From Candidatus Woesearchaeota archaeon (GTDB lineage: Archaea; Nanobdellota; Nanobdellia; Pacearchaeales; GW2011-AR1), in assembly GCA_964358765.1 (NCBI GenBank), contig CAYHPN010000005.1, positions 13 through 64,012 on the forward strand: a stretch of DNA of 64,000 bases. Reading direction: 5' to 3'. The translations under genes were made by a program, and so were the position numbers. Positions 1 to 64,000 of the stretch are shown one piece after another. How positions within the stretch are numbered: position 1 is the stretch's first letter; every line of letters starts with the position of its first letter. The notes beneath the pieces were generated by a model. It was not told the origin of the DNA, ran no database searches, and saw nothing but the letters and a program-made list of their open reading frames with translations.

Positions 1-345
1 TCTGTGTGTGAAACACATTTGAGTTCGCAAATGGCGAACTCAAATTATTATCATTAATACAATGACAAGCATAAGACTCTAAAACATCCCAAATATATTT
101 ATCACACATGTCACAAATTGCAGGGGTATCTTTCTCTCCATCAGAACTTGTAATTCATCAGTTTAAATTCTAAAATCTGGGAGCACTTAACTGCCCATTT
201 TTGCAAAGATTAACTTTGACAATTTTAGAAACTTAGCTTTTTAGATGAAAAAGTTTTATCGTCGATAAACCTCTTAGAAATATCGTGAGAACCTTAACCT
301 AAGGTTTAACATCTCGCGGGTAAGTTTATCCTTAAGATAAAAAGT

Positions 346-756
346 TTATTTGAATAAACTATCAAAATCTTTTCTTGAATGATCAAAATCATCTTTTTGA
401 CCGCGGGGCTTGCCTTGATAATAACTTTTGCCTGCTTTTTTGCGATTGCGTTTGTACTCTGCTTCTTGTCTTCCACTACCCATAACGACTCCAAAAGCTA
501 AAAGCCCTAGACCTATGCTGACTTGGACTGCTCCTCTTTCTAAGTAATTCATATCTTCTTGGGGTTCTAGAGGGGGGGAGTAAGATCTTAAGTCAGAAAT
601 TTGATCTATTCTGTTAACTAGATAATCTGACCAGGCCCATGAAGCTTTACCTAAATTATTACCTCCGTAAATACATAGAGATATTCCACAAAGAGTGCTT
701 AATACGCCAACTCTAAATTTGGTTATTCTGGGCATGTATTCTAGGGGGTTTTTCAT
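346..756 (-). CDS. hypothetical membrane protein
   Basis: ORF track (136 aa). Two hydrophobic segments (VGVLSTLCGISLCIYGG, VSIGLGLLAFGVVMG) and a Lys/Arg-rich tail. No family recognised. Confidence 0.5.
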   Translation of the reverse strand: MKNPLEYMPRITKFRVGVLSTLCGISLCIYGGNNLGKASWAWSDYLVNRIDQISDLRSYSPPLEPQEDMNYLERGAVQVSIGLGLLAFGVVMGSGRQEAEYKRNRKKAGKSYYQGKPRGQKDDFDHSRKDFDSLFK

Positions 757-849
757 GGTTGAAGCCAGAAAAAATGCGTTTATAAGCCTTTAGGAAAACG
801 GCAACTACTAGCCATAATTTTATAAGCTCGAGAATGGAATTTATTAGAA

Positions 850-1050
850 ATGAGATATGAAATTGAAGAAATTATAAAATTTGTGAAAATTTATAATGAA
901 ATAGAAATGGAGGCGAATAATTTCCTTTTTATTTCATCTTATCCTATGAAAGTATCTGCTTACCTTTGCGAAGTTAAGCAGGGAATAATAGCTATAAATT
1001 CTGAAGTAAATTCAGAATTTATAGAGGGTAAATTAAAACTAACTTCATAA
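850..1050 (+). CDS. hypothetical small protein (66 aa)
   Basis: ORF track only. It fills an otherwise empty gap upstream of nadB. No motif. Confidence 0.3.
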   Translation: MRYEIEEIIKFVKIYNEIEMEANNFLFISSYPMKVSAYLCEVKQGIIAINSEVNSEFIEGKLKLTS

Positions 1051-1066
1051 ACGTAAGTAATTACCT

Positions 1067-1246
1067 ATGAAAGATAAAACATCAAAGATCAAAATGGCAC
1101 AGAAAACTATTAAAGCAGCTATTGAATATAAAAATTTACCAATGGAAATAAGAAAAGAACTTGAGGCATATAATAATGCTCATGCAAGTAAGCTAGATGA
1201 AATTGAGAACTTGTGTAAAAAAACTTTAGATGGACAAGAGAAATAA
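1067..1246 (+). CDS. hypothetical small protein (59 aa, below the ORF-track cutoff)
   Basis: Own reading: ATG 1067, TAA 1244-1246, MKDKTSKIKMAQKTIKAAIEYKNLPMEIRKELEAYNNAHASKLDEIENLCKKTLDGQEK. It ends 3 nt before the nadB start. Confidence 0.3.
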   Translation: MKDKTSKIKMAQKTIKAAIEYKNLPMEIRKELEAYNNAHASKLDEIENLCKKTLDGQEK

Positions 1247-1249
1247 AAA

Positions 1250-2917
1250 ATGGAAGAAAAGATAATAAGTATAGAATGCGGAGTAATAGGAAGTGGACTG
1301 GCTGGTTTGACTGCTGCAATTGAACTAGCAGAAAAAGGAAAGAAAGTTTATTTATTTGCGAAAGGAGATATTGAGAAGGATTGCAACAGTTATTTATTGG
1401 CAGGAGGACTAACGGCTGTAAAAATTCCATCAAATAATGATTCATTTGAAAAACATGTTGAAGATACTCTCAAAGCTGGAAAGAATCTCAATAATAAGGA
1501 GATTGTGGAATACTGTGCTAGGCATTTTTTTAGTGATGTTATAGAATGGTTAATTGAAAGAGGAGTGCATTTTGATTTTTCTGTTGGGAAGGAATTTGAT
1601 TTACATAGAGAAGGGGGACATAGCGAGGATAGAGTATTTCATATTAGAGATACAACTGGAAAATCTATTATAAAAATATTGGCAGATATTGCAAGAGAAA
1701 ATGAAAATATTAAGATTTTTGAGCATCATGTTGCAATTGATTTAATAACAAAAAATAAATTTTTTGGAAAAAAAGTTAATGAAAAAGATAAATGTTACGG
1801 GTTTTATGTTTACGATATAAAAAATGATGTGGTAAAAACAATTGAGTGCAGTGGAGTTTTTATCGCGACTGGAGGAATTGGAAAAACTTTTCTTTATACT
1901 TCAAACACAGATATTTCCTCTGGAGATGGTTTTGCAATGGCCTACCGAGCGGGTTTAGATTTAGCAAATATGGAATTTGTTCAATTTCATCCTACCGTAT
2001 TTTATGATCCAAATGCAAAAACAGAGCAAGAGAGAAGATTTCTTTTAACAGAAGCTTTACGAGGAGAAGGGGCAATACTAAAAACAACAAAAACATCAAA
2101 AGAAGATTTTGTTCTTAAGTATAATAAAGAAGGATCAAAAGCAACAAGAGATGTTGTTTCTAGAGCCGAAGATGAAGAAATGAGAAAACATGGGTTAACT
2201 AATGTTTGGCTTGATTGTACGAGTATTCCCGCAGAGAAAATAAAAAGCAGTTTTAAGAATTCCTATGAATTTTGCTTGCAAAAAGGAATAGATATAACAA
2301 AAGAGCCGGTTGCGGTCGTTTATGCAGAGCATTATTCAAATGGAGGAGTATTAGTCGGAAAAAATTCAGAAACTTTGATAAAAGGATTATATGTTTTAGG
2401 AGAGACGTCTTACACTGGACTGCATGGGGCAACAAGACTAGCAAGTAATTCTGGTCCAGAATGCATCTTATTTGCAAGACTTGCTGTAAAACATTTTACA
2501 GAACAAATTAATAAAAAAAATAAAAATGTTAAAATTCCAGTTTGGAGAAGCGGGGAAGCAAAACAAATTAAAGATAAAGTTACTATAGCCTATTATTGGG
2601 AAACGATAAGAAGAACAATGACATCATTATGCGGGATAGTAAGAAATAAGGAGAGACTAGAAGCAGCAAAAGAAGTTTTAGAAGCACTTAAAAATGAAAT
2701 AAATAGATTTTATTGGAATTATCGTGTAAATAAAGATTTTCTTGAAGTTAGAAATATTATTGAAGTTGCCTTAGCTATTGTGAAAAGCAGTTTAGCTAGA
2801 AATGAAACGCGCGCGTGCCACTTTCGGGAAGATTATCCTAAGCAAGATGAAAAGAAGTATCTTAAATTGAGTGTTTTAAATAAGGATAAAGATGTTTATT
2901 TTTCTGAAGTTAATTAG
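1250..2917 (+). CDS. nadB: L-aspartate oxidase (FAD-dependent)
   Basis: N-terminal dinucleotide-binding motif GVIGSGLAGLTAA. Also HYSNGGV and RLASNSGPECILF, typical of NadB within the fumarate reductase/succinate dehydrogenase flavoprotein family. 555 aa. Confidence 0.88.
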   Translation: MEEKIISIECGVIGSGLAGLTAAIELAEKGKKVYLFAKGDIEKDCNSYLLAGGLTAVKIPSNNDSFEKHVEDTLKAGKNLNNKEIVEYCARHFFSDVIEWLIERGVHFDFSVGKEFDLHREGGHSEDRVFHIRDTTGKSIIKILADIARENENIKIFEHHVAIDLITKNKFFGKKVNEKDKCYGFYVYDIKNDVVKTIECSGVFIATGGIGKTFLYTSNTDISSGDGFAMAYRAGLDLANMEFVQFHPTVFYDPNAKTEQERRFLLTEALRGEGAILKTTKTSKEDFVLKYNKEGSKATRDVVSRAEDEEMRKHGLTNVWLDCTSIPAEKIKSSFKNSYEFCLQKGIDITKEPVAVVYAEHYSNGGVLVGKNSETLIKGLYVLGETSYTGLHGATRLASNSGPECILFARLAVKHFTEQINKKNKNVKIPVWRSGEAKQIKDKVTIAYYWETIRRTMTSLCGIVRNKERLEAAKEVLEALKNEINRFYWNYRVNKDFLEVRNIIEVALAIVKSSLARNETRACHFREDYPKQDEKKYLKLSVLNKDKDVYFSEVN

Positions 2918-3426
2918 TAGCGAAGAAGGCTCTTTACATCATGCTCTTTTAATCTATCGCGCCCTCTTAATTCATCAAGTTCTATGAGAACAGAACAGCC
3001 AATAATATTTCCTTCTAATCTTTTCACTAAATCTGCAGCTGCTCTCATTGATCCCCCAGCAGCTAATAAATCATCAATGATTAAAACGTTCTCTCTGGGT
3101 TTAATGGAATCTATGTGAATTTCTATACAATCTTTTCCATATTCTAAACCGTAATTTTCTTGAATTGTATTGTGGGGGAGTTTACCTGATTTACGTACTG
3201 GAACGAAAGGCAAATTCATTTCATAAGCTACCACAGCACCTAAAATTAATCCTCTTGATTCTAGCCCTGCTACTTTATCAATTGATTTGTGGTCATATAA
3301 TCCAGCAAGGGCTTTGATGGTAAATATGAATGCTTCCGCGTTATTGAGCAGAGGAGTGATGTCTTTGAATTGAATACCTGCTTTAGGAAAATCTGGGACA
3401 TTACGTATGTAATCTTTTAAATTCAT
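2914..3426 (-). CDS. apt: adenine phosphoribosyltransferase
   Basis: 170 aa. PRPP-binding loop VLIIDDLLAAGGSMRAA. N-terminal DFPKAGIQFKDITPLL is typical of Apt. Confidence 0.88.
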   Translation of the reverse strand: MNLKDYIRNVPDFPKAGIQFKDITPLLNNAEAFIFTIKALAGLYDHKSIDKVAGLESRGLILGAVVAYEMNLPFVPVRKSGKLPHNTIQENYGLEYGKDCIEIHIDSIKPRENVLIIDDLLAAGGSMRAAADLVKRLEGNIIGCSVLIELDELRGRDRLKEHDVKSLLRY

Positions 3427-3427
3427 T

Positions 3428-4225
3428 TTATTTAGATCTTTTTGATTTTATTCTCTTAAATATTTTAAGTTCTGCTTTTGTATGCTCATAATGTTCTCTT
3501 AAATAAACTTTTGCAAATTTAGTTAAGTCATTCATAAAACTTTGCCCAATTTTTCCTAATGATACGGGATTTACGCCTATTTGAGCAAGCTGATCAGAAT
3601 CTAAATCGTTTTCAGTCATTGACTCAGAAATCATTGCATTAATGGGAAAATTTTCTACGGATTTTAAGGATTCTATGATTTGATCGTATGCCTTAAGGGA
3701 ATCATTTACAAAATTTTCATAATTTTCAAATGAACCATGTGTCTTTTCAGTAACTGCTAATCTATGCGAAGTTGATCTTAAAACTGTGTCTGGCGATTTA
3801 CCAGTAGAGTTACAATAGTCTGCTAAGTTTATAGAATAATTGTCAAACATTTTTAATAATCCCATTAAATTATTTAGGTGAGGAATGGATTTAGCTTTTT
3901 CTTCAAGGGTACTTTTTTGGGCAGTTACAGTTTTTAGGTAATCTGTAAGAGACTTATTTTCTCCAACTTTACTTTCAATTACTTGTTTAATTAGGGGAGA
4001 GTTAAGAATATCTTTAATTGGCTCCCATAATGTGTATATACTATCGTTATATAGGTTCAATAAACCCGCGGCTATATATCTTGAAGAACCATATTCTAAA
4101 TCATTTCCCACAATTTTTAATGTATTTGCATATACTTTATCGTTTTCTCTACCACTATATTTTCTAAATGCTTTTCTTGCTTCCAGAACAGTTACATTTG
4201 TTTTTTTAGTTTGTTTTTTTGTCAT
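3428..4225 (-). CDS. hypothetical protein
   Basis: ORF track (265 aa). It abuts apt with a 1-nt spacer. No recognisable motif. Confidence 0.55.
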   Translation of the reverse strand: MTKKQTKKTNVTVLEARKAFRKYSGRENDKVYANTLKIVGNDLEYGSSRYIAAGLLNLYNDSIYTLWEPIKDILNSPLIKQVIESKVGENKSLTDYLKTVTAQKSTLEEKAKSIPHLNNLMGLLKMFDNYSINLADYCNSTGKSPDTVLRSTSHRLAVTEKTHGSFENYENFVNDSLKAYDQIIESLKSVENFPINAMISESMTENDLDSDQLAQIGVNPVSLGKIGQSFMNDLTKFAKVYLREHYEHTKAELKIFKRIKSKRSK

Positions 4226-4289
4226 TTTATATACAAAACGAATCTAAAATTTCAGTATTTAAACATTTCTACATAATACTGTATATTAT

Positions 4290-5105
4290 TTAGCTGAAAT
4301 ATTCTACGGCGTTCTTGAAGATTTTTAAACCATCTAACTCTGAAGGGATTTCTCTTCCAGATCTTTTGTATTGCTCTTTTAGTAAGGTCCAATAGGGATG
4401 CTGTGTAAAAGATATTGCTCTTTCCGGATGAGGCATCATGCCTAGTAGTCTGCCTGATTCATCTGAAATTGCAGCGATATCTTCTAAAGAACCATTTGGA
4501 TTTGCTTGAAGACTTTGAGATTTGCAGATTTCACCGTAGACGTATTTTGCTGAAATTAATCCTTTTTCTTTGATCTCTTTTAGAACTGCTGGAGGTGCGA
4601 AAAGTTTTCCTTCTCCGTGAGCAATTGGAAAACTTGCTCTGTTTATGTCTTTAGTCCAGAAATTATCATTGCTAAACTCTAAATCTACCCATCTATCTAT
4701 GTATCTTGCTGAATCATTATGCAATAAAGCTACTTGCCTGTTTCCATAATTTTTGTCTAGAGCAGGAAGCAATCCAAGATTAACCATAACCTGAAAACCG
4801 TTGCAGATCCCTAGTAGGAGTTTATCTTTTTCTACAAATTCTTTAATATCATTAAATAAATGATTTCTGATTCTATTTGCTAAAGCATTTCCTGCTCCCG
4901 TATCATCTCCATAGGAAAAACCTCCTGGAAAGGTAAAAATTTGATAATTTGATAATTTTTTGTGATTATCTATTAGATCATTGATGTGTACAAGTTCTGA
5001 GTTAGCACCTGCTCTATCGAAGGCATATTTAGTTTCATTGTAGCAATTGATCCCATATCCGGTTAAAATTATAACATTAGGTTTTGCCATATTAATATTT
5101 TTCAA
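4290..5105 (-). CDS. purQ: phosphoribosylformylglycinamidine synthase, glutaminase subunit
   Basis: Class I amidotransferase nucleophile elbow LLLGICNGFQ and C-terminal MMPHPER. It overlaps purL by 14 nt. Confidence 0.9.
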   Translation of the reverse strand: MKNINMAKPNVIILTGYGINCYNETKYAFDRAGANSELVHINDLIDNHKKLSNYQIFTFPGGFSYGDDTGAGNALANRIRNHLFNDIKEFVEKDKLLLGICNGFQVMVNLGLLPALDKNYGNRQVALLHNDSARYIDRWVDLEFSNDNFWTKDINRASFPIAHGEGKLFAPPAVLKEIKEKGLISAKYVYGEICKSQSLQANPNGSLEDIAAISDESGRLLGMMPHPERAISFTQHPYWTLLKEQYKRSGREIPSELDGLKIFKNAVEYFS

Positions 5106-8067
5106 ACGTAGATTTATATGAATTTAGCAACTCCTCAACTGTAGTTTCAATTATTGCGTTTCCATTTCTTCCATAGATGGTAAAATTGTTATCATTTCTA
5201 ATTGTTCCTAATTTCGCAAATTTTTCTCCTTTAAAGATTTTTTCGAATTTAGGAGCATAGTTTGAATTGATTGTAACAACTAATCTTCCTTGACTTTCAG
5301 AATATAGAGAAAAGTCATCTCGGAAAACGGAATCGTTTAAATTTTGAAGAGAGATTTCCATTCCGAGTCTTCCCCCCATTGCTGTTTTGGCTAGGGCAAC
5401 TCCAAGACCTCCTCTATGAATGCTTTGAGAAGAAGCGATAAGACCAAGATTTAATGCTTGCGAAAACTTTTGATATAATCTTTTATTTTCAGTTAATGAA
5501 ACGGAGGGTACATTATTTCCAATAAATCTTTTTGAAGTAGTCTGCTCTCCTACCATCGCAAAGTATTCGCTGCCGCCAAGTTCACTTTTATTTTCTCCAA
5601 GAATATAAACATAGTCTCCAGATACTTTAGCATCTAGAGAAACTGTCTTTTTTATATCGTCCATGACTGCAATGGAAGAAATAAGTAAAGTTGGAGGAGC
5701 TGAAATTTTAATTGGCTCTCCATTTTCATTATAACCATTAAAATCATTGAACATACTGTCTTTTCCTGAAATGAATGGTGTTTGATAAGCAACTGCTACA
5801 TCATAACATGCTTGGACTGCTCTTTTTAATTGTCCTAGTCTTTCTGGATCATTGGAACTACACCAACAGAAATTGTCTAACAGTGCAATTTTTTTTGGAT
5901 CTGCACCTACTGCGATAACATTTCTAACTGCAGTATCTATTGCGCAAGCAGCCATATTATAAGTATCAATATCGCTATAGCTTGGATACAGTGCTTGAGA
6001 GATTATAATTCCTTTATCTGAATTTAGAACTGGCTTATTAATAGTAGCATCTCCATTGACTTTTTCTTTTCCTTGTAATGGTTTTAAGACAGAAGAACCT
6101 TGGACTTCATGATCATATTGCTCTGAAATAAACTGGAAACTTGCAATGTTTTTTCTTTTAAGCATTGAGTGAAGAGAAAAAGTTAAATTTTCAAGAGGAG
6201 AGAAATCAGGTTCTTCATGCTTAATTCTAGTAAATGTTGTTTTAAGCTGTTTTTTTGGTAAACCATCATGAAGGAAATCCATACTAATATCCATTATGTT
6301 TTTCCCCTCATATTCTACAATGCATTTTCCAGAACTGGTAAATTCTCCAATTACTGTTGCTTCGACTCCTCTTCTTTGCATCAATTTTGAAAATTTTTCC
6401 CATTTGTCTTTTGGAACTGAAAGAGTCATTCTTTCCTGAGATTCAGAAATCCAAGTTTCCCAAGGCTGAAGCCCGGGATATTTGAGTGGAACTTTATTTA
6501 AATCAACATAACAACCAAACGATTCTTTAGCCATTTCCGCGACAGAACATGAAAGACCTCCTGCGCCGTTATCTGTGATGCTATTATATAAATCTAAGTC
6601 TCTTGCTTCTTCCACAATACAATCGCTTAATTTTTTCTGTGTAATTGGATCTCCAATTTGGACTGCTGTAGCAGGACTAGAGGAATCTATTGCAACAGAA
6701 GAAAATGTAGCTCCATGAATTCCATCTTTTCCAACTCTGCCTCCAACCATGACGACATAATCTCCAGGCATTGCTTGCTTTTCATGAGATAATCTATTTG
6801 CACTAACTTTAGGGATTAGGCCAATGGTTCCAACAAACACAAGGGGTTTTCCTTTATATCTTTCATCAAAGTAAATAAATCCTTGAGGGCTTGGAATTCC
6901 TGATTGATTTCCGCCGGAATTCACACCAGCAATAACACCATCCATTATTCTTCTTGGAGATAACATTTTCTGTGTTTTATTTGCTCCTTTATATAATGGA
7001 CTAAGATCTTCTGGAGGGGCAAAACAAAATCCATATCTATTAATTATGGGCTTGGCACCTAAACCAAATCCTAAAGCATCTCTATTAACTCCGACTATTC
7101 CAGTTATTGCCCCTCCAAAAGGATCTAACGCACTTGGAGAATTATGAGTCTCAACTTTATCAGTGATTAAATGATTTTCGTCAAATTCTATTGCTCCTGC
7201 ATTATCTGTAAATACGGAAACACAGAAATCTTTTTTTCCTTTTACAGTTCTTATAACATTAGTGGCTCCTTTAATGAATTGATTGTATAAACCTTGAGTA
7301 AATTCATCTATAGGATCTGCAAATATTGTGTGTTTGCAATGCTCGCTCCATGTTTGAGCAATAGATTCTAATTCAACATCTGTAGGATTTCTTCCTTCGT
7401 TTTCAAAATATTTTTTAATCGTTTTCATATAAGTAAGATCTAGGGCGAGAGGTCCTCTTCTAGTCATGTCTGTATTTGCAATTCCTTGTTTTCCTATATT
7501 AATTAATTCATTTTCATCAGAATTAAGGATATCAACAAGAGTTACTTGAGGTTTTTGGGAAATTTTAACAGTTGGAATAATAATCTCCATTCTACTACTC
7601 GAAGAAAATTCTTTATATTCTTTAACTTGGATTCTCTGGATAAGAGGATTTGCTAAAGACAATCCTATTTTTTGAGTATCTTCTTTAGTTAAATCTCCAG
7701 AGAGAAGAATCAATTGTGAACTAAAAGCTGTTTGACCAACAAAATCTCTTTTTAATAAATCGACTAATCCTTCACGGACAGTATTTCCTATATTATCTGT
7801 AACGCCTGGAAGAAATCCTATTTCAATAGCATAATCAAATTGTCGATTTAGAGAAGTTATATTATCACTTTTTTGAAATACTGGATTAATTAACATTTCT
7901 TTAACTTTTTTTAAATCATCATCAGATAAATTATTATCTATTGTGTAAACATCGATTAATTCTAATTTGTTGATTTTTTCTGAAAAACCCATTGAGTGGA
8001 TCTCTTTTTTTCTTATCTCTGCTCTTGTATCTGGTACGGTTTGTGCAACTTCTATTCTATGTGGCAT
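5092..8067 (-). CDS. purL: phosphoribosylformylglycinamidine synthase subunit PurL with an N-terminal PurS-like extension
   Basis: PurL/AIR-synthase-like motifs (QTWSEHCKHTIF, DNGAGGLS, GGRVGKDGIHGATFSS). The SEHCKH motif lies about 190 aa further from the N-terminus than I recall for stand-alone PurL. Confidence 0.88.
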   Translation of the reverse strand: MPHRIEVAQTVPDTRAEIRKKEIHSMGFSEKINKLELIDVYTIDNNLSDDDLKKVKEMLINPVFQKSDNITSLNRQFDYAIEIGFLPGVTDNIGNTVREGLVDLLKRDFVGQTAFSSQLILLSGDLTKEDTQKIGLSLANPLIQRIQVKEYKEFSSSSRMEIIIPTVKISQKPQVTLVDILNSDENELINIGKQGIANTDMTRRGPLALDLTYMKTIKKYFENEGRNPTDVELESIAQTWSEHCKHTIFADPIDEFTQGLYNQFIKGATNVIRTVKGKKDFCVSVFTDNAGAIEFDENHLITDKVETHNSPSALDPFGGAITGIVGVNRDALGFGLGAKPIINRYGFCFAPPEDLSPLYKGANKTQKMLSPRRIMDGVIAGVNSGGNQSGIPSPQGFIYFDERYKGKPLVFVGTIGLIPKVSANRLSHEKQAMPGDYVVMVGGRVGKDGIHGATFSSVAIDSSSPATAVQIGDPITQKKLSDCIVEEARDLDLYNSITDNGAGGLSCSVAEMAKESFGCYVDLNKVPLKYPGLQPWETWISESQERMTLSVPKDKWEKFSKLMQRRGVEATVIGEFTSSGKCIVEYEGKNIMDISMDFLHDGLPKKQLKTTFTRIKHEEPDFSPLENLTFSLHSMLKRKNIASFQFISEQYDHEVQGSSVLKPLQGKEKVNGDATINKPVLNSDKGIIISQALYPSYSDIDTYNMAACAIDTAVRNVIAVGADPKKIALLDNFCWCSSNDPERLGQLKRAVQACYDVAVAYQTPFISGKDSMFNDFNGYNENGEPIKISAPPTLLISSIAVMDDIKKTVSLDAKVSGDYVYILGENKSELGGSEYFAMVGEQTTSKRFIGNNVPSVSLTENKRLYQKFSQALNLGLIASSQSIHRGGLGVALAKTAMGGRLGMEISLQNLNDSVFRDDFSLYSESQGRLVVTINSNYAPKFEKIFKGEKFAKLGTIRNDNNFTIYGRNGNAIIETTVEELLNSYKSTFEKY

Positions 8068-8148
8068 AACTAAAAATAAAAAAAGATATTTATATAATGT
8101 TTGGAATTTTTTTTACTTAAAGAAAGTGGTTAATATAAATTGTTTTCA

Positions 8149-8565
8149 TTATATTCTTAAAGAGTTTGTCAAGTGGAAAAGGTTATTTTCTTTACTTAAT
8201 TCATAATCATAAAAATCCGTATTAAAAGGCTGATGGAAATTCTCAAAATAAACTTCGTTATTTAGATTATGCTTTATGATTTTTGATGCTATTGAAGTAA
8301 CACAATAGAAACATAATAAATGCATTTCTTTTTTACATTTTATACATTTCATTACTGAAGAACTATATTGTTTTTTTGAAGGATATAATACAATATCCAA
8401 GGAATTTATTTCTTTTAATAAATTATTAAGTTTATTTTTTATTTTTATTAATTTATTTTTATTTATTGGTTGATCATGAAGCCAGATTCTTACTTCATTA
8501 ATAATACATGAACCACATAAAGGTTCCGTAACAGAATGGCTGCATTTTGAACATAGATTTGACAT
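8149..8565 (-). CDS. Cys-rich zinc-ribbon-like hypothetical protein
   Basis: CSKCSH...CGSC at the N-terminus and CIKCKK...CFYC in the middle, giving two CxxC pairs twice. 138 aa. Confidence 0.5.
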   Translation of the reverse strand: MSNLCSKCSHSVTEPLCGSCIINEVRIWLHDQPINKNKLIKIKNKLNNLLKEINSLDIVLYPSKKQYSSSVMKCIKCKKEMHLLCFYCVTSIASKIIKHNLNNEVYFENFHQPFNTDFYDYELSKENNLFHLTNSLRI

Positions 8566-8654
8566 TTATTTCACCTCTCTTTTTTATACAAATTTAGATT
8601 TATAATATAAAGCGGTATTTGATAATACTATGTCGTATGAGTCTAGACTTCAAT

Positions 8655-9719
8655 TCAGTTAAACCTTTCTTTAAACGCTTCAAAATAGGTTATGAGCAGG
8701 GGCAGCAATATAGGCCCTACGAATATTCCGACTATACCGAAGAGACTTGCACCACCTATAACTCCGATAATTACTATTATTTGATTTATTTTAGATTTTA
8801 CATTTACTATTTTAGCAAGAAGGAAATTGTCTATTGTGCTGATTATTAAAAGACCATAAAGGAATAAGCCTATTCCCTTGCCTAACATCCAACTGTTGCC
8901 AGAAAAGTATCCTAACAATATTAGATATGCGGAAGCGGGAATCCATATTAGTGCTGTTCCAATTGTAGGTATTAAAGCGCAAAATGCTAATACTACTCCT
9001 AAAAATATTGGAAATGGTACCCCGAAAATGTAAAAACCAATCGCTCCAATAATTCCTTGTATTAATGCAACAAGTAATTGTGCAAAAATTACGGTATGAG
9101 CTATACTTCCGAAATCTTTTTTAAGCTTATTTTTTGTTTTTATTCTTATAGGTATAAGTTCAAATATTTTTTTAATAATAATTCTCCAATCTTTTAATAT
9201 GAAATACGAAATAACTAGCGTAAGAAATACTTTCGCTATTATTAGTGGTATTATTAGGATAAATTTCGTTATCTTTTCTTCTATGATTGGGAGAAGCTTT
9301 TGGAGTTGTTTGTCAAAACCAAATGTTGATAATCTTTCTAAACTAAATTTTTCTGCATGATTGAGCAAAGTGCAGATTTGCGAATCAGCGCTAGTGCAGC
9401 TATAGCCAAATAATGCTCCTTTATGGATATTGCTGGATAAGGAGTTATAAAAGTAGTATCCCTGCTGTGTTATTTCTATAGTTAAAAAAATAAATGGAAT
9501 CAAAACTATAATAAAAATGATTAACAGAGATAAAATTATAGAAAGAGATTTTTTTGATGTTTTTTTATCAATTTTTTTATAAAGAGGATAAGAAATATAT
9601 GCTAAAAGAGCGCTTCCTAAGAGAATATTTATCAAAGGCCGAATTATTTTAAAAAATAAAATTAGTGCCAAAATAAATAAAATAAAAGGGACAATCTTTT
9701 GATAGTGATTTGTTTTCAT
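8655..9719 (-). CDS. AI-2E family (PerM/UPF0118) transporter
   Basis: 354 aa polytopic membrane protein with the family-typical organisation and C-terminal motifs (IPTIGTALIWIPA, GVIGGASLFGIVGIFVGPI). Confidence 0.75.
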   Translation of the reverse strand: MKTNHYQKIVPFILFILALILFFKIIRPLINILLGSALLAYISYPLYKKIDKKTSKKSLSIILSLLIIFIIVLIPFIFLTIEITQQGYYFYNSLSSNIHKGALFGYSCTSADSQICTLLNHAEKFSLERLSTFGFDKQLQKLLPIIEEKITKFILIIPLIIAKVFLTLVISYFILKDWRIIIKKIFELIPIRIKTKNKLKKDFGSIAHTVIFAQLLVALIQGIIGAIGFYIFGVPFPIFLGVVLAFCALIPTIGTALIWIPASAYLILLGYFSGNSWMLGKGIGLFLYGLLIISTIDNFLLAKIVNVKSKINQIIVIIGVIGGASLFGIVGIFVGPILLPLLITYFEAFKERFN

Positions 9720-9763
9720 TGTATTGTTAATTAATTTTTAAAAAAAATTAAATAAATTTATTT

Positions 9764-9883
9764 TTAAGTCTTCATTATATTTTTTCCAGCAGGCCTGTTT
9801 TTAACATGACCTTTACCGCCAGCTGATGTTTTTGCTCTAGTTTTTGCTGCTTTCATTCGACCGCCTCTACTTTTCTTTGCCAT
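9764..9883 (-). CDS. small basic protein (39 aa)
   Basis: Own reading: MAKKSRGGRMKAAKTRAKTSAGGKGHVKNRPAGKNIMKT, preceded by a GGAGG Shine-Dalgarno-like sequence (9891-9895 on the minus strand). Too short for the ORF track. Confidence 0.4.
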   Translation of the reverse strand: MAKKSRGGRMKAAKTRAKTSAGGKGHVKNRPAGKNIMKT

Positions 9884-9918
9884 TTTTATTTCCTCCTTTT
9901 TGTTTAGTTAATTTTATT

Positions 9919-10278
9919 TTAATTGCCTCCATCTTTTTTACTCCTTTCTCTTCTTTCTCTGGCAATTTTATGCTTATTTCCTTCATCAACACTGATGTTT
10001 TCTTTAGATTCAATAACTTTATTGTAATGGTTTTTTGAATTATTTGCTTTGGTAGTATTTGATATCAATATGCCAAGCATAAGTAAAATTAAACCTATAA
10101 TGAGCGAGGCAATAGCCCACTCAATAGGAACGGATATGCTAGCCGATGAAGTACGCGTATCTGTTTCGTCTTTTCCAACAGTTGTAGTATCTGCTGAAAT
10201 TTCCTGCATTGGTACAAAATATAAGAGGCCTCCGATAACTAGAAAGATTACGCCGAAAATTATTAAACTTGTTTTCAT
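9919..10278 (-). CDS. hypothetical membrane protein
   Basis: ORF track (119 aa). N-terminal TM IIFGVIFLVIGGLLYFV and a second TM IASLIIGLILLMLGILI. Confidence 0.55.
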   Translation of the reverse strand: MKTSLIIFGVIFLVIGGLLYFVPMQEISADTTTVGKDETDTRTSSASISVPIEWAIASLIIGLILLMLGILISNTTKANNSKNHYNKVIESKENISVDEGNKHKIARERRERSKKDGGN

Positions 10279-10505
10279 CTTATTCTCCTCTTGAAGTAAT
10301 CAATATTATTGATTAACCAGATTATTCCAATTATTATAAGGATTATAATTAGAATATTAAGTATCCAACCTAAAAGCATAAATCCATTTCCAAAATTGCC
10401 CATCATTCCATAGCCTCTAGAACCAAAGCCGAAACTCCCAAATAGCGCAAGAACTAATACGATTATTATTGCAATTATTATATTTTTATTTTCATTGTTT
10501 GTCAT
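10275..10505 (-). CDS. hypothetical small membrane protein
   Basis: ORF track (76 aa). Two TM helices separated by a Gly-rich loop. 4-nt overlap with the downstream gene. Confidence 0.5.
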   Translation of the reverse strand: MTNNENKNIIIAIIIVLVLALFGSFGFGSRGYGMMGNFGNGFMLLGWILNILIIILIIIGIIWLINNIDYFKRRIR

Positions 10506-10521
10506 TTTACCTTTAAATTCA

Positions 10522-10710
10522 CTATGCTCTTTTTATCGTGTGAGCAATTACTGCTATGATAAATAATATTACAAATATTATAGCTAACCATTTAGCGATT
10601 GAGAGCGATACTCCTGAAATAACTCCAAAACCTAATAATCCTGCTACTATCGCGATTATTAAAAATATGACTGCCCAAAATAACCAGTTTGATTGACCTT
10701 TATTATTCAT
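10522..10710 (-). CDS. UPF0391/DUF1328-like small membrane protein
   Basis: 62 aa. The LLGFGVISGVSLSIAKWLAIIFVILFII pattern resembles the DUF1328 family. Confidence 0.55.
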   Translation of the reverse strand: MNNKGQSNWLFWAVIFLIIAIVAGLLGFGVISGVSLSIAKWLAIIFVILFIIAVIAHTIKRA

Positions 10711-10795
10711 TTTTTCTTCCTTATTTTGTTAAGACATATCAAGTATATAGATAAGTGCTGTATGAAACCATACGCTTAATCTTTGGAAGTATAAT

Positions 10796-11113
10796 TTAAC
10801 GAGATTTGAACCATCTCTTTATTTCTCTAGATGGTGTGTTTATATATATCGATTCGTAGTTTTTTAATATTCTAGTATCTGTTACAATTTGAATAGGGGA
10901 AGAAAGCTCATTATTTAAAAATTCTTTAATTGAAGATTGAAAATATTTAGAGTTATTTTTTAATATTTTAGTTTTATTTGATAAATCTGGATTTTCTAAT
11001 ATTTGGTTACCTCTATATCTCTTTGTTTTTCGCATTCTTTTTGAGGGTGTATTTTCTTGGCTGTTGATCATTAATTTAGAATTTTTGATCTCCGCAAAAA
11101 TATAATTTTTCAT
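10796..11113 (-). CDS. hypothetical protein
   Basis: ORF track only (105 aa), basic and low complexity. It overlaps the upstream gene end by 38 nt. Confidence 0.3.
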   Translation of the reverse strand: MKNYIFAEIKNSKLMINSQENTPSKRMRKTKRYRGNQILENPDLSNKTKILKNNSKYFQSSIKEFLNNELSSPIQIVTDTRILKNYESIYINTPSREIKRWFKSR

Positions 11114-11522
11114 TAATTATTTTGTCATCTTTCCAGTGCTGAACATTTACGCGATAAATTGTTTTCTTTTCTCCCTCTTTATTTTCTATATTTATTGCCC
11201 ATTCTGTCATTGAAACATTATTGTTTTTCTCTCCATATGTAACTGATTTTATTTCTGCGCTGTTTAATTTTTCTATTTCCTGGAGAAAGATCATTTCTCT
11301 TTTCCTATTATTCTCCTTTCCATTAATTGGAGAATTGCCATTAACTTGTATAACTACTTCTTCTCCATAATATCTTTCAAAGGCCTCCATAATCTTTCCA
11401 TCTTTGATTAAAGTATTCAATTTTTCTACATTAGTTTTTAATTTTGTCATTTTATTTTTATATATTTTGATGGCAAATAAAGTATATAGAACAATGCTGT
11501 ATAAAGCAATACTTCTTATCAA
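11076..11522 (-). CDS. SnoaL/NTF2-like domain protein
   Basis: The pattern LIKDGKIMEAFERYYGEEVV...VQHWKDDKIINEKLYF resembles SnoaL-like polyketide cyclase/NTF2 folds. The start may be the internal Met at 11450. Confidence 0.5.
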   Translation of the reverse strand: MIRSIALYSIVLYTLFAIKIYKNKMTKLKTNVEKLNTLIKDGKIMEAFERYYGEEVVIQVNGNSPINGKENNRKREMIFLQEIEKLNSAEIKSVTYGEKNNNVSMTEWAINIENKEGEKKTIYRVNVQHWKDDKIINEKLYFCGDQKF

Positions 11523-11616
11523 AATAGAACCTCTGGAATATTTGCGGGATTATCAAAACCAATCTATTTTCCAGAAGTCTATTTCTTTATAAAAGATATG
11601 TTTTTCTAATTTTCTT

Positions 11617-11907
11617 TTATACTGCGGTAATATTCTGAATTTCATCCTTTAATTCTCTTCTATCTGCCGTTATTTCATCGTTTCTTGCTCTGTTTTCTGT
11701 CTTATGTTTATCTGCCTCAAATCTTCTATCTTGAGTTAATGCATCATTTTTATTTCGGCTGTTAACTGTTGTTTTATCCTCCATTTCTCTTCTTTCTATT
11801 GTCTCTAAATCATTTTTTATTCTTTTCATGTTTGTCATTTTATTTTTTCCTCCTTTACAATTTGATATATTTCTCAAAGTATATATCTTAGTGCAGTAGT
11901 CAATCAT
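11617..11907 (-). CDS. hypothetical charged protein
   Basis: ORF track (96 aa), Arg/Asp/Glu-rich. The start is uncertain. Confidence 0.4.
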   Translation of the reverse strand: MIDYCTKIYTLRNISNCKGGKNKMTNMKRIKNDLETIERREMEDKTTVNSRNKNDALTQDRRFEADKHKTENRARNDEITADRRELKDEIQNITAV

Positions 11908-11923
11908 ACATAAAATTGAAAAA

Positions 11924-12679
11924 TTAAACGATTTTTTGGGAATGATCCCAAATAATGGTATAAAGATCTAGATATTCTTTTGCAACGATGTTATTCTCTA
12001 TAACTATTGTGTGGATTGGCGCTATCCAAATAATAATATAAACAAAATCGCCACAGACAATTTGAGTTAACTGGGCTGTGTCTGACTGCTGATTTTTTGG
12101 CAGAAGCCTTGCTTGAGTGTATTTTAAATTTCCAAGGGTTTTAATTTCTTCATGAGGAAATTTATAAAAAAGCAATTTAATGTCGATATGTCTTTTTATT
12201 CTTTCAATATGAAAAGAATGCATTATCCTATCATTAAGAAGATTTATAATATTCTCATTTTCTGCAAGACCATAGATCCAAATCTCAGACTTTTTTTCTA
12301 GTAGGCTAAATATAATGCTTTTAATTGCATTTAATCCTTCTAATGTATACACTTTAGGAATTTGGCCTGAAACATAAGTAGTTTTTATAAAATCCATTGC
12401 TGTTTTAAGATTTTCTAATTTTTCCTTTTCTTCATTAATAATCAAATCTGTAGAAAGAGCGACAAATACTTGTTTTCCATCTTTGTTTGATAGATAAACC
12501 AGGTTTCTTTCTTTGAGTTTTGTCAGAGTATCATACACATTTGCTCTGTGCATTTTGGTTCTTTTTGAAACTTGTGTCGCAGAAGATTCTTTATTTTTTA
12601 GAAGGTCCAGGTAAACAAGAGTCTGCATTTTAGGAATTCCTATAGATTCAAATGCTTTTAATATTACTTCATCAGCCAC
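11924..12679 (-). CDS. TrmB-family transcriptional regulator
   Basis: N-terminal wHTH (GIPKMQTLVYLDLLKNKESSATQVSKRTKMHRANVYDTLTKLKERNLV) typical of archaeal TrmB. 251 aa. Confidence 0.75.
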   Translation of the reverse strand: MADEVILKAFESIGIPKMQTLVYLDLLKNKESSATQVSKRTKMHRANVYDTLTKLKERNLVYLSNKDGKQVFVALSTDLIINEEKEKLENLKTAMDFIKTTYVSGQIPKVYTLEGLNAIKSIIFSLLEKKSEIWIYGLAENENIINLLNDRIMHSFHIERIKRHIDIKLLFYKFPHEEIKTLGNLKYTQARLLPKNQQSDTAQLTQIVCGDFVYIIIWIAPIHTIVIENNIVAKEYLDLYTIIWDHSQKIV

Positions 12680-12807
12680 TATTTGATTAGGGTCAGCTCG
12701 TATATAATTTTATGTATTTTTTAAGAATTTACTTGTTCTTGATGATGTAGAATTTATTACTCTTTAAGATGACAAGGTTTTAAATAATAAAAATTATTGG
12801 ATTTTTT

Positions 12808-13206
12808 ATGAGTTTAACTAGAAGATTAATGATTGGAACTTTATTATTTGCTGGTGCTTATTATTTAACGAATAATGTTTATGCTAATCCCATTGGTATT
12901 GGTGTTGAAGTTGACGATCATAAACCAACATGTGAAGAACAACTTAGTGAAGCTAGGCAATCATCTGATTTTTATGAAAAATTATATGGGGAGGAGGTCA
13001 TTGCATCTGACGCGAGATATAACAAAATGTTAACTGAGAAAGATAGTCAATTAAGACGTGCATATGGAATTGGAGCACTTGGTGTTATGGCTATAGGTTT
13101 AATATGCTTTCAACTTGGATGTAATGGAAGAAATTCTGAAGATCGAATAGAACCATTAGAAAATTCTACCGATGAAACAGTGTATCTGTTAGAACCGAAG
13201 GATTAA
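12808..13206 (+). CDS. hypothetical membrane-anchored protein
   Basis: ORF track (132 aa). N-terminal signal/anchor LMIGTLLFAGAYYL and a second TM GIGALGVMAIGLICF. Confidence 0.5.
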   Translation: MSLTRRLMIGTLLFAGAYYLTNNVYANPIGIGVEVDDHKPTCEEQLSEARQSSDFYEKLYGEEVIASDARYNKMLTEKDSQLRRAYGIGALGVMAIGLICFQLGCNGRNSEDRIEPLENSTDETVYLLEPKD

Positions 13207-13212
13207 ATTTAA

Positions 13213-15486
13213 TTAAAAGTTTTCTGCTTCTTTATTTAACCATTCAATAAATTTAGGAAGGACACGATCTGAAAGAGGGAGGCCGAACTCTGAACGAATA
13301 TCTTCACTGATTTTGTGGAAAGCATTGTTTGCTAAGGCATTAAATTCTGCTTCCATAATCGCGGGTTTGTTTAACTCTAGGGATTTGTTTACTATTTCTT
13401 CTTTTATCTTTCCTCTAAGAATTATGTTATCAAAGACGGCATCCCAGTTGCCTGCCCAGCCTTTTACATTTGAAGCAATGCTTTTTATAATTTCTGAATC
13501 TCCATTAATTAATTCTTGGGTTGGCTCCAAACAATCTGTTTCTACATTATAACGCATTAAGTCAACAAAACCTTTTTCTCGGATGGGATCACTAACCCAG
13601 TGTTTTCTTATTTCAGTAATTTGGACTACTCTTTTTTTTGTGTGAAGACCATCTGGAGTTTTAATGGGATTAGTTACGACTATTATGTCAGTTGCTTTAA
13701 AAGATGTGGGCGGGACATTAAGGTCATTTACTACTCTATCAAAAACTCCATAAGGGGAGTCTCCATGGATTGTACCTGCGACTACATTTGCCAATGCTCC
13801 AATACGCATTGCTTCATAGAGTGCTTTTGCTTCTTCAGAACGAACTTCTCCAACAATTAAAGCTGAATCTCCTAGACGAAGAGAAGTTCTAATTCCTTCT
13901 GCAGCCGAGACTTCATTTGTTCCTTGGACAAGAGCTGAACGAACTTTCATTCTTAAAATGTCATATCCAATTTTCCTCATTGCATCTACATTTAATTCTA
14001 GAGTGTCTTCAACAACAATAACTCTGTATTTTGGCATTATTTCTAAAAGCAGGGAACCTAATAGGGAAGTTTTACCTGCTGAACGGGTGCCTGCGACTAG
14101 GAGTGTTCTTGAATTATCTATTAGAAAGCTTAAGAGGCCTGCTGCGAATGAATTAATCATTTTTTTATGTACGAATAAAGGTAAAGTCCAGGGTTTATCT
14201 CTATGCCTGCGAAATGCATATGCTAAACCACTGGGAGAGAGAGGTTCAATAATTGCGGCAACTCTAGCTCTTGAGTTTTCAAAAGTTAGATCAGTATCCA
14301 GGATGGGGTTTGCTTCATCTAGAGGACGAGCGGATTGCAGACGCAATTTAGCTGCCCAGGAGTTTGCATCTTCAAAACTTGGGATTATATTTGTAATGCA
14401 TTCCTCAAATTTTTCATGTCTTACAAAAATGGGATTTAATGAAATTGGGGCATTAAGCACAATATCCTGCAAACGATCATCAGAAAGGAGAATTTCTATG
14501 AGTCCGAAACCTATTGTGTGCCGGACAAGAATTTTTGCAAGACGATTTAACTCTCTATGGGAGAGATTAATTTTTTTGTTGTTAGCTAATTCACTAACCA
14601 TGTCTCTTGCAATATTGAAAAATACCTGTCTAGTTCTAGAGGGGTCAGTTAATTCTCCGGCTTTAGGTCGATGCTCTGAAAGAACATTTCTTGCAAGGTT
14701 TAAAAGATAATGGTGCTCCTCGCTTAAAACATATTCTGGAGGCATAATATGGTAAAAATATTTTGAGTCGTTTTTTCTTTTTAAGATAGTTACTAGTATT
14801 TTCTCGAAATCAGATTCTATTTCGTATTCATCTATGAATTCTGCATCTTTAGGAAGCTGGGCTGATAATCGAGTAAACGTAAAATTAGGAAGGATTTCTG
14901 GACGGAAAATAAAATCATAAATCTGTCTTTTTTTTGAATAGTATTCTGGAATGATTGAAAGATTATTTTTAATTATTGAAGTGGATTCCAGCAGAGAAGA
15001 AATTCTATCAAGAGCACGGATGTAATTAGTGAGTGCAGATTTATTTTGAGAAACATTCGTGTCTAGTTGATCCCTTAGGTTTTTAGTATGGGACTTTAAT
15101 TCAAGAAAACAGGCAATTGGATCTGATTTTAGTAATTCTATAATATATTGCAAGTCTTCGTAAATTCCCGGAACATTTCCAAATAATTGCAACTTTTTAT
15201 GAGAGAGAATTTCCTCTTGCTTCATAAGAAAATTATAAATTCTGGAAATTTCTGCAAGCAAGAGAATTTGTTCTGTAGGATATGCATAATTTCTTTGCTG
15301 AACAAAAACTATTCTAGAGACTTGAGGGTTTTCAATTAAGAGATCTACTACTCTAGACATGATTTGTGAATTCTCTGAAATAGAAGGCACTATCGGAGCT
15401 CCTATTGCATTAATGTAGAGAACATCTTCTCCTTGTTCACGGCCTATTTCAGTTGCGAATGGTGCTGAACCTTGTTTGAATAACAT
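13213..15486 (-). CDS. type II/IV secretion-system ATPase (archaeal FlaI/PilB/GspE-like)
   Basis: Walker A LLVAGTRSAGKTS. Walker B/Asp box RVIVVEDTLEL. His box GTIHGDSP. 757 aa with a long N-terminal domain. Confidence 0.88.
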   Translation of the reverse strand: MLFKQGSAPFATEIGREQGEDVLYINAIGAPIVPSISENSQIMSRVVDLLIENPQVSRIVFVQQRNYAYPTEQILLLAEISRIYNFLMKQEEILSHKKLQLFGNVPGIYEDLQYIIELLKSDPIACFLELKSHTKNLRDQLDTNVSQNKSALTNYIRALDRISSLLESTSIIKNNLSIIPEYYSKKRQIYDFIFRPEILPNFTFTRLSAQLPKDAEFIDEYEIESDFEKILVTILKRKNDSKYFYHIMPPEYVLSEEHHYLLNLARNVLSEHRPKAGELTDPSRTRQVFFNIARDMVSELANNKKINLSHRELNRLAKILVRHTIGFGLIEILLSDDRLQDIVLNAPISLNPIFVRHEKFEECITNIIPSFEDANSWAAKLRLQSARPLDEANPILDTDLTFENSRARVAAIIEPLSPSGLAYAFRRHRDKPWTLPLFVHKKMINSFAAGLLSFLIDNSRTLLVAGTRSAGKTSLLGSLLLEIMPKYRVIVVEDTLELNVDAMRKIGYDILRMKVRSALVQGTNEVSAAEGIRTSLRLGDSALIVGEVRSEEAKALYEAMRIGALANVVAGTIHGDSPYGVFDRVVNDLNVPPTSFKATDIIVVTNPIKTPDGLHTKKRVVQITEIRKHWVSDPIREKGFVDLMRYNVETDCLEPTQELINGDSEIIKSIASNVKGWAGNWDAVFDNIILRGKIKEEIVNKSLELNKPAIMEAEFNALANNAFHKISEDIRSEFGLPLSDRVLPKFIEWLNKEAENF

Positions 15487-15530
15487 TTTTTACCCTTTAT
15501 ATATAAAGTGTTTATACTTTATAAAATCAT

Positions 15531-15625
15531 AGTTGTTTTGTTTGAAGTAAATTCGTCCAAAACATTAATTTAGCAAATAGAATATTTGACTAAATTATCA
15601 TATGCACATTAACACATTAATCTTT
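15531..15625 (+). repeat. structured intergenic repeat, copy D (3' part degenerate)
   Basis: It aligns with 54194-54304, 54358-54452 and the reverse complement of 19174-19292. It retains hairpin 1 (TGTTTTG/CAAAACA) and hairpin 2 (AATTTAG/CTAAATT). Confidence 0.6.
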
Positions 15626-15720
15626 TTTTATAATTGTTTACATAAAAATAAGATTATATAGTTTTTGATGATTAGAATTATGAGAATAAATTTTAAATAG
15701 GGACTTTATAATGTTTAATT

Positions 15721-16296
15721 ATGGGAAGAGAAGCATATATAATTCCAGGCTATGGTATGGCTGGAAGGTCAAGGCCAATAATTAAAATCGCAGATTATTT
15801 TAAAAAAAATAGATTCGAATCATTTAGATTAAATATAAATTGGAAATATAATACTATGTCCGATTATTTAAAACAATTTAATGATTTTTATAAGGAAAAA
15901 CACATTGCGGGAAATGAAGTTATTCTTTTTGGATTTTCTTGGGGGGCTATGATTTCCTTATTATCGGCTCGAGAGATTAAACCAAAATCGCAAATACTTT
16001 GCTCATTATCTCCATATTTTAAGGAGGATTTATCTGACTTGCCCAAAATTTCTTACAAGTTTATGGGAAAAAAAAGATTTGACGATTTTAAGAAAATTTC
16101 ATTAGATGAAACTGCAAGAAATATAAAGACTAAAACAATTTTAGTTGTGGGGAGTGAGGAAGGAGAAATTTTACAAAAAAGAGTGAGGGGTGCTAATAAT
16201 AAAATATGTTCTGAATTGATTGTTGTTAAAGGTGCTAATCATAATTTGGATAAATTATATTTAGGCACTTTGGAAAAAATAATTAAGAGTATATAA
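15721..16296 (+). CDS. alpha/beta-hydrolase fold protein
   Basis: GxSxG nucleophile elbow (LFGFSWGAM) and a C-terminal His (GANHNL). 191 aa. Confidence 0.65.
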   Translation: MGREAYIIPGYGMAGRSRPIIKIADYFKKNRFESFRLNINWKYNTMSDYLKQFNDFYKEKHIAGNEVILFGFSWGAMISLLSAREIKPKSQILCSLSPYFKEDLSDLPKISYKFMGKKRFDDFKKISLDETARNIKTKTILVVGSEEGEILQKRVRGANNKICSELIVVKGANHNLDKLYLGTLEKIIKSI

Positions 16297-16342
16297 AAAT
16301 TAAATAGGAAACTATTTTAAACTACCGTGCTTGATATAATTT

Positions 16343-16660
16343 ATGGTGGAACAAGGTGAACAAGGGGATTATTATGGACAGGTATTTGGAGATTTAAATG
16401 CAAGAATAAGAGATTTGGAAGAAAAACAAAGGCTTCTTAAAGATAGGATGGTTTTAATAAGCGACAGTTTTGTGAAAGAAAGAAATAAAAACTTTGATGA
16501 ATTAGAAGAGATGAAAAAGACTGTTGAAAGAATAAATGATGAGAATCAAAGACTTAAAGATATATTATTCAGAATTGGGGGGATGCTTGATAAGAGTGCT
16601 AGGAAGGAAGAACTAATGATCATACAGAGGCAGTTTGATTTAATGAGGGGAATAAAGTAA
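16343..16660 (+). CDS. coiled-coil hypothetical protein
   Basis: ORF track (105 aa). Heptad-like, Glu/Lys/Arg-rich. Confidence 0.5.
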   Translation: MVEQGEQGDYYGQVFGDLNARIRDLEEKQRLLKDRMVLISDSFVKERNKNFDELEEMKKTVERINDENQRLKDILFRIGGMLDKSARKEELMIIQRQFDLMRGIK

Positions 16661-16681
16661 ACAAAAAGCAGAGGATACAAA

Positions 16682-17434
16682 ATGAGTGATAATTCAGAAC
16701 AAGACACAATAAAAAAAGCAGTAAGCGAAGGAAATGAACAAGTTGAAGGAGAAGAAGTTTTTGTTCCAACGCCTGGAAGTGGAAGCATGTTTAGTGGAAC
16801 AAATGTTAGGGAACAAAGTTATACGAATGAAAGCATGAGGCCTTCTATTATGGAAAGTGAAGGGAGTTTAATGCAGAATACTGGCGAGCAACAGACTCAA
16901 GAGGCGGGAGAGAGCGAGTCTATAGATTATAATCAGCAACCATATGATTATGGGCAGGCATCACAACAAGGAGAATATGCAAACCAAGGACAACAAACTC
17001 AAGATTATTCGCAGCAACAGTATTCAGGAGGGTATGGTCAAGCAGATTACGGTGTTGGACAATATCAACCTTATCAAGAAGCAATGAGTTCGGATATAAT
17101 AACGGAGATTTCTGAACAAGTTGTCGAAGATAAATTATCTGGAATGAGAGAAAAAATGGAGAAGGCAATTAATTTTGGAAATATTGCAGAGAGCAGAATA
17201 ATGGCAGTGGATAAGAGATTAAAAAGAATTGAGCAGATAATTGATACATTACAGATTTCGTTATTGCAGAGAGTGAGCGAGTATGTTACAGATATTAAAG
17301 ATATAAAAAATGAAATTGAGGAGACACATAAGACTATGAAGGGCGGACATCATCAGGTTCATCATACTGGACAATCGGCTCATCATACGACACATCATTC
17401 TATGAATCATAAGGGTAAGAAGCATACTCCTTAA
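16682..17434 (+). CDS. Gln/Tyr-rich low-complexity protein with coiled-coil and His-rich tail
   Basis: ORF track (250 aa). Q/Y/G-rich centre (QQPYDYGQASQQGEYANQGQQTQDYSQQQYSGGYGQADYG). C-terminal HHQVHHTGQSAHHTTHHSMNHKGKKH. Confidence 0.55.
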   Translation: MSDNSEQDTIKKAVSEGNEQVEGEEVFVPTPGSGSMFSGTNVREQSYTNESMRPSIMESEGSLMQNTGEQQTQEAGESESIDYNQQPYDYGQASQQGEYANQGQQTQDYSQQQYSGGYGQADYGVGQYQPYQEAMSSDIITEISEQVVEDKLSGMREKMEKAINFGNIAESRIMAVDKRLKRIEQIIDTLQISLLQRVSEYVTDIKDIKNEIEETHKTMKGGHHQVHHTGQSAHHTTHHSMNHKGKKHTP

Positions 17435-17569
17435 TTAGTTTGCAGATCAAACTTAATAAGGATAATACTCTATTGGAAATTAGGGAGATAAAAAGTATAT
17501 TTAGTCATTTGAGAGATTCTTATTATACTGTAATCTTTTATAATATCTGAATAGTCTGAAGTAATTATC

Positions 17570-17947
17570 ATGAGAAAATCTTTTAGTGATAACTATAAGG
17601 GAATTGGAAAGCAACTAGAAGAAGAAATGGGTTATAATTTGAGGGAGAGGATAAATATATATGCCGGAGCATCTATGGGAATTGTTGCTCCAATTATTTT
17701 AGGAAGATTGTCTATTGCATATACTGGATTAAAATGCAATACTTTTACTGATGAAGCTCTGGCATGGGGGGCGAGTTTAGTAGCTAATATTGGATGTACT
17801 GTTTTAGATTTTAAATATGGGTGTGGTTTTAAAAATCCGCTAGTAATTTCAACAATGGTTGGAACTATTATTGGTGGATTACGTGCAGAGAGTTTAAAGA
17901 ATAAAAGAGTTAAAAGAGAAAATATGAAAGGGTTAGAAGATATATGA
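17570..17947 (+). CDS. hypothetical membrane protein
   Basis: ORF track (125 aa) with hydrophobic segments. Confidence 0.45.
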   Translation: MRKSFSDNYKGIGKQLEEEMGYNLRERINIYAGASMGIVAPIILGRLSIAYTGLKCNTFTDEALAWGASLVANIGCTVLDFKYGCGFKNPLVISTMVGTIIGGLRAESLKNKRVKRENMKGLEDI

Positions 17948-17948
17948 T

Positions 17949-18467
17949 TTACTTGGTTTTAACCAAGACCCAGGTGACAGCCACTGAGATTATTATTAAA
18001 ACAACTGCACCGCCTACTCTCGGAGTATACAACCAATCAAAGAAGGTAATTGCATTTGGATCTACATTATTTCCATAATCTGCACCAGGTAAATATCCGC
18101 TTATGTAATGGGAAAAAATAAGGAAACCCGCGATTAAGAAAATAATTGCGAACAAGATAATAAATGCTAGAGATATTCCTCTGTTGAAAGATTCTGGGGC
18201 TTTTCCTCCAACTATTCCTGTAATCATTAATAAAAATATTAATGAGAGAATTAAAATTGCGAACCATGGTACTATGGTTTGAACATAAGTGCGTGCTCCG
18301 GCAACTGAAATGAAAATAGAAGCAATTAAGAAAGAAGTGAAAATAATTACCCATTTGTTATCGCCTAAAATTTTTGTCTTAAGTAAAACTGCATAAAGCA
18401 CTACGAATACTATTAGAAATGTTGCTATTGGTGCGAAATATGTTATTGCTGAAATATCTGCCGGCAT
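17949..18467 (-). CDS. membrane protein, paralogue 1 of 3
   Basis: Shares the N-terminal pattern (I/V)xxFL(I/L)xFxxxxxxLxK(T/S)KI(L/F)G(D/E) with 18471-19025 and 19347-19880. Confidence 0.6.
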   Translation of the reverse strand: MPADISAITYFAPIATFLIVFVVLYAVLLKTKILGDNKWVIIFTSFLIASIFISVAGARTYVQTIVPWFAILILSLIFLLMITGIVGGKAPESFNRGISLAFIILFAIIFLIAGFLIFSHYISGYLPGADYGNNVDPNAITFFDWLYTPRVGGAVVLIIISVAVTWVLVKTK

Positions 18468-18470
18468 TTT

Positions 18471-19025
18471 TTATTTTATCTTTCCTGGAGCTGCGCCCCA
18501 AAGAGGGACTAGACCTTTAGATTTATCGCCTGAAGTATGTCCTCCTGAAACTATTGCGACAATAACTCCTATGAGAATGGCAATCATTACAACCCATCCT
18601 ATGAGCTGAGATGTATCAAAACTTCCCGCCATACCAAAATAACTTAGTGCATTGAATGTTTGAACTGAAATTATTATGAATATTAAACCTCCTAAAGAAA
18701 ATAGAATCCATCCAACTGTTGAGATAGATTGGTCTGGAATAAACATTCCAATTAATACTATTGCTGCAACAAGAATTGTTAAACCAACTGCTAGACGAGG
18801 AGATATTTCAGTAAGGAAATTTGAATAAAAGTCTAAACGAATAGAAAGCAGACCAAGGACAAGAGCTACAACGACTCTAGAAGCTTTTCCATTTTCTCCA
18901 AATATTTTTGTATATTCTAAAATTCCCCAGACTATTGCAAACATTAAAAGGAAAGGAAGGATATAAACAAAAAAACCTAAATCCTCTAATTGAAATAATA
19001 CATCAAGTATACTGCCCATTGCCAT
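18471..19025 (-). CDS. membrane protein, paralogue 2 of 3
   Basis: ILPFLLMFAIVWGILEYTKIFGENGK matches ILPFVLIFTIVFAVLQKSKIFGDGKK in 19347-19880. Polytopic. Confidence 0.6.
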   Translation of the reverse strand: MAMGSILDVLFQLEDLGFFVYILPFLLMFAIVWGILEYTKIFGENGKASRVVVALVLGLLSIRLDFYSNFLTEISPRLAVGLTILVAAIVLIGMFIPDQSISTVGWILFSLGGLIFIIISVQTFNALSYFGMAGSFDTSQLIGWVVMIAILIGVIVAIVSGGHTSGDKSKGLVPLWGAAPGKIK

Positions 19026-19173
19026 TATAAACCAAAGGAAATTTTATTTATAAAGATTTGCTTTTATAATTTTTTTTAATACTCGTTAAAATTCTCAAAC
19101 TTTAGCTAGAGTTTTTTATTGTTCGAATTTTCTCGGTAGTCACAAAACCCCCATGGTTTTATGACATTTTAAG

Positions 19174-19292
19174 ATAATGTCCTTTCAGGGCAGAGTGCTA
19201 AAGCACAGTTAGTAATTCATTCGAAAGCAAGTTTCTCATGAATTCTATTTTGGTCAAATTCACTTTGAACAAAATAACTATATTTCCATAGG
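19174..19292 (-). repeat. structured intergenic repeat, copy C (inverted orientation)
   Basis: The reverse complement aligns along its full length with 54344-54452. All four hairpins are present (TATTTTG/CAAAATA, GAATTCAT/ATGAATT, GTGC/GCAC, CC..GG). Confidence 0.7.
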
Positions 19293-19346
19293 AAATTATT
19301 TTCTTTATAATTTACTACATTTTAAAAAAAGAGGAATTAAAAATTA

Positions 19347-19880
19347 TTAATCTTTCTTTGAAGATTTAGTTTTACTGCTTGAAACTGTAACTGCAACTAT
19401 TGCCCCCACTATAATGGCAATGAAAATGATATTCATTAAAAGATTTGAATCTTCAGAAATGAAAAGCCAGTCATTTAGAGTTTGCCAAAAGTCAGTAACT
19501 ATAACTACTGCAATTATTACTGCTAAGACAGAACCTACAATTAAAACCCATTTAAGCCAGTTAGGAAAAGTCTTGAAAAATTCTCCTTCTGCTGAGAATG
19601 AACCTAAAAGAATTAGCAAAACTAGAATTATTACTAACGAGACAGCAAGGAAAGGGATTAACTGCAAAATAATTCCTGTTGCATTTCCAAAAGAAATTAC
19701 TATGAGTCCGAAAATTAAAGCGACTATAGCATCAATTTGTTTTTTTCCATCTCCAAAAATTTTAGACTTCTGCAACACTGCAAATACTATTGTGAATATT
19801 AATACGAATGGAAGGATAGTACCAACAAAAATTGGATGTGAAAGTATTGTCGGACCTCCTGCTGAAAAACTTCTCACCAT
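19347..19880 (-). CDS. membrane protein, paralogue 3 of 3
   Basis: See 18471-19025. 177 aa, polytopic, Lys/Ser-rich tail. Confidence 0.6.
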   Translation of the reverse strand: MVRSFSAGGPTILSHPIFVGTILPFVLIFTIVFAVLQKSKIFGDGKKQIDAIVALIFGLIVISFGNATGIILQLIPFLAVSLVIILVLLILLGSFSAEGEFFKTFPNWLKWVLIVGSVLAVIIAVVIVTDFWQTLNDWLFISEDSNLLMNIIFIAIIVGAIVAVTVSSSKTKSSKKD

Positions 19881-19968
19881 TTATTAAACAATAACTGGGA
19901 TTATTTAAAGCTTTTTAGTAATTGGTTAAGGTAAAAATTGATTTAGATTAAAAAAGGAAAAGAATTAA

Positions 19969-20274
19969 TTAAAATTCTTCTAAATTTTGAGGAGAGGGAG
20001 AGGGTGCAGACATGTCATCCATTTCATCCCTAATTGGGAGAGAACCTTTATTGACTATAATAACTTCACCAATTGCTTTAACAAATTGATGAGGAATAAC
20101 AACGCCTCTAGCTCCACCAAACATTGATAAGAAAGAGGAGCCGATTTTGACTTTCCAACCTTCAATTTTATTATCAGTAAGATTTACTTCTTCAACTTGG
20201 CCAAAATAATCTCCTTCAGAAGTGTATACATGTTTTCCAACAATCTCAGTAATCTTTTTTATCTTTAACATCAT
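19969..20274 (-). CDS. PRC-barrel domain protein
   Basis: VGKHVYTSEGDYFGQVEEVNLTDNKIEGWKV is typical of archaeal PRC-barrel proteins. 101 aa. Confidence 0.65.
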   Translation of the reverse strand: MMLKIKKITEIVGKHVYTSEGDYFGQVEEVNLTDNKIEGWKVKIGSSFLSMFGGARGVVIPHQFVKAIGEVIIVNKGSLPIRDEMDDMSAPSPSPQNLEEF

Positions 20275-20339
20275 TATTTTTGAAACTTTGAGTATTTATA
20301 CTTTATGCTTATATAAAATATTTGTTTTTTGTTACTTTT

Positions 20340-21035
20340 TTAATTTTTTATAAGGGTTTTAGTAAGGTTTTTTGATATAATAACATAATTAGTGATCTCT
20401 TTATTTGATATAAGATCTCTTTTAAGATAATATTTGTTCAATAATTTTAATTTTTCATTATAATGGATATTTAATGAAGATAAACAAACTCCAAAGTCTG
20501 GTTCTATTTGATTTTTCTTATAAAAATACAAGATTTGAAGTTTTCTTCTAATATGGGCAAAAATCATTTTGGTTGCAGGCCAGCCAGATTTTTTAGGCAA
20601 GTCTATATTTAAGTCAAAATTATCTTTTTCAATTATAAATTTCATTAGTTTGTTTTTATTTATGGGATAATTGATTAGGGATTTTTGGAAATCAATAAAT
20701 TCTTTGGAAGAAAAGATAATCTTTGAACCCTTTGTTAAAACAATCCAAGAAGACCAGCTGCCTTTTTCATATATTTCTTTTTTGTAATCTTTTATAGTTT
20801 TTAGATGATGGATAAATAATTTTAACGAGGGGATTTTTTTTATTAATTCTCCTTTATCCTTTTCTTTTGGAGGAATACTTTTTAATAATATTATTAAATC
20901 TAAATCAGATTCATTTTCTTTATAATTGCCTGTAAAGTATGAACCATAAATTAAAACTGCTGCAAGGTTATTTTTATATTTATTTTTACAGAAATGAATA
21001 ATTTTATTTTCTAGTTTATTTTCCATTTTAATCAT
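20340..21035 (-). CDS. nucleotidyltransferase (pol-beta superfamily) domain protein
   Basis: GS...DxD signature: AVLIYGSYFTGNYKENESDLDLIILL. 231 aa. Confidence 0.6.
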   Translation of the reverse strand: MIKMENKLENKIIHFCKNKYKNNLAAVLIYGSYFTGNYKENESDLDLIILLKSIPPKEKDKGELIKKIPSLKLFIHHLKTIKDYKKEIYEKGSWSSWIVLTKGSKIIFSSKEFIDFQKSLINYPINKNKLMKFIIEKDNFDLNIDLPKKSGWPATKMIFAHIRRKLQILYFYKKNQIEPDFGVCLSSLNIHYNEKLKLLNKYYLKRDLISNKEITNYVIISKNLTKTLIKN

Positions 21036-22875
21036 TTTGATTTAATAATTCATTTAATTCATCTTCATTAAGAGTTGAAGTTAGTGTTGGATCTTTTTTT
21101 TCACAAATATTTTGAGAAGGACAAGTGTTTATATCAAAAATACCGTTTTGTATAACACATAGATCTAAGGAGAAAGAATTATGTTTGAAGCCTTGTGGAT
21201 CTGTACAGCATCCTAAGGTACATACATTAGTACACGTCTCTTTAAAAACGGAACCCATCGACATATCTAGAGAGCAGAACTTGGCGCACTTATTTACTTC
21301 TCCAGAATAAATAATATTATTTTCTTTTACGGTTGAATTAAATTTTGCCAAATAAGTTAATACATTATAAAAATACTTTTCTGCAATTTCTTTTGAAGAT
21401 AAATCGTCAGTATAGGGTAATTTATTAAATAAATTATCTTTAAGAGGGAATTGGTCGAAAACAATTATTCCTTTGCCAATTTTTCTTGTCCATAATTTTG
21501 CATTTTCTTTTGTACCTATTATTATACTATCTTCCTCTGTTACAGAAAGTCCTTTTTGAGACCACACCCCTACTAGGGATTGTGTAAGGTTATTTGGACA
21601 GGAAATAATATCAAAAGAAACTATATCTTCTATTTTGACAATTTCTCTTTTTTCTTCTACATTTGCAATAATTTCTTCCTGCTGCTGGAAAAATTCTTCG
21701 CTTTCTAATTCTTTAAATGCTCCGCCAACATAACCAAGAGAACCAATGTAACTAACTGCAAAATCTTCAGATTCGTATTTCGATAAGAAGTTTATCCAGA
21801 GAATTCCCCCATTATTTATCCAGTTTTTTAAACTAAACTTATTTTCTGGATTATTAAATGAATTGCATCCATTTATCAAGCTTAAATCGTCAAGCGAAAT
21901 TAGTTGATATTGTAAATTGCCGGTAATGATAACTGAGTCATATTTATTAATTTGGGATAGAAACTGCGGGACTAACTCGCAGGAATAATAATCTACTCCT
22001 TCATTTAGCTGCAGATTTTCCTTTAGGATTGATTCTGCTTTATTTCCGAATGTTGGAAGGTCAACATTATCTTGATATAAAACTGCTAATTTCTTTCCAT
22101 TCTCTCCAAACGATTCGGAAATAGGCCTTTTCATTATAAATTTTAACTCGACATCTGAATTTACATCTCCAGATTGCAGGGAAGTGGTACCTTTAACAAT
22201 AATATTGTTATCAATGGAAGAGAAGGAAAAATACATATTTTCAAGACCGCAAACTGATGAATCGCATAGGTTAAAATCTGAAGTGGATGCGCTGTTTAGT
22301 ATAAATGTGCTGAACTCGAATAATCTTTTAAGATCAGAAGAAAAAATTATTTCAAAATCTTCCAAATTTACCGCTGAATTTCCATCAAGGATAACAACGG
22401 GATATTTTACTTCTATTTTAATGGAGTTATCTTTAATTGATATAACTGAGAAGGCTAATTCTTTTTTAATATTTATCTCATTTTCTGGAAATATTTTTCT
22501 TAGATTTGGAGGATTATTTATTAATTCATTATCCAAGCATTTTTTAATTTCTTTCTCGAAATCTGATAAAAATGGCTGGAGGTTAATTCCCTGATAATAC
22601 CATATAGAAGAAGAAAGAGCAGATAATTCTGCAGGAACAGTGTTGTAACCTCCATTTTCTCCAATCTTTTTTATACAAATAAGGCCTTTATTTTCAATGA
22701 AACTTTTCATGAAAGTCTGAATTTCCACTGACTTCAAGCTCAACTTATCTGCCTTTGATTTGGATTCTTCAATAGGAAGATCATTTTTTTTAGGAAGAAG
22801 AAACAGAAATAATGCTGCTGAAATTATAACTAAAAACACTATGACAAAAATTGTAAGCTGCCCTCTTTTTAACAT
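21028..22875 (-). CDS. large extracellular protein with class III (archaeal pilin-like) signal peptide and Cys-rich C-terminus
   Basis: The track ORF runs to 22923. I prefer the Met at 22875, giving MLKRGQ-LTIFVIVFLVIISAALF (KRGQ plus a hydrophobic helix, which is a prepilin-peptidase-type signal). The C-terminus has CAKFCSL...CTNVCTLGCCTD...C. Confidence 0.7.
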   Translation of the reverse strand: MLKRGQLTIFVIVFLVIISAALFLFLLPKKNDLPIEESKSKADKLSLKSVEIQTFMKSFIENKGLICIKKIGENGGYNTVPAELSALSSSIWYYQGINLQPFLSDFEKEIKKCLDNELINNPPNLRKIFPENEINIKKELAFSVISIKDNSIKIEVKYPVVILDGNSAVNLEDFEIIFSSDLKRLFEFSTFILNSASTSDFNLCDSSVCGLENMYFSFSSIDNNIIVKGTTSLQSGDVNSDVELKFIMKRPISESFGENGKKLAVLYQDNVDLPTFGNKAESILKENLQLNEGVDYYSCELVPQFLSQINKYDSVIITGNLQYQLISLDDLSLINGCNSFNNPENKFSLKNWINNGGILWINFLSKYESEDFAVSYIGSLGYVGGAFKELESEEFFQQQEEIIANVEEKREIVKIEDIVSFDIISCPNNLTQSLVGVWSQKGLSVTEEDSIIIGTKENAKLWTRKIGKGIIVFDQFPLKDNLFNKLPYTDDLSSKEIAEKYFYNVLTYLAKFNSTVKENNIIYSGEVNKCAKFCSLDMSMGSVFKETCTNVCTLGCCTDPQGFKHNSFSLDLCVIQNGIFDINTCPSQNICEKKDPTLTSTLNEDELNELLNQND

Positions 22876-22986
22876 ATTCTTGAAAAGAATAAGAGTTATA
22901 TAAAGTTTAACAACTTTAGGCATTGATAGATTGAGCGGAAAGAAGACCTACGCAATATTTATATAAATGCAAATGCCCTTAATATT

Positions 22987-23625
22987 ATGAAACCTGAAGA
23001 GATGGCGCAGATACTTATTGGAGTTATAATGCTGTTTATTGTTTCTGGTGTTGAATATATCCTACTGGGGCAAATTGATATTCTTGTGCAAGTTATTCTG
23101 TTCTCATTTATTGTGATTTTTGTAGGAGTATTCACTAAAAAGTGGATGGCTTATATGTTTGACTCCAGTGTTGAACATAAGCTTTGGCATGTGTACAGAG
23201 TTGGATGGAGAGAGCATCAGCATTTCAAGAAGGAATTGCCTTTTGGAATTATTTTACCTTTAGTATTTTCTGCTTTTTCTTTAGGGGCTTTTAAACTTAT
23301 GACTTTCTTGACTTACGAAACAAAGGCTCTAAAGCATAGAGCTGCAAAAAGATTTGGCGCTTACAGTTTTACTGAGGTGACAGATTGGGACAATGGATTA
23401 GTAGGTGCTGCGGGAATTGTTGGGCTACTAGTTTTATCTATAATATCATATGTTCTGGGATATGAATTATTGTTTAAAATGTCAGCATATTACACTTTAA
23501 TGAACATGATTCCAATTTCTAATTTAGATGGGACGCAGATATTTTTTGGAAGCAGGATTGTTTGGAGTGTTTTAGCAGTGATTAGCTTGATATTTGGATT
23601 GTATGCTTTTGCGTTGATTATTTAG
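22987..23625 (+). CDS. M50 (site-2 protease)-like membrane protein lacking a canonical HExxH
   Basis: The C-terminal NMIPISNLDGTQIFF resembles the NxxPxxxLDG motif of the M50 family. No HExxH is visible (only VEHKLWH). Confidence 0.5.
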   Translation: MKPEEMAQILIGVIMLFIVSGVEYILLGQIDILVQVILFSFIVIFVGVFTKKWMAYMFDSSVEHKLWHVYRVGWREHQHFKKELPFGIILPLVFSAFSLGAFKLMTFLTYETKALKHRAAKRFGAYSFTEVTDWDNGLVGAAGIVGLLVLSIISYVLGYELLFKMSAYYTLMNMIPISNLDGTQIFFGSRIVWSVLAVISLIFGLYAFALII

Positions 23626-23711
23626 ATAAAAAGTAAGAAAATTAGAGACTATTTTAAATAAAAAAAGATTAAAGTAAAATGTAGAAATTAAAAAAAAATA
23701 AGAAATTATTT

Positions 23712-24023
23712 TTATTTTGGATTTGATAACTCTATTTCTATTCCGCCTGTCCATTTTGCGACTAAGTTAAATATTAAACCCCAAATTGCTCCGCCAATTA
23801 AACCTCCTAATGCATATAATATTGGAAAGATGATAATTGCTAGAAAACCAAGCCCTGCAAATATTCCTCCTCCTTGGACTTCGCCGCCAAATTGAGAAGC
23901 AAATGAACCAAGAATAAATGATGAAATTGAAAAAAATATTCCAATTAATAATCCAAAAATTGCACCAACAATCATATTAAATTTACAAAAGGACCAAATA
24001 CCTATTTTTTGTATAGATTGCAT
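23712..24023 (-). CDS. Gly-rich small membrane protein
   Basis: ORF track (103 aa). Three hydrophobic helices with GxxxG-type repeats. Confidence 0.5.
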   Translation of the reverse strand: MQSIQKIGIWSFCKFNMIVGAIFGLLIGIFFSISSFILGSFASQFGGEVQGGGIFAGLGFLAIIIFPILYALGGLIGGAIWGLIFNLVAKWTGGIEIELSNPK

Positions 24024-24241
24024 ATTGACCTCCTTTCATTATCGTAAATTAATATACGGTTAGAAGTTTATAAATATATTTAAAAAAATAAAGAGATTTC
24101 CTAAACCAAAACTATCCCCATAGTAAGCTGAGAGGTTATTACGTTGGAGTTTTTAAACGGAAATCTCTAATTGCCAAATTGGACGATATAACAGAACTGC
24201 AGGGTATTAAACCTAATTTGTCAATAAAAAAATTTGGGAAT

Positions 24242-24544
24242 TTATTTTGCTAATTTATTAAGTTCTGATTGAACTATTGCAGGCATTATTATTCCTACAA
24301 GAATATAGAGTATAAACCATAACAAAGTATTGTTATCCTTCTTTACTTTTGTAGCGAAACCTTCACAATAGCGAAATGCCCAGTAGAGATTTGCAATAGG
24401 GATAATTATTAACCATCCTGTTGGAATTTTTGCTCCTAGATTGTTAATTTCGTTTTTTGTTGAAACCGCCCAATATATTGCATAAATTCCCAGAGTGATT
24501 ATACTAAATAAGTAAACTAAAAAGATATTTCTGTGTTTTACCAT
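24242..24544 (-). CDS. DUF4234-like membrane protein
   Basis: RNIFLVYLFSIITLGIYAIYWAV resembles the DUF4234 signature. 100 aa. Confidence 0.55.
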   Translation of the reverse strand: MVKHRNIFLVYLFSIITLGIYAIYWAVSTKNEINNLGAKIPTGWLIIIPIANLYWAFRYCEGFATKVKKDNNTLLWFILYILVGIIMPAIVQSELNKLAK

Positions 24545-24615
24545 CTTATACCTCCTTTCATGATATGTTTGCTATGTTAAGATATTTATAAAAGTATGCG
24601 CGTAACTGCAGAAGT

Positions 24616-26031
24616 TTAAAACAATTTTCCAAATTGATTTATCAATGTTACTATGCTGAAAATTCCAAAGAAGATAAAAATAAGGATTAAAATTATTTTT
24701 CTCCAGATTGGAGCTTGAACTGATTTAGGTAAAACTTTGAAATTCATCCAATTTACCAAACCAAGATGAACAAACATTGCAATGGCGTTGATTACTGCAC
24801 CTATTACAATTAATGTCAGAGGCTCCTTAAAATTAAATGAGAAGAGGATAATTCCAAATATAATTTGAGCCCATAGAAATGAATAATAAATTTTTGAGAG
24901 GTTTATTTTGTGTTTTTTATTGTGCTGCATTTTTTTAAGTGCAAAATTTTCCGCCATAATTCTAGAAGTCGAATCCAAAACACCTAGCTGCGTTTGGAAT
25001 AGCATAATGATTACAGCTATAAGGAAAATTGTTCCAAAGATTGGTGAAATTGCTTTTCCTATTTGCAGACTTTCCGTAATAACAAAACTAATGTCTGCAG
25101 ATTGTGCATTTACTTTATTAAATGCAGTTGAATAAGATAAAAGCATAAGGAAAGACATAGTTAACAATCCTATGAACCAAAAGACTATAAGATGTTCATA
25201 TGACACGAGTTTCCACCATTTTTTGAAATTAGAAATGCTTTTTTTCGAGTAATCGCATTTTTCTCCTTCTAATTTAATTTCTTGAGATTTATGGTGTCTA
25301 AAGAGAGAAGACATTCTTTGAGAGTATTTTCCCATACCATAACCTTTTTCTTTTACATAAATAGATTGAGTTAAATTTAGATTTCCTCCTGCTCCGGCAT
25401 AAGCAAAAGCTGCGAGAAATGTTGCCAGCACGATTCCAACAGGAAATAAGAAATAACCTTGAGGATTTGAAGACATAGATTCCCCTATTCCAATTAAACC
25501 CTTTGCTAAGGCTGTCCAATCTGTTGCGGATGCTAACATAAGGGAAAGGATAAATACAAACGGGGTGCCGATTAAAAGTATGGTTTTTGTAATTTTTTCC
25601 ATCATTCCATAAACAGTTTTTCCTGATGAGAGAACGATTCCAATAACCGCTAAAAAACTCATGGCGATAAATTTATGATCGGCGAATCCAAACAAATGAG
25701 AAAATACTTTGGCTGATGCGGCAATAATTCCGGGAATGCCAAAACCAATGAAAGTAGAAAAGATGAACCAATAAGCGGCGATTTTGAACTTTTTGTTCAT
25801 TCCAACAAAAACAGATTCTCCTTTAATTAGAGAATAACGTTCTATTTCCATATTCATGAAATATTGGAATGTAATTCCTAAAAGAGCGCCCCAAGCAATT
25901 CCGAGGCCATATTTTGATACTAGGAATGGCCAGAGAATTACTTCACCAGAACCTAAACCAAGGGCTAGAATTATGAAACTTGGACCAAGAAGTTTTGCGA
26001 ATTTTATTGGTGAAGGGAATGGTTTGACCAT
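24616..26031 (-). CDS. Nramp-family-like divalent-metal transporter
   Basis: 471 aa polytopic protein. The N-terminal LGPSFIILALGLGSGEVILWPFLVSKYGLGIAWGALLG resembles the Nramp/MntH N-terminal region. Confidence 0.65.
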   Translation of the reverse strand: MVKPFPSPIKFAKLLGPSFIILALGLGSGEVILWPFLVSKYGLGIAWGALLGITFQYFMNMEIERYSLIKGESVFVGMNKKFKIAAYWFIFSTFIGFGIPGIIAASAKVFSHLFGFADHKFIAMSFLAVIGIVLSSGKTVYGMMEKITKTILLIGTPFVFILSLMLASATDWTALAKGLIGIGESMSSNPQGYFLFPVGIVLATFLAAFAYAGAGGNLNLTQSIYVKEKGYGMGKYSQRMSSLFRHHKSQEIKLEGEKCDYSKKSISNFKKWWKLVSYEHLIVFWFIGLLTMSFLMLLSYSTAFNKVNAQSADISFVITESLQIGKAISPIFGTIFLIAVIIMLFQTQLGVLDSTSRIMAENFALKKMQHNKKHKINLSKIYYSFLWAQIIFGIILFSFNFKEPLTLIVIGAVINAIAMFVHLGLVNWMNFKVLPKSVQAPIWRKIILILIFIFFGIFSIVTLINQFGKLF

Positions 26032-26110
26032 CTTTTTGCAGTTTAATAAGGAAAATTGATTATATAAATATTTTTGAAAAGTTCAAATACTTTGGGTTCT
26101 TTTAGAAATT

Positions 26111-26173
26111 ATGCTAATTGAAATTAGTTTAGCATTATTGATTGGAGTTATAGCTGGAACTTTCACCGGCTAA
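26111..26173 (+). pseudogene. detached 5' end (20 codons) of the TctA/DUF112-like gene whose body is at 52954-54117; contains attL
   Basis: Own reading: MLIEISLALLIGVIAGTFTG*. It ends at the core TTCACCGGCT (26162-26171). A TATA-like tatataaat lies about 50 nt upstream. Confidence 0.65.
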
Positions 26174-26260
26174 CGAACCCACAGTTTTCCGAGAATAACT
26201 CTCTTTTTCTAAAAAGCGTAATCATTACGCTACAAATCATTTAAAATAGGAAAACTGAAA

Positions 26261-26746
26261 ATGTATATGGGAAGAGATAAAAATAATCCGAGTATCGTCT
26301 ACATAAACTATCAAATAAGAAGTAATGGGAAAAAGATTAACATATTTGATAGAGTTAATCAGATAAAAAAGGACATCAAAGTATTGCTTCCAGAAATTGA
26401 GGACGATAAGTTAATCTCAATGTTCTCTCACATGAGAAGATATTACGAGGGTAAATTACATTATGGAAGAAGAACAAATCCAGAAAATTGGGATAAGAAA
26501 CAAGATTTAACCGAAGCTGAAAAATTAATCTATGACTATCTTCTAAAGAATAAATTGAATCCTTCTACAACTTATAGGTGGATGTTAACTTGCAGAGTGC
26601 CAGCAGACATCAAAAGCAAGCTCATAGAAGGCAGATTATCTTACAAGAAGGCTCTTCAGATAGCCTCAAATAGAAAGAGAGTAAGAGAAAGCAATACTGG
26701 GCTTTTAATGATGGAAGAAATAAACAACATCGTGAGGAGTTTATAA
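26261..26746 (+). CDS. conserved element protein (integrase-associated, unknown function)
   Basis: Homologous to 37378-37878 (shared IFD(R/K)VN(Q/E)IK, LNPSTTYRW, GL(L/I)MMEEI). The stop overlaps the integrase start (TAATG). Confidence 0.7.
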   Translation: MYMGRDKNNPSIVYINYQIRSNGKKINIFDRVNQIKKDIKVLLPEIEDDKLISMFSHMRRYYEGKLHYGRRTNPENWDKKQDLTEAEKLIYDYLLKNKLNPSTTYRWMLTCRVPADIKSKLIEGRLSYKKALQIASNRKRVRESNTGLLMMEEINNIVRSL

Positions 26747-27630
26747 TGGGAAATAAAAACAAACTGCCAGATAAATTAAGAAAAGAACAAATGGTGAAAT
26801 TATTTGAGGTGATGTATTTACCTAAATGTTCCATAGGTTGTTTTACTGCTTTAATGTGTGGATTACGAGTTAGAGAAGTTTGCAGACTTGAAACCTCAGA
26901 CATGAATTTAGAGGCAAGAGAAATCAAAGTAAGGGATAGTAAAAATCCCAACAGAAAGAAGCAACATGATTACGGCAAAGATAGAATTGTTCCAATTCCA
27001 GAAATAGCAGTCTCTCCGATAAAGAAATGGTTGGATGTTATTCAAGGTGGAAAATGGTTTTTGCCTTCAATGAAAAGCCCAGACATGCACCTAAGACCTA
27101 AAACATTGCATGAATGGTTTAGAGAAGCAAGGAAAAGAGCGGGTCTTGATGAAGTTGAATATGTTGTGAAATATAATAAGAAAACAAAGTATAGGGAATC
27201 AAGCCCAGTTTACAAATATAGATTTCATCATTTCAGGCATTTCTATGCTCAATATGTTTATGACCATACCAGAGACCTGTATGCTGTATCAAAGTTACTT
27301 GGGCACAACCAAATAACGACGACAGAAATTTATGCAAGGATGTCAGATAAAACAATGAAAGAAAGTGTTGACTTTAGTTTCAATAATCCAATAAGAACCA
27401 AAATCTTTGAGGATAATCCAGTTAATGCCTTGAATTATAAAATTCCTACAATCGCAAGACAAAGGGAGAAATCTCCGATAGAAATCCTTGAAGAAAGATT
27501 TGCCAGAGGCGAAATCTCCGACATAGACTTCCAGAATAAGCTGAGGCTTCTAAAGCTCAGAAAAGATTATCTGAAGGATAAGGATACTGAAGAGCTAAAG
27601 GAAAAAGAGATTGAAAATAGAGAAAATTGA
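26746..27630 (+). CDS. tyrosine recombinase/integrase
   Basis: Catalytic signature: GLRVREVCRLE (Arg I), HHFRHFYAQ (HxxR), LLGHNQITTTEIYARM (His...Tyr). Confidence 0.88.
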   Translation: MGNKNKLPDKLRKEQMVKLFEVMYLPKCSIGCFTALMCGLRVREVCRLETSDMNLEAREIKVRDSKNPNRKKQHDYGKDRIVPIPEIAVSPIKKWLDVIQGGKWFLPSMKSPDMHLRPKTLHEWFREARKRAGLDEVEYVVKYNKKTKYRESSPVYKYRFHHFRHFYAQYVYDHTRDLYAVSKLLGHNQITTTEIYARMSDKTMKESVDFSFNNPIRTKIFEDNPVNALNYKIPTIARQREKSPIEILEERFARGEISDIDFQNKLRLLKLRKDYLKDKDTEELKEKEIENREN

Positions 27631-27663
27631 ATTATTATTCAGATTTATTAAAGGAAGGGATTA

Positions 27664-27855
27664 TTATTCTATTGATTCTTTTACAAGATTCTCTATTTCT
27701 TTATTTCTAAAATCTATTTGTCCCACAAGTTTTTTCGCTTTGAGGGATAATCGTTTATACATAAACTTAATTTTTTCTTTAGCCCTTTCTCTCCCATTCC
27801 GTTTTAAATAAGATGGAATATTATAATCAAAATATGCTAAACTATCTGCATCCAT
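27664..27855 (-). CDS. hypothetical small protein
   Basis: ORF track only (63 aa). Same strand as the downstream cargo block. Confidence 0.3.
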   Translation of the reverse strand: MDADSLAYFDYNIPSYLKRNGRERAKEKIKFMYKRLSLKAKKLVGQIDFRNKEIENLVKESIE

Positions 27856-27896
27856 TAATGTATTCGAATCCTTATCTCCTCCAGACTCATGATTTT

Positions 27897-29000
27897 CTAC
27901 AAGATGCTTAACCCTATTAATAACCGATTCGGTATAATCATACTTTTTAAGAAATCACTAATAAAGTTAGCTGACCTTATTGCGTGCTCTTTTTTAAACT
28001 CATTTATTTTAGAATAATCTTTTAAATCTTTTTCAGTAATTTTTGTAATTGCTCTATCTATATCGTGTGATAGGGCTGAAATTTTTAAAGATTCATCAGC
28101 ATCTGGATTCAATTTAAGCACCCACTTTAAAACGAGTTCAGAGTGTTTTAATTCAAAATCTAATGGAGAATTGGGCAGAATATTTTCTATTTCCCTTTTA
28201 ACTAAATCAAATTTATTTTCTTGTAATTGTTTTGTATAATAAGTAGCGATAAATTCAGGTTTAAAACCAATTCGTTCATAAAAATTAAAGGGGTAATGCC
28301 CTTTCTCTGTAGCAAGAAAATGGATTTTATTTCCTTGCTCAAAACTCTTTTTAACACAATAAAGACTAATTCTTTTTCCAAAACCCTTTCCCCTAAAAGA
28401 AGGAATTGCTCCTATTCCAGATATATATCCCATACCATTATAATTAGTTAAAATTCCTACGGCTACGGGAGTCTTATTATCTAAAACTAAAAAATATTTA
28501 TCCTCTTTTGTTTTTTTCTCATTCCAAGCTTTCCGTATAATATTCGCAAATTGAGTTTGTTCACCATAAGGATTTTGAGGGTCATCTTTAGGATAACTTT
28601 TAATAAATGTTTCTATCCATTTTTCAAATTCTTCATTAGATTTAACTTCGATTATATCTGTTTCATCCACAGAAGGAATATCTTTATTCCAAAACATCCA
28701 ATAATCTTTTGAAGAAATCTCATACCGTTTATTCAAGAGAGATTTAGATATTTCTTTATATTTTTCATCATCAAGAAAATAGATTGTAGGTTTTTTATCT
28801 ACTTTCTTAAAAAAATCCTCTATTTTTTGCAATTCATCATCTGTAATTAGTTTTTTTAGAAAAGCGAAATTCCACCAGACATCAGAATTATCTCTACAAT
28901 AAGTCAAAATAACATTTTCCGTTTCTTTAATTTTTGTAAGAAATTTAGAGTTCATATAAATATAAGCTCTAATTATATCTAACCTATTTTCAGACTTCAT
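27897..29000 (-). CDS. GNAT acetyltransferase fused to an HD-domain-like C-terminus
   Basis: GNAT acetyl-CoA motif FRGKGFGKRISLYCVKKSFEQG...FYERIGFKP. The C-terminus has H...HD (LKHSELV...LSHDIDRA). Confidence 0.65.
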   Translation of the reverse strand: MKSENRLDIIRAYIYMNSKFLTKIKETENVILTYCRDNSDVWWNFAFLKKLITDDELQKIEDFFKKVDKKPTIYFLDDEKYKEISKSLLNKRYEISSKDYWMFWNKDIPSVDETDIIEVKSNEEFEKWIETFIKSYPKDDPQNPYGEQTQFANIIRKAWNEKKTKEDKYFLVLDNKTPVAVGILTNYNGMGYISGIGAIPSFRGKGFGKRISLYCVKKSFEQGNKIHFLATEKGHYPFNFYERIGFKPEFIATYYTKQLQENKFDLVKREIENILPNSPLDFELKHSELVLKWVLKLNPDADESLKISALSHDIDRAITKITEKDLKDYSKINEFKKEHAIRSANFISDFLKSMIIPNRLLIGLSIL

Positions 29001-29532
29001 ATTCCCATCCTGCTTGCCATGCTTTTCTTTTTCTCCAATCTTCGTTAAATGCTTGTTGCCAAGTCTTGCCTTTTAACAAAACATCTAATGCCAACTGGGG
29101 TGCTTTGTGAGAAACTATGGCAACCCTTTTTCCATCATAATCTTTTTTAAGAAGTTTAATAAAATCTGCTATTCTCTTTTTTACATCTTCATAGCTTTCA
29201 CCATTTGGAAACTTCTCATGAATACATTCTTCTTGCATTGGCTCTACAATTTCTGAAGACTTTCCATTAAAATCTCCATAATTGCATTCCCTTAATCTTT
29301 TATCTTGCTTAATTGGGAATCTATCTTTAAAACTTATTTCAGCAGAATCGACAGCCCTCTTTAAATCAGAGCAGAAAACAATATCAAATTTCTTATTTCC
29401 TATTTGCTTTGGTAGTTCTTTTGATTGTTTTATTCCTAATTCAGAAAGCCCAACATCTTTCCAACCCGAAGATATATCTTTTTGATTATCTGTTGTTGTG
29501 CCATGAACGAAATAAGTTATTTTTATAACCAT
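28990..29532 (-). CDS. histidine phosphatase (phosphoglycerate mutase/CobC-like) family protein
   Basis: N-terminal YFVHGTTTDN (variant of RHGxT), LSELGIKQ and SDLKRAVDSA, typical of the family. 180 aa. Confidence 0.65.
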   Translation of the reverse strand: MVIKITYFVHGTTTDNQKDISSGWKDVGLSELGIKQSKELPKQIGNKKFDIVFCSDLKRAVDSAEISFKDRFPIKQDKRLRECNYGDFNGKSSEIVEPMQEECIHEKFPNGESYEDVKKRIADFIKLLKKDYDGKRVAIVSHKAPQLALDVLLKGKTWQQAFNEDWRKRKAWQAGWEYEV

Positions 29533-29533
29533 T

Positions 29534-29923
29534 TTATAGATTTATTTTTTTAGAAATTTCATTAATATTCTTGTAAATTATTACTTCATTAGATATTCCT
29601 TTGATTGTTGTAGATATATCTGAACCTTCTTTAGCTAAAACAATGATTGGTTTATTTTTAGAATAAGCATAACCTGCTTCAATTCCGAGACCTACTCCTT
29701 TTTCTGAAAATTCTACTAAAAGCATATCTGCTTTATCAATTTCTTCAAAGGTTATTTTCATTAATTTATCAGGTTCAAATTTAACTTTTCCCCATTTTTC
29801 GTAATCTCGTATAATTGTCCTTACCCTAATGCCTACTTTTTCAAGCTCTTTACAAATATCTTCAATTAATTTTCTATTATTACAATCCTCATGAAACTTT
29901 ATAGACAAGAAAGCATTTTTCAT
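29534..29923 (-). CDS. nucleoside 2-deoxyribosyltransferase-like protein
   Basis: The KADMLLVEFSEKGVGLGIEAGYAYSKNKPII pattern (Gxx(E)xGYA...KPI) resembles the NDT-like/Rossmann-like family. 129 aa. Confidence 0.5.
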   Translation of the reverse strand: MKNAFLSIKFHEDCNNRKLIEDICKELEKVGIRVRTIIRDYEKWGKVKFEPDKLMKITFEEIDKADMLLVEFSEKGVGLGIEAGYAYSKNKPIIVLAKEGSDISTTIKGISNEVIIYKNINEISKKINL

Positions 29924-30531
29924 TTTAGTTTTCTCCTTAACTCATTCCAAGAAATTCTTTCAGCCCAGTTAGTAAATGGAGGATTAGTGAGAATCATTTC
30001 TTTTTCTTTTTCACTTCCTGAATAAGTCGCAACACCTTCAGTTAAAACTTTGACATTGTAACCTCTCCAGCTTAATTCTTGAGCAGTGCAGAAAACACAG
30101 CAATCAGAAGTTAGCCCTATGAGGACAACCTCATCTAAACTATTTGGTTTGCCTATCGTTTTGTCTAACCACTTTGTAAAAGCTTTGGGGTCTTGATAGG
30201 GTAGTCCTGCCTTCTTTTTAGGATTTCCAATATTCTCTCTTACCCAGATTGGAGAGTTCATACATTTAACCCAAACAGGTTTTTGTTTAATGTCCTCTGG
30301 AATCTCTGATTCATAGCCCCATTCTCCAGCTCTACAACTATCATCATTATCTGCTGGTCTCGGTAAACGATAGTCCGATATTATTTCAGCTACCTTAATG
30401 TTATGCTCTCTAAAGTAAGGGACTAAAGTGTTCTTAACAAAGTCAACACTCTTTCTGGGTCTATAATGCTTTCCTTTTTTATCACTAAAATCTTTCTGAA
30501 AGTCGACTGAGATTATTCTTATATTTGCCAT
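29920..30531 (-). CDS. isochorismatase-family cysteine hydrolase (nicotinamidase-like)
   Basis: Asp (IISVDFQKDF), Lys and nucleophile Cys (VVLIGLTSDCCVFCTAQE), typical of isochorismatase/PncA-like hydrolases. Confidence 0.7.
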   Translation of the reverse strand: MANIRIISVDFQKDFSDKKGKHYRPRKSVDFVKNTLVPYFREHNIKVAEIISDYRLPRPADNDDSCRAGEWGYESEIPEDIKQKPVWVKCMNSPIWVRENIGNPKKKAGLPYQDPKAFTKWLDKTIGKPNSLDEVVLIGLTSDCCVFCTAQELSWRGYNVKVLTEGVATYSGSEKEKEMILTNPPFTNWAERISWNELRRKLK

Positions 30532-30536
30532 GTTTT

Positions 30537-31823
30537 CTATTGTTTTAGCTTATCTTTAAATTTTTCCTTAAACCAATTATCAAGGTAAGGATAATATTTC
30601 TTTTGGATATTCTTTGGTAGTTTAAAGAAATCTCCATAAACGATTTTTCGGCATTTTTTACTTCCACATAAACATTTCATTTCCCAACTATCAATTCCAT
30701 TAACAGAGTAATCAGAAGTAATTTCTTCTCCCTTTTTTATATCTCTCAAAGCTATATCGGTTTTATTGCGAACATAAGTATTTGGGTCACAAGAATGATT
30801 AACATATCTTTCAGGTTCTCGCATTACCATATAATTACCTTTTCCATCAGGAGTTGTATGATTTCTTTCATCTTCGGGAAGGCTTTTCATTTCTTCTTCA
30901 CTAACTATTTTCTTAGGATGCCAAACATTTACAGTCTCGCCTTTCTTTATATCTTTTAGAGCAAAAACCCCTTTTCTATCAATGCCTGAGCTTTTTACTT
31001 CTATTGCTGAATCCATACTATTCTCAGTTTTAGGGGTTATATAAAATGAACTTTTCTTATCCCAACCATACCAAATTAAATAAATCGTTCTTGAAAACCC
31101 CCATAAAACTACCCCCGCTGATAAAAAGATAAAAAAGAGCTTAGTTATTCTATGAAATAAATTAGGTTCAAGATAAACTTCGCCATTTGGATAAAATATC
31201 ATTGTTTTTGCATTCTGGAGACTCCAATTTGTTAAACAAGAATGGCACATATACTCTTTTCCATTAATTATGCAGGGTTCACCAATAGATTCATTTGCAG
31301 TATCTGGAAGACATTCGCTTTTATCAACTAACCCCCCACTTTCCATTTCAGGTAGAGTAAAGGTAAAACCATAAGAAAGTTGGAAGGTTATCTTATCTAC
31401 CCCATCTGGAATATTAACACATTTCTTTCGAGTAATATTAAAAGATTCTCCATTATTAAAACTTGCAGAAAAAGTCTGATTGTTTGTAAAATTTGTTTTC
31501 TCAAAGCAGAGTTTATCTCTACCTCCCCCTAAATATATAATTTTCCAAAAGAGAGTATTAATATTTCCTGAGCTTAAATCTTCTTGAGTTAAATCAAAAA
31601 CACCCAGACCTATGTAAGTAGTATTATCAGATTCTATTTTCTGGAGATTGTCTGAAGGTATTTTTAAATCTGGAATCAAATAAAAATTGACCCATAAGGC
31701 TACGATTAAAATTGCTAAAAACCTTATAACTCTTCCTCTCTTTTGATAAAAGTCTTTAGTCATTTTAACAAAATTCTTCAAACTACCGTAAATATTTTTC
31801 ACTGAAATTGAAAGTTTATTCAT
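30537..31823 (-). CDS. membrane-anchored SET-domain protein (putative lysine methyltransferase)
   Basis: C-terminal SET motifs: GIDRKGVFALKDIKKGE, NHSCDPN, ALRDIKKGEEITSDY, and post-SET-like CLCGSKKC. Two TM helices (ILIVALWVNFYLI; LFFIFLSAGVVLWGF) flank a ~170-aa Cys-containing domain. Confidence 0.75.
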   Translation of the reverse strand: MNKLSISVKNIYGSLKNFVKMTKDFYQKRGRVIRFLAILIVALWVNFYLIPDLKIPSDNLQKIESDNTTYIGLGVFDLTQEDLSSGNINTLFWKIIYLGGGRDKLCFEKTNFTNNQTFSASFNNGESFNITRKKCVNIPDGVDKITFQLSYGFTFTLPEMESGGLVDKSECLPDTANESIGEPCIINGKEYMCHSCLTNWSLQNAKTMIFYPNGEVYLEPNLFHRITKLFFIFLSAGVVLWGFSRTIYLIWYGWDKKSSFYITPKTENSMDSAIEVKSSGIDRKGVFALKDIKKGETVNVWHPKKIVSEEEMKSLPEDERNHTTPDGKGNYMVMREPERYVNHSCDPNTYVRNKTDIALRDIKKGEEITSDYSVNGIDSWEMKCLCGSKKCRKIVYGDFFKLPKNIQKKYYPYLDNWFKEKFKDKLKQ

Positions 31824-31924
31824 AAAATAAGTAAGATTAGGATAATTTTAAGCATTTGCATACCCTCCATGCAAGTATCTCTTATTGAATAGATTATTAT
31901 TACTATTATTTCATCTGAGCGTCC

Positions 31925-32361
31925 TAATGGGTTAGGGGTGTCTGCTTTTTTGAATGTTTTCGAACTACCAAAATAATTCCCAATATCATGGGTATTGTTG
32001 GATTAATTCCTGCTGTGCATGTGTGTCTGCGTGTTAGCAGACAGGAGAGAGCCGAGAAAAAAATTCTCATCTTTGACGCTCTCCTCACCTTATCGAGGCT
32101 ATTTATAGAGGAGAACTAACAGTTTAAACCCCTTGCCCTATTCAACAAGAGACCTCTTTCTGAAAGCTGTCTGCCCCCAGTGTCTAATAAGTTGACCTCT
32201 GGAGGAAAAATAATATTTTGTCGAATGTAAATTCAGTTTTCTAAATCAAAATTGAAACAGGGTCAATGTCTGAAAATCTTCAGACAGGGAAAGTAGACAG
32301 CGATAGAGTATCCTCAAAGTGCGATACAAATCTTTTATACAAGAGGGACTAAAAGAATGGA
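31925..32361 (+). promoter_or_regulatory. conserved non-coding region with TGTCT(G/A) iterons, a hairpin and a TATA-like box
   Basis: Block-wise conserved with 39275-39731. Forward TGTCT(G/A) at 31939, 32024, 32168, 32181 and 32267. Reverse AGACA at 32037-32044, 32281-32287 and 32294-32300. Hairpin GTCTGC(32025)/GCAGAC(32037). ctatttatagagg with tttata at 32102-32107. Confidence 0.6.
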
Positions 32362-32853
32362 ATGGTAAAGACTTATGGAGCAGTAGATAGAAGACATAGA
32401 AAGAGAAGAAGTGATGCTGGAAGAAAGAGAAGAAGTTATAGGGGCAAACCTGTTAAAAAGAAAAGAGATATTCTCTGGCAAAAAAGAATCGGAGATAAAC
32501 AAACATTAAAACTATGGGTCTGGGAAAAGGGAACAATGTCTCGGGATGGAAGAAGTAAATGGAATAGAAGAATCAGACCTTTCATCAAACCAATAGTCTA
32601 CAGATTCAGAATGAGAATTGATGCTGATATTTCTTACCTAACTACTAAAGAAAAGATTGAACAATTCCTTTTAGATATAATTGAATATGATGGCGAGTTT
32701 CTTCTTATGGGTTTCAGCAATGCAAAAAATAGGTTTCATACTAAGCCAGTAAAAATTTGTAGAGTTGTTATATTCAATTCGAGAGAAGGACTTAGAGCCA
32801 GAATGATTCAAGATTACAGACTATGGAGATACTGGTTTTACAAAGGAGATTAA
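32362..32853 (+). CDS. conserved basic protein coupled to the serine recombinase (unknown function)
   Basis: Homologous to 39741-40226 (shared LKLWVW(E/Q)K(G/E)TMS, GRSKWNR, RPFIK, RMRIDA, SYLTTK, MGFSNA, KPVKICR, MIQDYRLWRYWFY). It ends 1 nt before the recombinase start. Confidence 0.7.
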   Translation: MVKTYGAVDRRHRKRRSDAGRKRRSYRGKPVKKKRDILWQKRIGDKQTLKLWVWEKGTMSRDGRSKWNRRIRPFIKPIVYRFRMRIDADISYLTTKEKIEQFLLDIIEYDGEFLLMGFSNAKNRFHTKPVKICRVVIFNSREGLRARMIQDYRLWRYWFYKGD

Positions 32854-32854
32854 A

Positions 32855-33613
32855 ATGGAATCTAAAACAAATTCACAAAGTGCAGTAGCTTATATTAGAT
32901 TATCTTCTGATGATAGTTCTAACCCTTCACTATCCCCTCAAAACCAACAAGACATTATAAGGAATCATGCAGAAGCCAAAGGACTAAACATAATTCAAAT
33001 ATATGAAGACATAAACAAGACTGGCTCTAACATCTTCAGAAAGGGGCTTGAACAATTAATGAAAGATGCAAGAGAAGGAAAATTCAATACAGTATTTATT
33101 AAGGACTGGTCAAGGCTCTCTCGAAACATCATAGACCAAGAAACAATAATCAAAGAGCTAAACAATCTCAAAATAGAAATAATCTCTTGCGATGGTATTG
33201 AAGACAAGAAAGCAAGACAGGTGACAGGACTAACAAATGAATGGTTTATTGATGAGTGCAAAAAGAAACAGCAACAAGTTCATAAGTTAAAACTGGAAGC
33301 AAAAATCCCTTGCTCCAGAGCCCCGTATGGATACTCTATGAGTAAGAAGCTAAAGAAATTTATCGTGAATCAAGAAGAAGCTCAGGATGTAAAAAAGATA
33401 TTTGAATTAAGAAGTGAAGGAAAATCAATCAGTGAAATAGCCCGAGAGTTTAAGATGTCTCCCAGTAAAGTTTTTGGAATACTAAGGAACAAGACTTATC
33501 TTGGTTTTATAAAATACAAGTCCGAATTAATTCAAGCCCATGAACCTATAATAACTGAAGAGATGTTCAGCAGGGTGAATAATAATTCAGTTTATTCATC
33601 TGGAAAAAAATAA
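32855..33613 (+). CDS. small serine recombinase (resolvase/invertase-type)
   Basis: Catalytic N-terminus AVAYIRLSSDDSSNPSLSPQNQ. HTH GKSISEIAREFKMSPSKVFGILRN. Long identical stretches with 40219-40962 (QIYEDINKTGSNIFRKGLEQLMKDA). Confidence 0.82.
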   Translation: MESKTNSQSAVAYIRLSSDDSSNPSLSPQNQQDIIRNHAEAKGLNIIQIYEDINKTGSNIFRKGLEQLMKDAREGKFNTVFIKDWSRLSRNIIDQETIIKELNNLKIEIISCDGIEDKKARQVTGLTNEWFIDECKKKQQQVHKLKLEAKIPCSRAPYGYSMSKKLKKFIVNQEEAQDVKKIFELRSEGKSISEIAREFKMSPSKVFGILRNKTYLGFIKYKSELIQAHEPIITEEMFSRVNNNSVYSSGKK

Positions 33614-33993
33614 ACTAATAATGCTCCTCCAACAAGAAGGAATGCCCCAAAGGTATCTACGCCTAATATAATTAATAGAAAGGATAAGAATCCACACACA
33701 GCGATTATTCTTGGCATCCATCCCTTATTGTATATAACTATAATCTCTGCAACCAGCGATGCTAATCCGATTAAACTTAACAAAATAATAGAAAGAGTTA
33801 TCCATCCCGTTGATATGTTTGCACTTTGAAATATTGGCTTGAACGCTTCTAAAATCATAGAGTAAATCCCTTCTTGACTAATATCTACTTGATGTTTGAG
33901 AGAGATTCCAAGAAACAAACCGTTCAAAAGTCCCCATCCAAAATATTTCCAACTGGGTAAATCTCTCAAATCAAATTCTCCTTGTCTTGCCAT
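33592..33993 (-). CDS. hypothetical membrane protein
   Basis: ORF track (133 aa) with four hydrophobic helices. Confidence 0.5.
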   Translation of the reverse strand: MARQGEFDLRDLPSWKYFGWGLLNGLFLGISLKHQVDISQEGIYSMILEAFKPIFQSANISTGWITLSIILLSLIGLASLVAEIIVIYNKGWMPRIIAVCGFLSFLLIILGVDTFGAFLLVGGALLVYFFPDE

Positions 33994-34056
33994 AAAAAAT
34001 CAATAATCTGCCTTCTTATAAAGTTGTTGGATATTGCCATCTATTTTTTATATTGA

Positions 34057-34512
34057 TTACCTTCTCAAAAAATTATTTATCAAGTCGGCTTTGGCTTGTC
34101 TTTTTGTTTCTAAATATGTTTGTGCCTCAGCTTCAAGTGTAAAACAAGGAATCTCAATTCCAGCTAAGTTTATTTTAATTAACTGGTTAGCTAATAATTT
34201 TCTTACATATTCACCAGAATTTTTCTCTCCAAGAATTTGAACTTCAATATTATTTACAATCATCTTAATATCCCAAGCAGGTTCTTCCATAAATGGCTTC
34301 AGTTCCTTAATTTCAGAAGGATTGTAATCAGAAAAGACAGACTTCATTTTATCTAAGTCAGATAATTGAACAACTATATCCAAATCTCGGGGGGTAACAT
34401 TCATCCCCTGAATTGCCATGTTTGTGCTACCAATTAACGCCCATCTAATTTTATGTAGCCTTAGTCTTTCATTTATGATTTTTATGACTTCTTGAAATCC
34501 CTCACTTATCAT
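34057..34512 (-). CDS. nucleotidyltransferase-fold protein
   Basis: WALIGSTNMAIQGMNVTPRDLDIVV (GS...DxD). 151 aa. Confidence 0.55.
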   Translation of the reverse strand: MISEGFQEVIKIINERLRLHKIRWALIGSTNMAIQGMNVTPRDLDIVVQLSDLDKMKSVFSDYNPSEIKELKPFMEEPAWDIKMIVNNIEVQILGEKNSGEYVRKLLANQLIKINLAGIEIPCFTLEAEAQTYLETKRQAKADLINNFLRR

Positions 34513-34587
34513 AATAAAGATTTATTAAAGAAGCTATATTAATTTATCTAACAAGAGAGTAGATAGTTTGTATTTTATCTGATATAA

Positions 34588-35286
34588 TTACATCGTTTCA
34601 GGAGAATCATCAAATGATTGGTCAATACTCCAGCAAGCCACCCACTTGATATAATCTTCATCCCTTACTCCTCGAGATTTAGCTAACCTTCTTACAACTT
34701 CTTCAAATTGAAGTTCATACTTATCTTGATACAGAAGTTTATTCTCTTTTTCCCAGTCATCTAATTTTTTATCGTATTCGGATGAAAGCCATTTATTGAC
34801 AGTATCCTTATTTCTGTAAAATTTCTTTCCAAGAGCTCTTAGTCCTAATTTGGGATTTTGTCTTTTTAATTTAATACAGTCCCTTATACTAAGTTCAGAA
34901 GAAACTTTAGTATCCATTTTAAGAAGCTCCTTAACTTTCTTCTTAAAATTCGAAGGCAAGGGAATAGATGGAGTTTTACCTTCAAACTCTTCTCTTTTGA
35001 ATTTTGCTCTTATCTCATCATTTTCTTTATCTCTTTTTTGGAACTCGTTTTCAAATTGAATAAACAGTTTTCTTTCTTCTTCACAGTTAATGCCTTGTTT
35101 TTCCTTTTCTTCAATAATTCTCTGGGCATGAGAAAGAATAGGTTCATAGTCTCCTAACCAATAATAGACTTTCCTAAAACAACCAAGTGCATATTCCAAC
35201 TCTTCTTTCACCTCAAGCATTCTTAACAATCTCCTGTTGTTTAGTATTGATACCCTTAGAGTTTGATTCTCTATTTCTAAATTCAT
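34588..35286 (-). CDS. HTH-containing element protein
   Basis: The ...LRALGKKFYRNKDTVNKWLS segment resembles RRLARRFGVSKDTVSKWIK of 48082-48648. The start is uncertain (35286 or Met23 at 35220). Confidence 0.5.
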   Translation of the reverse strand: MNLEIENQTLRVSILNNRRLLRMLEVKEELEYALGCFRKVYYWLGDYEPILSHAQRIIEEKEKQGINCEEERKLFIQFENEFQKRDKENDEIRAKFKREEFEGKTPSIPLPSNFKKKVKELLKMDTKVSSELSIRDCIKLKRQNPKLGLRALGKKFYRNKDTVNKWLSSEYDKKLDDWEKENKLLYQDKYELQFEEVVRRLAKSRGVRDEDYIKWVACWSIDQSFDDSPETM

Positions 35287-35560
35287 TATTCGCAGAGCCT
35301 ATTTGTCTAAGAATATGTTTACAAAAATAAAAATTAGATTGAATCATCTGAATAAGAAATCTTCTATGATATTTTTCGTAAAATAATTTCATCTCTATTG
35401 CTTGATTAATAAATTTTGAGCGTGCCTTTCCCCGACCCAATGATTTAAGATAACCTAAGGTCTCACTCTCAAGGTCGCACCTAAAACTCAAGGTAGGCAT
35501 TCTTCTCAAACGATTAGGAGCTTCTCTCTTTCTTCTGTAGTTATAAGTATCTCTAAACAT
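35213..35560 (-). CDS. ribbon-helix-helix (CopG-like) protein
   Basis: MPTLSFRCDLESETLGYLKSLGRGKARSKFINQAIE fits a beta-strand plus two helices, the RHH pattern. The start may be Met21. Confidence 0.5.
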   Translation of the reverse strand: MFRDTYNYRRKREAPNRLRRMPTLSFRCDLESETLGYLKSLGRGKARSKFINQAIEMKLFYEKYHRRFLIQMIQSNFYFCKHILRQIGSANNEFRNRESNSKGINTKQQEIVKNA

Positions 35561-35842
35561 GTATTACGCACTCCATCTCTCAGCAGAGAGCTTTTGATTA
35601 AATTGACTTTTTTGTAGCAAAGTAGGTGAAGTTATGTTCATTTTATGTTCATTTATTGTTGTTCTCTGAATTAGGATTGAATTTTCTATCTCAACCCAAA
35701 AAAAGAGAAAAATTACAAGTTAATGCCTCCTTGCGTAATAAGAGAAATCATTTCAATCCTAAACCCACAAGTCAAGCTGTTAACCTGTATGCAGGGAAGT
35801 TCGGAAACCCCTTCTTTCTTACATTTAATTAAATTTGAAAAA

Positions 35843-36082
35843 TTACTTATGTTTTCCTTTTTCATTTTTATTAACCCCATCTAATTTTTCCAGAATCAAA
35901 TTTAGTTTATGATGAATATCATTCTTGAAGAAACAATCACGCATAAAAGAAGACAGAGTAGTATATCCATACATCTCTGCAAGGGTTTCAAGTCTCTTTC
36001 TTTGACTCTTAGTAAGCCTGCACCTTACCTCACTAAGTTCTTTTTCATTCTTAGGGAATTGAAGCTCATTGCTTTCCATCAT
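35843..36082 (-). CDS. ribbon-helix-helix protein
   Basis: The track ORF extends to 36160. I prefer the Met at 36082 (MMESNELQ...). RHH core VRCRLTKSQRKRLETLAEMYGYTTLSSFMRDCFF. Counterpart of 51699-51953. Confidence 0.5.
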   Translation of the reverse strand: MMESNELQFPKNEKELSEVRCRLTKSQRKRLETLAEMYGYTTLSSFMRDCFFKNDIHHKLNLILEKLDGVNKNEKGKHK

Positions 36083-36236
36083 CTTGAACAGCCTCCAGAA
36101 TGCTCTTAGCTCTCTCACAACAAGCGATTCTAACAAAGTTAGCAATACTTCTCTTCTCAATCTTACAAGCCTCCATTACCTCGTCAAAAAGGCTTTTTTC
36201 ACAGTCTGCTGAGAGTTTGTTGTATTTCTTTATCAT
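36066..36236 (-). CDS. ribbon-helix-helix protein (56 aa, below the track cutoff)
   Basis: Own reading: MIKKYNKLSADCEKSLFDEVMEACKIEKRSIANFVRIACCERAKSILEAVQDDGKQ. Homologous to 51950-52099 (KLSADCEE.LF..V.EAC.I..R..ANF(I/V)R(L/I)AC.ERA). Confidence 0.55.
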   Translation of the reverse strand: MIKKYNKLSADCEKSLFDEVMEACKIEKRSIANFVRIACCERAKSILEAVQDDGKQ

Positions 36237-36328
36237 TTTCTCTAATATATTAGAATAAATAATAAAACCTATTTAAACCTTCCTATTTACTCTATTTTAT
36301 TAGATTAAATAGTCTAATTTATTCTAAA
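36237..36328. promoter_or_regulatory. divergent promoter/operator region
   Basis: Perfect 11-bp inverted repeat TTAGAATAAAT (36250-36260) / ATTTATTCTAA (36317-36327) between the divergent RHH and wHTH genes. Confidence 0.5.
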
Positions 36329-36946
36329 ATGATAGAACAAATAAATAAATTTATAAAGGGGTTTGTTCTATTAAATAGAATGGCAGGTAGAAAAAAAGAA
36401 AAGCTCGTTTATAGCTATATTGCTGGAGATAAAAATAGAAAGAGAATAATAGAGTTATGCAAAACTCCTAAGAGTTTCACAGAACTAAAACAAATTCTAA
36501 AGCTCTCAACTGGTTCTATTGCCCATCATTTAGAGATATTAGAGAAAGCTAAAGTAATTGAAAAGACCGAAATTAGAGAAGGCGAAGGATGGAAAAGAGG
36601 AAAACAAGTATCTCTCTTGACTAATTTTTCAGTTCTTGAACGATTAAAGATAGAAGAAGATAATTATTGGAGGGCTCAAGGCATTCTACCTGATGAAGGC
36701 ATACCTCCAATAGAGAGAAAAATATTGTCGGATGTCTTTAAAATCATTGAAAAAATAAAGAGAGAGAAGAAAAGACCTGCTGAATTTTGGGAGATTAGAA
36801 AAGTGCTTGATGATAAAAAGTATAAGATGGATGATTTAGAGTTAACATCATTTCTTCAAAGCACGATTCTAAATAATGTTGAGCTATTTAGATTTGATAT
36901 TAGTAAAGAAGGTATAGAAAAATTAGAAGAGTTAAAAACCGAATAA
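36329..36946 (+). CDS. winged-HTH (ArsR/TrmB-like) regulator
   Basis: KTPKSFTELKQILKLSTGSIAHHLEILEKAKVIEK. Positional counterpart of 52207-52719. Confidence 0.6.
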   Translation: MIEQINKFIKGFVLLNRMAGRKKEKLVYSYIAGDKNRKRIIELCKTPKSFTELKQILKLSTGSIAHHLEILEKAKVIEKTEIREGEGWKRGKQVSLLTNFSVLERLKIEEDNYWRAQGILPDEGIPPIERKILSDVFKIIEKIKREKKRPAEFWEIRKVLDDKKYKMDDLELTSFLQSTILNNVELFRFDISKEGIEKLEELKTE

Positions 36947-37221
36947 TAATTCAAAAACCATACTTAAAATCCACAAAAAGCAACCCAAAGTATCAAAACA
37001 TCATAAAAAACATGTAAAATAGTTCGGGAATGCAAATAAGATTAAGAGCTTTCCGACGGATGATGTGAACTATTGGAACAAAAAGGAAAATAGCCTATTG
37101 GGCAACCAAAATTAGCAATGGAAAACCAAAAAATCAGCAAAGTTTATATAGAAGCACCACTTTACAATATTAGAAAAATAGAGTTAGTTTATCGTCGGAA
37201 AAACTGACATGGGAGCAGACA

Positions 37222-37287
37222 ATGATTATTGAATTAATCGTTGCTTTATTGCTCGGGGTCACTATAGGCTGTTTCACAGGCTTGTAA
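37222..37287 (+). other. element-1-borne copy of the first 21 codons of the target gene (replacement N-terminus) ending in the middle att core
   Basis: Own reading: MIIELIVALLLGVTIGCFTGL*. TATA-like tttatata at 37143-37150. Core TTCACAGGCTT at 37273-37283. Confidence 0.6.
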
Positions 37288-37377
37288 AACCAGAAAACAC
37301 GGGATTATACTTCTTCTGACAAAAAACATTACCAAATCATGACCCAAAATAAATAGTAGCATGTATTTAAGGAGGTA

Positions 37378-37878
37378 ATGGAAATGTCATACGATAGAAT
37401 AGGAAACACTCGGATAAGAGAAAGATGCGTTAGAGATGGTAAGATAGTTGGACGAAAAAGAAGTATCTTTGACAAGGTAAATGAGATTAAAAGTGATATT
37501 AAAGCATCTATACCCGAAATTAACGATGATAAGCTCATACCTCTACTGAGCAAGATAAGGACTTATTACTGCAATAAAAAGAAAGGCGTGCCACTGGGTA
37601 GAAGGGGGCAAAAAGGATTTAGAAGCCTAACTCAAGTTGAAACTCTGGTCTTTGATTATATGTTGAAGAATAACCTCAATCCCAGCACAACCTATAGATG
37701 GTTTATTGCTACACGATTACCTCAGGACATAAGAGAGAAGCTGGCAAAGGGGCAGATAGGGCAAAGAAAGGCAATGGAAATCTCAGCAAACAGGAGACGC
37801 ACTAAAAACAGCGTCAATGGTTTAATCATGATGGAAGAAATAAGAAACATAATCCAGAAGCTGGATTGGAGCGGATAA
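37378..37878 (+). CDS. conserved element protein (homologue of 26261-26746)
   Basis: See 26261-26746. Strong AAGGAGG upstream (37368-37374). Confidence 0.7.
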   Translation: MEMSYDRIGNTRIRERCVRDGKIVGRKRSIFDKVNEIKSDIKASIPEINDDKLIPLLSKIRTYYCNKKKGVPLGRRGQKGFRSLTQVETLVFDYMLKNNLNPSTTYRWFIATRLPQDIREKLAKGQIGQRKAMEISANRRRTKNSVNGLIMMEEIRNIIQKLDWSG

Positions 37879-37879
37879 A

Positions 37880-38128
37880 ATGAAAAAAACAGAAATAAAC
37901 TCTCCTCGAGACATGATTACTTTTTTATGGTCAAAGAATGAAAGAGCCAATAAACAAATTCGCAAGTTAATACATCATACGGATGAAGTAAGAAAAATGG
38001 GATTCGAATTGTTTGATGAGAATACTAAAAAATATTATAGACGTCTGGTGGTTGATATGATTTGCTCAATAGAAAAGGCAAAACAGGAAATTCTTAAAAT
38101 TAAAGGGGAGCTTGATGGAGGAAAATAA
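37880..38128 (+). CDS. hypothetical small protein
   Basis: ORF track (82 aa), tightly packed between two element genes. Confidence 0.45.
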   Translation: MKKTEINSPRDMITFLWSKNERANKQIRKLIHHTDEVRKMGFELFDENTKKYYRRLVVDMICSIEKAKQEILKIKGELDGGK

Positions 38129-39236
38129 AATGGACAATATAAACACAAACAAAGATACAAACAAAATAATCGAAGAAATCAATAAGGTATTGAATAAACA
38201 AAGAATGCACTATAAAGAGATTTATGAACAATTAATCTCGGAAAAAGTTATTCCGCCTAATTCAGAAAAGGAGTTCAAAAATCTTTATGCATGGGCTTTA
38301 GAAATGGGATATATTGATAAGATGAGAATAAAAAACTGGGGCAAGAAAAGAGGAAAGCTCCCAAAGTATTTTACTAAGAAACAATTAATCCAAATATTTG
38401 ATGTTGCAGATAGACCTAAAGATGCGATTGCTTTTTTTCTTGCATTAATGTGTGGTTTGAGAATAAATGAAATCTGCACCCTAAAAATAAGGAATATTGA
38501 TTTTGAGAATCATAGACTCTTTATAGGGGACAGTAAAAATCCAAATAGGTCAAGAGATAATTATGGAAAAGATAGATATGTTGATTTTGACCCAGCAATA
38601 GAAGGAGTATTAAAGAAGTGGATTGAAATAATCGGAAACAGCAGTGAATGGTTTTTACCTTCAGATAAAAGTCCAGATATGCATTTAAGAAATAAATCTT
38701 TGCATGAAAGATTAAGATTATACCTAAAGGAAGCAGGGATTCTTCAAATAGATTATACAATGAAAGTTTCTCAAAGAGTAAGAGGAAAGAGAATCATAAA
38801 AACAGTGAACAGATACACAAGATATTTTCATTGCTTCAGACACACAATGGCTTGCATAATTTATAATAAAACTGGAGATATTTATGTTGTGAATAGATTT
38901 TTAGGACATAATCAATTAGATACGACCGCAGTTTATGCAAAAGTGATAGACACAAAGATGAAAACATCAATCGCAAGTGTATTTAATTCGCTTCATTATA
39001 ACTTTCATAATGGAGAGCATTTGCCAAATCCAAACCCCATCAAGAGCACCCTAACACAGTCATCTCCAGTAGTGGAAACTGTAGCCAACAGCCCGTTAGA
39101 TTTGTTAGGACTTCAGCTTGTTAATAATGAAATAAGTCAAGAAGAATATGTTAGAAAAAGAAAGCTTCTGGAGTCTGAAGGCTATAAACAAATCATTGAA
39201 ATAAAAGACTCAAGTGAAAATGAAAGGAAAAGATAA
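38115..39236 (+). CDS. tyrosine recombinase/integrase with N-terminal extension
   Basis: GLRINEICTLK, HCFRHTMACI, FLGHNQLDTTAVYAKV. The track start at 38112 is TTG, and the first ATG is at 38115. Confidence 0.86.
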   Translation: MEENKMDNINTNKDTNKIIEEINKVLNKQRMHYKEIYEQLISEKVIPPNSEKEFKNLYAWALEMGYIDKMRIKNWGKKRGKLPKYFTKKQLIQIFDVADRPKDAIAFFLALMCGLRINEICTLKIRNIDFENHRLFIGDSKNPNRSRDNYGKDRYVDFDPAIEGVLKKWIEIIGNSSEWFLPSDKSPDMHLRNKSLHERLRLYLKEAGILQIDYTMKVSQRVRGKRIIKTVNRYTRYFHCFRHTMACIIYNKTGDIYVVNRFLGHNQLDTTAVYAKVIDTKMKTSIASVFNSLHYNFHNGEHLPNPNPIKSTLTQSSPVVETVANSPLDLLGLQLVNNEISQEEYVRKRKLLESEGYKQIIEIKDSSENERKR

Positions 39237-39274
39237 GTAGCTCTTGATGAATATGCTTTTAATCCATCCTATTG

Positions 39275-39731
39275 ACTTGGTCTGCCTCAGGAAATGATGG
39301 GTGTCTGTATTTTAGATTGATTTTCAAATGGCAAATTAATTTTGAATAGGATGGGCATTGATTGATTTATTATTGCACTGCATGTGTGTCTGCGTGTAGG
39401 TAGACAGGAGAGAGCCGAGAAATAAATTCGTCATCTTTGATACTATCCTTACATTATCGACGCTATTTATAGAGGATAAACAACCTCCTTAGTATGATTA
39501 ACCCATTCAACAAGAGTCCTCTTTCTGAAAGCTGTCTACTCCCAATGTCTGGAAAAGATGACGACTGGAGGAAATATCATCTGATGGTTAAGTTTGTCGA
39601 ATGTAAAATTATCTGGCTAACTCGCCTTAGAGGAAAGTAGGGGGTGTCTAATAATTGGGAGGATTGGGAAGTAGACAAATTTTCTTCATTCCTAAAATCG
39701 CAATACAAGCCATATATACAAGGGGGTCTTT
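39275..39731 (+). promoter_or_regulatory. conserved non-coding iteron region (counterpart of 31925-32361)
   Basis: TGTCT(G/A) at 39302, 39387, 39533, 39546 and 39645. Reverse AGACA at 39401-39407 and 39672-39677. Hairpin GTCTGC(39388)/GTAGAC(39400), which keeps a G-T/U pair. tttata at 39466-39471. Confidence 0.6.
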
Positions 39732-39740
39732 TTGAATAGT

Positions 39741-40226
39741 ATGAAGACTGTTGGAGCAATTGATAAAAGGAAAAGAAGACAAAGAAGCGACTATGGAAAG
39801 AAGAGAGAGTTCTACAGAGGCAAACGTGTTAAAAAGAGAAGAGAAATAATCTGGAATAAAAAACAAGGACAGAAGGAAGTGTTGAAATTATGGGTGTGGC
39901 AAAAGGAAACAATGAGCCCCGAAGGGAGGTCTAAATGGAATAGGAAAGTTAGACCTTTCATTAAGAATATTGTTTACATCCCAAGAATGAGAATTGATGC
40001 CCATGTAAGTTATCTAACAACAAAGCAAAGTATAGAACAACTCTTTCTCGAAGTAATAGGTTACACTGGAGAGTTTTTAATTATGGGCTTCAGTAATGCA
40101 GGAAACAAATTCCATTGCAAACCTGTAAAGATTTGCAGAATTATTATTCACGAATCTAAAGAATGTCTTCGGAGCAGGATGATTCAAGATTACAGACTCT
40201 GGAGGTATTGGTTTTATCATGACTGA
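39741..40226 (+). CDS. conserved basic protein coupled to the serine recombinase
   Basis: The track start at 39732 is TTG. ATG 39741 gives MKTVGAIDKRKRRQRSD, parallel to MVKTYGAVDRRHRKRRSD of 32362. It overlaps the recombinase gene by 8 nt. Confidence 0.7.
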   Translation: MKTVGAIDKRKRRQRSDYGKKREFYRGKRVKKRREIIWNKKQGQKEVLKLWVWQKETMSPEGRSKWNRKVRPFIKNIVYIPRMRIDAHVSYLTTKQSIEQLFLEVIGYTGEFLIMGFSNAGNKFHCKPVKICRIIIHESKECLRSRMIQDYRLWRYWFYHD

Positions 40227-40962
40227 AAATGAATCTAAGATAATCAATGCAGTAGCCTATATTCGCTTATCTGCGGATGATAGTGCTAACCCTTCATTGT
40301 CTCCTCAAAACCAACAAGACATCATAAGGAGTCATGCAGAAGCTAAAGGATTAAAGATAGTTCAAATATATGAAGACATAAACAAGACAGGCTCAAATAT
40401 TTTTAGAAAGGGACTTGAGCAATTAATGAAAGATGCAAACTCCAAAAAATTCCAAGTTGTAATTTTTAAAGACTGGTCAAGAATCTCCAGAAGTATCGTA
40501 GACCAAGAGTCAATAGTAAAAGAATTGAACAGTATGGGGATTGAAGTAATTTCTTGTGATGGAGTCTCAGATAAAAAGATTAGGCAAGTAACGGGGCTTA
40601 CCAATGAATGGTTCATTGATGAGTGCAGGAGAAAACAACAGCAAGTTCACAAAATAAAGCTTGAAGCAAAAGTTCCATGTTCAAGACCCCCTTACGGATA
40701 TTCAATGAGCAAAAAACTAAAGCGTTTTGTTATTAATCCAGAAGAAGCTCAAGATGTTAAAAGAATCTTTGAATTAAGAAGTGAAGGAAAATCGATTAAC
40801 GAAATAGCCAAAGAGTATAAGATGTCTCCAAGTAAGATTTTTGGGATGCTTAAAAACCAAAGTTATCTGGGTTTCATAAAATACAAAACCGAACTAATCC
40901 CAGCCCATGAACTAATAATATCGCCAGAGCTTTTCAATAAACTGAATAATAATTCAGCCTAA
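40219..40962 (+). CDS. small serine recombinase
   Basis: AVAYIRLSADDSANPSLSPQNQ. HTH GKSINEIAKEYKMSPSKIFGMLKN. Confidence 0.82.
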   Translation: MTENESKIINAVAYIRLSADDSANPSLSPQNQQDIIRSHAEAKGLKIVQIYEDINKTGSNIFRKGLEQLMKDANSKKFQVVIFKDWSRISRSIVDQESIVKELNSMGIEVISCDGVSDKKIRQVTGLTNEWFIDECRRKQQQVHKIKLEAKVPCSRPPYGYSMSKKLKRFVINPEEAQDVKRIFELRSEGKSINEIAKEYKMSPSKIFGMLKNQSYLGFIKYKTELIPAHELIISPELFNKLNNNSA

Positions 40963-41147
40963 TGAACTTTTGTTCAGTTTTATAAGTAGTTTTATAAATA
41001 AGAACTTCTTTTTTGTTAAATAAGCCTTTATAAGCTATTCCATGAACAGCGAGGATTGTCAGGTTTAAGTAGTGAAACATTTAAGTAAAAATTGAATAAT
41101 AATTCAGTTTTGAATAGCTTTTTAAAAAGCATAAACATGGGTTTAAC

Positions 41148-43892
41148 ATGGGATTAGAACTACACACACGAAATAATCTACTGGCAGATAAAGAAGAGGT
41201 TACATCGGATGAATATCTGGAAGTATACGGAAGTAGGATAGTCCAGGATAGCGAAAAATTGTTTTTGAAAGATTTTCTATTCCCTCTTCTTGGCAAGAAA
41301 GGGATGATTTATGTAATACCCCAATATCCATTTATTGATTCTGAGGGAAGATTAAGAAGAATTGATTTTGCGTTAATCAAAGACAACATAAAAATTGCTC
41401 TGGAAGTTAATGGAGAAACTTATCATGCTGAGGGAATAATTCCAAATGACATGTTCGATGATAACTTACAACGACAAAATGAGATATTAAATGCTGGATG
41501 GAATTTACAAAGATTTTCTTTCAATCAGTTACAAGATGACCGTTGGAGAAAAAGAGTCATGGATATGTTGCATAAAGTTGTCTCACGATATGCCCCAGAG
41601 ATAATTTCAGAAGATTCGATTAAACCTAATTATTTACAGGTTATGGCTTTAGAGGCACTTGATTTTTATCGAGAAAAAGGATGGAAAAAAGGTATTGTAG
41701 TTCTTCCTACAGGGACTGGAAAAACTTTTCTGTCTGCATTCGATGCTAAAAAGTTTGATGGTAGAGTATTGTTTATTGTCCATAGAATAGATATTTTAAG
41801 CCAGTCTAAGGATGCTTTTGAAAAAGTATGGGCACAAGCTAAACTGGGATTGCTAACAGGAGAGGTTAAAGAGCATCTTCATGATTCTAAAGTTTTATTC
41901 GCCTCTAAGGATAGCCTAAGAAATCCAGAATACCTCTCTTTATTTTCTCCGACAGAATTTGATTATATAATTATAGATGAGGTTCATCATGGACAAGCTC
42001 CCTCTTATCAGTCGATTATTAAACATTTTCAGCCAAGAAAATTCATTCTTGGGATGACGGCAACACCTGATAGGATGGATAGAAAAGATATATTTGAATT
42101 ATTTGATTACAATAAGGTTTTTGAGTATACTTTAAATGATGCTATTGAAAATGGATTCTTAGTTCCCTATACTTATTATGGTCTAAAGGATAATATAGAT
42201 TATTCCAAAATAAGATATAATGGTCTGAAATATAATGTGCAAGACTTGGACAAGTATCTCATTATAGAAAAAAGAAATGAGCAAATTCTGAAGGAATATA
42301 TTGAGAAAGGGGGAGGAAATAAAGCATTAGGTTTCTGTTGTTCTATTCATCATGCAAATAAAATGGCACAGTATTTTAATGAGCATGGGATTCCTGCTAT
42401 AGCAATAACTTCTGAAACAGAAAATAGGGAAGACAAGATTAAGGATTTTAGAGACAATAAATATGCAGTTGCTTTCACTGTAGACATATTTAACGAGGGA
42501 ATTGATTTTCCAGACCTAAGAGTTCTATTATTTATAAGACCTACAGAATCGAAGACGGTTTTTATGCAACAATTAGGTAGGGGACTAAGATTGTCTCCAG
42601 GAAAAGAGAGGGCAATTGTTTTAGATTTTATTACAAATTATAAAAAAGCTAATCAGATTAGAAAATATCTTTCTAAAAGAAGTAAAGAAAAAAAAGCCAC
42701 TTCAGGAAGAATAGAGAAGATTATTTACGAGTATGTTCCAAAATGTGAAGTTCATTTTGATTCAGAAGTAGAAGAAATATTAAATAGGCAAGATAAAGAT
42801 GAAAGAGAAATCTCAAAAGAAGACTTATTAGATTCGTATTATTCTCTCGCTGAAAAACTTGGAAGAAAACCAACACAAGAGGACATCAATGAGCAAGGGG
42901 AATTTAAGGTCTCAAAATATATCTCTATTTATGGCTCATGGATTAAGTTTCTTCGTGAAATTGGAGAGTTCACAGAAGCAAGTTATCATTATCCTCAAGG
43001 AGTCCATTTAGGACATATCTTCTATATACTAAAAACTCTGTCAGAAAATAAACGGGAGAAAACACACTTAGATGATTCATACATTAGAATTAGAGGTAAT
43101 CTCGGTTCAGATAGAGTAGGCACATTTCAAAGACAAACTAAATATAAATTGCAAGCTTTAATGGAAATGGGTCTCATAACGGATGATAGAACACTTAGCT
43201 CCGATGAAAAATATAATATAGAATTAACTCCTGAAGGGAAAGAGCTCTATAGAATTTTGAAACCTCTAATCGGAAAAGTTGATTTATCTTTCTCAAAAAA
43301 TGAAGGAGGAATACCTTCATGGGACATGAAATTAAATCCACAAGAATTTAATGTTGCACTCTGGAATTTTGTTCAATCAGATAAAACAAAAAAAGAATAT
43401 ATCCAAAGAGAAATATTAGAAATTCATGCAGTTTCGCAAATGTTAAACTATTTATATAAAATTGAAAGGCAAAAGACAATAAAAAAATCTTCTGTATATG
43501 AGGGATTTTTTAAAGCACCATTTGTTAAAATGTATTGTGACCAAAATGGCATAGATATTGCGACAGAGGAAGGGGCGAAACATAGATGTCCCTTTTTGTT
43601 GAATTTGCTGGAATCAATAGGAGTTTTATCTCAGACAAGAAGTGAAATTATTTTGTCGAAATTTTTAGTATGTAAACAGACTATGCAAATTTATTCCAAA
43701 GAAAGTGAGGGAAACATTAGTGATAGGATTCACAGAGTCGGCAAGATTCTGTCAGCAAAATCATCCGATAAATTAGACTCCGAAGAAGAATCATTACTCA
43801 AGGAGAATTTTGGGAAGTTATTCTTATCAGATAAATTTTATTTATCGGACTTTGAGATTTTAAATAATAGCGGTGATAAAAATGTCAAATAA
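41148..43892 (+). CDS. DUF559/Vsr-like endonuclease domain fused to an SF2 (type III restriction Res-like) helicase, with a ~350-aa C-terminal region
   Basis: Nuclease-like RRIDFAL...IALEVNGETYH...NAGWNLQRF. Helicase motifs I VLPTGTGKT, II IIDEVHH, III GMTATP, VI QQLGRGLR. 914 aa. Confidence 0.75.
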   Translation: MGLELHTRNNLLADKEEVTSDEYLEVYGSRIVQDSEKLFLKDFLFPLLGKKGMIYVIPQYPFIDSEGRLRRIDFALIKDNIKIALEVNGETYHAEGIIPNDMFDDNLQRQNEILNAGWNLQRFSFNQLQDDRWRKRVMDMLHKVVSRYAPEIISEDSIKPNYLQVMALEALDFYREKGWKKGIVVLPTGTGKTFLSAFDAKKFDGRVLFIVHRIDILSQSKDAFEKVWAQAKLGLLTGEVKEHLHDSKVLFASKDSLRNPEYLSLFSPTEFDYIIIDEVHHGQAPSYQSIIKHFQPRKFILGMTATPDRMDRKDIFELFDYNKVFEYTLNDAIENGFLVPYTYYGLKDNIDYSKIRYNGLKYNVQDLDKYLIIEKRNEQILKEYIEKGGGNKALGFCCSIHHANKMAQYFNEHGIPAIAITSETENREDKIKDFRDNKYAVAFTVDIFNEGIDFPDLRVLLFIRPTESKTVFMQQLGRGLRLSPGKERAIVLDFITNYKKANQIRKYLSKRSKEKKATSGRIEKIIYEYVPKCEVHFDSEVEEILNRQDKDEREISKEDLLDSYYSLAEKLGRKPTQEDINEQGEFKVSKYISIYGSWIKFLREIGEFTEASYHYPQGVHLGHIFYILKTLSENKREKTHLDDSYIRIRGNLGSDRVGTFQRQTKYKLQALMEMGLITDDRTLSSDEKYNIELTPEGKELYRILKPLIGKVDLSFSKNEGGIPSWDMKLNPQEFNVALWNFVQSDKTKKEYIQREILEIHAVSQMLNYLYKIERQKTIKKSSVYEGFFKAPFVKMYCDQNGIDIATEEGAKHRCPFLLNLLESIGVLSQTRSEIILSKFLVCKQTMQIYSKESEGNISDRIHRVGKILSAKSSDKLDSEEESLLKENFGKLFLSDKFYLSDFEILNNSGDKNVK

Positions 43893-44835
43893 ATCACATT
43901 TTAACGCAGGACATAGAGGCATGAATTTTTTGAAGAAAAAAGGGATAAAACATAGTTCTAATATTGATTTCGTAATTCCTGAAAAAACTTATCATGGATT
44001 TTTTATTAAAGACTCTATACAGTTTTTAAAAACACTTCCAGACTCATCTGTGCAGTTGGTATTAATTGACCCCCCGTATAATTTAGATTTGGAGACGTGG
44101 GATACTTTTTCAGATTATTTAGATTGGGCAAAACAATGGATGGATGAAATATATCGAGTATTAAAAGATTCTGGAAGCTGTGTTATTTTTGGAGGATTTC
44201 AATACCAAGATTTAAAGAAAGGCGATTTATTAGAACTTTTACATTATGCTCGACATAAAACTAAACTAAGATTTACAAATTTAGTTATTTGGTATTATAA
44301 GAATGGTATGAGTGCACATAGATTTTTTGCTAATCGTCATGAAGAGGCAGTATGGTTGACAAAAACAAAACAATATTATTTTGATTTAGATTCAGTTAGA
44401 GCACCGTATTCGGAAGAAGCTAAAAAATCGGCACTTCGGGATAAAAGACTTGTTCCTGAAAATATTGAAAAAGGAAAAAATCCTACCAATGTCTGGGAGA
44501 TTGGTAGGTTAAATGGTAATTCTGTTGAAAGAGTTGGACACCCCACTCAAAAACCATTGGAGATTATAAGAAGATTTGTTAATAGCCTTTCTTATCCTGG
44601 CTCAATAGTATTGGATTTTTTTGCAGGTTCTGGAACAACAGGAAGAATTTGCATAGAAGAGGGTCGCCATAGCATACTTGTAGACAATGACCCCAAATCA
44701 TTAGATTTTTTCAATAAACATTTGAATAATATGAAATCGACAGGGGATATAAAGTCCCATGAGGTTTTTATCAATCCAGATTTAAATGATTTATTAAAAA
44801 AATTGGAAGAAAAAGAAAGTATCCAAAAGAATTAA
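43882..44835 (+). CDS. DNA methyltransferase, beta-class (N6-adenine or N4-cytosine)
   Basis: Catalytic motif IV LIDPPYNL precedes AdoMet motif I VLDFFAGSGTTG. The track start at 43873 is GTG and the first ATG is at 43882. It overlaps the upstream gene. Confidence 0.82.
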   Translation: MSNKSHFNAGHRGMNFLKKKGIKHSSNIDFVIPEKTYHGFFIKDSIQFLKTLPDSSVQLVLIDPPYNLDLETWDTFSDYLDWAKQWMDEIYRVLKDSGSCVIFGGFQYQDLKKGDLLELLHYARHKTKLRFTNLVIWYYKNGMSAHRFFANRHEEAVWLTKTKQYYFDLDSVRAPYSEEAKKSALRDKRLVPENIEKGKNPTNVWEIGRLNGNSVERVGHPTQKPLEIIRRFVNSLSYPGSIVLDFFAGSGTTGRICIEEGRHSILVDNDPKSLDFFNKHLNNMKSTGDIKSHEVFINPDLNDLLKKLEEKESIQKN

Positions 44836-44841
44836 TAAACA

Positions 44842-45528
44842 ATGATAAAACAAAAAGAAGTGGCAATCGAACAGAAAGGTTATAAGTTATCACCATCAAC
44901 ATTGAACTTAATGCATGAGTGTCCTCGATGTTTTTGGTTATCTGAACATGATGTATGGAAAAGACCAAACGGAATATTCCCCTCGCTTCCTTCTGGGATG
45001 GATGGTGTTTTAAAAAAACATTTTGATAAGTTTATGGAAAAAGGAAAACTTCCTCCCGAGTTATGTGATAATTCTGAATGTAAAAACCTTAAACTATTTG
45101 ATGATAAGGAGCTCTTGAAAGAATGGAGAAACTCCAGAAAAGGATTATGGTTTGAAGATAAAGAAGGGAATATTTTACATGGAGGAATTGATAATCTGAT
45201 GGTCAATAAGACTAATGGTAAATTTATTGTCCTTGACTACAAAACAAGGGGATTTCCATTAAAAGAAGATACACATGAACACTATCAAAGTCAGCTTAAT
45301 ATCTATGTTTGGCTTCTTGAGAAGTTAGGACATAAGACTGAAAACTTTGCATATTTGTTATTTTATCATCCTAAAGAAGTGTTAGAGACTGGAGAAGTTG
45401 TTTTTAATACAGATTTAAAGAAAATGAAAATCTCGCCTGAAGATGCAGAAAAGCTTTTCAATAATGCAATTAAAATGCTTAATGAAGACTGCCCAAAAAA
45501 ATCATGCTGTTGGTGTGAGAAGGTATAA
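44842..45528 (+). CDS. PD-(D/E)XK nuclease, Cas4/RecB-like, with Cys cluster
   Basis: N-terminal CPRCFW. Core GIDNL...VLDYKT. QSQLNIYVWLL (QxxxY). C-terminal CPKKSCCWC. Confidence 0.65.
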   Translation: MIKQKEVAIEQKGYKLSPSTLNLMHECPRCFWLSEHDVWKRPNGIFPSLPSGMDGVLKKHFDKFMEKGKLPPELCDNSECKNLKLFDDKELLKEWRNSRKGLWFEDKEGNILHGGIDNLMVNKTNGKFIVLDYKTRGFPLKEDTHEHYQSQLNIYVWLLEKLGHKTENFAYLLFYHPKEVLETGEVVFNTDLKKMKISPEDAEKLFNNAIKMLNEDCPKKSCCWCEKV

Positions 45529-45591
45529 AATGGAGTCTACCTCAAAATGCAATTCCGATAATTCTAAAAAGTTCGCTATAATGGGGTTAAT

Positions 45592-46158
45592 ATGTTAGGA
45601 GACATATATTTAGGAACTGCACTTGCTATTTTTTTAGCAATCTTTGGATGGAGCGAAAGTATTTTTGGTTTATCTCAGAGAACAAAAGAAAAGGAAGCAG
45701 ATTTCATTAGAAAATCAAAACTGACATTCGAGAAATACCTTGAATTGAAAAAGCTTATTTCTGCAACACAAAAACTTGGGCAGGCAGAATATACAAAGAA
45801 ACTCGCAAGTATCCTTAAAGGAACGCATATCGGGGCAGGTGACAAGGGCACATTCGATAAACTAAGGGAAAATAGTTTAACTCTTACTCAATGGGATAAA
45901 CAAAATAAAAACAAAAAGACCGTATTAAGTGGATTGTTTATCTATCTCTTTATAGCTGGAACAGTCATGCTACTTTTTGAAAATAATGTAACACCTTTTT
46001 TTGAGATGAGCTTGGAGTCATGGATGATAATCTTTCAATCTATACTCTTCATAATTATCATAGTTGGAGCGTTAATATTCAACAAAATAAGGAAATTTGA
46101 GATTGAGATACAGTCAAATTTGAACTATCTCATATTGAGGATTCCCTCAGGGGAGTAA
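45592..46158 (+). CDS. three-TM membrane protein with a ~100-aa soluble loop
   Basis: TM helices LGTALAIFLAIFGW, LSGLFIYLFIAGTVMLLF and MIIFQSILFIIIIVGALIF. No family recognised. Confidence 0.55.
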   Translation: MLGDIYLGTALAIFLAIFGWSESIFGLSQRTKEKEADFIRKSKLTFEKYLELKKLISATQKLGQAEYTKKLASILKGTHIGAGDKGTFDKLRENSLTLTQWDKQNKNKKTVLSGLFIYLFIAGTVMLLFENNVTPFFEMSLESWMIIFQSILFIIIIVGALIFNKIRKFEIEIQSNLNYLILRIPSGE

Positions 46159-46159
46159 T

Positions 46160-46525
46160 ATGGGTGGAAGAAAGTCCTATCCAAACAAAAAGTATCTTGG
46201 TGACTCAGCAGGAGTCAAGAAAGAAGTTAAACAGTTAAAAGACTACATCGAAAACAAAGATGTAGAAAAAATATCTTCTCAAGCATTTAATGTTCTATCG
46301 ACTGCAAGAAAACCTATACAATATTCAGCTTATTCAACAAAATTCTTTCCAGAAGTAATAAAGAATCTTCCTAAATGGAAAGAAGAAAAAGATGTCAATC
46401 AGCTAAGAAGGGAAGTAACATCTTCTTGGTCTAAAGTTAAAGAAAAAAATAAGCTTAGTGTTCCAAAAGAAGTAGACAGGATAATAGTCGAGAATACGGT
46501 TAAATTAGTGGAGGGCAAAAAATGA
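46160..46525 (+). CDS. hypothetical Lys-rich protein
   Basis: ORF track (121 aa). It starts 1 nt after the upstream stop and overlaps the downstream gene by 4 nt. Confidence 0.5.
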   Translation: MGGRKSYPNKKYLGDSAGVKKEVKQLKDYIENKDVEKISSQAFNVLSTARKPIQYSAYSTKFFPEVIKNLPKWKEEKDVNQLRREVTSSWSKVKEKNKLSVPKEVDRIIVENTVKLVEGKK

Positions 46526-46857
46526 GCTCTCCATCTATCTCTAATGTCAGAACCGTTTATATCGAATGGCATGTGGATATTGTAATGGATTTAATAGACC
46601 AGATATTAAAATCACCTCAGTTAATTTCTGGCACAAATCAGATTAATCCGAATGATGCCACACATATTAAAAAGAATCAAAAGAAAATTGCCACAGTCGC
46701 ATTAGAAAAGGAAGCGGATTATCTAATTAAAAAATATAAGATTACCGACACAGATGAGCTGTTTAAAGTTATTGGAGATTTATCCTCTAAAAAGATTGAG
46801 ACTCTCAGAAGAAAATGTATTGATGAAGCAATAAAGGAACTCGCAAAAAATGGCTAA
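46522..46857 (+). CDS. hypothetical protein
   Basis: ORF track (111 aa). It is coupled by overlaps on both sides. Confidence 0.5.
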   Translation: MSSPSISNVRTVYIEWHVDIVMDLIDQILKSPQLISGTNQINPNDATHIKKNQKKIATVALEKEADYLIKKYKITDTDELFKVIGDLSSKKIETLRRKCIDEAIKELAKNG

Positions 46858-48085
46858 GAAATTATTCTATTGTTCTCCCAATCCCTTGATGCGTTTTCTA
46901 TGGGAGGACGAAATCTCTGCAACATTATACTGTATTGCCAACACCCTATTCATGTTAGAAAAGAAAATTAAAAATGAAGAATCACAAAAAACTGTGAGTA
47001 TTGATTACTTTGGAGAAATCACCCAAGAAAACCAAAAGAAAATAAGTGCTCTATTAAGAAATATAGTATTAGATGTTCTATGCGAGGATGTTAATTTTGT
47101 CTTCAAAAAGCGAGAGTTACCTAAAAGTAAAAAAAAGAGAACCCCTACTTTTGAGCAGATTGATACTATTTGTTTATTCTCAGGAGGAATTGATAGCACT
47201 TTAGGAATACTTGAAAGTAAGAAGAAGTTTGATAAAGTGATGGGGCTATATATCGCCCATCAAGATTTAGGAAAGATTACCAGTAAAGTTGACAAAATTA
47301 AAAGAGAAGTATTAGACAGTGTAGGAATCCCCCTCTTTAAGTTTATAGCTCCCAGTATGGGGCAGGGGTATTCTCAACTTAGAGGTTTTCTATATGTTTT
47401 GTATTCTGCAATTTTATCAAGATACGTAAATGCAAAAAGAGTAATTGTAGCCGAATGCGGGGCTACAATGTATCAACCAAAATTTGCACCACTGGATACA
47501 ATCACATACACCACTCATCCAAGTGTCTTGAAACTCTCCAAACAAATATCTGAAATTATCTTAAAGAAACCATTTGAAATAATTACTCCTTTCGAAGATT
47601 TTACAAAGACCGAGATGATGACTTTACTCGCAGATGATGCATTACTTTCAAAAACACACTCTTGCGTAACTTCAAGATGGGATAAAAACTGCGGAACATG
47701 CTATGCTTGTATTTCTCGAATGATAGGAAGCGTAAATTTGGGTCTGTCTATTGATTATTTCAGGAGCAATGTTTTTGAAAGAAAAGATAATGAGATGTTA
47801 TCTTCTTTGATTCATTTTTGTTTAAACTTTGAGTTGCATCAAGACAATATTGACTATTGGTCTTTGAAAACAATTAAGTTATACCATAAAGAAGATTTAT
47901 TCACCAGAGCAAGTCAAGACATTTTTCTTTGCCTTAAAAAATTAGCAGAATTACAGAAACTGGATTCAGGTTATGAGATAGTTCTGGATTACTATTTGAA
48001 ATTCAAGTCAAAAGAACTTAGTAAAAGAGAAGAAATAATTAAAACCAACAGACTCTCAGCAAACTTTGAAAAAAAAGTTATTTAA
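46850..48085 (+). CDS. QueC-like PP-loop ATPase with a ~100-aa N-terminal extension
   Basis: PP-loop CLFSGGIDSTLG. The Cys motif C-x8-C-x2-C-x2-C (HSCVTSRWDKNCGTCYACISR) has the spacing I recall for the QueC zinc site. Confidence 0.75.
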   Translation: MAKKLFYCSPNPLMRFLWEDEISATLYCIANTLFMLEKKIKNEESQKTVSIDYFGEITQENQKKISALLRNIVLDVLCEDVNFVFKKRELPKSKKKRTPTFEQIDTICLFSGGIDSTLGILESKKKFDKVMGLYIAHQDLGKITSKVDKIKREVLDSVGIPLFKFIAPSMGQGYSQLRGFLYVLYSAILSRYVNAKRVIVAECGATMYQPKFAPLDTITYTTHPSVLKLSKQISEIILKKPFEIITPFEDFTKTEMMTLLADDALLSKTHSCVTSRWDKNCGTCYACISRMIGSVNLGLSIDYFRSNVFERKDNEMLSSLIHFCLNFELHQDNIDYWSLKTIKLYHKEDLFTRASQDIFLCLKKLAELQKLDSGYEIVLDYYLKFKSKELSKREEIIKTNRLSANFEKKVI

Positions 48086-48648
48086 TCTCTTTGTATCGGA
48101 ACTTTTCCCTCTGCCTGAATTTCTTTGGATAGCTCGATAATTAATGCATCATTTTTCTTAACAGTTTCTACACTGACACCTGTCGCAAATGCAATATCTC
48201 CCTCATCATTGTATATTCTATTTGGACTATACCAGTCACGAAGCCCTTCGGGGTCATATGGCTCATAACCTTCTAAGATTCGTTGTTTAAGGGTTTCTCT
48301 ATATCTCTCCTCTTCTTTTTGTTTACACTCTTCAGGAGATTTTCCAAGAGAGATTAATGCAGGTATTAGAGAAGTCCATATCTGATTTTGTAAATCTTCC
48401 ATAAAAGTAGGATGTTCGATTGAAAGCTTCATAATCTTATTATAGGACTCGTCATCTTTAATCCACTTACTCACAGTATCCTTTGAGACTCCAAATCTGC
48501 GAGCCAATCTTCTCAAGCTATAATGCTGAGGACAATCCATATGTAACCATCTACAAAATCGAAGCTCTATTAATCTCCGATATTCAATTTTTAATTTTAG
48601 TAATCGTTTAAATTCTTTCAAATCCTTAGAAGATAAATCAGAGCTCAT
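48082..48648 (-). CDS. HTH-containing element protein
   Basis: YSLRRLARRFGVSKDTVSKWIK. Last gene of the minus-strand replication operon. Convergent 4-nt overlap with 46850-48085. Confidence 0.55.
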   Translation of the reverse strand: MSSDLSSKDLKEFKRLLKLKIEYRRLIELRFCRWLHMDCPQHYSLRRLARRFGVSKDTVSKWIKDDESYNKIMKLSIEHPTFMEDLQNQIWTSLIPALISLGKSPEECKQKEEERYRETLKQRILEGYEPYDPEGLRDWYSPNRIYNDEGDIAFATGVSVETVKKNDALIIELSKEIQAEGKVPIQRD

Positions 48649-48809
48649 TCTATATCATCTCCGAATCTGTTTAAAAAAGACTTTGGGCTTAATTTTCTTT
48701 TTATGCATTTAGGGCAAACCTTGCCTCGCTTAGCATAGCTATAAAAGTATTCGCCACACCTTCGACAGGGTCTTCTTCTAAGCCTCTTATTTCTTATTAT
48801 TTTTGACAT
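48645..48809 (-). CDS. zinc-ribbon protein (54 aa, below the track cutoff)
   Basis: Own reading: MSKIIRNKRLRRRPCRRCGEYFYSYAKRGKVCPKCIKRKLSPKSFLNRFGDDIE (CxxC...CxxC). ATGA overlap with the downstream gene. Confidence 0.5.
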   Translation of the reverse strand: MSKIIRNKRLRRRPCRRCGEYFYSYAKRGKVCPKCIKRKLSPKSFLNRFGDDIE

Positions 48810-48812
48810 ATT

Positions 48813-51125
48813 TTACCTCAGTGCCTTCCAGTAATCTGGCTTTGGATTGAAAATTTCCCCTCTTGAACGCAGATATTCAAGCACACGCATTAGTTTTACT
48901 GAATCTGAATAGTATTCAAGAAGTATTTTTGTATTTGCACCTATCCCCTCATCCAATCGAATTATATCTGCGAGAACATTTTGAGCGTTGATTTCCTTTG
49001 ATTTACAATCAGCATCCGAAACAGGCGTCATGACAGTCAGAGTGTCAGAAGATTCCTTATCTAATGTGTCAGGTGTCTGAAAGGTGTCAGAATGCCATTT
49101 ATTAATTTCATCGTCACTATACTTACACTCTGACACTTCTGACACTTTATTTTTAATAGAAGCAAGATTTGCATTATTTTGTCTAATTAAAATCTCACAT
49201 AACTTGAAGAATCCCAGCCTATACCCTCTTTGGTTGCCTGTGGGATTGGCTTTGTAATCAGTAAACCCTAATTCACGCATCAATATGCCTATCTTTGTAT
49301 TACTGACCTTATACTGATTATTTCCAGTAGAGTTCAATAATTCAATGAATCTCTCTTTTAAACGGTCAGTGGGTATGAATGTGTCAGTTTTAGCTCTACA
49401 ATACAAATCGATTAGGACTTTTGATAATATCATATCCCAAGAATTTTCATCGAGTTTATCGTCACGTATGTCGAATAACTTAGCAATGAAATTCCCCACT
49501 TCTTTTTCTAATTCCAAATCAACACAATGAGCCATAGCAATAATTGGTTTAGCCAGAATCCACTGCCTATTCTGAAGATTATAATTATTCTCAACAGTTT
49601 CAAGTGCATCCTTAAATTGCCTATAGTTTTGAAGCCCATTAATATAAGCTAAATCTCTTGCCTTGCTGTATTCCACATCAGTTTCAGTAGGGATTTCAAC
49701 ATTTCCTCGAATATCTTTTGATGGTGCAATTATCATATTAAGAGGGATGCTCCTCTTCTCTAAAGCTCCTTTGAGGGGATTAATTGAGCCTATTCGAGTA
49801 AATCCAGCAGGGTCAAATTCATCGGTCTGTTTTATATTGACATCATTTTGTCTTGGAACAGTATTCCCTTTCTCATAACTTCCATTAAGGTATTCGACGA
49901 GTTCAGAATCCCCCACATTTTTCTTTTTAGTATCATCAAATAATCTCTCAGCTTCTTCAATGTAAAGTGTCGCTTTATTATTGTGCCTATATCTAAAGAA
50001 ATTTGCAGGTGTCGGACAAAGAAACTTTTTTCCATTAAAAGATAAATTAGCACTTACCTTCATTCCTTTGCTTTTTGCACTGCCTGTAATCCCTCCATGC
50101 TTAATCATCAGAAACTTATCAAGCATATCCCAATAATATGTGCACATATCCCACAAAACACATAGAGAATACCATTGAGGAAACTCAAAGACCATAGAAT
50201 TATCATAGAATTTTTTAAACTCAGAATATACATTTTTGAAAGTTATATCGTCAGAATTATACAATCTTCTGCAAAAAGAATTTATAGAAGAAAGAGACCA
50301 CCGATTTCGTTTTAGGGTCATGACTGAATCAAAAACAAATTTAAAATCAGAGGATTCTGAATGTTCAGATATTATTTCGCCATTTTCAAAAACAAGAGCA
50401 TCTACTTTTTTATTTGTCAATGAATTATCTTTAGTTATAATCTCTTGATGAATCTTTGTTCCATAATATCTGTAAGTGACTCCGTTGATGTTAACAGAAC
50501 CAACCGCATGGTCAATAAGCGGAGGCAGATTAGATTCGTCAAGTATAAATGGTTTAAGTTTTCTCTCTCTTTCAATTCTTAATTTATTTAATCTAAACTC
50601 TTCAAGTAGGGGCTCTGTGATATTAATACCCTCTTCTTTATCTATAACTTCTTTTATTTTTCCTGTCTTCCAATGGGCAGTATTTTCTATTGGAATGAGA
50701 TGACTATCTATCTTTAGTTGAGAGTCACACCCATATCTGGATATTAAATATTCTCTTAGCTCCTCTCGTTCTTTTTTTTCTAATAGAGCTAACTTCATAT
50801 CATAGAAGAAATGTATATGTCTTGCTCTTTGTTCATCAGTTGAATAAGCATAAAATTTGAATCCGTCCTTTCTTAATCGAGATATTAGACTCAAATAATC
50901 TTCATAGTTGCCATTGTCCAAGTCCAGTATAATCTCATTTTTTAATAATTCTCTTTGGTTAACTTCGGAAATAAGCTTATCATTTCCTTGCACATCTAAG
51001 TAATTATGCCACTTAGATATTTTTTCGTCTCCATTTTTATCTTTGTATGTAGAAGCTAATCTAAAGTCGGTTGCCTGCTTCCCCATTTCATAATACAAAT
51101 AGTCGAGCCAAACTTTTTTATCCAT
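48813..51125 (-). CDS. replication protein: prim-pol (AEP)-like N-terminus plus P-loop NTPase plus C-terminal wHTH-like region
   Basis: AEP-like EIILDLDNG (DxD) and RARHIHFFY (HxH). Walker-A-like GITGSAKSKG. 770 aa. Architecture is like pRN1-type plasmid replicases. Confidence 0.6.
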   Translation of the reverse strand: MDKKVWLDYLYYEMGKQATDFRLASTYKDKNGDEKISKWHNYLDVQGNDKLISEVNQRELLKNEIILDLDNGNYEDYLSLISRLRKDGFKFYAYSTDEQRARHIHFFYDMKLALLEKKEREELREYLISRYGCDSQLKIDSHLIPIENTAHWKTGKIKEVIDKEEGINITEPLLEEFRLNKLRIERERKLKPFILDESNLPPLIDHAVGSVNINGVTYRYYGTKIHQEIITKDNSLTNKKVDALVFENGEIISEHSESSDFKFVFDSVMTLKRNRWSLSSINSFCRRLYNSDDITFKNVYSEFKKFYDNSMVFEFPQWYSLCVLWDMCTYYWDMLDKFLMIKHGGITGSAKSKGMKVSANLSFNGKKFLCPTPANFFRYRHNNKATLYIEEAERLFDDTKKKNVGDSELVEYLNGSYEKGNTVPRQNDVNIKQTDEFDPAGFTRIGSINPLKGALEKRSIPLNMIIAPSKDIRGNVEIPTETDVEYSKARDLAYINGLQNYRQFKDALETVENNYNLQNRQWILAKPIIAMAHCVDLELEKEVGNFIAKLFDIRDDKLDENSWDMILSKVLIDLYCRAKTDTFIPTDRLKERFIELLNSTGNNQYKVSNTKIGILMRELGFTDYKANPTGNQRGYRLGFFKLCEILIRQNNANLASIKNKVSEVSECKYSDDEINKWHSDTFQTPDTLDKESSDTLTVMTPVSDADCKSKEINAQNVLADIIRLDEGIGANTKILLEYYSDSVKLMRVLEYLRSRGEIFNPKPDYWKALR

Positions 51126-51369
51126 CAGTTGCCCCCTCTATCTTCTCGACGAAATAGCACAGCCCATTTTTTTGTAATGTCCTTACCAACTTAAACGATA
51201 AGACATAAGAATATCCTGCTTTAAGGGAAATTAAATTTCCATATAAGTTTGTCCCAAAATAGTTTTCTATCATCTTACAGACTACTAAACTATCATCATT
51301 TAGTCGAGAGGTGAAATATGATGGGAGATTAACAATCTCTACAGGCTTTATTTGGATTGTTTCAGCCAT
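51118..51369 (-). CDS. hypothetical protein upstream of the replicase
   Basis: ORF track (its start at 51372 is TTG; the ATG is at 51369). 8-nt overlap with the replicase gene. Confidence 0.45.
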   Translation of the reverse strand: MAETIQIKPVEIVNLPSYFTSRLNDDSLVVCKMIENYFGTNLYGNLISLKAGYSYVLSFKLVRTLQKNGLCYFVEKIEGATDG

Positions 51370-51535
51370 CAAGCACCTCCATCCTCAATATCTTTATGAC
51401 TGGAATTATCTCAATACCTCGTTCAGTTTTGATTTCTATAAAATCAGAATTAGCAGACAAGACGATTCCTATTTTAGAATTAGTTCCATTCAAATCTTGT
51501 TTTATTATTCGTATCCGTTTTCCAATCCAATCCAT
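51362..51535 (-). CDS. small beta-rich protein (57 aa, below the track cutoff)
   Basis: Own reading: MDWIGKRIRIIKQDLNGTNSKIGIVLSANSDFIEIKTERGIEIIPVIKILRMEVLDG. It overlaps the next gene's start. Confidence 0.4.
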   Translation of the reverse strand: MDWIGKRIRIIKQDLNGTNSKIGIVLSANSDFIEIKTERGIEIIPVIKILRMEVLDG

Positions 51536-51550
51536 GATATTATTACCTCA

Positions 51551-51706
51551 TTATTTATTCAAACAACAGAATCGAATATACTGGCTCATACTCTTACATC
51601 CAGATTCCTTGTAAAGCTTGAATAGCTTTGATTTCTCCTCCTTAGTCATCCTAACAAAGATGGGAAAATTTCTCCTTGCATTTGAGGAGGGTTCTATTTT
51701 ATTCAT
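51551..51706 (-). CDS. ribbon-helix-helix protein (51 aa, below the track cutoff)
   Basis: Own reading: MNKIEPSSNARRNFPIFVRMTKEEKSKLFKLYKESGCKSMSQYIRFCCLNK. It shares YIRFCCLN with 51699-51953. Confidence 0.5.
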   Translation of the reverse strand: MNKIEPSSNARRNFPIFVRMTKEEKSKLFKLYKESGCKSMSQYIRFCCLNK

Positions 51707-51953
51707 TACTTTTTTCTTCATTAGCCCCCTCCCTTGAAGCTAAAACCTTCACCTTCCGATATATATCATTAAGAGTAACCTGAAGTGTAGGGTTCAAACA
51801 GCAGAAGCGAATATAACTCGAAACAGTGTTAAAGCCCATTGATTCCGCTAACTGTAATAATCTTTCATGCTGAATTTTTGAGACCTTTATTTGACAAAGA
51901 TGTGTTCCTTTACCTTCCAAATCCCCTTCTTGTTGAAGCGAATTATTTTTCAT
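51699..51953 (-). CDS. ribbon-helix-helix protein
   Basis: CQIKVSKIQHERLLQLAESMGFNTVSSYIRFCCLN. 84 aa. Confidence 0.55.
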   Translation of the reverse strand: MKNNSLQQEGDLEGKGTHLCQIKVSKIQHERLLQLAESMGFNTVSSYIRFCCLNPTLQVTLNDIYRKVKVLASREGANEEKSNE

Positions 51954-52099
51954 TGTTTGACCCTCAAAATTTTATTTGCTCTTTCCTGACAGGCTAAACG
52001 AATGAAGTTGGCTAAAGTCCTATTATCAATAATACAAGCCTCTTTCACTTTCTGAAATAAGTCTTCTTCGCAATCCGCAGATAGTTTTAATCTTTCCAT
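51950..52099 (-). CDS. ribbon-helix-helix protein (49 aa, below the track cutoff)
   Basis: Own reading: MERLKLSADCEEDLFQKVKEACIIDNRTLANFIRLACQERANKILRVKQ. ATGA overlap with 51699-51953. Confidence 0.55.
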   Translation of the reverse strand: MERLKLSADCEEDLFQKVKEACIIDNRTLANFIRLACQERANKILRVKQ

Positions 52100-52206
52100 G
52101 TTATGACTATAATTGGTCATAGTTTATTTAAATGTTTCGCTTTTGACTATGATTGGTAGTAGTTATAACCAAAAGTTTTATATAGTTATAATCAATTCAT
52201 TATTCT
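52100..52206. promoter_or_regulatory. divergent promoter/operator region
   Basis: Direct repeats GACTATAATTGGTCATAG (52105-52122) and GACTATGATTGGTAGTAG (52145-52162), 40 bp apart. TATA-like ttttatatag about 25 nt upstream of ATG 52207. Confidence 0.5.
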
Positions 52207-52719
52207 ATGAAAAAGAATATAATTACTGAAAAATTTATGAAGACCAGTAGAAAAAATCCGATTATAGACTTCTGTTGGGACAAACCGAGAAAGATTACAG
52301 AGATTGCTCAAGAAAAGAGCATAAAAAGAAGCACATTAGCCTATTACTTAAAGTATCTCGAGGATAAAGGACTAATAAAAAGAGAGAGAATCCAAGAGAA
52401 ACAAACTGGAAGACCTACAATGATTGCAGTTAACAAAGAAAAGGTTGAAGAATTTGAAGGATATACAGGTGATAAATTCTTCATAGATGATAATACACGT
52501 CAAGTATTAAGTGTTATTAGAGATTCTAAGAAATCTCTAACTAATTTTGAAGTTGAAGAAAAAGCAAATATTAATGTTGATATAGACCATTACTTGGGAA
52601 AGGCTGATGAGTATGGGCTAATTGAAATCAAGTATAACCTTACAAAGAAGGGATTAGCTTTTCTGAATAAGAAAAGAAAATTCAAACCTTATGATGAATT
52701 ATACTCTGATGATGAATAA
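52207..52719 (+). CDS. winged-HTH regulator
   Basis: KPRKITEIAQEKSIKRSTLAYYLKYLEDKGLIKRE. 170 aa. Confidence 0.6.
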   Translation: MKKNIITEKFMKTSRKNPIIDFCWDKPRKITEIAQEKSIKRSTLAYYLKYLEDKGLIKRERIQEKQTGRPTMIAVNKEKVEEFEGYTGDKFFIDDNTRQVLSVIRDSKKSLTNFEVEEKANINVDIDHYLGKADEYGLIEIKYNLTKKGLAFLNKKRKFKPYDELYSDDE

Positions 52720-53058
52720 AAATTCAGAAAATATACTAAAATGCTACTAAACACACAAAAGTCGGGATGTTTTGGGCTGGGAATACATCTCAGCGTCGAT
52801 AGATATATAAACATCGACATCCTAAAGGTATTGTGGTCAAAAAAGATTAAAAACCTTTTATACCACAGCATTTGGTAGTGCAAAAAAATGTCGAAAAGGG
52901 CTATAGAGCCAAAATATCGACGTTAGAAGGCGTATAAACTCCATGTGGATTAATGGTCATTCAGCGGCTTATTTCCTGGAATACATATTAATCTTGTTGC
53001 GGCGGGACTGCTTGCTTCTATAGGATACTTTTCAGGGGTTGATGCTATTGCGCTGGTT

Positions 53059-54117
53059 GTGTTTATTGTTGCGATGTCAATAACACATACTTTTATTGAT
53101 TTTATTCCTTCGATATTTTTGGGTGCTCCGAGCGAGGATAGTTTCTTGGCGGTACTTCCTGGACATAGGATGTTGATCCAAGGTAAAGGGATGGAAGCAG
53201 TTGTTTTAACTTTGTATGGGGGATTATTCGGATTGCTTTTTGTTTTATTATTTAGTTTATTATTTGCAAAAACATTACCTTATTTTTTTGGATTTATTGA
53301 AGGAGTAATACCTTTTATTTTAATTTTTGTTTCTTTATATTTAATATTTAAAGAAGATAAAATATTAAATGGATTCATAGTTTTTATATTAACAGGATTT
53401 TTAGGATATTTTACTTTTAATTTACCTGTTCGCGAACCTTTACTGCCACTACTTTCTGGATTATTTGGAGTTAGTGGACTTATTGTAAGCTTGAAGAGCA
53501 AGGTAAAAATACCTACACAAAGAGAAATTAAATTTAGGGAGGTAAATATAGATAAATCATTTTTTAGGGCAGGAGTAGGGGCCATTATATCTGCCCCATT
53601 ATGTTCGTTTTTGCCAGGAATCGGAAGCGGACATGCTGGAATAATTGGCAGTGAAATAATCGGAAAAAACAACGAAGAGGGAAGACTATTTTTATTTATG
53701 GTTGGTGCAATAAGTGTTATTGTAATGTCTTTTTCTTTTGTTACAGCTTACGCTATTGGAAAGACAAGGACAGGAAGCGCTGCTGTTGCACAGGAAATAC
53801 TTGGAGAAATAAGTGGAGTGAATTTAATTATAATATTATTTAGTATATTAATTAGCGGGATTATTGCATTTTTTGTAGGGGTTAAACTTGCTGGTATTTT
53901 TTCAAGGAATATAAATAAAATCGATTATGAGAAGATATCTATCGGAATTATTGTTTTGTTAATTGTTGTTAATTTAGTATTGAGTAATTGGATTGGACTT
54001 GTTGTTTTGATTAGCGGGAGTACTCTAGGAGTTTATTGTATTTTATCAGGAACAAGGAGGATAAATTTAATGGGGTGCTTGCTTGCGCCTAGTATTGTTT
54101 ATTATCTTGCCGGGTAA
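53059..54117 (+). CDS. TctA/DUF112-family membrane protein, 5'-truncated by element integration
   Basis: Polytopic protein. The second-half motif FLPGIGSGHAGIIG mirrors the N-terminal LFPGIHINL, which lies in frame upstream (frame open from 52954; no ATG there; the track start at 53059 is GTG). Confidence 0.65.
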   Translation: MFIVAMSITHTFIDFIPSIFLGAPSEDSFLAVLPGHRMLIQGKGMEAVVLTLYGGLFGLLFVLLFSLLFAKTLPYFFGFIEGVIPFILIFVSLYLIFKEDKILNGFIVFILTGFLGYFTFNLPVREPLLPLLSGLFGVSGLIVSLKSKVKIPTQREIKFREVNIDKSFFRAGVGAIISAPLCSFLPGIGSGHAGIIGSEIIGKNNEEGRLFLFMVGAISVIVMSFSFVTAYAIGKTRTGSAAVAQEILGEISGVNLIIILFSILISGIIAFFVGVKLAGIFSRNINKIDYEKISIGIIVLLIVVNLVLSNWIGLVVLISGSTLGVYCILSGTRRINLMGCLLAPSIVYYLAG

Positions 54118-54193
54118 TTAATTTTAAGGTTTTTCAATTTTATACTTTAAATTAATTATTTGCATATAAAGTTTAATAACTTTATTGTTAGAT

Positions 54194-54304
54194 AGTTATT
54201 TTGATTGAAGTAAATTCAGCCAAAATAAGAATTTATGAGAAATTTATTTTCGAATAAATTACTTTCTGTGCGTTAGCACCTTAACTGCCCGCAAGGGTAT
54301 TAAC
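54194..54304 (+). repeat. structured intergenic repeat, copy A
   Basis: Hairpins TTATTTTG/CAAAATAA, AATTTAT/ATAAATT, GTGC-gtta-GCAC and CCC-gcaa-GGG. It aligns with copies B, C and D. Confidence 0.7.
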
Positions 54305-54343
54305 TTGTTTTCAATATATGGTAAATTATAATAAAAATAATCT

Positions 54344-54452
54344 CCTATGGAAATTTTAGTTATTTTGTTCAAAGTAAATTTGCCCCAAATAAGAATTTAG
54401 ACGAGATTTACTCTTGGCTAAATTACAAAGCGTGCATTTGCACCCTGTCTAC
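54344..54452 (+). repeat. structured intergenic repeat, copy B (tandem to copy A)
   Basis: It begins cctatggaaat as in copy C. Hairpin 2 is AATTTAG/CTAAATT (compensatory relative to copy A). GTGC-attt-GCAC. CCCT-gtctaca-AGGG. Confidence 0.7.
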
Positions 54453-54459
54453 AAGGGCA

Positions 54460-54837
54460 TTATTTTAATGAATGAGACTGCCATATGATTATAAATAATT
54501 GAACAAGACAAACTAAGAGCGTGCCAAACAAAAGAGGGATTAAGTAAATAATTAAAAAGTTATTTTGAAGATAATAGTTTTTATCAAAAAACATTAATAA
54601 TAAACATAAAGGTATTACAAAAGTTAAGAATAACAAACATATTTGGAAAATAAAAGATATTTTTCTAAGACTTAAGTTTTTTGTTAATTTTCTTACTACT
54701 GAGAAAATTACAAAACCAATATTCCAAGGCATAAATATAGAAATCATTATTGTAATTATAAATATCATAAGCGAATATACAATTAGAGACGAAATATCCG
54801 GTCCATAATATCTAGGCAATATATCTAAAAATATCAT
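54460..54837 (-). CDS. hypothetical polytopic membrane protein
   Basis: ORF track (125 aa). 4-nt overlap with the upstream gene 54834-56264. Confidence 0.5.
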   Translation of the reverse strand: MIFLDILPRYYGPDISSLIVYSLMIFIITIMISIFMPWNIGFVIFSVVRKLTKNLSLRKISFIFQICLLFLTFVIPLCLLLMFFDKNYYLQNNFLIIYLIPLLFGTLLVCLVQLFIIIWQSHSLK

Positions 54838-56264
54838 TTTTTGTACTTTGCACCCAATATTAAAAATATTAAAATTAAAATAGAGACTATTAGTAATGAA
54901 ATAATTATGCTTATTAATTTATAGTCTGATAAAGAATTGTTAGACAATGTTAATACTAATAAAAATAATCCTGCAAGCAATGTGATTACAAGAGAACATA
55001 TGCTTAAAATCCAACCCGCTAATATTACTGATTTATTTTTTGAGAAAAATAATATAAGTATTCCTGCTATCGACGCCCAGCCTAAAGGAGTAAAGACCCA
55101 TATAATAATCGCACCTATTCCTATGAGGAGCCCATAAAGGAATAATTGATAGGTTTCTGGTCCAGCATTTACTTTTTTATTATCTATTGATTTTCTTAAA
55201 ACTAAATCTTCATCCATTTGACTTTTTTGAAGATAAGATGATAAATGGGTAAGGTAGTATTTGTCTTTTTTAGGTGAAAAATAAGAATTGCCTTCATCAT
55301 CATAACCTAAGTCTTTTATTTCACTCTTTCTTACCCAGTTTCCATAATTTATATTAAAATTATCTCCTTGATATTTATTGTCTGCAAATACATATAAATT
55401 AATTTGATTATTGTTATTGGATCTTTGATTGATAATGTAAGATGCGCCTCCTGGAAGAAGGTCTATTTGATTATCCGTGTATGTTAAAATATTAGAATAA
55501 CGATCATCTCCTTTCCATTGATTAGTTTCCAATTTTGTGTAAAATTGATTGTTAACTGTTCTAATTGAATTTATTGGCTCATCTTTAGCAAATTTTATCT
55601 TTGGAGGAAACTCTACTGAAGAGATTTTTAGAGGGTAAACAATTTTATCAGTGAGGAAAGTCATTTTTATTGGTGTTGGATTGCCTTCTTTTAAGTCTTG
55701 CATAACATCAGTTGCTTTTTGTGCATCTGGAGAAACTTTTATTGCTGTAAAGTACCAGCCTTTTGAGATATAATAGTTTAATACATGCGAATATTCTTGA
55801 GGGTAGATATAATCATTTTCATGGAACCAATCTATTAAATCTTGGGAGTTTGTTGCAAGAAGAATATCAACATCATAATAATCTACTTGTTTAGATTCTA
55901 TTAATACAACGCCTTTGTCCATCATATTTCCAGAAATAGATGATGTTAATTCCATATATCCTATTTTACTGTAATATTTTTGCCTTGCTAAATTTGCTAC
56001 ATTAGTGAGAACCGATTCTTTAGATTTTATGACTTCTGGTTTAGTAGGTGAGGGAATAATCCAGACAAGATCTTTTGCATTACCAACAAAACCTTCAGAT
56101 AACACCATAGTTTGAGTGTTATCCTCAAAGAAAATTACTGCTCTTTGTTGACCAGGACGAACCCAATAATCTCCCCTAGGGAAATAACATGCCTGAACAA
56201 TTACAGAAGAAACTAATAAAATTAATAATGTTAATGAAATATTTCTTGATAATATTTTTTTCAT
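54834..56264 (-). CDS. DUF2330-like secreted/membrane-anchored protein
   Basis: Signal peptide, then ACYFP...QRAVIFFEDNTQTMVLSEGF...LVWIIPSPTKPEV, resembling the DUF2330 N-terminus. C-terminal TM helices. Confidence 0.55.
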   Translation of the reverse strand: MKKILSRNISLTLLILLVSSVIVQACYFPRGDYWVRPGQQRAVIFFEDNTQTMVLSEGFVGNAKDLVWIIPSPTKPEVIKSKESVLTNVANLARQKYYSKIGYMELTSSISGNMMDKGVVLIESKQVDYYDVDILLATNSQDLIDWFHENDYIYPQEYSHVLNYYISKGWYFTAIKVSPDAQKATDVMQDLKEGNPTPIKMTFLTDKIVYPLKISSVEFPPKIKFAKDEPINSIRTVNNQFYTKLETNQWKGDDRYSNILTYTDNQIDLLPGGASYIINQRSNNNNQINLYVFADNKYQGDNFNINYGNWVRKSEIKDLGYDDEGNSYFSPKKDKYYLTHLSSYLQKSQMDEDLVLRKSIDNKKVNAGPETYQLFLYGLLIGIGAIIIWVFTPLGWASIAGILILFFSKNKSVILAGWILSICSLVITLLAGLFLLVLTLSNNSLSDYKLISIIISLLIVSILILIFLILGAKYKK

Positions 56265-56413
56265 GATAATTGCAAATTTGACCTATTTATTAATGTTATT
56301 TTAACTTCAAATACAATTGAAGCTATTGGATTATAATCTATAAGTGTTTAAATAATTAATGAATTGGGAAAAGCTTTTTATAGGGCTTGGAATTGAACTT
56401 TATTATATAGTAT

Positions 56414-56485
56414 GGCCTTGTGGTTCAATGGTTAGAACATGCCTTTGACGTGGGCGAGACCGCAGTTCAATTCTGCGCAGGGCCA
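56414..56485 (+). tRNA. tRNA-Val: tRNA-Val (anticodon GAC)
   Basis: Manual fold: acceptor GGCCTTG/CAGGGCC, D stem GTTC/GAAC, anticodon stem TGCCT/GGGCG with loop TTGACGT, T arm CGCAG-TTCAATT-CTGCG, discriminator A. CCA is not encoded. Confidence 0.85.
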
Positions 56486-56729
56486 TTATTAATAAAGTTT
56501 GAGAACTTTATGAATTTTAACTAAATTTCTTAATATTAACAACATAACAAAAATACTTGCGGGGCCATTCTTAATCTTAAATTTCTACAAAAAAATAAAA
56601 TACTTTAATTATTAATGCATGATTAAATACTAACTAAGTAACTAAGTATATAAATAACTTAGTAAGTAAAGTTTATATATCTACTTTGACAATTATTGAA
56701 AGTACGAAAAGAGGAAAATGTAAAAGAGG

Positions 56730-56876
56730 ATGAAGAAATACTTGCTTTTAATTGAAGATGAGAAATTATGGGAAAGATTTAAAGATATGAATAAAAAAAA
56801 CATTAATGATGAAATTTTTGAATTGATAAAAGAAAAAGTTGATAGGAAGAACAAAAAAGAGGATAGAGAAAAATGA
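56730..56876 (+). CDS. small RHH-like protein (48 aa, below the track cutoff)
   Basis: Own reading: MKKYLLLIEDEKLWERFKDMNKKNINDEIFELIKEKVDRKNKKEDREK. AGAGGA upstream. ATGA overlap with 56873. Confidence 0.4.
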   Translation: MKKYLLLIEDEKLWERFKDMNKKNINDEIFELIKEKVDRKNKKEDREK

Positions 56877-58744
56877 TTGAGAGAGGAAATAAAAAAGGGC
56901 AAGTAAGTATTTTTGTAATTTTGGCAATAGTAATAGTGGTTGCAATAGTTCTTTACTTTATTTTCAAAGATAAACTTAATAATAATGAAAGTATTCCTCA
57001 AAATTTACTTCCTGTTTATCAATATTACGAAAGTTGCATACAGTTAGAAACTGAGAATGCTATTGATGTAGCTGGGGCGCAGGGAGGTCTGATTGAAACT
57101 GATGATTATGTTTCTGGAAGCGAGTATGCTCCGTTCTCTACACATTTAAACTTTTTAGGATTCGGAGTTAAATATTGGTATTATTTAGAGGGAAATGGAA
57201 TTATAAGAGAAGAGGTACCAAGCAAAGACAAAATAGAAGACCAAATGGAGACTTTTATTTCTGAGGGACTTAGGGAATGTGATTTTTCTACCTTTTATGA
57301 GCAAGGTTTTGAGATAGAAAAGGAAGATGCAATTGCAACTGTTACTATATCAGAAAATAAAGTGGATGTAAGCGTTGAAGGAGAATTTAAAGTAAGTAAA
57401 GATGAAGAAAGTGCCAGTAAAAAAAGTTTTGAGGAGTCAATTGATAGCAAATTTGGAAAATTCTACGAACTAGCAAAAGAAATTTACTTTGATGAAAAAA
57501 AGAAAGCATTTTTAGAAAAATATGCAGTTGATACATTATATTTGAATGCTCCATTAGATGGAGTAGAATTGCAGTGCGGTCCAAAAATATGGTCTACACA
57601 AAATGTTTTTAATGATTTAAGAAATGCCATGGAACAAAATATAGGTGCAATAAAACTAAGAGGTTCTTATTACACATTAAAAGATAAATCTAGCGAATAT
57701 TTCATTGTTGACAAGGATACAGATGAGATGGTTAATTTTGTTTATTCAGCTAAATGGCCTACGAAAATTGAGGTAAATGGGGAAGGAGTTGATGATGAAG
57801 TAATGATTGCTCAACCTTTTGGAACGCAGGAGGGGCTTGGAGTTATGGGATTCTGTTATGTGCCTTATCATTTTGTGTACGATATGAGTTTTCCAGTTTT
57901 AATACAAATATATGATGAAGAAGAAATGTTTCAATTTCCAATTGTAGTTGTTATAGATAAGAACTTGCCTAGAACGGGAGCTGAAACAGATTTACCTTAT
58001 GAAATAATTAATGACTTTGAGTTATGCGATAAAAAAACTGAACAAATAGAAATTAATTTGTACGATGTTAACCTGAATAAGGTGAACGGCAACTTAAGTT
58101 TTGAATGCTTTGATAAAAAGTGCAGGCTTGGAGAGAGCAAGGAAGGAGTATACAAGGGAATGGCTCCTGCATGTTTGAATGGATATGTTGATGTTAGGGC
58201 TAGCGGGTATGCAGATAAGAAACAATTAATATCTACAAATAAAGAAAGTTTTGCAGAAATAATACTTGACAGAGAGTATGATATTAATCTTAGATTGAAA
58301 ATGGATGGGAAGGAAGTAGAAGATACGGGTATTATTACTTTTAAGAAGAGTGATGGAGCTATAAAAAGTGCTGCTTATCCTGAACAAAAGGAAATCAAGT
58401 TGTCAGAAGGAAATTATGAAATGAGCGTTTATATTTATGGTAACACGACATTGACTATACCTGCATCAAGCAAGAGTGAATGCGTGGATGTAGCAAAAGA
58501 GGGATTACTTGGAATGTTTGGAGGGACGAAGGAAAAATGCTTTGATGTGAATATTCCTGAAACAAAACTGAATTATGGTTTAGTCGGGGGAGGAAAATTA
58601 AGCGGATATATTTTAGAAAGTGATTTGGAAAAAAAGACTATGGAAATAAATGTACAAAGCCTGCCAAAACCAAAAACTTTAGATGAACTAAGTAAAAATT
58701 TTGAAGTGTTTGAGACAAGGAGGTTTGACATAATATTTTTATAA
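56873..58744 (+). CDS. large extracellular protein with class III (pilin-like) signal peptide
   Basis: MIERGNKKGQ-VSIFVILAIVIVVAIVLYFIF (KGQ plus a hydrophobic helix). 623 aa. Confidence 0.7.
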   Translation: MIERGNKKGQVSIFVILAIVIVVAIVLYFIFKDKLNNNESIPQNLLPVYQYYESCIQLETENAIDVAGAQGGLIETDDYVSGSEYAPFSTHLNFLGFGVKYWYYLEGNGIIREEVPSKDKIEDQMETFISEGLRECDFSTFYEQGFEIEKEDAIATVTISENKVDVSVEGEFKVSKDEESASKKSFEESIDSKFGKFYELAKEIYFDEKKKAFLEKYAVDTLYLNAPLDGVELQCGPKIWSTQNVFNDLRNAMEQNIGAIKLRGSYYTLKDKSSEYFIVDKDTDEMVNFVYSAKWPTKIEVNGEGVDDEVMIAQPFGTQEGLGVMGFCYVPYHFVYDMSFPVLIQIYDEEEMFQFPIVVVIDKNLPRTGAETDLPYEIINDFELCDKKTEQIEINLYDVNLNKVNGNLSFECFDKKCRLGESKEGVYKGMAPACLNGYVDVRASGYADKKQLISTNKESFAEIILDREYDINLRLKMDGKEVEDTGIITFKKSDGAIKSAAYPEQKEIKLSEGNYEMSVYIYGNTTLTIPASSKSECVDVAKEGLLGMFGGTKEKCFDVNIPETKLNYGLVGGGKLSGYILESDLEKKTMEINVQSLPKPKTLDELSKNFEVFETRRFDIIFL

Positions 58745-58845
58745 AAATATTATAAGAGTTATATGAATGAAGAAATAAAAGAAGAGATAATGAAAAAGTG
58801 GAGGTTTGACATAGCATTTCAATGAAATGTTATAAAAAATAAAAA

Positions 58846-61800
58846 ATGAAAGGAAAAAATAAGATATTTGCTTTATTTGTAATTTTTCTTTTAGTCGAAA
58901 CTATTTTAGGAAGTTCTATTGTAATGGCACAATCCACTTTAAGCGGAGGAGGAAGCGGGAGCGGGAGAAGTTTCAGTTCTACAAGCAGTGCTAGATATAC
59001 GAGCAATCAATACAGGCCAAATTATCAAACATATTACGGGCAGCAAACTGTAAATGAATACTGGCCAATTTTAGGAGATAGAGAAACGTGCGAGGGAAGA
59101 CAAGATCTATTGCTTGGAGTTGCACCACTAGGATGTCAACCGGTTGTGGTAAGGAGCGATTTACTTGCAGAACAAAATGTTCCTGTATTCTGTCAAATTG
59201 ACGCTGCAAAAATAAACCCTTTAATTGATATAAAACAAATAAGAAATGTTAGATTTATTGGAAATTATCCGGCCGTAGTTGCTGGAGTTGGTTTTCATCC
59301 TGCACGCGCTGCCCTACGAACAAAAGATAATTTATTAGGTTCTCCATTAATAAATAATATTGGCTATGTAGTTGTAATATTAAAAAGACAGCCTATTGAG
59401 GACAAATTGCCAGATAATGTTAATTTAACTTTGGCTGCTCAGATAGAATATAATGCAGGTAATGCGTATGGTGTAGGAAAAACAGAATTCTCTTTAGAAG
59501 AGGTAGCGGATGTAAATTGGGATAGGGAGAAATTAAAAAATAGTTTTTGGAACGGGAGATATTTTGTAAGACTTGAAAATGTTGAAACGAATTTTGCAGA
59601 TGTTTCTATATATAACGGAGATAGGAAAATAGTAACTTCAAGAGTAGAAAAAGGAAAGGAATCAAGAGATTTATATTTGCCTGGAATGTACTGTAGAGCA
59701 GCATTAAAGATATCTTATGATGGATATGTAACAAGTGATAAAAGAGCTAGAATTGAAGTAACATCAGATTTAGGAACTGATCAATTCGATGTAACAGAAG
59801 GGAGTAATTTTGCAGATAGCTGTTCAATAAGTAGAATAGATATTAATGTTGATGGTAGAACTGGAAAAGTAAGCGGAAGTTGCTCTGGAGAGAGATTTGA
59901 ACTTAGTTTAGGAAATGCAACAATCAATTCAACAAATTCAGGAATAAAAATTGATGGAAAAGTTGTAGATAAATTATTTTTGAGTGAAGTTTATACTGGA
60001 AATGAGGAAAAAAATATTAACATATACAAAGATAATGCAAAACAGCAGCCATTAATTGGAATGTCTATTAAAAGGCTCGAATTATTGAAAAATAATATTC
60101 AGATAGGCAATATAGATAATAATGGCAAAATTACAATTACACAATCTGGATCACTTACTCCAGAATTAAATAAATTATTGGAAGAGGCAACAATTTCTGG
60201 AAATGAAATAATTCCTAATAAAGAAGAAACTATAATTACAAGTAAAGATACTGCTACAGCTAAAGAATCTGAAAAATATTATCAAGAGGCAATAAAATAT
60301 TATATTGAAGTAGCCGATGATTTTCCGAACGAACCTGGAAATGCAAGTATTGATCAGAATTATGGTGAAGAAGCTTTAATTAAGGCTATAGGATTATCTA
60401 GGATATTTGGGAATACAAATGATAGAAGGATGCTTGTAAATAAATATTTGGAAATATACCCTGATGGAAATAATGCTGCAGGTTATCTAAACGAATTAAA
60501 TAATTTGGGAAATTATGATTATTCACAATCAACGATTTTGATTGAATTTAACGATAGAACAAAATCTATAAGATTGGTAAATTTAGAAAAACCTAATGAA
60601 GATGCAAGTGCAGATTTATATATTGAGGGAAGAAAAGAAATTATAAAAGTTAATGATATAAAAACATTATATTCTTCTGGAGCAACCGTAGGAAATATTT
60701 CGCTGCAGAGCGTGGATGCTGAACAAGTAAGAATAAATTACTATTGTATTAGGGGAAGGAATAGTGGAACGGAAATTTTAGAAATTGATAAGGATGGGAA
60801 ACCAATTTGCGGGGTAAATGTAAAACTTGATAGTGTGAAATCTGCTGAAATTGCTAAGATAAGATTGAGTCCGTTTGCCTCTGGAACTCAGACATTGACT
60901 AATTTTAGTGTTAATATTGGAATTGAGAAGAGGGCGATAAAATTAAATCCAGACAAGGCGCAGGAAAAAATAGATAGATTAAATGAGACTATTAAAAAAT
61001 GGGAGGATATTTCAAAGAAACTTGGAAATGTTGTTTCAGGTCTTAAAGCTGCGTGTTTTGCAACTTCTGCCGCTTTGACATTTAAGAATTTTTTTGCTGG
61101 ACTTAGTGGAAAATCTCTTGCAAGACAGCAAGTAATGAGCGGGGAACATGGATGGAGCAGTACATGTGGAAAAATTATTTCTGGAGAGATAGTTAATCCA
61201 AAGGGATACAAAACTCTGGATCAGTGCTTTTTAGGAGAGGCAGATAAGATTGAGAAAGATGTAAGTGTAAGAACTAAAGCGATTGAAGAAGTTAATGCTG
61301 AATTTAAAAAAATACAGAATGAAGAGAAAAATAAACCTGCTGGAGCTGGATCAGTATTTGGGACTTATATAAATGAAGATGGGGCAAAGAAAAAACTTGC
61401 AGAAAAAATTAATACAGAATATGGAAAAACTGAAGTTGATTTAGGAGGAGATAAGTGGAGTTATTTAGATACAAATAGAAAGGTCCAATATAAGAGAAAT
61501 CCCACTTATTCGGAAATTTATAAAGATGCAGGGACATATTCAAATGATCAGCTTAGAGAGGCAATGCTTTATGCTAAATTAACCAAAGAAGGAAGCGGAC
61601 TAAGTGAAGAGCAGAAACTAAATCTACAATCTGAAATTAGAGATACTGCATTGAGAATTAATTCAAATAGGGAGATTGACCGAGATATACAAAATCAGGC
61701 TAAATATTCGGAAGAAAATTTAGCAACCCCGCTAAGTCTTGAAGGAGAAGGACAAAAGACAAGAGTATCAAATGTAATTGGATTAAATGATAAAGTAAAA

Positions 61801-64000
61801 GGCGATTACCAATTGGGAGAAAAGAGCACACATACTACAACGGTTAGGGTTAATGCATATAATAACAACAATATAAAAAGCGGGGGAAAACCAGTTCAAT
61901 TTGAACCTGGAGTATATGTACTAGGATTAGAACAGATAGACCCTATTAGCGGAGAATACGCAGTAACAAGCGTCTCTAAAAAAGAGGCTAATGGAAAATT
62001 AGAAAAAACTGTAGATGTTAAAGATTTCACAAATGCTTATAATATTGGAGCGATTAAAGCAGCTGATAGATTAAGTTATATGAATGAGATAGCTCCCCAA
62101 TATAGGGAAGTAAAATATTATGAAACTGAACCATATAAGGGAATGCCGGCGATTGTGCCATTTGATATAAAAGCAGGATGGTATGCTGGAACAAGACAGA
62201 CTTTACCTGTATTTGGAGGAATAGGGGCATTTGATAAAAGCGGGAAAGTTACAAGTTTTTGGGTATGCAATGTTGGAGAGAACAAGAGAGTAGAATTTGA
62301 GAGTGGACTAGGAGATGATATTTGCCAGCAAGTTAATTTGAATACTGGACAGCCTTTAGGATATTTCCCAGGACTAGAAGAATCTAAAGCTAGAAAATTA
62401 ATAAATGATGCGATAAACGCAATAACTGATGCTGCAAACCAATATGAAAGTGCGAGTAAGACAAAATATGTTACAATAAACGGGCAGAAATTAAAGGTAG
62501 GAAAACCTGCAGTTAATTTACCTGGAACAAAATGCCAGGATTTCATGAGTCCGAAAGATTGTCATTTGATGTTTAACGTATGTGATCCAGTTGTATGCCC
62601 GAGCAGTAGATGTGATTTTGGAGGAACTTACCCTGTTGCAAATGTTGCACAGACTGGGATTGTAGGAAGTGCATTATTATGTTTGCCAAATATAAAAGAG
62701 GGAATAGTTATTCCAGTATGCTTGACTGGAATAAAGGCTGGAATAGATGGACTTATATCTATAATGAAGAGTTACAGAGATTGTTTGACTGAGAATATAA
62801 AGACGGGACAGCTTGTTGGAATATGTGATCAGATGTATTCAATATATTTATGCGACTTCTTTTGGGGTCAGGTCGCGCCATTTGTAAGTACACTTGTTCC
62901 TAAATTGCTTGAGATGGCATATGGGCAGGGAACACGAGGAGGAGCGGAATACTTAACAGTAAACGCAGCATGGCAGAATATGGAACAATCGGTAAACTAC
63001 TTTACTCAGAGTTATGCACAGAATTCATTAAAATCATTCCAGAGCAGGACTGGAGAAAAATTTGGGAGTAATTATATTTTAGAAGGAGGGGTAAGTGAAA
63101 TTGGCGCGCAAATGTGCAAGAGTTTTATATCCGCTAAAGCGCCAAATACATTTAAGGCATTAATTGAGTCTGATAGTCCGCCGCAATTTCATGCATGGTT
63201 TGATGCAAAAACATTTACTACTGTAACTGTTCCTGCTACTGCTCAATATAAAGTATTTTATCATATTTTTGCTGGAAATGATGCAGGAGTACATTTCTCG
63301 GTATATTTGAAGAGCGCGCCTGAGAGTTCATATTATTCTATTGCTCCGACTGTTGCAGTTGGATCAGGATTTATTGCGAAAGGAGAAAGTGCAGATAATA
63401 CAAAAGACTTTACAGCACCTGAAGGATATAAAGAATTGTGTGTAAGAATAAATAATGAAGAAGAGTGCGGGTTTAAACAAGTAACAAGCAGTTTTGCACT
63501 AAATCAAATTGCTGATTCATATGCTGCAGATCAAATAAAAAATAGCAATATACAGAGCGAGAAAGAATGCATAAGCGGAAGCAGTGATGTAAGGACACTA
63601 ATAAATCCAAATATACAGGCTGGAGTGCAAGAGAGCGCATTTCCACAATCATATAATAGAGGAATTGTACGAATTTGTTCTACGGAAAATCCTGGGAAAT
63701 CAACAGATCCTAGCAGGTTTAGCGATATGGGATATTGCGGAAGCGAGAAAGTAAGATGCTGGCTTGACAAACAGAGTGTTAATAATGCAATAACTGAAAG
63801 TAATATTGGAGTGAGGAATGAAACTTTAACGTATTTAGAGAATAGGACAATTGAGGCATTGAAGAAAAGTGGAGAAATTTTAGTGGATGAAGCATTTGCA
63901 AACGAGTTTGATAATTTGAATAAAGATTTCAATCTGATTAATGGTCAAAATGGACAAAATATAAAAGTTGTAGCAAGCGATTTGGTGACTAGGATTGATG
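58846..64000 (+). CDS. giant secreted Cys-rich surface protein, 3'-partial (>1718 aa)
   Basis: Own reading: ATG 58846, and the frame stays open to the window end (checked at 59041, 60001, 62101 and 63961). It is absent from the ORF track because no stop lies in the window. Signal peptide MKGKNKIFALFVIFLLVETILGSSIVMAQS. Confidence 0.8.
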   Translation, partial: MKGKNKIFALFVIFLLVETILGSSIVMAQSTLSGGGSGSGRSFSSTSSARYTSNQYRPNYQTYYGQQTVNEYWPILGDRETCEGRQDLLLGVAPLGCQPVVVRSDLLAEQNVPVFCQIDAAKINPLIDIKQIRNVRFIGNYPAVVAGVGFHPARAALRTKDNLLGSPLINNIGYVVVILKRQPIEDKLPDNVNLTLAAQIEYNAGNAYGVGKTEFSLEEVADVNWDREKLKNSFWNGRYFVRLENVETNFADVSIYNGDRKIVTSRVEKGKESRDLYLPGMYCRAALKISYDGYVTSDKRARIEVTSDLGTDQFDVTEGSNFADSCSISRIDINVDGRTGKVSGSCSGERFELSLGNATINSTNSGIKIDGKVVDKLFLSEVYTGNEEKNINIYKDNAKQQPLIGMSIKRLELLKNNIQIGNIDNNGKITITQSGSLTPELNKLLEEATISGNEIIPNKEETIITSKDTATAKESEKYYQEAIKYYIEVADDFPNEPGNASIDQNYGEEALIKAIGLSRIFGNTNDRRMLVNKYLEIYPDGNNAAGYLNELNNLGNYDYSQSTILIEFNDRTKSIRLVNLEKPNEDASADLYIEGRKEIIKVNDIKTLYSSGATVGNISLQSVDAEQVRINYYCIRGRNSGTEILEIDKDGKPICGVNVKLDSVKSAEIAKIRLSPFASGTQTLTNFSVNIGIEKRAIKLNPDKAQEKIDRLNETIKKWEDISKKLGNVVSGLKAACFATSAALTFKNFFAGLSGKSLARQQVMSGEHGWSSTCGKIISGEIVNPKGYKTLDQCFLGEADKIEKDVSVRTKAIEEVNAEFKKIQNEEKNKPAGAGSVFGTYINEDGAKKKLAEKINTEYGKTEVDLGGDKWSYLDTNRKVQYKRNPTYSEIYKDAGTYSNDQLREAMLYAKLTKEGSGLSEEQKLNLQSEIRDTALRINSNREIDRDIQNQAKYSEENLATPLSLEGEGQKTRVSNVIGLNDKVKGDYQLGEKSTHTTTVRVNAYNNNNIKSGGKPVQFEPGVYVLGLEQIDPISGEYAVTSVSKKEANGKLEKTVDVKDFTNAYNIGAIKAADRLSYMNEIAPQYREVKYYETEPYKGMPAIVPFDIKAGWYAGTRQTLPVFGGIGAFDKSGKVTSFWVCNVGENKRVEFESGLGDDICQQVNLNTGQPLGYFPGLEESKARKLINDAINAITDAANQYESASKTKYVTINGQKLKVGKPAVNLPGTKCQDFMSPKDCHLMFNVCDPVVCPSSRCDFGGTYPVANVAQTGIVGSALLCLPNIKEGIVIPVCLTGIKAGIDGLISIMKSYRDCLTENIKTGQLVGICDQMYSIYLCDFFWGQVAPFVSTLVPKLLEMAYGQGTRGGAEYLTVNAAWQNMEQSVNYFTQSYAQNSLKSFQSRTGEKFGSNYILEGGVSEIGAQMCKSFISAKAPNTFKALIESDSPPQFHAWFDAKTFTTVTVPATAQYKVFYHIFAGNDAGVHFSVYLKSAPESSYYSIAPTVAVGSGFIAKGESADNTKDFTAPEGYKELCVRINNEEECGFKQVTSSFALNQIADSYAADQIKNSNIQSEKECISGSSDVRTLINPNIQAGVQESAFPQSYNRGIVRICSTENPGKSTDPSRFSDMGYCGSEKVRCWLDKQSVNNAITESNIGVRNETLTYLENRTIEALKKSGEILVDEAFANEFDNLNKDFNLINGQNGQNIKVVASDLVTRID

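Follow-up and report, generated by a model that had tools for sequence, protein, structure and literature searches.

The window considered here, the whole 64,000-nucleotide stretch of DNA that was analysed, comes from a DPANN archaeon of the Pacearchaeota/Woesearchaeota type from Hainich groundwater. It carries the gene for a TctA/DUF112 permease, whose body (52954-54117, equivalent to codons 18-402 and 75% identical to P0001; all features are on the plus strand unless stated otherwise) is separated from two versions of its own first 20-21 codons. These are the mini-ORFs 26111-26173 and 37222-37287, which translate as MLIEISLALLIGVIAGTFTG and MIIELIVALLLGVTIGCFTGL, respectively. The frame of ORF 53059-54117 stays open upstream to 52954, directly behind a TAA stop at 52951-52953, and comprises 387 uninterrupted codons. 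No in-frame start codon precedes GTG 53059; thus, TctA is currently truncated at its 5′ end, as claimed in the first-pass annotation.

Fusing either mini-ORF peptide to the body yields 402 aa, and this protein can be aligned over its full length with DPANN homologues of about 400 aa. With an HMM of TctA homologues, the joined proteins score 611-613 bits over HMM positions 1-403, compared with 590 bits (17-403) for the open frame alone and 536 bits (52-403) for the reading from the first usable start, GTG 53059; Pfam TctA (PF01970) is matched over profile positions 2-422 of 423. The 120 best homologues all start with M[LI]IE..LALLIG..AGTFTG|LFPGIHINL, exactly the joined reading, and an HMM built from the first 20 residues of 120 TctA homologues recovered the mini-ORFs in a six-frame search of all sequence collections with E-values of 1e-9 (26111-26173; 1.1e-9) and 1e-7. 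Within the protein collection, the identity of any TctA to the joined protein does not exceed 75%.

On the left, the host flank carries a gene for an Nramp-family metal transporter (24616-26031, minus strand; NCBIfam Nramp_1, E 2.9e-84), which has no relative in any locus with a related element. Sequence inspection reveals a TATA-like box, TTATATAAAT (26060-26069), about 45 nt 5′ of the ATG of the first mini-ORF, a putative original host TctA promoter. On the right, the gene for a 623-aa protein (56873-58744), 51-59% identical to syntenic genes in the related loci L001, L005, and L097, lies downstream of TctA in both occupied and uninterrupted loci. In the uninterrupted locus L097, TctA is preceded by a small membrane/OB-like gene and a tRNA synthetase gene, and the same genes stand to the left of attL in several occupied loci.

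Junctions and element content

Three copies of a short core mark the points of interruption: copy A, TTCACCGGCT (26162-26171, with the hexamer ACCGGC at 26165-26170), copy B, TTCACAGGCT(T) (37273-37283), and copy C, TTCAGCGGCT(T), that is, TTCAGCGGCTT (52960-52970). These cores were reproduced in the window sequence together with the coordinates, the mini-ORF translations, and the open frame to 52954 given in the first-pass annotation. Judged only as repeated DNA, the core carries little weight, its three copies being non-identical and TTCANNGGCT occurring six times in the window against 2.2 expected; its significance comes from the mini-ORF peptides. Copy A belongs to attL of element 1, where the mini-ORF 26111-26173, recognised by its translation and the N-terminal HMM, holds the original host TctA codons 1-20 and is closed by a stop codon supplied by element 1; 38 other loci agree with it in position and in the point of the cut. 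Copy B lies within the hybrid junction 37222-37287, at once attR of element 1 and attL of element 2, where 20 codons of an element-1-borne replacement N-terminus run into a stop codon within the left arm of element 2; the DNA downstream shares 87% identity with the L035 left arm. Copy C is attR of element 2. Junctions A, B, and C were each recovered at 99.8-100% identity in 3-5 separate Hainich assemblies. All Hainich contigs found, from five or more assemblies, have the same tandem arrangement, and in none of the contigs did the search recover a circular attP junction, a single-element junction, or an empty site from this strain; the elements are thus at most candidates for present-day mobility.

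Element 1 spans 11.1 kb (26171-37281, the crossover being set by convention directly after GGC). Its left arm (26172-26260) is 89% identical to that of the L006 element and is followed by a gene for a 161-aa partner protein with an STTYRW HTH-like motif (26261-26746), whose stop codon overlaps the start of the gene for the 294-aa tyrosine integrase Int1 (26746-27630; PF00589, E 2e-21). According to Pfam, the cargo (27897-31823, minus strand) encodes GNAT, histidine phosphatase, deoxyribosyltransferase-like, isochorismatase-like, and membrane SET-domain proteins. A serine-recombinase module (31936-33613; Pfam Resolvase, Recombinase) consists of a conserved upstream region, a 163-aa gene, and a 252-aa resolvase-type recombinase, and shows 73% nucleotide identity to 39299-40957 in element 2. 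Two small RHH-like genes (35843-36236, minus strand), with weak NikA-like/MobC_2 matches and homologues in element 2 and L005, precede a gene for a wHTH regulator of the ArsR type (36329-36946; HTH_5 26.4 bits, above the cut-off), which has the same orientation as the TctA start directly following. The non-coding part of the right arm (36947-37221) contains a GGGAATGCA motif (37026-37034), a BRE/TATA-like sequence CAGCAAAG-TTTATATA (37135-37150), whose resemblance to the consensus suggests promoter activity, and GGAG 7-10 nt before the ATG.

Element 2 spans 15.7 kb (37282-52968), and its closest relative is on JACPLT010000014.1 (L035 and L091), with the small protein 96%, the integrase 84%, and the arms 78-87% identical. 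It begins with a gene for a 166-aa partner protein (37378-37878), 49% identical to that of element 1, and an intact gene for the tyrosine integrase Int2 (38112-39236; PF00589, E 1.6e-21); Int2 is 36% identical to Int1 and collinear with the L035 integrase, its likely start, MEENKMDN..., lying a few codons inside the ORF. A serine-recombinase module (39299-40962) is followed by cargo (41148-48085) encoding a helicase-HNH protein resembling type IV restriction enzymes, a type II methyltransferase, a Cas4-like PD-(D/E)XK protein, three unknowns, and a QatC-like protein. A 770-aa protein (48813-51125, minus strand) has no family match and no assigned function; part of it resembles L005 and L035 ORFs adjoining a MTBMA_p00010_2nd-domain protein, and it might be a replication or maintenance protein. 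Two small RHH-like genes homologous to the element 1 pair (51699-52120, minus strand) are followed by a gene for a wHTH regulator (HTH_45/Lrs14-like; 52207-52719), 71% identical to P0242, which precedes the intact TctA gene in L091.

The right arm of element 2 (52720-52959, compared by global alignment with L091) contains GGGAATACA (52779-52787), a TATA-like CCTTTTATACC (52854-52864), and a conserved leader ending in CGTTAGAAGGCGTATAAA (52921-52938). The N-terminal copy behind it (52939-52959) is defective: compared with L091, a 32-nt deletion has removed the ATG and codons 2-11, which leaves TctA truncated, and the ATG at 52943 is out of frame. The copy had been described earlier as decayed and about 34 nt shorter; the decay and the loss of the ATG hold, but relative to the closest intact relative the difference is 32 nt.

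Both intervals start with a 161/166-aa protein and a tyrosine integrase and at their far end have small RHH-like genes and, divergently oriented, a wHTH gene, and family and pairwise comparison found this layout, noted before, in both; the RHH assignments are weak (NikA-like/MobC_2 at E about 1e-3, below Pfam cut-offs). Int1 consists of a catalytic domain and a SHOCT-like tail without a core-binding domain, its alignment with the XerA model beginning at model position 90. Its residues R41, K66, H161, R164, H187, and Y196, the full R-K-H-R-H-Y set, do not vary among 28 relatives. By sequence, the integrases resemble XerA but score far below the XerA family cut-off. The 161-aa partner protein has no family or fold match, and its gene precedes that of the integrase in 35-36 related loci.

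Related loci and element-borne gene starts

Among 39 other DPANN loci with a related integrase (38-78% identity) in the genome and metagenome collections, 38 have a mini-ORF for a TctA N-terminus, cut after ..TG(L), about 0.6-1 kb before the integrase. The spacing is fixed at about 600-640 nt, or 860-1020 nt for integrases of the Int2 type. One distant relative, L036, instead adjoins the C-terminal third of a TctA gene. With this common cut, the 120 agreeing homologues, and an N-terminus contiguous with the body in the related genomes L001 and L097, the tandem-element reading of the first-pass annotation is upheld. The hexamer A[C/G]NGGC is the same at attL and attR in all five single-element pairs; it differs among all three sites in the window, a pattern not expected from a simple model of identical overlaps.

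In six elements, the end runs into a TctA gene whose start is complete; L005, L028, and L091 show this gene at full length, and in L018, L026, and L093 the locus ends within it. The element 1 relative on CAYZNI010000001.1 (L005) ends on the right in an intact TctA gene of 404 aa, behind a non-coding arm nearly identical to that of element 1, and on the left has the displaced host N-terminus. Window positions 37222-37272 match 48 of the first 51 nt of this gene (94%), whereas the TctA bodies of the two loci share 62% nucleotide and 56% amino-acid identity. This difference shows that element 1 carries an intact replacement 5′ end, as had been supposed, and that the arms follow the element rather than the host gene. 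Each of the four arms in the window has a counterpart, 78-93% identical, in a single element elsewhere. In addition, LGVTxG is present in 7/7 element-borne starts versus 1/24 displaced host starts (Fisher 3e-6), a signature that is not exclusive, since P0088 has LGVT in an uninterrupted locus.

Proposed mechanism and its alternatives

As far as sequence comparison can tell, two related mobile elements lie in tandem within the first 20 codons of a TctA membrane-transporter gene, and a family of integrative, plasmid-like elements uses a TctA-family permease gene as its dedicated attachment site; we assign this explanation as a whole a probability of about 0.88. It is proposed that the tyrosine integrase, paired with the small HTH-like protein, recombines attP with the chromosome in TctA codons 19-21 (TTY-ACN-GGC-YT), the cut falling immediately 5′ of the codons for the invariant GLFPGIHINL motif. 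Besides a BRE/TATA-like promoter and a leader, the right arm of attP would bring its own codons 1-20 for the first membrane helix; integration would leave the original promoter and 20 codons at attL as a dead mini-ORF, and the gene body would then be read from the element cassette at attR. In the window, two elements would have used the site in turn, 26111-26173 being the displaced host start and 37222-37287 the intact cassette of element 1, now separated from the gene by element 2. The family norm would be that an element repairs the gene with its own promoter and gene start, and the second copy here is broken: with its 32-nt deletion, the element 2 cassette (52939-52959) has no in-frame start, and TctA is headless unless element 2 excises.

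The same origin is compatible with a more static present, in which both insertions are old, neither element can excise, and TctA is a pseudogene heading for loss. This is a serious possibility, to which we give somewhat less than even odds. The exclusively tandem structure in five or more Hainich assemblies, with neither attP nor empty site, agrees with it, as do the deleted cassette, the three differing hexamers, and arrays of integrase-less remnants elsewhere (L112). However, the integrases with their catalytic residues, the partner proteins, and the arm sets are preserved in both elements, the TctA body is still an uninterrupted frame of 387 codons scoring 590 bits, and assemblies of such low coverage (cov 3-5) would miss rare excision products. 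It is unlikely that the 27-kb interval is one composite element that moves or moved as a unit, with site B an internal relic: although this population shows the tandem form only and the left end of element 1 with the right end of element 2 would also make a valid attL/attR pair, an integrase, a partner gene, a serine-recombinase module, an RHH/wHTH end, and arms are separately present in each half, and close relatives of the halves occur singly in other genomes (L006/L005, about 14.4 kb; L035/L091, about 12.5 kb). Even a composite must have arisen from two elements.

Still less probable is integration by the serine recombinases (32855-33613 and 40219-40962). One is present per element, at 78% amino-acid identity it is the best-conserved gene between them, and, as serine integrases get by with a 2-bp crossover, non-identical hexamers would be tolerable. 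However, these enzymes are small (247-252 aa, resolvase-type), lie mid-element at variable positions, and were found in no related loci but L005/L006 and L035/L091, apart from a weak match in L033 and a resolvase gene in L093, while the tyrosine integrase and partner gene stand at a fixed distance from attL in 38/39 loci. A chimeric metagenome assembly or a chance likeness of unrelated small hydrophobic peptides, which the short, imperfect core with its six matches and the low coverage might suggest, is effectively refuted by the independent assemblies that reproduce all three junctions, the mini-ORF E-values of 1e-9 and 1e-7, and the same architecture in 38 other loci from unrelated samples.

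Comparison with known integration systems

In integrative elements and prophages that target tRNA genes, attP carries a copy of the displaced tRNA end. Phage 21 and e14 integrate into icd, and streptococcal prophages into 5′ or 3′ gene ends; in the phage 21/e14 type, as in the TctA elements, attP duplicates the end of a protein-coding gene, which remains functional after lysogeny, but these cases are bacterial, concern other genes, and mostly affect 3′ ends. With the tRNA-targeting elements (archaeal review PMC8371274), the TctA elements share an attP that duplicates the displaced part of the target, survival of the gene with a fragment at the other junction, and tandem arrays formed by re-use of the site. 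Unlike them, they hit the 5′ end of a protein-coding gene, promoter included, and the duplicate is conserved as protein and only partly as DNA, attP/attB identity being about 6-10 bp.

Integrated elements of Thaumarchaeota (Krupovic et al. 2019, PMC6563490) are likewise archaeal, use protein-coding genes as attB, with short att sites verified against empty sites, and occur in tandem; one supplies a new stop codon and thereby reconstitutes the ORF. However, 14 of 14 such cases lie in 3′-distal regions, no replacement of a 5′ end or promoter was reported, and there is no single gene-dedicated integrase family. The SSV-type ("suicidal") integrases (PMC7253208) are also archaeal tyrosine integrases of plasmid- or virus-like elements, but their attP lies inside the int gene, which is split by integration, whereas in the window attP lies outside int and both int genes are intact when integrated.

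The principle is already known in bacteria from the dusA-specific integrases (DAIs) of genomic islands and prophages of Proteobacteria (Farrugia et al. 2015, PMC4482086). There, too, a tyrosine-integrase clade is dedicated to a single conserved protein-coding gene and its 5′ end, the integrase gene adjoins the junction, and the original 5′ end remains as a remnant on the other side; excision of DAI islands was demonstrated by PCR, while the TctA elements are known from sequence alone. The latter differ in their integrases, which are XerA-like and, in the Int1 type, lack the core-binding domain and are paired with a 160-aa HTH-like protein, the comparison being one of architecture. This archaeal element family and its TctA target appear to be undescribed; the host is a DPANN archaeon, so that the supplied promoter would be of the BRE/TATA type, and the replaced segment of the TctA/DUF112 permease is a transmembrane helix.

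The interrupted permease gene and its attachment sites

Two related elements stand in tandem in the window, element 1 at 26171-37281 (11.1 kb) and element 2 at 37282-52968 (15.7 kb), and the gene they interrupt encodes a TctA permease. Mini-ORF 1 (26111-26173), at the left junction, is translated as MLIEISLALLIGVIAGTFTG and mini-ORF 2 (37222-37287), at the junction between the elements, as MIIELIVALLLGVTIGCFTGL, each closed by a stop codon. To the right of element 2, the frame of ORF 53059-54117 stays open back to 52954, preceded by a TAA at 52951-52953. When mini-ORF 1 is fused to the frame that continues behind GGC (from 52969), the result is a 402-aa protein that matches Pfam TctA (PF01970) over its full length (profile positions 2-422 of 423, E 2.4e-43). 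When scored with an HMM built from 120 homologues, either mini-ORF plus the body covers positions 1-403 (611-613 bits), the open frame as it stands in the window covers positions 17-403 (590 bits), and the ORF from GTG 53059, the first usable start, covers positions 52-403 (536 bits). A second HMM, made from the first 20 residues of the 120 homologues and used in a six-frame search of all sequence analysed, found mini-ORFs 1 and 2 at E 1e-9 and 1e-7. These best 120 TctA homologues are about 400 aa each and come, where source names are given, from Pacearchaeota, Nanoarchaeota or simply an archaeon; all of them open with M[LI]IE..LALLIG..AGTFTG-LFPGIHINL, exactly as in the joined reading. Thus, both the first-pass annotation of the mini-ORFs, cores and upstream-open frame, whose coordinates and translations agree with ours, and its proposal that a mini-ORF and the body together form the permease N-terminus are borne out, the latter by 120/120 homologues in the TctA/DUF112 alignment. 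The protein collection contains no TctA more than 75% identical to the joined protein. The host is a DPANN archaeon, and the contig names give its source as Hainich groundwater well H43.

The short att repeats, or cores, are TTCACCGGCT at 26162, TTCACAGGCTT at 37273 and TTCAGCGGCTT at 52960. The core was rejected as a significant DNA repeat on its own, since TTCANNGGCT occurs 6 times in the window against 2.2 expected and a repeat search of the window did not return it either. In five single-element pairs from other loci, the attL and attR hexamers are identical and span codons 19-20, with flanks that differ on both sides: AGCGGC in L006/L005 (the left and right ends of one element on CAYZNI010000001.1), ACAGGC in L018, ACTGGC in L026, ACAGGC in L028, and ACCGGC in L035/L091 (the ends of a relative of element 2). 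Such identity would be expected after the action of a tyrosine recombinase whose overlap is 6-7 bp, and a putative weak dyad, CAGG...CCTG, centred on the hexamer, can be read in the sequence of the reconstructed attB. The hexamers in the window differ from one another (ACCGGC, ACAGGC and AGCGGC) and each matches its own left flank, as do those of the L112 array described below, a pattern that would fit exchange between overlaps that were not identical, with the strands segregating afterwards, or else mutation at a later time. The junctions are placed to within about 6-10 bp, and insertion of the two elements in either order yields the observed structure. A tRNA or other RNA gene was ruled out as the target: no RNA gene lies at a junction, and the sole one, tRNA-Val(GAC) at 56413-56486, stands 3.4 kb away on the right-hand side of the array, without a role as attachment site.

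The arrangement is reproduced at 99.8-100% identity in separate Hainich assemblies and runs. One contig (L086) spans the left junction and that between the elements, three (L087-L089) the left junction only, five (L180-L183 and L185) the junction between the elements, and three (L094-L096) the right junction. Only the integrated tandem form is present among the Hainich contigs, with no empty site, single element or attP/circular junction, and look-ups of Int1 (the integrase of element 1), of both wHTH proteins and of the small protein encoded upstream of the element 2 integrase returned the tandem form only, or nothing. An apparent frameshift of the element 2 integrase in L180 was discarded as a run of N in a scaffold gap. 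From position 25809 of the window to the right, L087 is 100% identical, and its left 328 nt (1-328, inside the Nramp gene) have no match in the window, which reflects either a strain variant or a misassembly.

Species-representative genomes and metagenome contigs were scanned with an alignment of the integrases, and DPANN loci were returned. Of the 39 loci whose upstream sequence was long enough, 38 have a remnant of TctA codons 1-20 in front of the integrase, at a nearly constant spacing (37 recognized by the N-terminal HMM and L030 by eye). The remnant is a TctA start of 20-21 codons, with ..TG or ..TGL at its end and then a stop codon; 600-640 nt separate it from integrases of the Int1 type, and 860-1020 nt from those of the Int2 type. 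In several loci that were checked, the mini-ORF is preceded by a small membrane/OB-like gene and a class-Ib tRNA synthetase gene, as is intact TctA in L097, an uninterrupted locus. The family therefore occupies one fixed 5′-end position in one gene across many genomes; the occupied loci are labelled Woesearchaeota, Pacearchaeota and Nanoarchaeota, among others, with 38 further sites picked out. The sole exception is L036 (JAHWHY010000014.1, 9033-9983), where a 39%-identical integrase abuts the C-terminal third of TctA (HMM 271-403) on the opposite strand and no TctA N-terminal mini-ORF is present; it may represent another target position in the same gene, or a rearrangement. In L112 (Ga0209541_10014424, 7465-9440), TctA N-terminal mini-ORFs follow one another at 7465, 8343 and 9376, with a full element after them. 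They are parted by integrase-less segments of ~0.9-1.0 kb with small HTH-like or unknown genes, and the locus resembles an array of miniature elements or remnants in which every member has a gene start of its own.

The element-borne gene start and its loss in element 2

Six elements could be traced to their right end, and each runs into TctA with a complete start: TctA has 404 aa in L005 and 403 aa in L091, covers HMM positions 1-402 in L028, and is cut by the end of the locus in L018, L026 and L093. An in-frame replacement for the 5′ coding end is supplied by these six and by the cassette of element 1 (37222-37281), the copy of the first ~20 TctA codons in its right arm, and not by element 2.

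On comparison of sequences, the decisive case is CAYZNI010000001.1, whose element resembles element 1 closely (integrase 78% and partner protein 94% identical). Here, the displaced host start, MLVEMTLALIVGIILGSFSG, is found at the left end (L006), and an intact gene beginning with MIIELIIALLLGVTIGCFSG is found at the right end (L005). The first 51 nt of the L005 gene and ~100 nt upstream are near-identical to window 37162-37272 (48/51 nt in the coding part), while the TctA bodies of the two organisms share 62% nt and 56% aa identity. The other arms behave similarly: 26172-26260 is 89% identical to the left arm in L006, 37284-37377 is 87% identical to the left arm in L035, and 52720-52937 is 78% identical (85% outside gaps) to the right arm in L091, with TctA bodies that are 44% identical in amino acids. 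These alignments show that the replacement start is borne by the element and that the cassette is portable. The earlier claim that the right arm of element 1 has its own copy of the first codons, which would rebuild the target, holds, as a near-identical copy forms the start of an intact TctA in L005.

Predicted promoters, which would drive TctA after integration, lie upstream of the element-borne starts: at 37135-37150 the BRE/TATA-like sequence CAGCAAAG-TTTATATA, which L005 shares without change, and at 52854-52864 the TATA-like CCTTTTATACC, which is conserved in L091. All six right arms that were aligned have the motif GGGAATNCA some 180-250 nt ahead of the core (window 37026-37034 and 52779-52787; L005, L018, L026 and L028); upstream of the host-side attL starts it is absent, bar two off-position matches in L012 and L026, and it is a candidate arm-type binding site.

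The peptide motif LGVTxG occurs in 7/7 element-borne starts vs 1/24 displaced host starts (Fisher 3e-6). As a diagnostic of element origin it failed a prospective test, because the TctA protein P0088 has the motif although its locus, L097, is uninterrupted and has no upstream remnant. The DNA of this start (L097 10001-10060), GCTTTATTGCTCGGTGTGAC, resembles the cassettes. The elements probably captured their cassette from a host of the P0088 type; alternatively, the P0088 start may be a cassette that became fixed after loss of the element.

Element 1 has kept its cassette intact, but element 2 separates it from the TctA body, and the corresponding arm of element 2 is defective. In L091, a conserved leader ending in CGTTAGAAGGCGTATAA leads into ATGGCAATATTG (MAILGLLVALLLGVTCGTLTG) and an intact gene. 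This leader extends to 52938 in the window, where a global alignment with L091 opens a gap of 32 nt, with loss of the ATG and codons 2-11; the ATG that the remainder (52939-52959) contains, at 52943, is not in frame. Alignment with L026 and L028 had given the arm the appearance of a full-length scrambled N-terminal copy, a reading dropped in view of the clean 32-nt deletion seen against the much closer relative L091. Downstream of the stop at 52951-52953, the first ATG, GTG or TTG in the TctA frame is GTG 53059. Together with the deletion in the cassette, this leaves TctA without its first helix and more. Accordingly, the first-pass description of the element 2 copy as decayed and out of frame and of the gene as currently 5′-truncated stands, and its estimate of a copy about 34 nt shorter is to be corrected to 32 nt.

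Gene content and recombination machinery

Both elements open with a gene for a small protein of 161 aa (element 1) or 166 aa (element 2), here called the partner, and a gene for a tyrosine integrase, Int1 or Int2. The partners are 49% identical, and the integrases are 36% identical in amino acids (PF00589, E 2e-21 for Int1 and 1.6e-21 for Int2); in element 1, the partner stop codon overlaps the integrase start (26261-26746 and 26746-27630). The elements further share a 163/164-aa gene and a small serine recombinase module (68% and 78% identical, respectively), and at the far end of both there are two small RHH-like genes (minus strand), a divergent wHTH gene (plus strand) and a right arm of ~250 nt, so that the comparison of backbones agrees with the first reading of how the two intervals open and close. 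Host DNA flanks the pair, with a Nramp transporter on the left and, on the right, a 623-aa protein that is also encoded downstream of TctA in uninterrupted loci.

The cargo of element 1 includes GNAT, histidine-phosphatase, isochorismatase-like and SET-domain proteins. That of element 2 is a defence-type gene block (41148-48085) encoding a 914-aa helicase with an HNH repeat (type IV restriction/PbeA-like), a type II N6/N4 methyltransferase, a Cas4-like PD-(D/E)XK nuclease and a QatC-like QueC homologue. Since neither element has a PHROGs match to a capsid or other viral hallmark and no relative was found among IMG/VR contigs, they are best called integrative plasmid-like (or cryptic) elements.

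Three further features of the elements deserve mention. The serine-recombinase module and ~430 nt upstream of the 163-aa gene (31936-33613 vs 39299-40962) share 73% nt identity, reaching 79-90% in places; conservation in the remainder of the backbone is much lower (integrases 36% aa), and the position of the module differs between the elements. This similarity suggests that the module has been exchanged between elements, or that it is a resolution system together with its site. The left arm of element 1 contains a perfect palindrome (26215-26231, AGCGTAAT-C-ATTACGCT) upstream of the partner/integrase operon, identical in the L006 element, which may be a putative operator. Finally, the partner gene and Int2 are separated by an 82-aa ORF (37880-38128) that the closest relative, L035, does not have; there, the integrase directly follows the partner.

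Residues R41, K66, H161, R164, H187 and Y196 are invariant across 28 members of the integrase family, including Int2, and make up the complete tyrosine recombinase catalytic set. Relatives of Int1 number 206 proteins at E<1e-5, and the best 120 of the 206 share 59-78% identity with it, the window's own copy excepted. XerA is the closest solved and curated relative, yet Int1 and Int2 are not XerA: against the archaeal XerA equivalog NF040815, they score 90 and 97 bits, below the 220-bit cut-off. The core-binding (SAM-like) domain, typical of the PF00589 superfamily without strictly defining it, was not found; Int1 lacks it because its residue 4-6 aligns to XerA residue/model position 90-100, and Int2 starts at model position 48. 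Integrases of the Int1 type thus consist of the catalytic domain only, and a conserved 160-aa protein with an STTYRW motif always precedes them. The 161-aa partner has no match in Pfam, PHROGs, NCBIfam or PDB sequences. Its AF2 model (pLDDT 73.6, from a 2-sequence alignment) gave a best Foldseek E of 0.77, with only a faint resemblance to the ParB/KorB HTH domain. It is conceivable from these data that the partner would assist DNA binding, and the pair may be a two-piece recombinase in which a catalytic-only enzyme works with a separately encoded HTH DNA-binding module.

The serine recombinase also has to be considered as the catalyst of integration. A large serine integrase would exceed 400 aa, lie beside the att site and co-occur with the target; the recombinases found here have 247-252 aa, lie mid-element and are missing in most members of the family. 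Because the tyrosine integrase adjoins the junction in every locus, it is the probable catalyst.

Wider meaning and likeness to known systems

Taken as a whole, the first-pass interpretation of a tandem integration into the 5′ end of TctA with a replacement N-terminus proved correct with regard to the target, the junctions, the specificity of the family, the portability of the cassette and the defect of element 2. As the cassette swaps the host promoter and first helix and sits directly downstream of the element's wHTH regulator, co-oriented with it, the elements may do more than repair the gene and may take over control of the permease, which is conserved across DPANN archaea. If this is true, the dead cassette in the tandem copy would make TctA expression hinge on excision of element 2 and so turn the array into a reversible on/off switch. 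The joint reading, in which the element takes control of the permease, excision of element 2 switches TctA and the recombinase consists of two pieces, is a doubtful one, with a probability of roughly 0.15.

To our knowledge, very little of the mobile elements of DPANN archaea has been charted, and no genetic tools exist for their hosts. The succession of a 20-codon TctA start with a stop codon, a partner gene and an integrase gene provides a signature by which element boundaries in MAGs can be located within a few bases. It is also a warning for annotation, as permease N-termini can be element-derived and a truncated TctA may mark an occupied att site and not a degraded gene. The integrases are candidate site-specific integration tools for DPANN archaea, since their short target lies within a coding motif that is among the best conserved in these genomes. 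The integrase family is widespread, and the tandem array, in which one cassette is intact and the other dead, makes a natural illustration.

Among archaeal systems, the SSV type has attP inside the int ORF, which is split on integration; here, neither int ORF is interrupted, and each is found 0.6-0.85 kb inward of its left junction, so that Int1 and Int2 are not of this type. Integrations into protein-coding genes have been described in thaumarchaea, where all 14 cases are 3′-distal and one reconstitutes a stop codon (PMC6563490), and a 2021 review of archaeal tyrosine recombinases mentions scattered intragenic att sites only, none of them tested (PMC8371274). In the full-text literature searched, neither elements that target TctA nor this integrase family were found described for DPANN archaea, and no archaeal counterpart of the dusA-type strategy, an insertion replacing the promoter and first helix, came to light. 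The closest described system is that of the dusA-specific integrases of Proteobacteria (PMC4482086), whose islands likewise combine a fixed 5′-end target with an element-supplied replacement for the 5′ coding end. Int1 and Int2 are unlikely to belong to the dusA integrase sequence clade, as their best matches are XerA-like. The principle of 5′-end replacement is therefore already known, and what is new is the integrase family, the target and the domain of life.

What the first reader, a model, noticed from the sequence alone, without database searches (positions are those of the whole stretch)
31925..32361. Conserved ~430-bp non-coding region with eight TGTCT(G/A)/AGACA iterons, a hairpin and a TATA-like box (second copy 39275-39731)
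Seen: the two elements share block-wise conserved non-coding sequence, for example tgcatgtgtgtctgcgtgt..agacaggagagagccgagaaa, ttatcga.gctatttatagagga, attcaacaagag.cctctttctgaaagctgtct and ttgtcgaatgtaaa. The 6-mer TGTCT(G/A) or its complement recurs 8 times in element 1 and 7-8 times in element 2, in the same order. The inverted pair GTCTGC/GCAGAC (32025/32037) becomes GTCTGC/GTAGAC in element 2. That still allows a G-U pair on a plus-strand RNA. Inference: candidates are an iteron-type replication origin, the recombination or regulatory site of the adjacent serine recombinase, or a structured leader/ncRNA starting after the TATA box (32102-32107), about 230 nt before the ATG.
Basis: partly seen in the sequence, partly recalled or inferred. 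Interest (0 to 1): 0.65.

Follow-up and report, generated by a model that had tools for sequence, protein, structure and literature searches.

The report
Repeat-studded control DNA of a recombinase module
The conserved ~430-bp stretch is real non-coding DNA that sits in front of a two-gene module (an unknown basic protein plus a small serine recombinase) in mobile elements of tiny DPANN archaea. It carries short protein-binding repeats at fixed positions, so it is most likely the module's docking and control site, not a structured RNA.

Summary
Two copies (31925-32361 and 39275-39731) share long blocks found nowhere else in the window. They carry 8 and 7 TGTCT(G/A)/AGACA motifs in the same order, against about 0.3 expected. 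The region is non-coding: substitutions show no codon periodicity, although relatives have called ORFs there. It is as conserved as the neighbouring genes.

About 20 related loci from DPANN archaea all have a 350-470-nt region directly upstream of the same pair of genes (basic protein, then serine recombinase). In relatives the repeated motif is TGG(N)TA, not TGTCT. It sits in the same four clusters with the same spacings (about 90, 140 and 100 nt), and its orientation can flip. That pattern fits binding sites on double-stranded DNA that co-evolve with an element-encoded protein.

No conserved RNA structure was found. A better TATA-like box lies 25 nt before each ATG.

Best reading: a multi-site operator and recombination site (res/att-like) of the module. 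An origin of replication and a translocase recognition locus remain rivals. Which protein binds the repeats, and what the region does, are untested.

The parts
31878..31892 (+). Left edge of the repeated 1.73-kb module. It is also the left arm (TCTCTTATTGAATAG) of a 15-nt inverted repeat whose partner is at 32138-32152.
   Evidence: Homology between element 1 and element 2/L001 begins here. Inverted repeat I2 is 93% complementary. The same pair is recognisable in element 2 (39240-39254 / 39503-39517) and in L001, by eye.
31939..31944 (+). Repeat cluster S1: a single TGTCTG.
   Evidence: Relatives have a (T/C)GGNTA at the equivalent place, 85-97 nt before S2.
32024..32043 (.).
   Evidence: Relatives carry a tandem direct pair (TGGyTATGGATA) at this position, not a palindrome. 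The hairpin is not kept across the family.
32039..32066 (+). The most conserved block, AGACAGGAGAGAGCCGAGAAAAAAATTC. It lines up with G(C)TGGGGAAAAA in relatives.
   Evidence: Exact 21-mer shared by both copies only. Three-way identity is 0.82. Family alignment.
32097..32111 (+). It is conserved only within the window clade.
   Evidence: Identical in element 1, element 2 and L001. It aligns with TTTACCGnCGGTAAA-type palindromes in relatives.
32138..32152 (-). Right arm (CTATTCAACAAGAGA) of the 15-nt inverted repeat.
   Evidence: I2. It is part of the 32-nt block shared by both copies.
32168..32186 (+). Repeat cluster S3: two direct repeats, TGTCTG and TGTCTA, 13 nt apart.
   Evidence: Relatives have TTTAATGG(A/T)TA here, 136-147 nt after S2.
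32189..32209 (+). AAGTTGACCTCTGGAGGAAAA. This block is conserved across the whole family (consensus AAAAAGTTsACyCTwGGGGnAAAT).
   Evidence: Family alignments.
32217..32231 (+). TTTGTCGAATGTAAA, a block specific to the window clade.
   Evidence: D11.
32267..32299 (.). Repeat cluster S4: the 20-bp palindrome TGTCTG-AAAATCTT-CAGACA, followed by TAGACA 13 nt further on.
   Evidence: Relatives have one TGGNTA here and a second copy about 20 nt downstream, direct or inverted, flanking a TATA-like box.
32333..32340 (+). TATA-like box TTTTATAC, centred 25 nt before the ATG. It is the predicted promoter of the basic-protein/recombinase operon, giving a leaderless or near-leaderless mRNA.
   Evidence: Sequence. 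Equivalent boxes in element 2 (ATATATAC, 39712-39719) and L001, and AT-rich boxes at about -20 to -30 in relatives. The promoter function is inferred, not shown.
32362..32853 (+). Gene for the 163-aa basic protein: an Arg/Lys-rich disordered N-terminal tail and a beta-rich core. No known family or fold.
   Evidence: Strong codon periodicity.
32855..33613 (+). Gene for the 252-aa serine recombinase: catalytic domain plus 'Recombinase' domain with HTH, and no zinc-ribbon or coiled-coil domain. Its stop is the right edge of the module.
   Evidence: Pfam PF00239 and PF07508. phrog_95 integrase. PDB matches to TnpX, TP901-1 and A118 integrase. Catalytic residues invariant. Homology ends at the stop.
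39240..39740 (+). Second copy of the non-coding region. Repeats at 39302, 39387/39401, 39533/39546, 39645 and 39672; TATA-like box at 39712-39719. It lies directly after the stop of a tyrosine integrase gene (38112-39236).
39741..40226 (+). Second copy of the basic-protein gene (161 aa from the ATG at 39741).
   Evidence: (P0003).
40219..40962 (+). Second copy of the serine recombinase gene (247 aa).

Best explanation
The region is a cis-acting, double-stranded DNA control region that belongs to a portable three-part module: non-coding region, basic-protein gene and mini serine-recombinase gene.

**Proposed mechanism.**
- Four clusters of a 5-6-bp motif are spaced about 85-97, 136-147 and 92-112 nt apart. 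The motif is TGTCT(G/A) in this clade and TGG(N)TA in relatives.
- These clusters are docking sites for a module-encoded DNA-binding protein. The candidates are the recombinase's C-terminal recombinase/HTH domain and the Arg-rich basic protein.
- Binding at these sites would assemble a higher-order nucleoprotein complex with two roles.
- First, it would control the operon promoter next to the last cluster (TATA-like box 25 nt before the ATG).
- Second, it would provide the res/att-like site at which the serine recombinase pairs and recombines two copies. That would resolve multimers or cointegrates of the element, or delete or excise the 7.4 kb between the two direct copies in this window.

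**Shown:**
- the region is non-coding and under selection;
- the repeats are enriched;
- cluster positions and spacings are conserved while the motif changes in concert by clade and can flip strand;
- the region is strictly linked to the two genes;
- no conserved RNA structure was found.

**Inferred:**
- which protein binds;
- that recombination happens here;
- that the promoter is regulated.
For: - **Repeat enrichment.** 8 and 7 copies against about 0.3 expected in the window. The clade-specific hexamer is also enriched in relatives (Poisson 1e-2 to 2e-7).
- **Conserved architecture.** The repeats fall in the same alignment columns in about 15 distinct sequences. Their spacings, measured without any alignment, agree: S1-S2 85-97, S2-S3 136-147, S3-S4 92-112 nt.
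- **Concerted motif change.** The motif is TGTCT in element 1, element 2 and L001; TGGATA, TGGTTA, (T/C)GGCTA or TGGGTA elsewhere.
- **Strand flips.** Orientation differs at given positions: the last site is direct in L015/17/19/23-26/28 and inverted in L005/07/10/20/22. S2 is a palindrome here but a tandem pair in relatives. This fits duplex-DNA recognition.
- **Promoter-proximal sites.** In relatives the last two sites flank a TATA-like box. In L032 the sequence is TGGTTGG-AATTTATAAAA-CCAACCA.
- **Linkage.** Every locus with enough sequence upstream of the basic-protein gene has the non-coding region directly there, except L021. A serine recombinase gene lies nearby in almost every locus where enough downstream sequence is held (L010 is the exception). 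This holds even where other neighbours are moved or absent.
- **Selection.** Conservation equals that of the flanking genes, with no coding signal.
- **Recombinase looks active.** The catalytic residues are invariant.
Against: - No binding, recombination or transcription data exist. Public runs hold only ~5x contigs, with no junction between the two copies and no inverted form, and there are no RNA runs.
- The palindromes are 20 bp from outer edge to outer edge. That is shorter than the 26-28-bp crossover sites of resolvases and invertases (from general knowledge), and the array spans about 360 bp where a Tn3-type res spans about 120 bp.
- In the window clade the nearest repeat lies about 35-40 nt upstream of the proximal TATA box rather than overlapping it.
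- Recognition-helix differences in the recombinase are fully confounded with phylogeny, so the binder is not identified.
- A profile built from relatives finds element 2 only at E = 0.11 and finds only fragments of element 1. Deep homology of the non-coding region therefore rests on synteny and architecture.
Confidence: 0.5

Rival explanations
1. Replication origin of the mobile element. The repeats are iteron- or ORB-like sites for an initiator (the basic protein, or a host Orc1/Cdc6). The sites near the promoter autoregulate the initiator gene, as in iteron plasmids.
For: - Repeated short motifs lie next to a gene for a small, highly basic protein of unknown fold that is always linked to them.
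- In relatives the sites embrace the gene's TATA-like box.
- AT-rich stretches separate the clusters.
- G-strings follow some repeats (CTGGGGAAAAA, CTAGGGG), loosely like archaeal ORB elements (the ORB comparison is from memory).
Against: - The repeat cores are only 5-6 bp, irregularly spaced (13 to 144 nt) and of mixed orientation, unlike 17-22-bp regularly phased iterons.
- Read depth over the two elements is flat and equal to the flanks (~5x), so there is no sign of an actively replicating episome here.
- No AT-rich unwinding element stands out in a genome that is already 68% A+T.
- The basic protein matches no initiator family or fold.
- An origin does not explain the strict linkage to the recombinase.
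Confidence: 0.2
2. Recognition locus for a DNA translocase (clt- or pac-like). In relatives, the HerA/FtsK-type ATPase encoded just upstream binds the repeats through its C-terminal HTH, to load onto the element for transfer or packaging. This is how Streptomyces TraB binds the 8-bp repeats of clt. The window copies would then be retained or re-purposed remnants.
For: - In most relatives the region lies directly after a ~550-aa gene. Its model (pLDDT 85.6) matches HerA hexameric translocases (Foldseek E 1e-11 to 1e-13) and ends in a long helix plus an HTH.
- TraB/clt precedent: PMC4447253.
- The window clade lacks this ATPase and is also the only clade with a different repeat (TGTCT).
Against: - The window and L001 have no homologue of the ATPase. 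Yet their non-coding region is as conserved as the coding genes.
- Where the ATPase gene is inverted (L005) or 3.3 kb away (L016), the region stays with the basic-protein gene.
- The HTH recognition helices of the ATPases do not track the repeat variant.
Confidence: 0.12
3. Transcribed structured leader or non-coding RNA. It would possibly be bound by the Arg-rich basic protein and would regulate or guide the recombinase.
For: - A TATA-like box (TTTATAAAT and similar) is conserved in relatives about 25 nt before the first conserved block (AATAnCAtGG).
- In relatives nearly all repeats are on the plus strand.
- Element 1 folds better than shuffles (z -3.9).
- One stem change in element 2 and L001 gives G-U on the plus strand.
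- The basic protein has an arginine-rich tail.
Against: - No family-wide consensus structure (alifold energy 0), and only weak ones in sub-clades.
- Element 2 has z +0.5. The minus strand of element 1 also scores (z -2.6), as expected from DNA palindromes.
- Element-1 hairpins are not maintained (50.8% paired against 48.3% in shuffles; 74 of 500 shuffles as high).
- The TTTACCGnCGGTAAA palindrome loses pairs without compensation.
- The repeats flip strand between relatives.
- No Rfam match.
- The upstream TATA-like box is weak in the window clade.
Confidence: 0.07
4. Decayed small protein-coding gene. Relatives have called ORFs of 81-105 codons here, and element 1 reads as 80 codons with one in-frame TAA.
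For: - Gene callers annotate ORFs of 81-83 aa in L007, L010 and L011.
- Open frames of 75-105 codons exist in L005, L012, L019, L020, L022 and L028.
- A shared 'F(N/S)K-LM...KKFT' peptide-like motif appears in one frame, and element 1 has a single stop in that frame.
Against: - No third-codon-position excess in either clade (p 0.2-0.85), against p 1e-4 to 9e-9 in the adjacent gene.
- Close relatives differ by frameshifts and stops (L015/26 and L024/25 versus L019; element 2 and L001 versus element 1).
- The same conserved nucleotides are read in different frames in different members (KSLMD versus KFNGY).
- Peptide similarity is limited to the nucleotide-conserved blocks.
- The supposed start codon lies inside the repeat itself (ATGGCTATGGATA).
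Confidence: 0.03

Closest known systems
res sites of Tn3/gamma-delta, Sin and beta-type serine resolvases
   Same: - A multi-site array for a serine recombinase lies just upstream of the recombinase operon.
- Short half-site motifs occur in inverted and direct pairs.
- The sites are expected to double as an operator for the promoter.
- The whole unit is a portable module found in different elements.
   Different: - The array spans about 360 bp in four clusters, not about 120 bp in three sub-sites.
- The palindromes are 20 bp, not 25-34 bp.
- A second gene (the basic protein) sits between the sites and the recombinase gene.
- The recombinase has a large-serine-recombinase type 'Recombinase' domain rather than the short resolvase HTH.
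- The hosts are archaea.
Arm-type site architecture of lambda-like attP (intasome)
   Same: Dispersed short repeats in both orientations over a few hundred bp suggest a wrapped nucleoprotein complex assembled with accessory proteins.
   Different: - That system belongs to tyrosine integrases.
- Here the array follows the serine-recombinase pair even where no tyrosine integrase is present.
- The array is intact inside integrated elements, so it is not a split attP.
Iteron-type plasmid origins with autoregulated rep genes; archaeal ORB origins
   Same: Repeated motifs lie beside a small gene. In relatives, repeat copies bracket that gene's promoter.
   Different: - The motif cores are 5-6 bp, with irregular spacing and mixed orientation.
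- No recognisable initiator is encoded.
- No copy-number signal is seen.
Streptomyces TraB / clt (FtsK-like translocase binding 8-bp repeats); FtsK-KOPS-XerCD/dif
   Same: In relatives, a HerA/FtsK-superfamily translocase with a C-terminal HTH is encoded immediately before a repeat-bearing non-coding locus. That locus is followed by a site-specific recombinase (PMC4447253).
   Different: - The translocase is absent from the window and from L001.
- The fold match is to HerA, not to FtsK/TraB specifically.
- The repeats are not simple direct 8-mers.
Large serine recombinases with a recombination directionality factor (phiC31, Bxb1, SPbeta SprA/SprB, A118)
   Same: - The recombinase shares the catalytic and 'Recombinase' domains.
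- It is encoded with a small partner protein, with adjacent or overlapping stop and start codons, as some RDF-integrase pairs are.
   Different: - The zinc-ribbon and coiled-coil domains that define att-site choice and directionality are missing.
- Large-serine-recombinase att sites are simple ~40-50-bp sites without accessory repeats.

Membership tests
Tn3/Sin-type res site | Lies immediately upstream of the serine recombinase gene and overlaps its promoter. | tested here: inconclusive
   It lies upstream of the operon, but the basic-protein gene intervenes. Repeats flank the TATA-like box in relatives. In the window clade they lie about 35-40 nt upstream of it.
Tn3/Sin-type res site | Two or three sub-sites, each an inverted pair of ~12-bp half-sites, within about 90-120 bp. 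| tested here: not met
   There are four clusters over about 360 bp: two 20-bp palindromes, one direct pair, and single sites.
Tn3/Sin-type res site | Bound and recombined by the adjacent resolvase, with crossover at a central dinucleotide. | not testable with these tools
   No biochemical data are available. Contigs at ~5x show no recombinant junction.
Iteron-type replication origin | Three or more direct repeats of about 17-22 bp at regular, helically phased spacing. | tested here: not met
   The cores are 5-6 bp. Spacings are 85, 14, 130, 13, 86, 14 and 13 nt. Five repeats are on the plus strand and three on the minus strand.
Iteron-type replication origin | An adjacent gene encodes the initiator that binds the repeats. 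| tested here: inconclusive
   The adjacent 163-aa protein has no Pfam, PHROG, PDB or BFVD match. Binding was not tested.
Iteron-type replication origin | An AT-rich unwinding element, or a copy-number or skew signature. | tested here: inconclusive
   The genome is 68% A+T. There is no outstanding AT block, depth is flat, and there is no skew switch at the site.
Structured cis-regulatory RNA / ncRNA | A conserved secondary structure supported by compensatory changes. | tested here: not met
   Alifold finds no consensus. Pair counts do not exceed the shuffled or slid controls. Element 2 has z +0.5.
Structured cis-regulatory RNA / ncRNA | Membership of a described RNA family. | tested here: not met
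   Rfam 15 gives no match at the gathering threshold or at E <= 1, apart from a chance 16-bit SCARNA7 hit.
Structured cis-regulatory RNA / ncRNA | A discrete transcript with a defined 5' end. | not testable with these tools
   No RNA runs hold the sequence.
Protein-coding gene (small ORF) | An open frame kept among relatives, with third-position-biased substitutions. | tested here: not met
   Frames are broken in close relatives. There is no periodicity.
Large-serine-recombinase attP | A simple ~40-50-bp imperfect palindrome, used by a recombinase that has zinc-ribbon and coiled-coil domains, and split on integration. | tested here: not met
   The recombinase lacks those domains. The region is intact inside what appear to be integrated elements.
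clt-like locus of an FtsK/HerA-type translocase | An adjacent translocase gene with a C-terminal DNA-recognition domain. | tested here: not met
   Met in relatives. The translocase is absent from the window and from L001.

The most novel reading that the evidence does not exclude
The module is a new kind of serine-recombinase system in which a novel-fold, arginine-rich partner protein is an obligatory third component. In the boldest version, the ~330-nt conserved region is transcribed from the upstream TATA-like box. The partner protein would bind the repeated UGGNUA/UGUCU elements of that RNA, forming a ribonucleoprotein that directs or gates the recombinase, loosely analogous to bridge-RNA recombinases. 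The evidence argues against a conserved fold, but it does not exclude an unstructured protein-binding RNA, because transcription could not be examined.
Probability: 0.07. Interest if true: 0.9.

Novelty: new variant of a known kind. Interest (0 to 1): 0.5.

Why it matters
Almost nothing is known about how mobile elements of DPANN archaea (Pacearchaeota, Woesearchaeota, Nanoarchaeota) integrate, resolve, replicate or move.

This work defines a compact, recurrent module:
- a repeat-bearing control region;
- a basic protein of unknown fold;
- a truncated large-type serine recombinase.

The module occurs in two copies in this window and in about 20 further loci. In those it often lies next to a HerA/FtsK-like translocase.

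The concerted switch of the repeat motif between clades, at fixed positions, amounts to a natural specificity-swap experiment. It makes the protein-DNA pairing directly testable.

If the recombinase works on these sites with its partner protein, it would be a small serine recombinase system, possibly orthogonal to known ones, with a defined multi-site target. It would also be a first handle on the genetics of DPANN mobile elements. If the region is instead an origin or a transfer locus, it would be the first such element described for these organisms.

Tried and rejected
- **Small-ORF or pseudogene reading.** I followed this seriously, because relatives have called 81-83-aa genes here and element 1 reads as 80 codons with one stop. 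I rejected it on codon periodicity and on frameshifts among close relatives.
- **Structured RNA.** Tested with single-sequence z-scores, alifold on the family and on four sub-clades, explicit pair counting, and Rfam. None gave support.
- **Invertible promoter switch** between the 15-nt inverted repeats 31878-31892 and 32138-32152. All of about 20 family members are colinear, and no strand-switch joint appears in the contigs. It is not supported, but it is not excluded at 5x depth.
- **Recombination between the two copies.** Contigs from four groundwater runs show no trustworthy junction. The listed joints have only 21-31-nt anchors.
- **The 1.73-kb module as an insertion sequence.** The 11-nt direct repeat AGTTTATTCAT at 31813 and 33589 is within chance expectation for AT-rich DNA. 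No terminal inverted repeats were found.
- **att sites or tRNA-derived direct repeats for the larger elements.** None of 20 nt or more were found.
- **Circular episomal contigs among relatives.** None have terminal overlaps.
- **Further copies or half-copies of the region.** None were found in the window or in the fetched loci.
- **Fold of the basic protein.** The model is confident (pLDDT 82), but it has no PDB or BFVD match.
- **Identifying the binder by co-variation.** Comparing the recombinase HTH or the ATPase HTH with the repeat type was uninformative or confounded with phylogeny.
- **Sequence-profile link between relatives and the window copies.** It is only marginal (E = 0.11).
- **Literature.** No description of this module was found. 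From memory, Tn3/gamma-delta resolvase half-sites read TGTCYNNTA. I could not verify this in the library, so it is only a lead.
Full report
**1. The observation**

The two copies align throughout, with 83% mean column identity (A1).

Two long blocks occur exactly twice in the 64-kb window, once in each copy. They are AGACAGGAGAGAGCCGAGAAA and TTCAACAAGAGnCCTCTTTCTGAAAGCTGTCT. Shuffled sequence gives none.

TGTCT(G/A) or its complement occurs 8 times in copy 1 and 7 times in copy 2:

| Copy | Motif positions and strand |
|---|---|
| 1 | 31939+, 32024+, 32038-, 32168+, 32181+, 32267+, 32281-, 32294- |
| 2 | 39302+, 39387+, 39401-, 39533+, 39546+, 39645+, 39672- |

The rest of the window has 0.68 per kb, so about 0.3 are expected per copy (Poisson 1e-9 and 4e-8). 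The GTCTGC/GCAGAC to GTCTGC/GTAGAC change and the TTTATA at 32102-32107 are also correct.

**2. What the repeated unit is**

Each copy is followed by a 161-163-aa, very basic protein gene (32362-32853; 39741-40226). Abutting or overlapping that gene is a 247-252-aa serine recombinase gene (32855-33613; 40219-40962).

A sliding comparison included a third copy from a Pacearchaeota MAG (L001). Homology begins at about 31878 and stops at the recombinase stop codon, so the repeated unit is a 1.73-kb module.

Within the module, the non-coding part is as conserved as the genes. Three-way identity reaches 0.82 at 32023-32071.

The window appears to hold two neighbouring mobile elements. Each has its own tyrosine integrase with a ~165-aa partner: 26261-27630 and 37378-39236. 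L001 is syntenic with the second element at both ends but carries different cargo.

**3. Is it coding?**

This needed a real test. Gene callers place an 81-83-aa ORF in the corresponding region of several relatives. Copy 1 can be read as 80 codons with a single in-frame TAA, sharing a short peptide-like motif with those ORFs.

The evidence is against coding:
- Close relatives differ by frameshifts and stops.
- The same conserved nucleotides are read in different frames in different members.
- Substitutions show no third-position excess in either of two clades (p 0.2-0.85). The neighbouring basic-protein gene shows it strongly (p 1e-4 to 9e-9).

The region is non-coding. The called ORFs are probably spurious.

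**4. Relatives**

The basic protein has no Pfam or PHROG family. Its homologues come from DPANN archaea: Pacearchaeota, Woesearchaeota and Nanoarchaeota MAGs, and groundwater and lake metagenomes. None were found in the viral collection. A profile search finds 179 cluster representatives, many lacking the basic tail.

I fetched 32 loci. Every locus with enough upstream sequence, except L021, has a 350-470-nt gap directly before the basic-protein gene. A serine recombinase gene lies nearby in almost every locus where enough downstream sequence is held; L010 is the exception.

Several blocks recur across the family:
- AATAnCAtGGg;
- a G-rich/A-run block (CTGGGGAAAAA, which is GCCGAGAAAAAAA in the window);
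- AAAAAGTTsACyCTwGGGGnAAAT (AAGTTGACCTCTGGAGGAAAA in the window).

A caveat applies. A profile built only from relatives finds copy 2 colinearly at E = 0.11 and finds only fragments of copy 1. Deep homology of the non-coding DNA therefore rests on synteny and architecture, not on sequence statistics.

**5. The key result: the repeats keep their places but change their sequence**

In each relative the most over-represented hexamer is a variant of TGGNTA:

| Motif | Loci |
|---|---|
| TGGATA | L010, L017, L028 |
| TGGTTA | L007, L020, L027 |
| (T/C)GGCTA | L015, L019, L024, L031 |
| TGGGTA | L016 |

Enrichment over the rest of each locus gives Poisson values of 1e-2 to 2e-7.

These motifs fall in the same alignment columns as the window's TGTCT motifs. 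Their spacings, measured without any alignment, also agree between the window clade and the relatives:

| Interval | Spacing (nt) |
|---|---|
| S1 to S2 | 85-97 |
| S2 to S3 | 136-147 |
| S3 to S4 | 92-112 |

Orientation is not fixed. The last site is a direct copy in some relatives and an inverted copy in others. S2 is a 20-bp palindrome in the window clade but a tandem direct pair (TGGyTATGGATA) elsewhere.

Multi-copy motifs that change in concert, hold their positions and tolerate strand flips are the signature of duplex-DNA binding sites co-evolving with a cognate protein.

**6. The RNA hypothesis**

- RNAalifold finds no consensus structure for the family, and only weak ones for sub-clades.
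- Copy 1 folds better than shuffles on both strands (z -3.9 and -2.6), as palindromic DNA would. Copy 2 does not (z +0.5).
- I counted the three best hairpins of copy 1 on a 15-sequence alignment. They are paired in 50.8% of cells, against 48.3% in shuffles (74 of 500 shuffles as high). They are no better than slid controls.
- Rfam gives nothing.
Relatives have a TTTACCGnCGGTAAA-type palindrome there, and it loses pairs without compensation.
- A TATA-like box is centred about 25 nt before the ATG in both copies and in L001 (TTTTATAC at 32333-32340; ATATATAC at 39712-39719). Relatives have AT-rich boxes at -20 to -30, bracketed by the last two repeats. L032 reads TGGTTGG-AATTTATAAAA-CCAACCA. 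This predicts a leaderless or near-leaderless operon mRNA under repeat-mediated control. That is an inference.
- Relatives also keep a second TATA-like box about 25 nt before the first conserved block. Transcription through the region therefore cannot be excluded, and no RNA runs exist to test it.

**7. The proteins**

*Recombinase.* It has the catalytic domain and the 'Recombinase' domain with an HTH. It matches phage large serine integrases, TnpX, TP901-1 and A118 integrase over those parts only. It lacks the zinc-ribbon and coiled-coil domains. Its catalytic residues are invariant across 12 family members.

*Basic protein.* It gives a confident model (pLDDT 82): a disordered Arg/Lys-rich tail and a beta-rich core. 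It has no match in the PDB or BFVD.

*Upstream neighbour in relatives.* Outside the window clade, the region usually follows a conserved ~120-aa / ~180-aa / ~550-aa gene set. The 550-aa protein models confidently (pLDDT 85.6) as a HerA/FtsK-superfamily hexameric translocase, with a long helix and a C-terminal HTH.

That arrangement recalls Streptomyces TraB, which binds 8-bp repeats in clt (PMC4447253), and FtsK/KOPS/Xer. However:
- the translocase is absent from the window and from L001;
- where it is inverted (L005) or displaced (L016), the non-coding region stays with the basic-protein gene.

The region's constant partners are therefore the basic protein and the recombinase.

**8. Explanation**

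The best-supported reading is a multi-site nucleoprotein assembly region of the module. Repeat clusters S1-S4 would be bound by a module protein, either the recombinase's DNA-binding domain or the basic protein. The assembled complex would control the adjacent promoter and serve as the res/att-like partner site for the recombinase. I give this about 0.5.

It is not a member of the Tn3-type res family: the array is too long, the palindromes are too short, and the recombinase is of a different type. It is not a classical iteron origin either: the cores are short, the spacing is irregular and the orientation is mixed.

| Rival | Confidence |
|---|---|
| Replication origin | 0.2 |
| Translocase recognition locus, re-purposed here | 0.12 |
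| Protein-binding or structured RNA | 0.07 |
| Decayed ORF | 0.03 |

Public reads are too shallow (~5x contigs) to show recombination between the two copies, or inversion.

**9. Novelty and verdict**

I found no description of this module in the literature.

It is a new variant of a known kind: recombinase-associated multi-site control DNA. It occurs in a poorly known group of organisms, has an uncharacterised partner protein and shows a clear motif-specificity switch. It is interesting and testable, but the function is not demonstrated. Interest 0.5.

Noticed in passing
window 32880-33300 vs 40248-40670, and L001 6500-6900: The recombinase genes are mosaics. At 32880-33030 copy 1 is closest to copy 2 (0.86-0.90). 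At 33005-33130 it is closest to L001 (0.90-0.94). At 33155-33300 copy 2 and L001 are closest (0.84-0.94). This suggests gene conversion or recombination between module copies, including between the two copies in this genome.
   Followed up: partly
window 26261-27630 and 37378-39236: There are two pairs of a ~161-166-aa protein followed by a tyrosine integrase (49% and 37% identical to each other). The second pair is 96% and 83% identical to L001. This points to two adjacent integrated elements, each also carrying the serine-recombinase module. No att direct repeats of 20 nt or more were found.
   Followed up: partly
window 41148-48085: The cargo after the second module looks like a defence island:
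- a 914-aa ResIII/helicase protein with an endonuclease-like N-terminus and an HNH-associated repeat;
- an N6/N4 DNA methylase;
- a PD-(D/E)XK nuclease;
- a 411-aa QueC-like protein.

L001 carries different cargo at the same place: NUDIX, 2',5' RNA ligase, PRK and LemA.
   Followed up: no
It has no Pfam, PHROG or PDB sequence match even at relaxed thresholds, so that label is unconfirmed. A homologue and its HTH neighbour (48082-48648) also flank the L001 element.
   Followed up: partly
window 32362-32853; family of 179 cluster representatives: The basic protein gives a confident AlphaFold model (pLDDT 82, core above 90). It has no significant match in the PDB or in the viral structure library, so it may be a new fold. 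Many relatives are 120-140 aa and lack the Arg-rich tail.
   Followed up: partly
L010 1566-3233, L012 2658-4289, L031 8290-10092, L032 10001-11614 and others: A family of at least 72 ~550-aa proteins without annotation folds as a HerA-like hexameric translocase, with a ~70-residue helix, a C-terminal HTH and an acidic tail. It is encoded just before the non-coding region in most relatives. Its neighbours include 1,279-1,516-aa Laminin_G_3/beta-helix proteins and many small ORFs, so these may be viruses or transfer elements of DPANN archaea.
   Followed up: partly
L007 761-1012, L010 3359-3604, L011 420-671: Public gene calls of 81-83 aa inside the conserved upstream region are probably false. 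Their 'start codons' lie inside the repeat (ATGGyTATGGATA), and the region shows no coding signal.
   Followed up: yes
L005 1404-6000 versus L010/L012/L020/L026; L020 3722-5016: The gene block with the HerA-like ATPase is inverted relative to the module in L005, L006 and L018. The recombinase gene is inverted relative to the basic-protein gene in L020. Rearrangements therefore have breakpoints at or next to the module.
   Followed up: no
window 30537-31823 (minus strand): This 428-aa protein has an N-terminal membrane or extracellular-looking half and a C-terminal SET domain. It is divergently placed 55 nt from the left edge of module copy 1.
   Followed up: no

Follow-up and report, generated by a model that had tools for sequence, protein, structure and literature searches.

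Positions 41148-44835 of the window, that is, of the 64,000-nucleotide stretch of archaeal DNA analyzed here, are rather likely to hold a two-gene restriction-modification (R-M) system, to which the third gene of the cluster would be a neighbour and no subunit, and the pair probably is a new kind of restriction system. The best explanation is ATP-dependent restriction of unmethylated GAATTC in combination with a Type II methyltransferase, which is put forward with reasonable, if far from complete, confidence. The three ORFs of the trio described in the initial annotation exist exactly as called, and every motif quoted for them is readable in the translations. They are the R gene (914 amino acids; 41148-43892), with matches to ResIII, Helicase_C, and HNH_repeat, the M gene (320 amino acids, GTG start; 43873-44835), with matches to N6_N4_Mtase and M.RsrI, and the gene of a Cas4-like Fe-S PD-(D/E)xK nuclease (228 amino acids; 44842-45528), with matches to PDDEXK_1 and Cas4 models. 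All are located on the plus strand; the helicase and methyltransferase genes overlap by 11-20 nt, and the Cas4-like gene follows after a gap of 6 nt, across which it is probably cotranscribed with the pair. Chance ORFs are excluded, since more than 120 full-length homologues with 58-82% identity to the 914-amino acid protein are found.

That helicase-nuclease and methyltransferase form a genuine R-M module, as had been proposed, is borne out by their linkage across genomes. The pair occurs in archaea and in more than 10 bacterial phyla. Among 73 distinct intact helicase genes, 66 have enough downstream DNA to be informative, and in all 66 of these loci a GAATTC-type methyltransferase adjoins the helicase gene; the same pairing is found on five IMG/VR contigs. 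In 61 of the loci, the gene that directly follows the helicase encodes an M.RsrI-like methyltransferase, with spacings from a 14-nt overlap to about 205 nt, and 11 of the 61 have EcoRI-type genes in addition. Four further loci contain EcoRI-type genes only, i.e., an EcoRI endonuclease (PF02963, 6e-148) and/or an M.EcoRI homologue (PF13651, 2e-132), so that an EcoRI-type endonuclease and/or methyltransferase is found beside the helicase gene in 15 loci. Since the GAATTC target is all that the two unrelated methyltransferase classes have in common, the link would be via the DNA sequence rather than via protein-protein contact. The last locus, in Arachidicoccus ginsenosidivorans (L028), combines a frameshifted M.RsrI-like gene with an apparently intact helicase gene, a combination that would not be expected of a toxic restriction enzyme unless the frameshift is a sequencing error or another GAATTC methyltransferase is encoded elsewhere in the genome. 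The divergence of the helicase correlates with that of the methyltransferase (r = 0.88, 64 pairs), and the pair moves between distant lineages as a unit. In about 14 loci, an XRE-type HTH gene resembling those of controller proteins is situated just upstream of the R gene.

The M gene product is, judged from its sequence, a beta-class N6-adenine DNA methyltransferase and an orthologue of M.RsrI (GAATTC). DPPY precedes FAGSGTT, as had been noted, and this is the beta-class order; the protein matches N6_N4_Mtase (4e-55) and, with residues 4-293 aligned to 1-293 of 319, M.RsrI (1eg2; E 3e-106). The true start most probably is the ATG at 43882 and not the GTG at 43873, because residue 1 of M.RsrI aligns to residue 4 of the predicted protein and because the methyltransferases of relatives begin 7-14 nt before the helicase stop; the overlap with the helicase gene would therefore be about 11 nt and not 20. 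By orthology, the predicted methylation target of the enzyme is the second adenine of GAATTC in host DNA, a specificity to which both the relationship to M.RsrI and the co-occurrence of EcoRI point. The same protective modification as in the Type II R-M systems RsrI and EcoRI (GAATTC) is thus predicted, while the restriction partners differ, with a homodimer of the EcoRI/RsrI family of about 280 amino acids in RsrI and EcoRI and a predicted ATP-dependent motor nuclease of 914 amino acids in the window, where no EcoRI-family gene is present.

The 914-amino acid protein is predicted to be an ATP-dependent restriction endonuclease for unmethylated GAATTC that unites nuclease, motor, and reader in a single chain. 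The N-terminal PD-(D/E)xK nuclease domain (41247-41540, plus strand, approximately residues 34-131), which includes the motif IALEVNGETYH, is assigned to the MTES_1575/DUF559 (Vsr-like) type by the PF18741 profile, the model, and invariant residues. The earlier designation as DUF559/Vsr-like was right in kind; the profile scores are sub-threshold, however, and PF18741 MTES_1575 is the better match, with hits from 15 of the 15 family members (best E 4e-6, short of the Pfam gathering score), while DUF559 matches weakly and in 3 of the 15. D73, E86, G89, E90, and H93 are invariant in the family alignment, the modelled topology is alpha-beta-beta-beta-alpha-beta, and a PLD motif was not found in the nuclease region. 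The adjoining SF2 helicase-like ATPase motor (41595-42650, plus strand, approximately residues 150-501) is defined by profile matches, among them ResIII with 1.6e-35, and carries GTGKT, DEVHH, MTATP, and QQLGRGLR. It is followed by a helical coupler subdomain (Pfam HNH_repeat; 42765-42965, plus strand, approximately residues 540-606), which aligns to residues 611-665 of SauUSI, a part of the SauUSI coupler (domain limits according to PMC7913695). The SauUSI profile (7clg) matches residues 149-602, i.e., motor and coupler, with an E-value of 1.6e-66, and SauUSI is also the top Foldseek match of the AF2 model (pLDDT 82). A DUF3427 or SRA domain was not detected in the protein by Pfam profile search.

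The C-terminal domain (42963-43862, plus strand, residues 606-905), delimited by AF2 model and profile search, comprises about 300 amino acids and is helical with small beta-hairpins, resembling tandem winged helices; it is predicted to be a DNA target-recognition domain, with the context suggesting DNA binding. An uncharacterized C-terminus had been described previously; it is indeed present, with a size of about 310 amino acids (606-914) instead of about 350. The AF2 model of the domain is of high confidence (pLDDT 89, pTM 0.88), and a structure search with it gave no PDB analogue below E 0.7; weak partial matches were to winged-helix domains and to the recognition domains of FokI, BpuJI, and Nt.BspD6I. 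When 1.84 billion representative proteins were searched by profile, the domain was limited to the 914-amino acid family and to TRD-HNH fusion proteins of 394-480 amino acids that have no motor. A methyltransferase adjoins the TRD-HNH gene in all three fusions looked up, being M.RsrI-like and 60% identical to that of the window in one of them (P0414), while the other two are paired with a different methyltransferase of 617-633 amino acids. Relatives of the motor that have different partners also differ in their C-termini (one AlwI-like with two methyltransferases, one DUF3427).

The R protein would be built in the order known from SauUSI, that is, nuclease, SF2 motor, helical coupler, and reader on a single chain, with the motor and the first coupler subdomain being homologous over about 450 residues and two domains being swapped. 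A Vsr/MTES_1575-like PD-(D/E)xK nuclease would stand in place of the SauUSI PLD nuclease, and a new domain of the helical/winged-helix type (about 300 amino acids) in place of the DUF3427/SRA part with its 5mC-binding SRA domain. A further difference from SauUSI is that the R gene is always accompanied by an adjacent cognate methyltransferase, and methylation is therefore predicted to block the 914-amino acid enzyme and not to trigger it. In the proposed scenario, unmethylated GAATTC would be bound by the C-terminal domain, which would turn on ATP hydrolysis and translocation along double-stranded DNA in the manner of SauUSI (PMC7913695; bioRxiv 10.1101/2025.10.16.682607), and the N-terminal nuclease, probably as a dimer, would cleave away from the site; site-triggered, ATP-driven translocation with subsequent distant cleavage is the likely common mechanism. 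Self DNA would be protected by GA(m6A)TTC preventing binding. Where an EcoRI-type R-M system is present, its methyltransferase could assume this protection and the M.RsrI-like gene could be lost.

A separate Type II-style methyltransferase and restriction that depends on an SF2 helicase-like ATPase and on movement over long distances of DNA are also features of CglI and NgoAVII (PMC4267653, PMC5737866, PMC5861437). In these systems, however, the DEAD-Z1 motor is a protein separate from the nuclease-plus-reader (PLD and B3-like), and an asymmetric site is recognized, whereas in the window a single chain unites nuclease, motor, and reader, its nuclease and reader folds being unrelated to theirs; Pfam, the only test made of homology to CglI/NgoAVII, gave no PLD, B3, or Z1 match in the 914-amino acid protein. 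Type ISP enzymes (LlaGI, LlaBIII) likewise combine an N-terminal PD-(D/E)xK nuclease, an SF2 motor, and a C-terminal reader in one polypeptide, and LlaBIII (4xqk) is a weak structural match to the model of the 914-amino acid protein, but their methyltransferase domain is contained in the same chain, while that of the window is a separate M.RsrI-like protein. From the Type III/ISP-like logic initially proposed, the pairing of helicase-nuclease and methyltransferase is retained; the hardware is instead SauUSI-like, with a stand-alone methyltransferase of Type II.

The similarity to SauUSI could also be taken to mean that the 914-amino acid protein is a modification-dependent Type IV enzyme attacking modified foreign DNA and that the methyltransferase has no functional link to it, being an orphan or belonging to a different system. 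SauUSI and PADLOC mREase_IV are the top matches by profile and structure, and chance clustering of defence genes is common. The PADLOC search, which had been suggested in the initial annotation, gave the label "Type IV" through a match (8e-69) that covers the motor only, and the label probably is wrong; even together, the SauUSI and mREase_IV matches span no more than motor and coupler, and the PLD nuclease and DUF3427/SRA reader defining SauUSI are absent. SauUSI itself had been placed in Type IV for want of a companion methylase (PMC3141236), whereas a GAATTC methyltransferase adjoins the R gene in all 66 informative loci. This invariable adjacency, in which stop and start codons often overlap, the codivergence of methyltransferase and helicase, and the lack of the M.RsrI-like gene only where an EcoRI-type system exists further argue against a Type IV function, which is regarded as quite improbable. 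Slightly less remote, albeit still unlikely, would be a Type III-like organization, in which the helicase-nuclease has no specificity of its own and is brought to the DNA by the methyltransferase, which would act as recognition subunit, with a docking or coupler function for the C-terminal domain. A beta-class methyltransferase beside a ResIII-type helicase-nuclease does resemble the mod-res arrangement, and what the C-terminal domain does is deduced from context, its structural matches being insignificant. Yet the methyltransferase is orthologous over its full length to M.RsrI, a stand-alone Type II enzyme, and matches PADLOC MTase_II (7e-109) far better than MTase_III (1e-13); the nuclease is located at the N-terminus, and R precedes M. 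Moreover, the methyltransferase of the four loci with EcoRI-type genes only differs in class and in fold order, which makes a conserved docking surface unlikely, and the fusion of the C-terminal domain to motorless HNH nucleases is easier to reconcile with a DNA reader than with a docking module. The favoured ATP-dependent restriction of unmethylated GAATTC concerns the pair, whereas it had been suggested initially that all three genes form one atypical defence system. For such an obligate three-component system speak the co-directional, closely spaced genes and their probable common transcript. The trio does not hold as a unit, however, as the Cas4-like gene was not found at any other pair locus (about 66 informative distinct loci and five IMG/VR contigs), even the closest archaeal relatives of the pair (L001 and L002; 75-78% identity) having other genes downstream; the co-occurrence on which the trio had been made to depend is thus confined to the window. 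Homologues of the Cas4-like protein are restricted to DPANN archaea and have wholly different neighbours, and the three-component reading is considered highly improbable.

The 228-amino acid protein is instead a DPANN solo-Cas4, encoded by an independent gene that is recurrently found beside R-M systems of unrelated types. The nuclease motifs and the N- and C-terminal cysteines reported before are present, with D117 and D132-Y-K134 as catalytic residues, Q151xxxY155, and cysteines C27/C30 and C217/C222/C225 that are invariant in 22 homologues. The protein matches PDDEXK_1 (5e-11) and Cas4 models (5e-10 to 4e-7), and its homologues have 65-90% identity. As in the solo-Cas4 of DPANN (PMC5704561), RecB-type motifs and four conserved cysteines are found, and the gene lies outside any CRISPR-cas locus, in a DPANN-type genome and with an R-M neighbour; in contrast to these, it scores 30 bits versus the curated Cas4 cut-off of 65 (TIGR00372), and its particular R-M partner is not described there. 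The view that such a nuclease is a non-canonical R-M component is supported, and it would at most be an accessory end-processing nuclease. It is possible, though doubtful, that it is a general R-M accessory of DPANN that resects or degrades the ends produced by the neighbouring restriction enzyme, which would complement the best explanation; equally tentative is the idea that it would finish off foreign DNA or aid the repair of self-inflicted breaks in hosts without RecBCD/AddAB. By raw count, an R-M gene is located within two genes of a close Cas4-like homologue in 7 of 9 sampled contexts, and the partners are a PLD-SNF2 helicase with an Eco57I-like methyltransferase, a Type I HsdM, a Type I HsdR, an AlwI-type, a Type IIG, and the pair of the window. 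The same adjacency has already been noted in several DPANN genomes (Hudaiberdiev et al. 2017, PMC5704561), and Cas4-family nucleases working with another defence system, pAgo, have been reported (PMC12094033). On the other hand, there is no R-M system nearby in two contexts, the orientation is variable (divergent in L131 and L143), and adjacency may only mirror residence in defence islands.

The element setting described initially is confirmed insofar as the region sits among integrases and recombinases. The R-M pair is carried on an integrase- and recombinase-rich tract of 37.7 kb (21807-59484) in which, by site count, GAATTC is absent, against 14.9 (maximal-order Markov) or 21.1 (first-order) sites expected (Poisson P approximately 3e-7), which speaks for the GAATTC reading; the left flank has 9 sites against 11.9 expected. 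Against this reading, GATATC is depleted as strongly in the window with no cognate system in sight, and in the flanks of the other loci the depletion of GAATTC (O/E 0.52) is barely stronger than that of several other palindromes. Immediately upstream of the R gene, a 164-amino acid ORF and a small serine recombinase with Resolvase and Recombinase domains (39732-40962, plus strand) likely have a mobility function; a paralogous copy of both is found at 32362-33613 (68% and 78% identity). Downstream, four genes on the plus strand (45592-48085; ORF call) encode a 188-amino acid membrane protein, proteins of 121 and 111 amino acids, and a 411-amino acid QueC/QatC-like protein, the QueC and QatC matches of which are sub-threshold. 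This separate module is conserved, L143 and L144 having all four genes in an identical order, and is distinct from the R-M pair.

The initial annotation had built a restriction-modification-like trio from three co-directional open reading frames, which are indeed located at 41148-43892, 43873-44835, and 44842-45528 of the forward strand; the motifs it had quoted are all readable in the translations, and profile searches concur with its domain calls for all three proteins. The locus is of interest as a variant of a restriction-modification (R-M) system formed by the first two genes, which encode a 914-aa helicase-nuclease (R) and a 320-aa methyltransferase (M), while the idea of a trio with the third gene, encoding a 228-aa Cas4-like nuclease, is unsupported as stated.

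In public records the 914-aa protein is merely named "DEAD/DEAH box helicase family protein", and PADLOC labels it mREase_IV (Type IV). In profile searches it matches ResIII (1.6e-35), together with Helicase_C and HNH_repeat, and, weakly, the nuclease model REase_MTES_1575 (residues 70-129). Residues 149-602 match the ATP-dependent Type IV enzyme SauUSI (PDB 7clg; phmmer, E 1.6e-66), which is also the top Foldseek match of the full-length AlphaFold model (pLDDT 82); the motor, with K192 in Walker A, and the first helical coupler subdomain of R are homologous to those of SauUSI. The N-terminal nuclease, which had been assigned to DUF559, is nearer to Pfam MTES_1575 (matched by 15 of 15 family members) than to DUF559 (3 of 15), all of these matches lying below the gathering score. 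Residues D73, E86, and H93 are invariant in this domain, and in the AlphaFold model it shows the PD-(D/E)xK topology alpha-beta-beta-beta-alpha-beta. A profile search against solved structures gave nothing significant (PA endonuclease, E 0.2). Judged from the sub-threshold Pfam matches and the topology of the model, the fold is predicted to be PD-(D/E)xK.

M.RsrI is the GAATTC N6-adenine methyltransferase of Rhodobacter sphaeroides; it is unrelated in class to M.EcoRI, which methylates the same site. The 320-aa protein matches N6_N4_Mtase (4e-55) in profile searches and aligns over its whole length to M.RsrI (PDB 1eg2; E 3e-106, residues 4-293 versus 1-293 of 319). Because residue 1 of M.RsrI aligns to residue 4 of M, translation would most likely start from the ATG at 43882. 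In having a methyltransferase orthologous to M.RsrI, the pair shares a feature of the RsrI/EcoRI Type II R-M systems; the usual partner, however, is missing, as no EcoRI-family endonuclease (PF02963) was found in the window by tblastn with an EcoRI homologue as query.

The association of the two genes was followed through more than 120 full-length homologues of R (58-82% identity to the 914-aa protein) and 125 loci, taken from metagenomes and from a single genome of each species. Among the archaeal hosts are Woesearchaeota, Micrarchaeota, and Methanosarcinales metagenome-assembled genomes (MAGs), and among the bacterial hosts Bacteroidota, Cyanobacteria, Bdellovibrionales, Spirochaetia, Planctomycetes, Chloroflexota, and CPR bacteria; in the plasmid database just motor relatives were found and no full-length member of the family. 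A fragment identical (100%) to the first 516 residues of R is present in a Hainich groundwater 0.1-µm metagenome (locus L083), and the host of the window is probably a member of the DPANN archaea. After deduplication, 73 distinct intact R genes remained, seven of which end at a contig edge, and a GAATTC-type methyltransferase adjoins the R gene in 66/66 informative distinct loci. An M.RsrI-like gene lies directly 3' of R, at a spacing between a 14-nt overlap and ~205 nt, in 61 loci, 11 of which also have EcoRI-type genes nearby; four loci without it carry an EcoRI endonuclease (PF02963, 6e-148) and/or an M.EcoRI homologue (PF13651, 2e-132); and in one (L028) the M.RsrI-like gene is frameshifted. 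The same pairing is found on five IMG/VR contigs. Pairwise identities of R and M correlate with r = 0.88, which indicates that the two genes travel together. The M.RsrI-like gene is absent solely where an EcoRI-type system is at hand, as would be expected if R were lethal to DNA with unmethylated GAATTC. In ~14 loci the R gene is immediately preceded by a small gene of the XRE-type HTH kind, a position like that of controller proteins in Type II systems. At L028 (12684-13590; Arachidicoccus ginsenosidivorans Gsoil 809, CP042434), the M.RsrI-like gene has two frameshifts and the adjacent 905-aa helicase-nuclease ORF is apparently intact. The sequence could be in error here, the R gene could be inactive, or the genome could encode another GAATTC methyltransferase at a different place.

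The last ~300 residues of the 914-aa protein are modelled as a helical domain with small hairpins (pLDDT 89, pTM 0.88), in which an RQTKYK helix (R662, K665) is conserved. Foldseek found no match in the PDB below E 0.7, so that no fold family was assigned; the weak partial structure matches are to DNA-binding domains of the winged-helix kind and to the domains by which FokI, BpuJI, and Nt.BspD6I recognise their sites. When a profile of residues 606-914 was searched against 1.84 billion representative proteins, just 137 proteins were matched, all of them family members or fragments thereof except for a handful of 394-480-aa proteins, in which the domain sits N-terminally and is followed by an HNH nuclease. 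These TRD-HNH proteins, named for the predicted target-recognition domain, include P0414 (L147, 90-1520), P0421 (L145, 587-2029), P0427 (L148, 1059-2285), and P0439, and they are probably Type II restriction enzymes of a family not described before. A methyltransferase gene adjoins the TRD-HNH gene in convergent orientation in all three contexts looked up. The neighbour of P0414 is an M.RsrI-like methyltransferase, 60% identical to M of the window; the other two neighbours are 617-633-aa N6_N4 methyltransferases. The link between the C-terminal domain and GAATTC methyltransferases holds in two nuclease architectures.

Motor relatives with other partners bear other C-termini, with which the domain of the window has no detectable homology. 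In a clade from CPR bacteria (L037-L040 and L120-L125, e.g., L037 9659-16226), the motor relative is 49% identical over residues 158-545 and resembles AlwI in its C-terminal region. Downstream of it, genes for two methyltransferases, N6_N4 and then C5, precede that of a 450-aa AlwI_N + NOV_C nuclease; this is apparently a second ATP-dependent R-M system on the same motor. By hhalign, no homology was found between the C-terminal domain of R and either the C-terminus of this relative or its AlwI_N/NOV_C neighbour. A remoter motor relative (L042) carries DUF3427. Being shared by the R family and the TRD-HNH proteins and replaced by other C-termini elsewhere, the C-terminal domain behaves as an exchangeable targeting module.

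Among known systems, SauUSI has an SF2 helicase-like ATPase that is homologous to that of the 914-aa protein. In SauUSI, this motor stands between a PLD nuclease (residues 1-191) and an SRA reader (residues 806-953; PMC7913695). The two domains that make the enzyme 5mC-dependent, that is, PLD and the DUF3427/SRA reader of 5mC/5hmC, are missing from the 914-aa protein: it matches neither a PLD-family nuclease (HxK motif), having an MTES_1575/DUF559-type PD-(D/E)xK domain at the N-terminus instead, nor DUF3427, and the model of its C-terminal domain gave no SRA match. Moreover, SauUSI is without a cognate methyltransferase and cuts modified DNA, whereas R adjoins a methyltransferase of the GAATTC type. 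The 914-aa protein would work like SauUSI, yet three of the four testable features that define the SauUSI family are absent from it.

A Type III or ISP-like logic had been proposed for the pair. In Type III enzymes such as EcoP15I, Res has the helicase first and a C-terminal nuclease, and mod precedes res; the window shows the opposite, with an N-terminal nuclease in R and the order R, then M. Nor is M of the Mod type, since it is a full-length orthologue of M.RsrI, for which PADLOC scores MTase_II best (7e-109), far above MTase_III (1e-13). The likeness to ISP enzymes holds for the domain order of the 914-aa protein but not for the methyltransferase, no such domain being present in the same polypeptide by Pfam profile search. 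In CglI and NgoAVII, too, restriction depends on ATP and goes together with a methyltransferase in the style of Type II (PMC4267653, PMC5737866); R differs from them as a single chain with an unrelated nuclease and reader. In the searchable literature, of which REBASE is not part, no description of the R family or of its pairing with M was found.

The description of the 228-aa protein (44842-45528) as a Cas4-like nuclease was borne out, with a RecB-type D...(D/E)xK motif, a QxxxY motif, and a conserved four-cysteine set; D117, D132, K134, Q151, Y155, C27/C30, C217, C222, and C225 are invariant in 22 homologues. The protein matches PDDEXK_1 (5e-11) and several Cas4 models (5e-10 to 4e-7), passing the Pfam cut-off for PDDEXK_1 (43 bits versus 22) and missing that of the curated TIGR00372 (30 bits versus 65). 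The window yielded neither a CRISPR array nor a match to a CRISPR RNA family, and none of the neighbouring proteins matched a cas model in PADLOC; in lacking a surrounding CRISPR-cas locus, the gene counts as a "solo-Cas4". As the gap to M is 6 nt, it is likely co-transcribed with the pair in the window. The trio did not hold as a unit when neighbourhood conservation was checked, the Cas4-like gene being found in no other locus of the pair. Its homologues (65-90% identity) all come from Nanoarchaeota, Pacearchaeota, and similar DPANN archaea. In 7/9 sampled contexts an R-M gene lies at most two genes away, the type of system differing each time: a PLD-SNF2 helicase with an Eco57I-like methyltransferase, Type I HsdM, Type I HsdR, an AlwI-type system with N6_N4 methyltransferases, Type IIG fusions, and the window's own pair; in the other two of the nine, no R-M system is nearby. 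The closest named homologue (88% identity) is encoded in a Nanoarchaeia MAG (L126, 2703-10654; also L127 and L128), where a 1072-aa PLD-SNF2 helicase, a 1109-aa Eco57I/MmeI-like methyltransferase, and a 185-aa protein precede the Cas4-like gene and an integrase adjoins; this is a second case of such a gene following a helicase-nuclease and methyltransferase pair. That solo-Cas4 genes of DPANN archaea adjoin R-M systems has been noted before, and an uncharacterised role in defence was suggested (Hudaiberdiev et al. 2017, PMC5704561). The protein may have an accessory role in end processing. The result sharpens the old question of what solo-Cas4 nucleases do in CRISPR-less archaea with small genomes.

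Downstream, at 45592-48085 on the forward strand, a module of four genes with overlapping or abutting starts encodes a 188-aa membrane protein, proteins of 121 aa and 111 aa, and a 411-aa QueC/QatC-like protein. All four recur in this order at L143 (5747-8236; 59-72% identity), next to a Cas4-like gene, an AlwI-type R-M system, a resolvase, and an integrase, and at L144 (5717-8227; 35-57% identity), where a Type IIG enzyme adjoins and no Cas4-like gene is present. Inclusion of the QueC-like gene in the trio was rejected, since it belongs to this conserved module of its own, which occurs without the pair and, at L144, without the Cas4-like gene. The 411-aa protein reaches 62 bits with the QatC model (cut-off 280); QatA, QatB, and QatD were not found, the three co-operonic proteins matching no Qat model in PADLOC. 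The block is a candidate for an uncharacterised QueC-like defence module. Convergent with it, on the reverse strand, are a gene for a 188-aa HTH protein (48082-48648), with a weak match to MADS mad1/transposase-HTH, and an adjoining 770-aa ORF (48813-51125) that matched no Pfam, NCBIfam, or PADLOC model.

Concerning the mechanism of the pair, M would convert the site to GA(m6A)TTC, and the C-terminal domain of R would bind GAATTC in its unmethylated state. By analogy with SauUSI, for which site-triggered translocation has precedent (PMC7913695; bioRxiv 10.1101/2025.10.16.682607), binding would trigger ATP-driven translocation, and the Vsr-like nuclease of R, probably as a dimer, would cut away from the site. 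Two observations call for caution about this scheme, namely the broken methyltransferase gene beside an intact R gene at L028 and the methyltransferase partners of two TRD-HNH proteins, which are not known to be of the GAATTC type. With somewhat less than an even chance, in our estimate, the pair would stand for an undescribed class of R-M system, in which a SauUSI-type translocating motor nuclease is re-targeted from modified DNA to unmodified GAATTC by a new recognition domain also found in a set of HNH restriction enzymes; self DNA would be protected by an ordinary Type II methyltransferase, swappable for the unrelated M.EcoRI, and solo-Cas4 in DPANN archaea would serve as a generic post-cleavage processor for neighbouring R-M systems. 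If the predicted mechanism held, GAATTC would also be attacked by a single-chain enzyme that translocates at the expense of ATP, its nuclease being of another kind and its DNA-reading domain new, "Type IV" hardware would prove to have been converted to an R-M system of the classical sort, blocked by methylation, and automated defence annotation (mREase_IV of PADLOC) would mislabel a widespread family. Two unrelated methyltransferases would further be seen to replace one another naturally in protection against one enzyme, and there would be a compact, confidently modelled candidate for a GAATTC-reading domain which works with at least two nuclease types and would be of interest for enzyme engineering. 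Since the R family is present in the cultured strains Pedobacter yulinensis (YL28-9, with an intact pair) and Arachidicoccus ginsenosidivorans, the proposal is directly testable.

The whole window contains 11 GAATTC sites, compared with 34 ± 6 expected from dinucleotide shuffles. None lies in the 37.7-kb tract 21807-59484, where 14.9 are expected by a maximal-order Markov model (Poisson probability ~3e-7), while positions 1-21806, with the purL, purQ, and nadB genes, have nine (11.9 expected). The GAATTC-free tract contains integrases, recombinases, and the R-M pair, and by this coincidence the purge is a property of the mobile region. Indirectly, the lack of sites around the genes would favour the predicted GA(m6A)TTC methylation in vivo. 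In the same tract, GATATC (the EcoRV site) is depleted nearly as completely (1 observed, 14.4 expected), and all other 6-bp palindromes have observed/expected ratios (O/E) of at least 0.52. The window yielded no R-M gene of the GATATC type, and a second R-M system behind this depletion was dismissed after PADLOC had found none among 10 further ORFs. Depletion of GAATTC in the flanks of other carriers was likewise set aside as evidence; though real (O/E 0.52), it does not clearly exceed the depletion of several other palindromes.

Within the mobile region, a unit of a ~164-aa ORF and a small serine recombinase is present in two paralogous copies (32362-33613 and 39732-40962; 68% and 78% identity), and a unit of a ~160-aa ORF and a tyrosine integrase occurs twice as well (26261-27630 and 37378-39236), both copies resembling one in L143. 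The duplications suggest nested or tandem integrative elements. No convincing direct repeats that could serve as att sites were seen in 34-58 kb. A 428-aa SET-domain protein (PF00856, 5e-16) is encoded at 30537-31823 on the reverse strand, within the GAATTC-free tract. Downstream of a TctA-like gene, an intergenic 88-nt sequence occurs twice (54193-54280 and 54357-54444; 74% identical, 164 nt apart). A 21-nt element, each time with the palindrome TGAATAATAATTCA, is found at 36933-36953, 40936-40956, and 41086-41106, and two of the three copies flank the stretch that separates the serine recombinase gene from the R gene; the ATG of R is preceded, at a distance of ~20-28 nt, by a TTTTAAAAA box. 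These elements may be a recombinase or operator site and an archaeal-type promoter, respectively.
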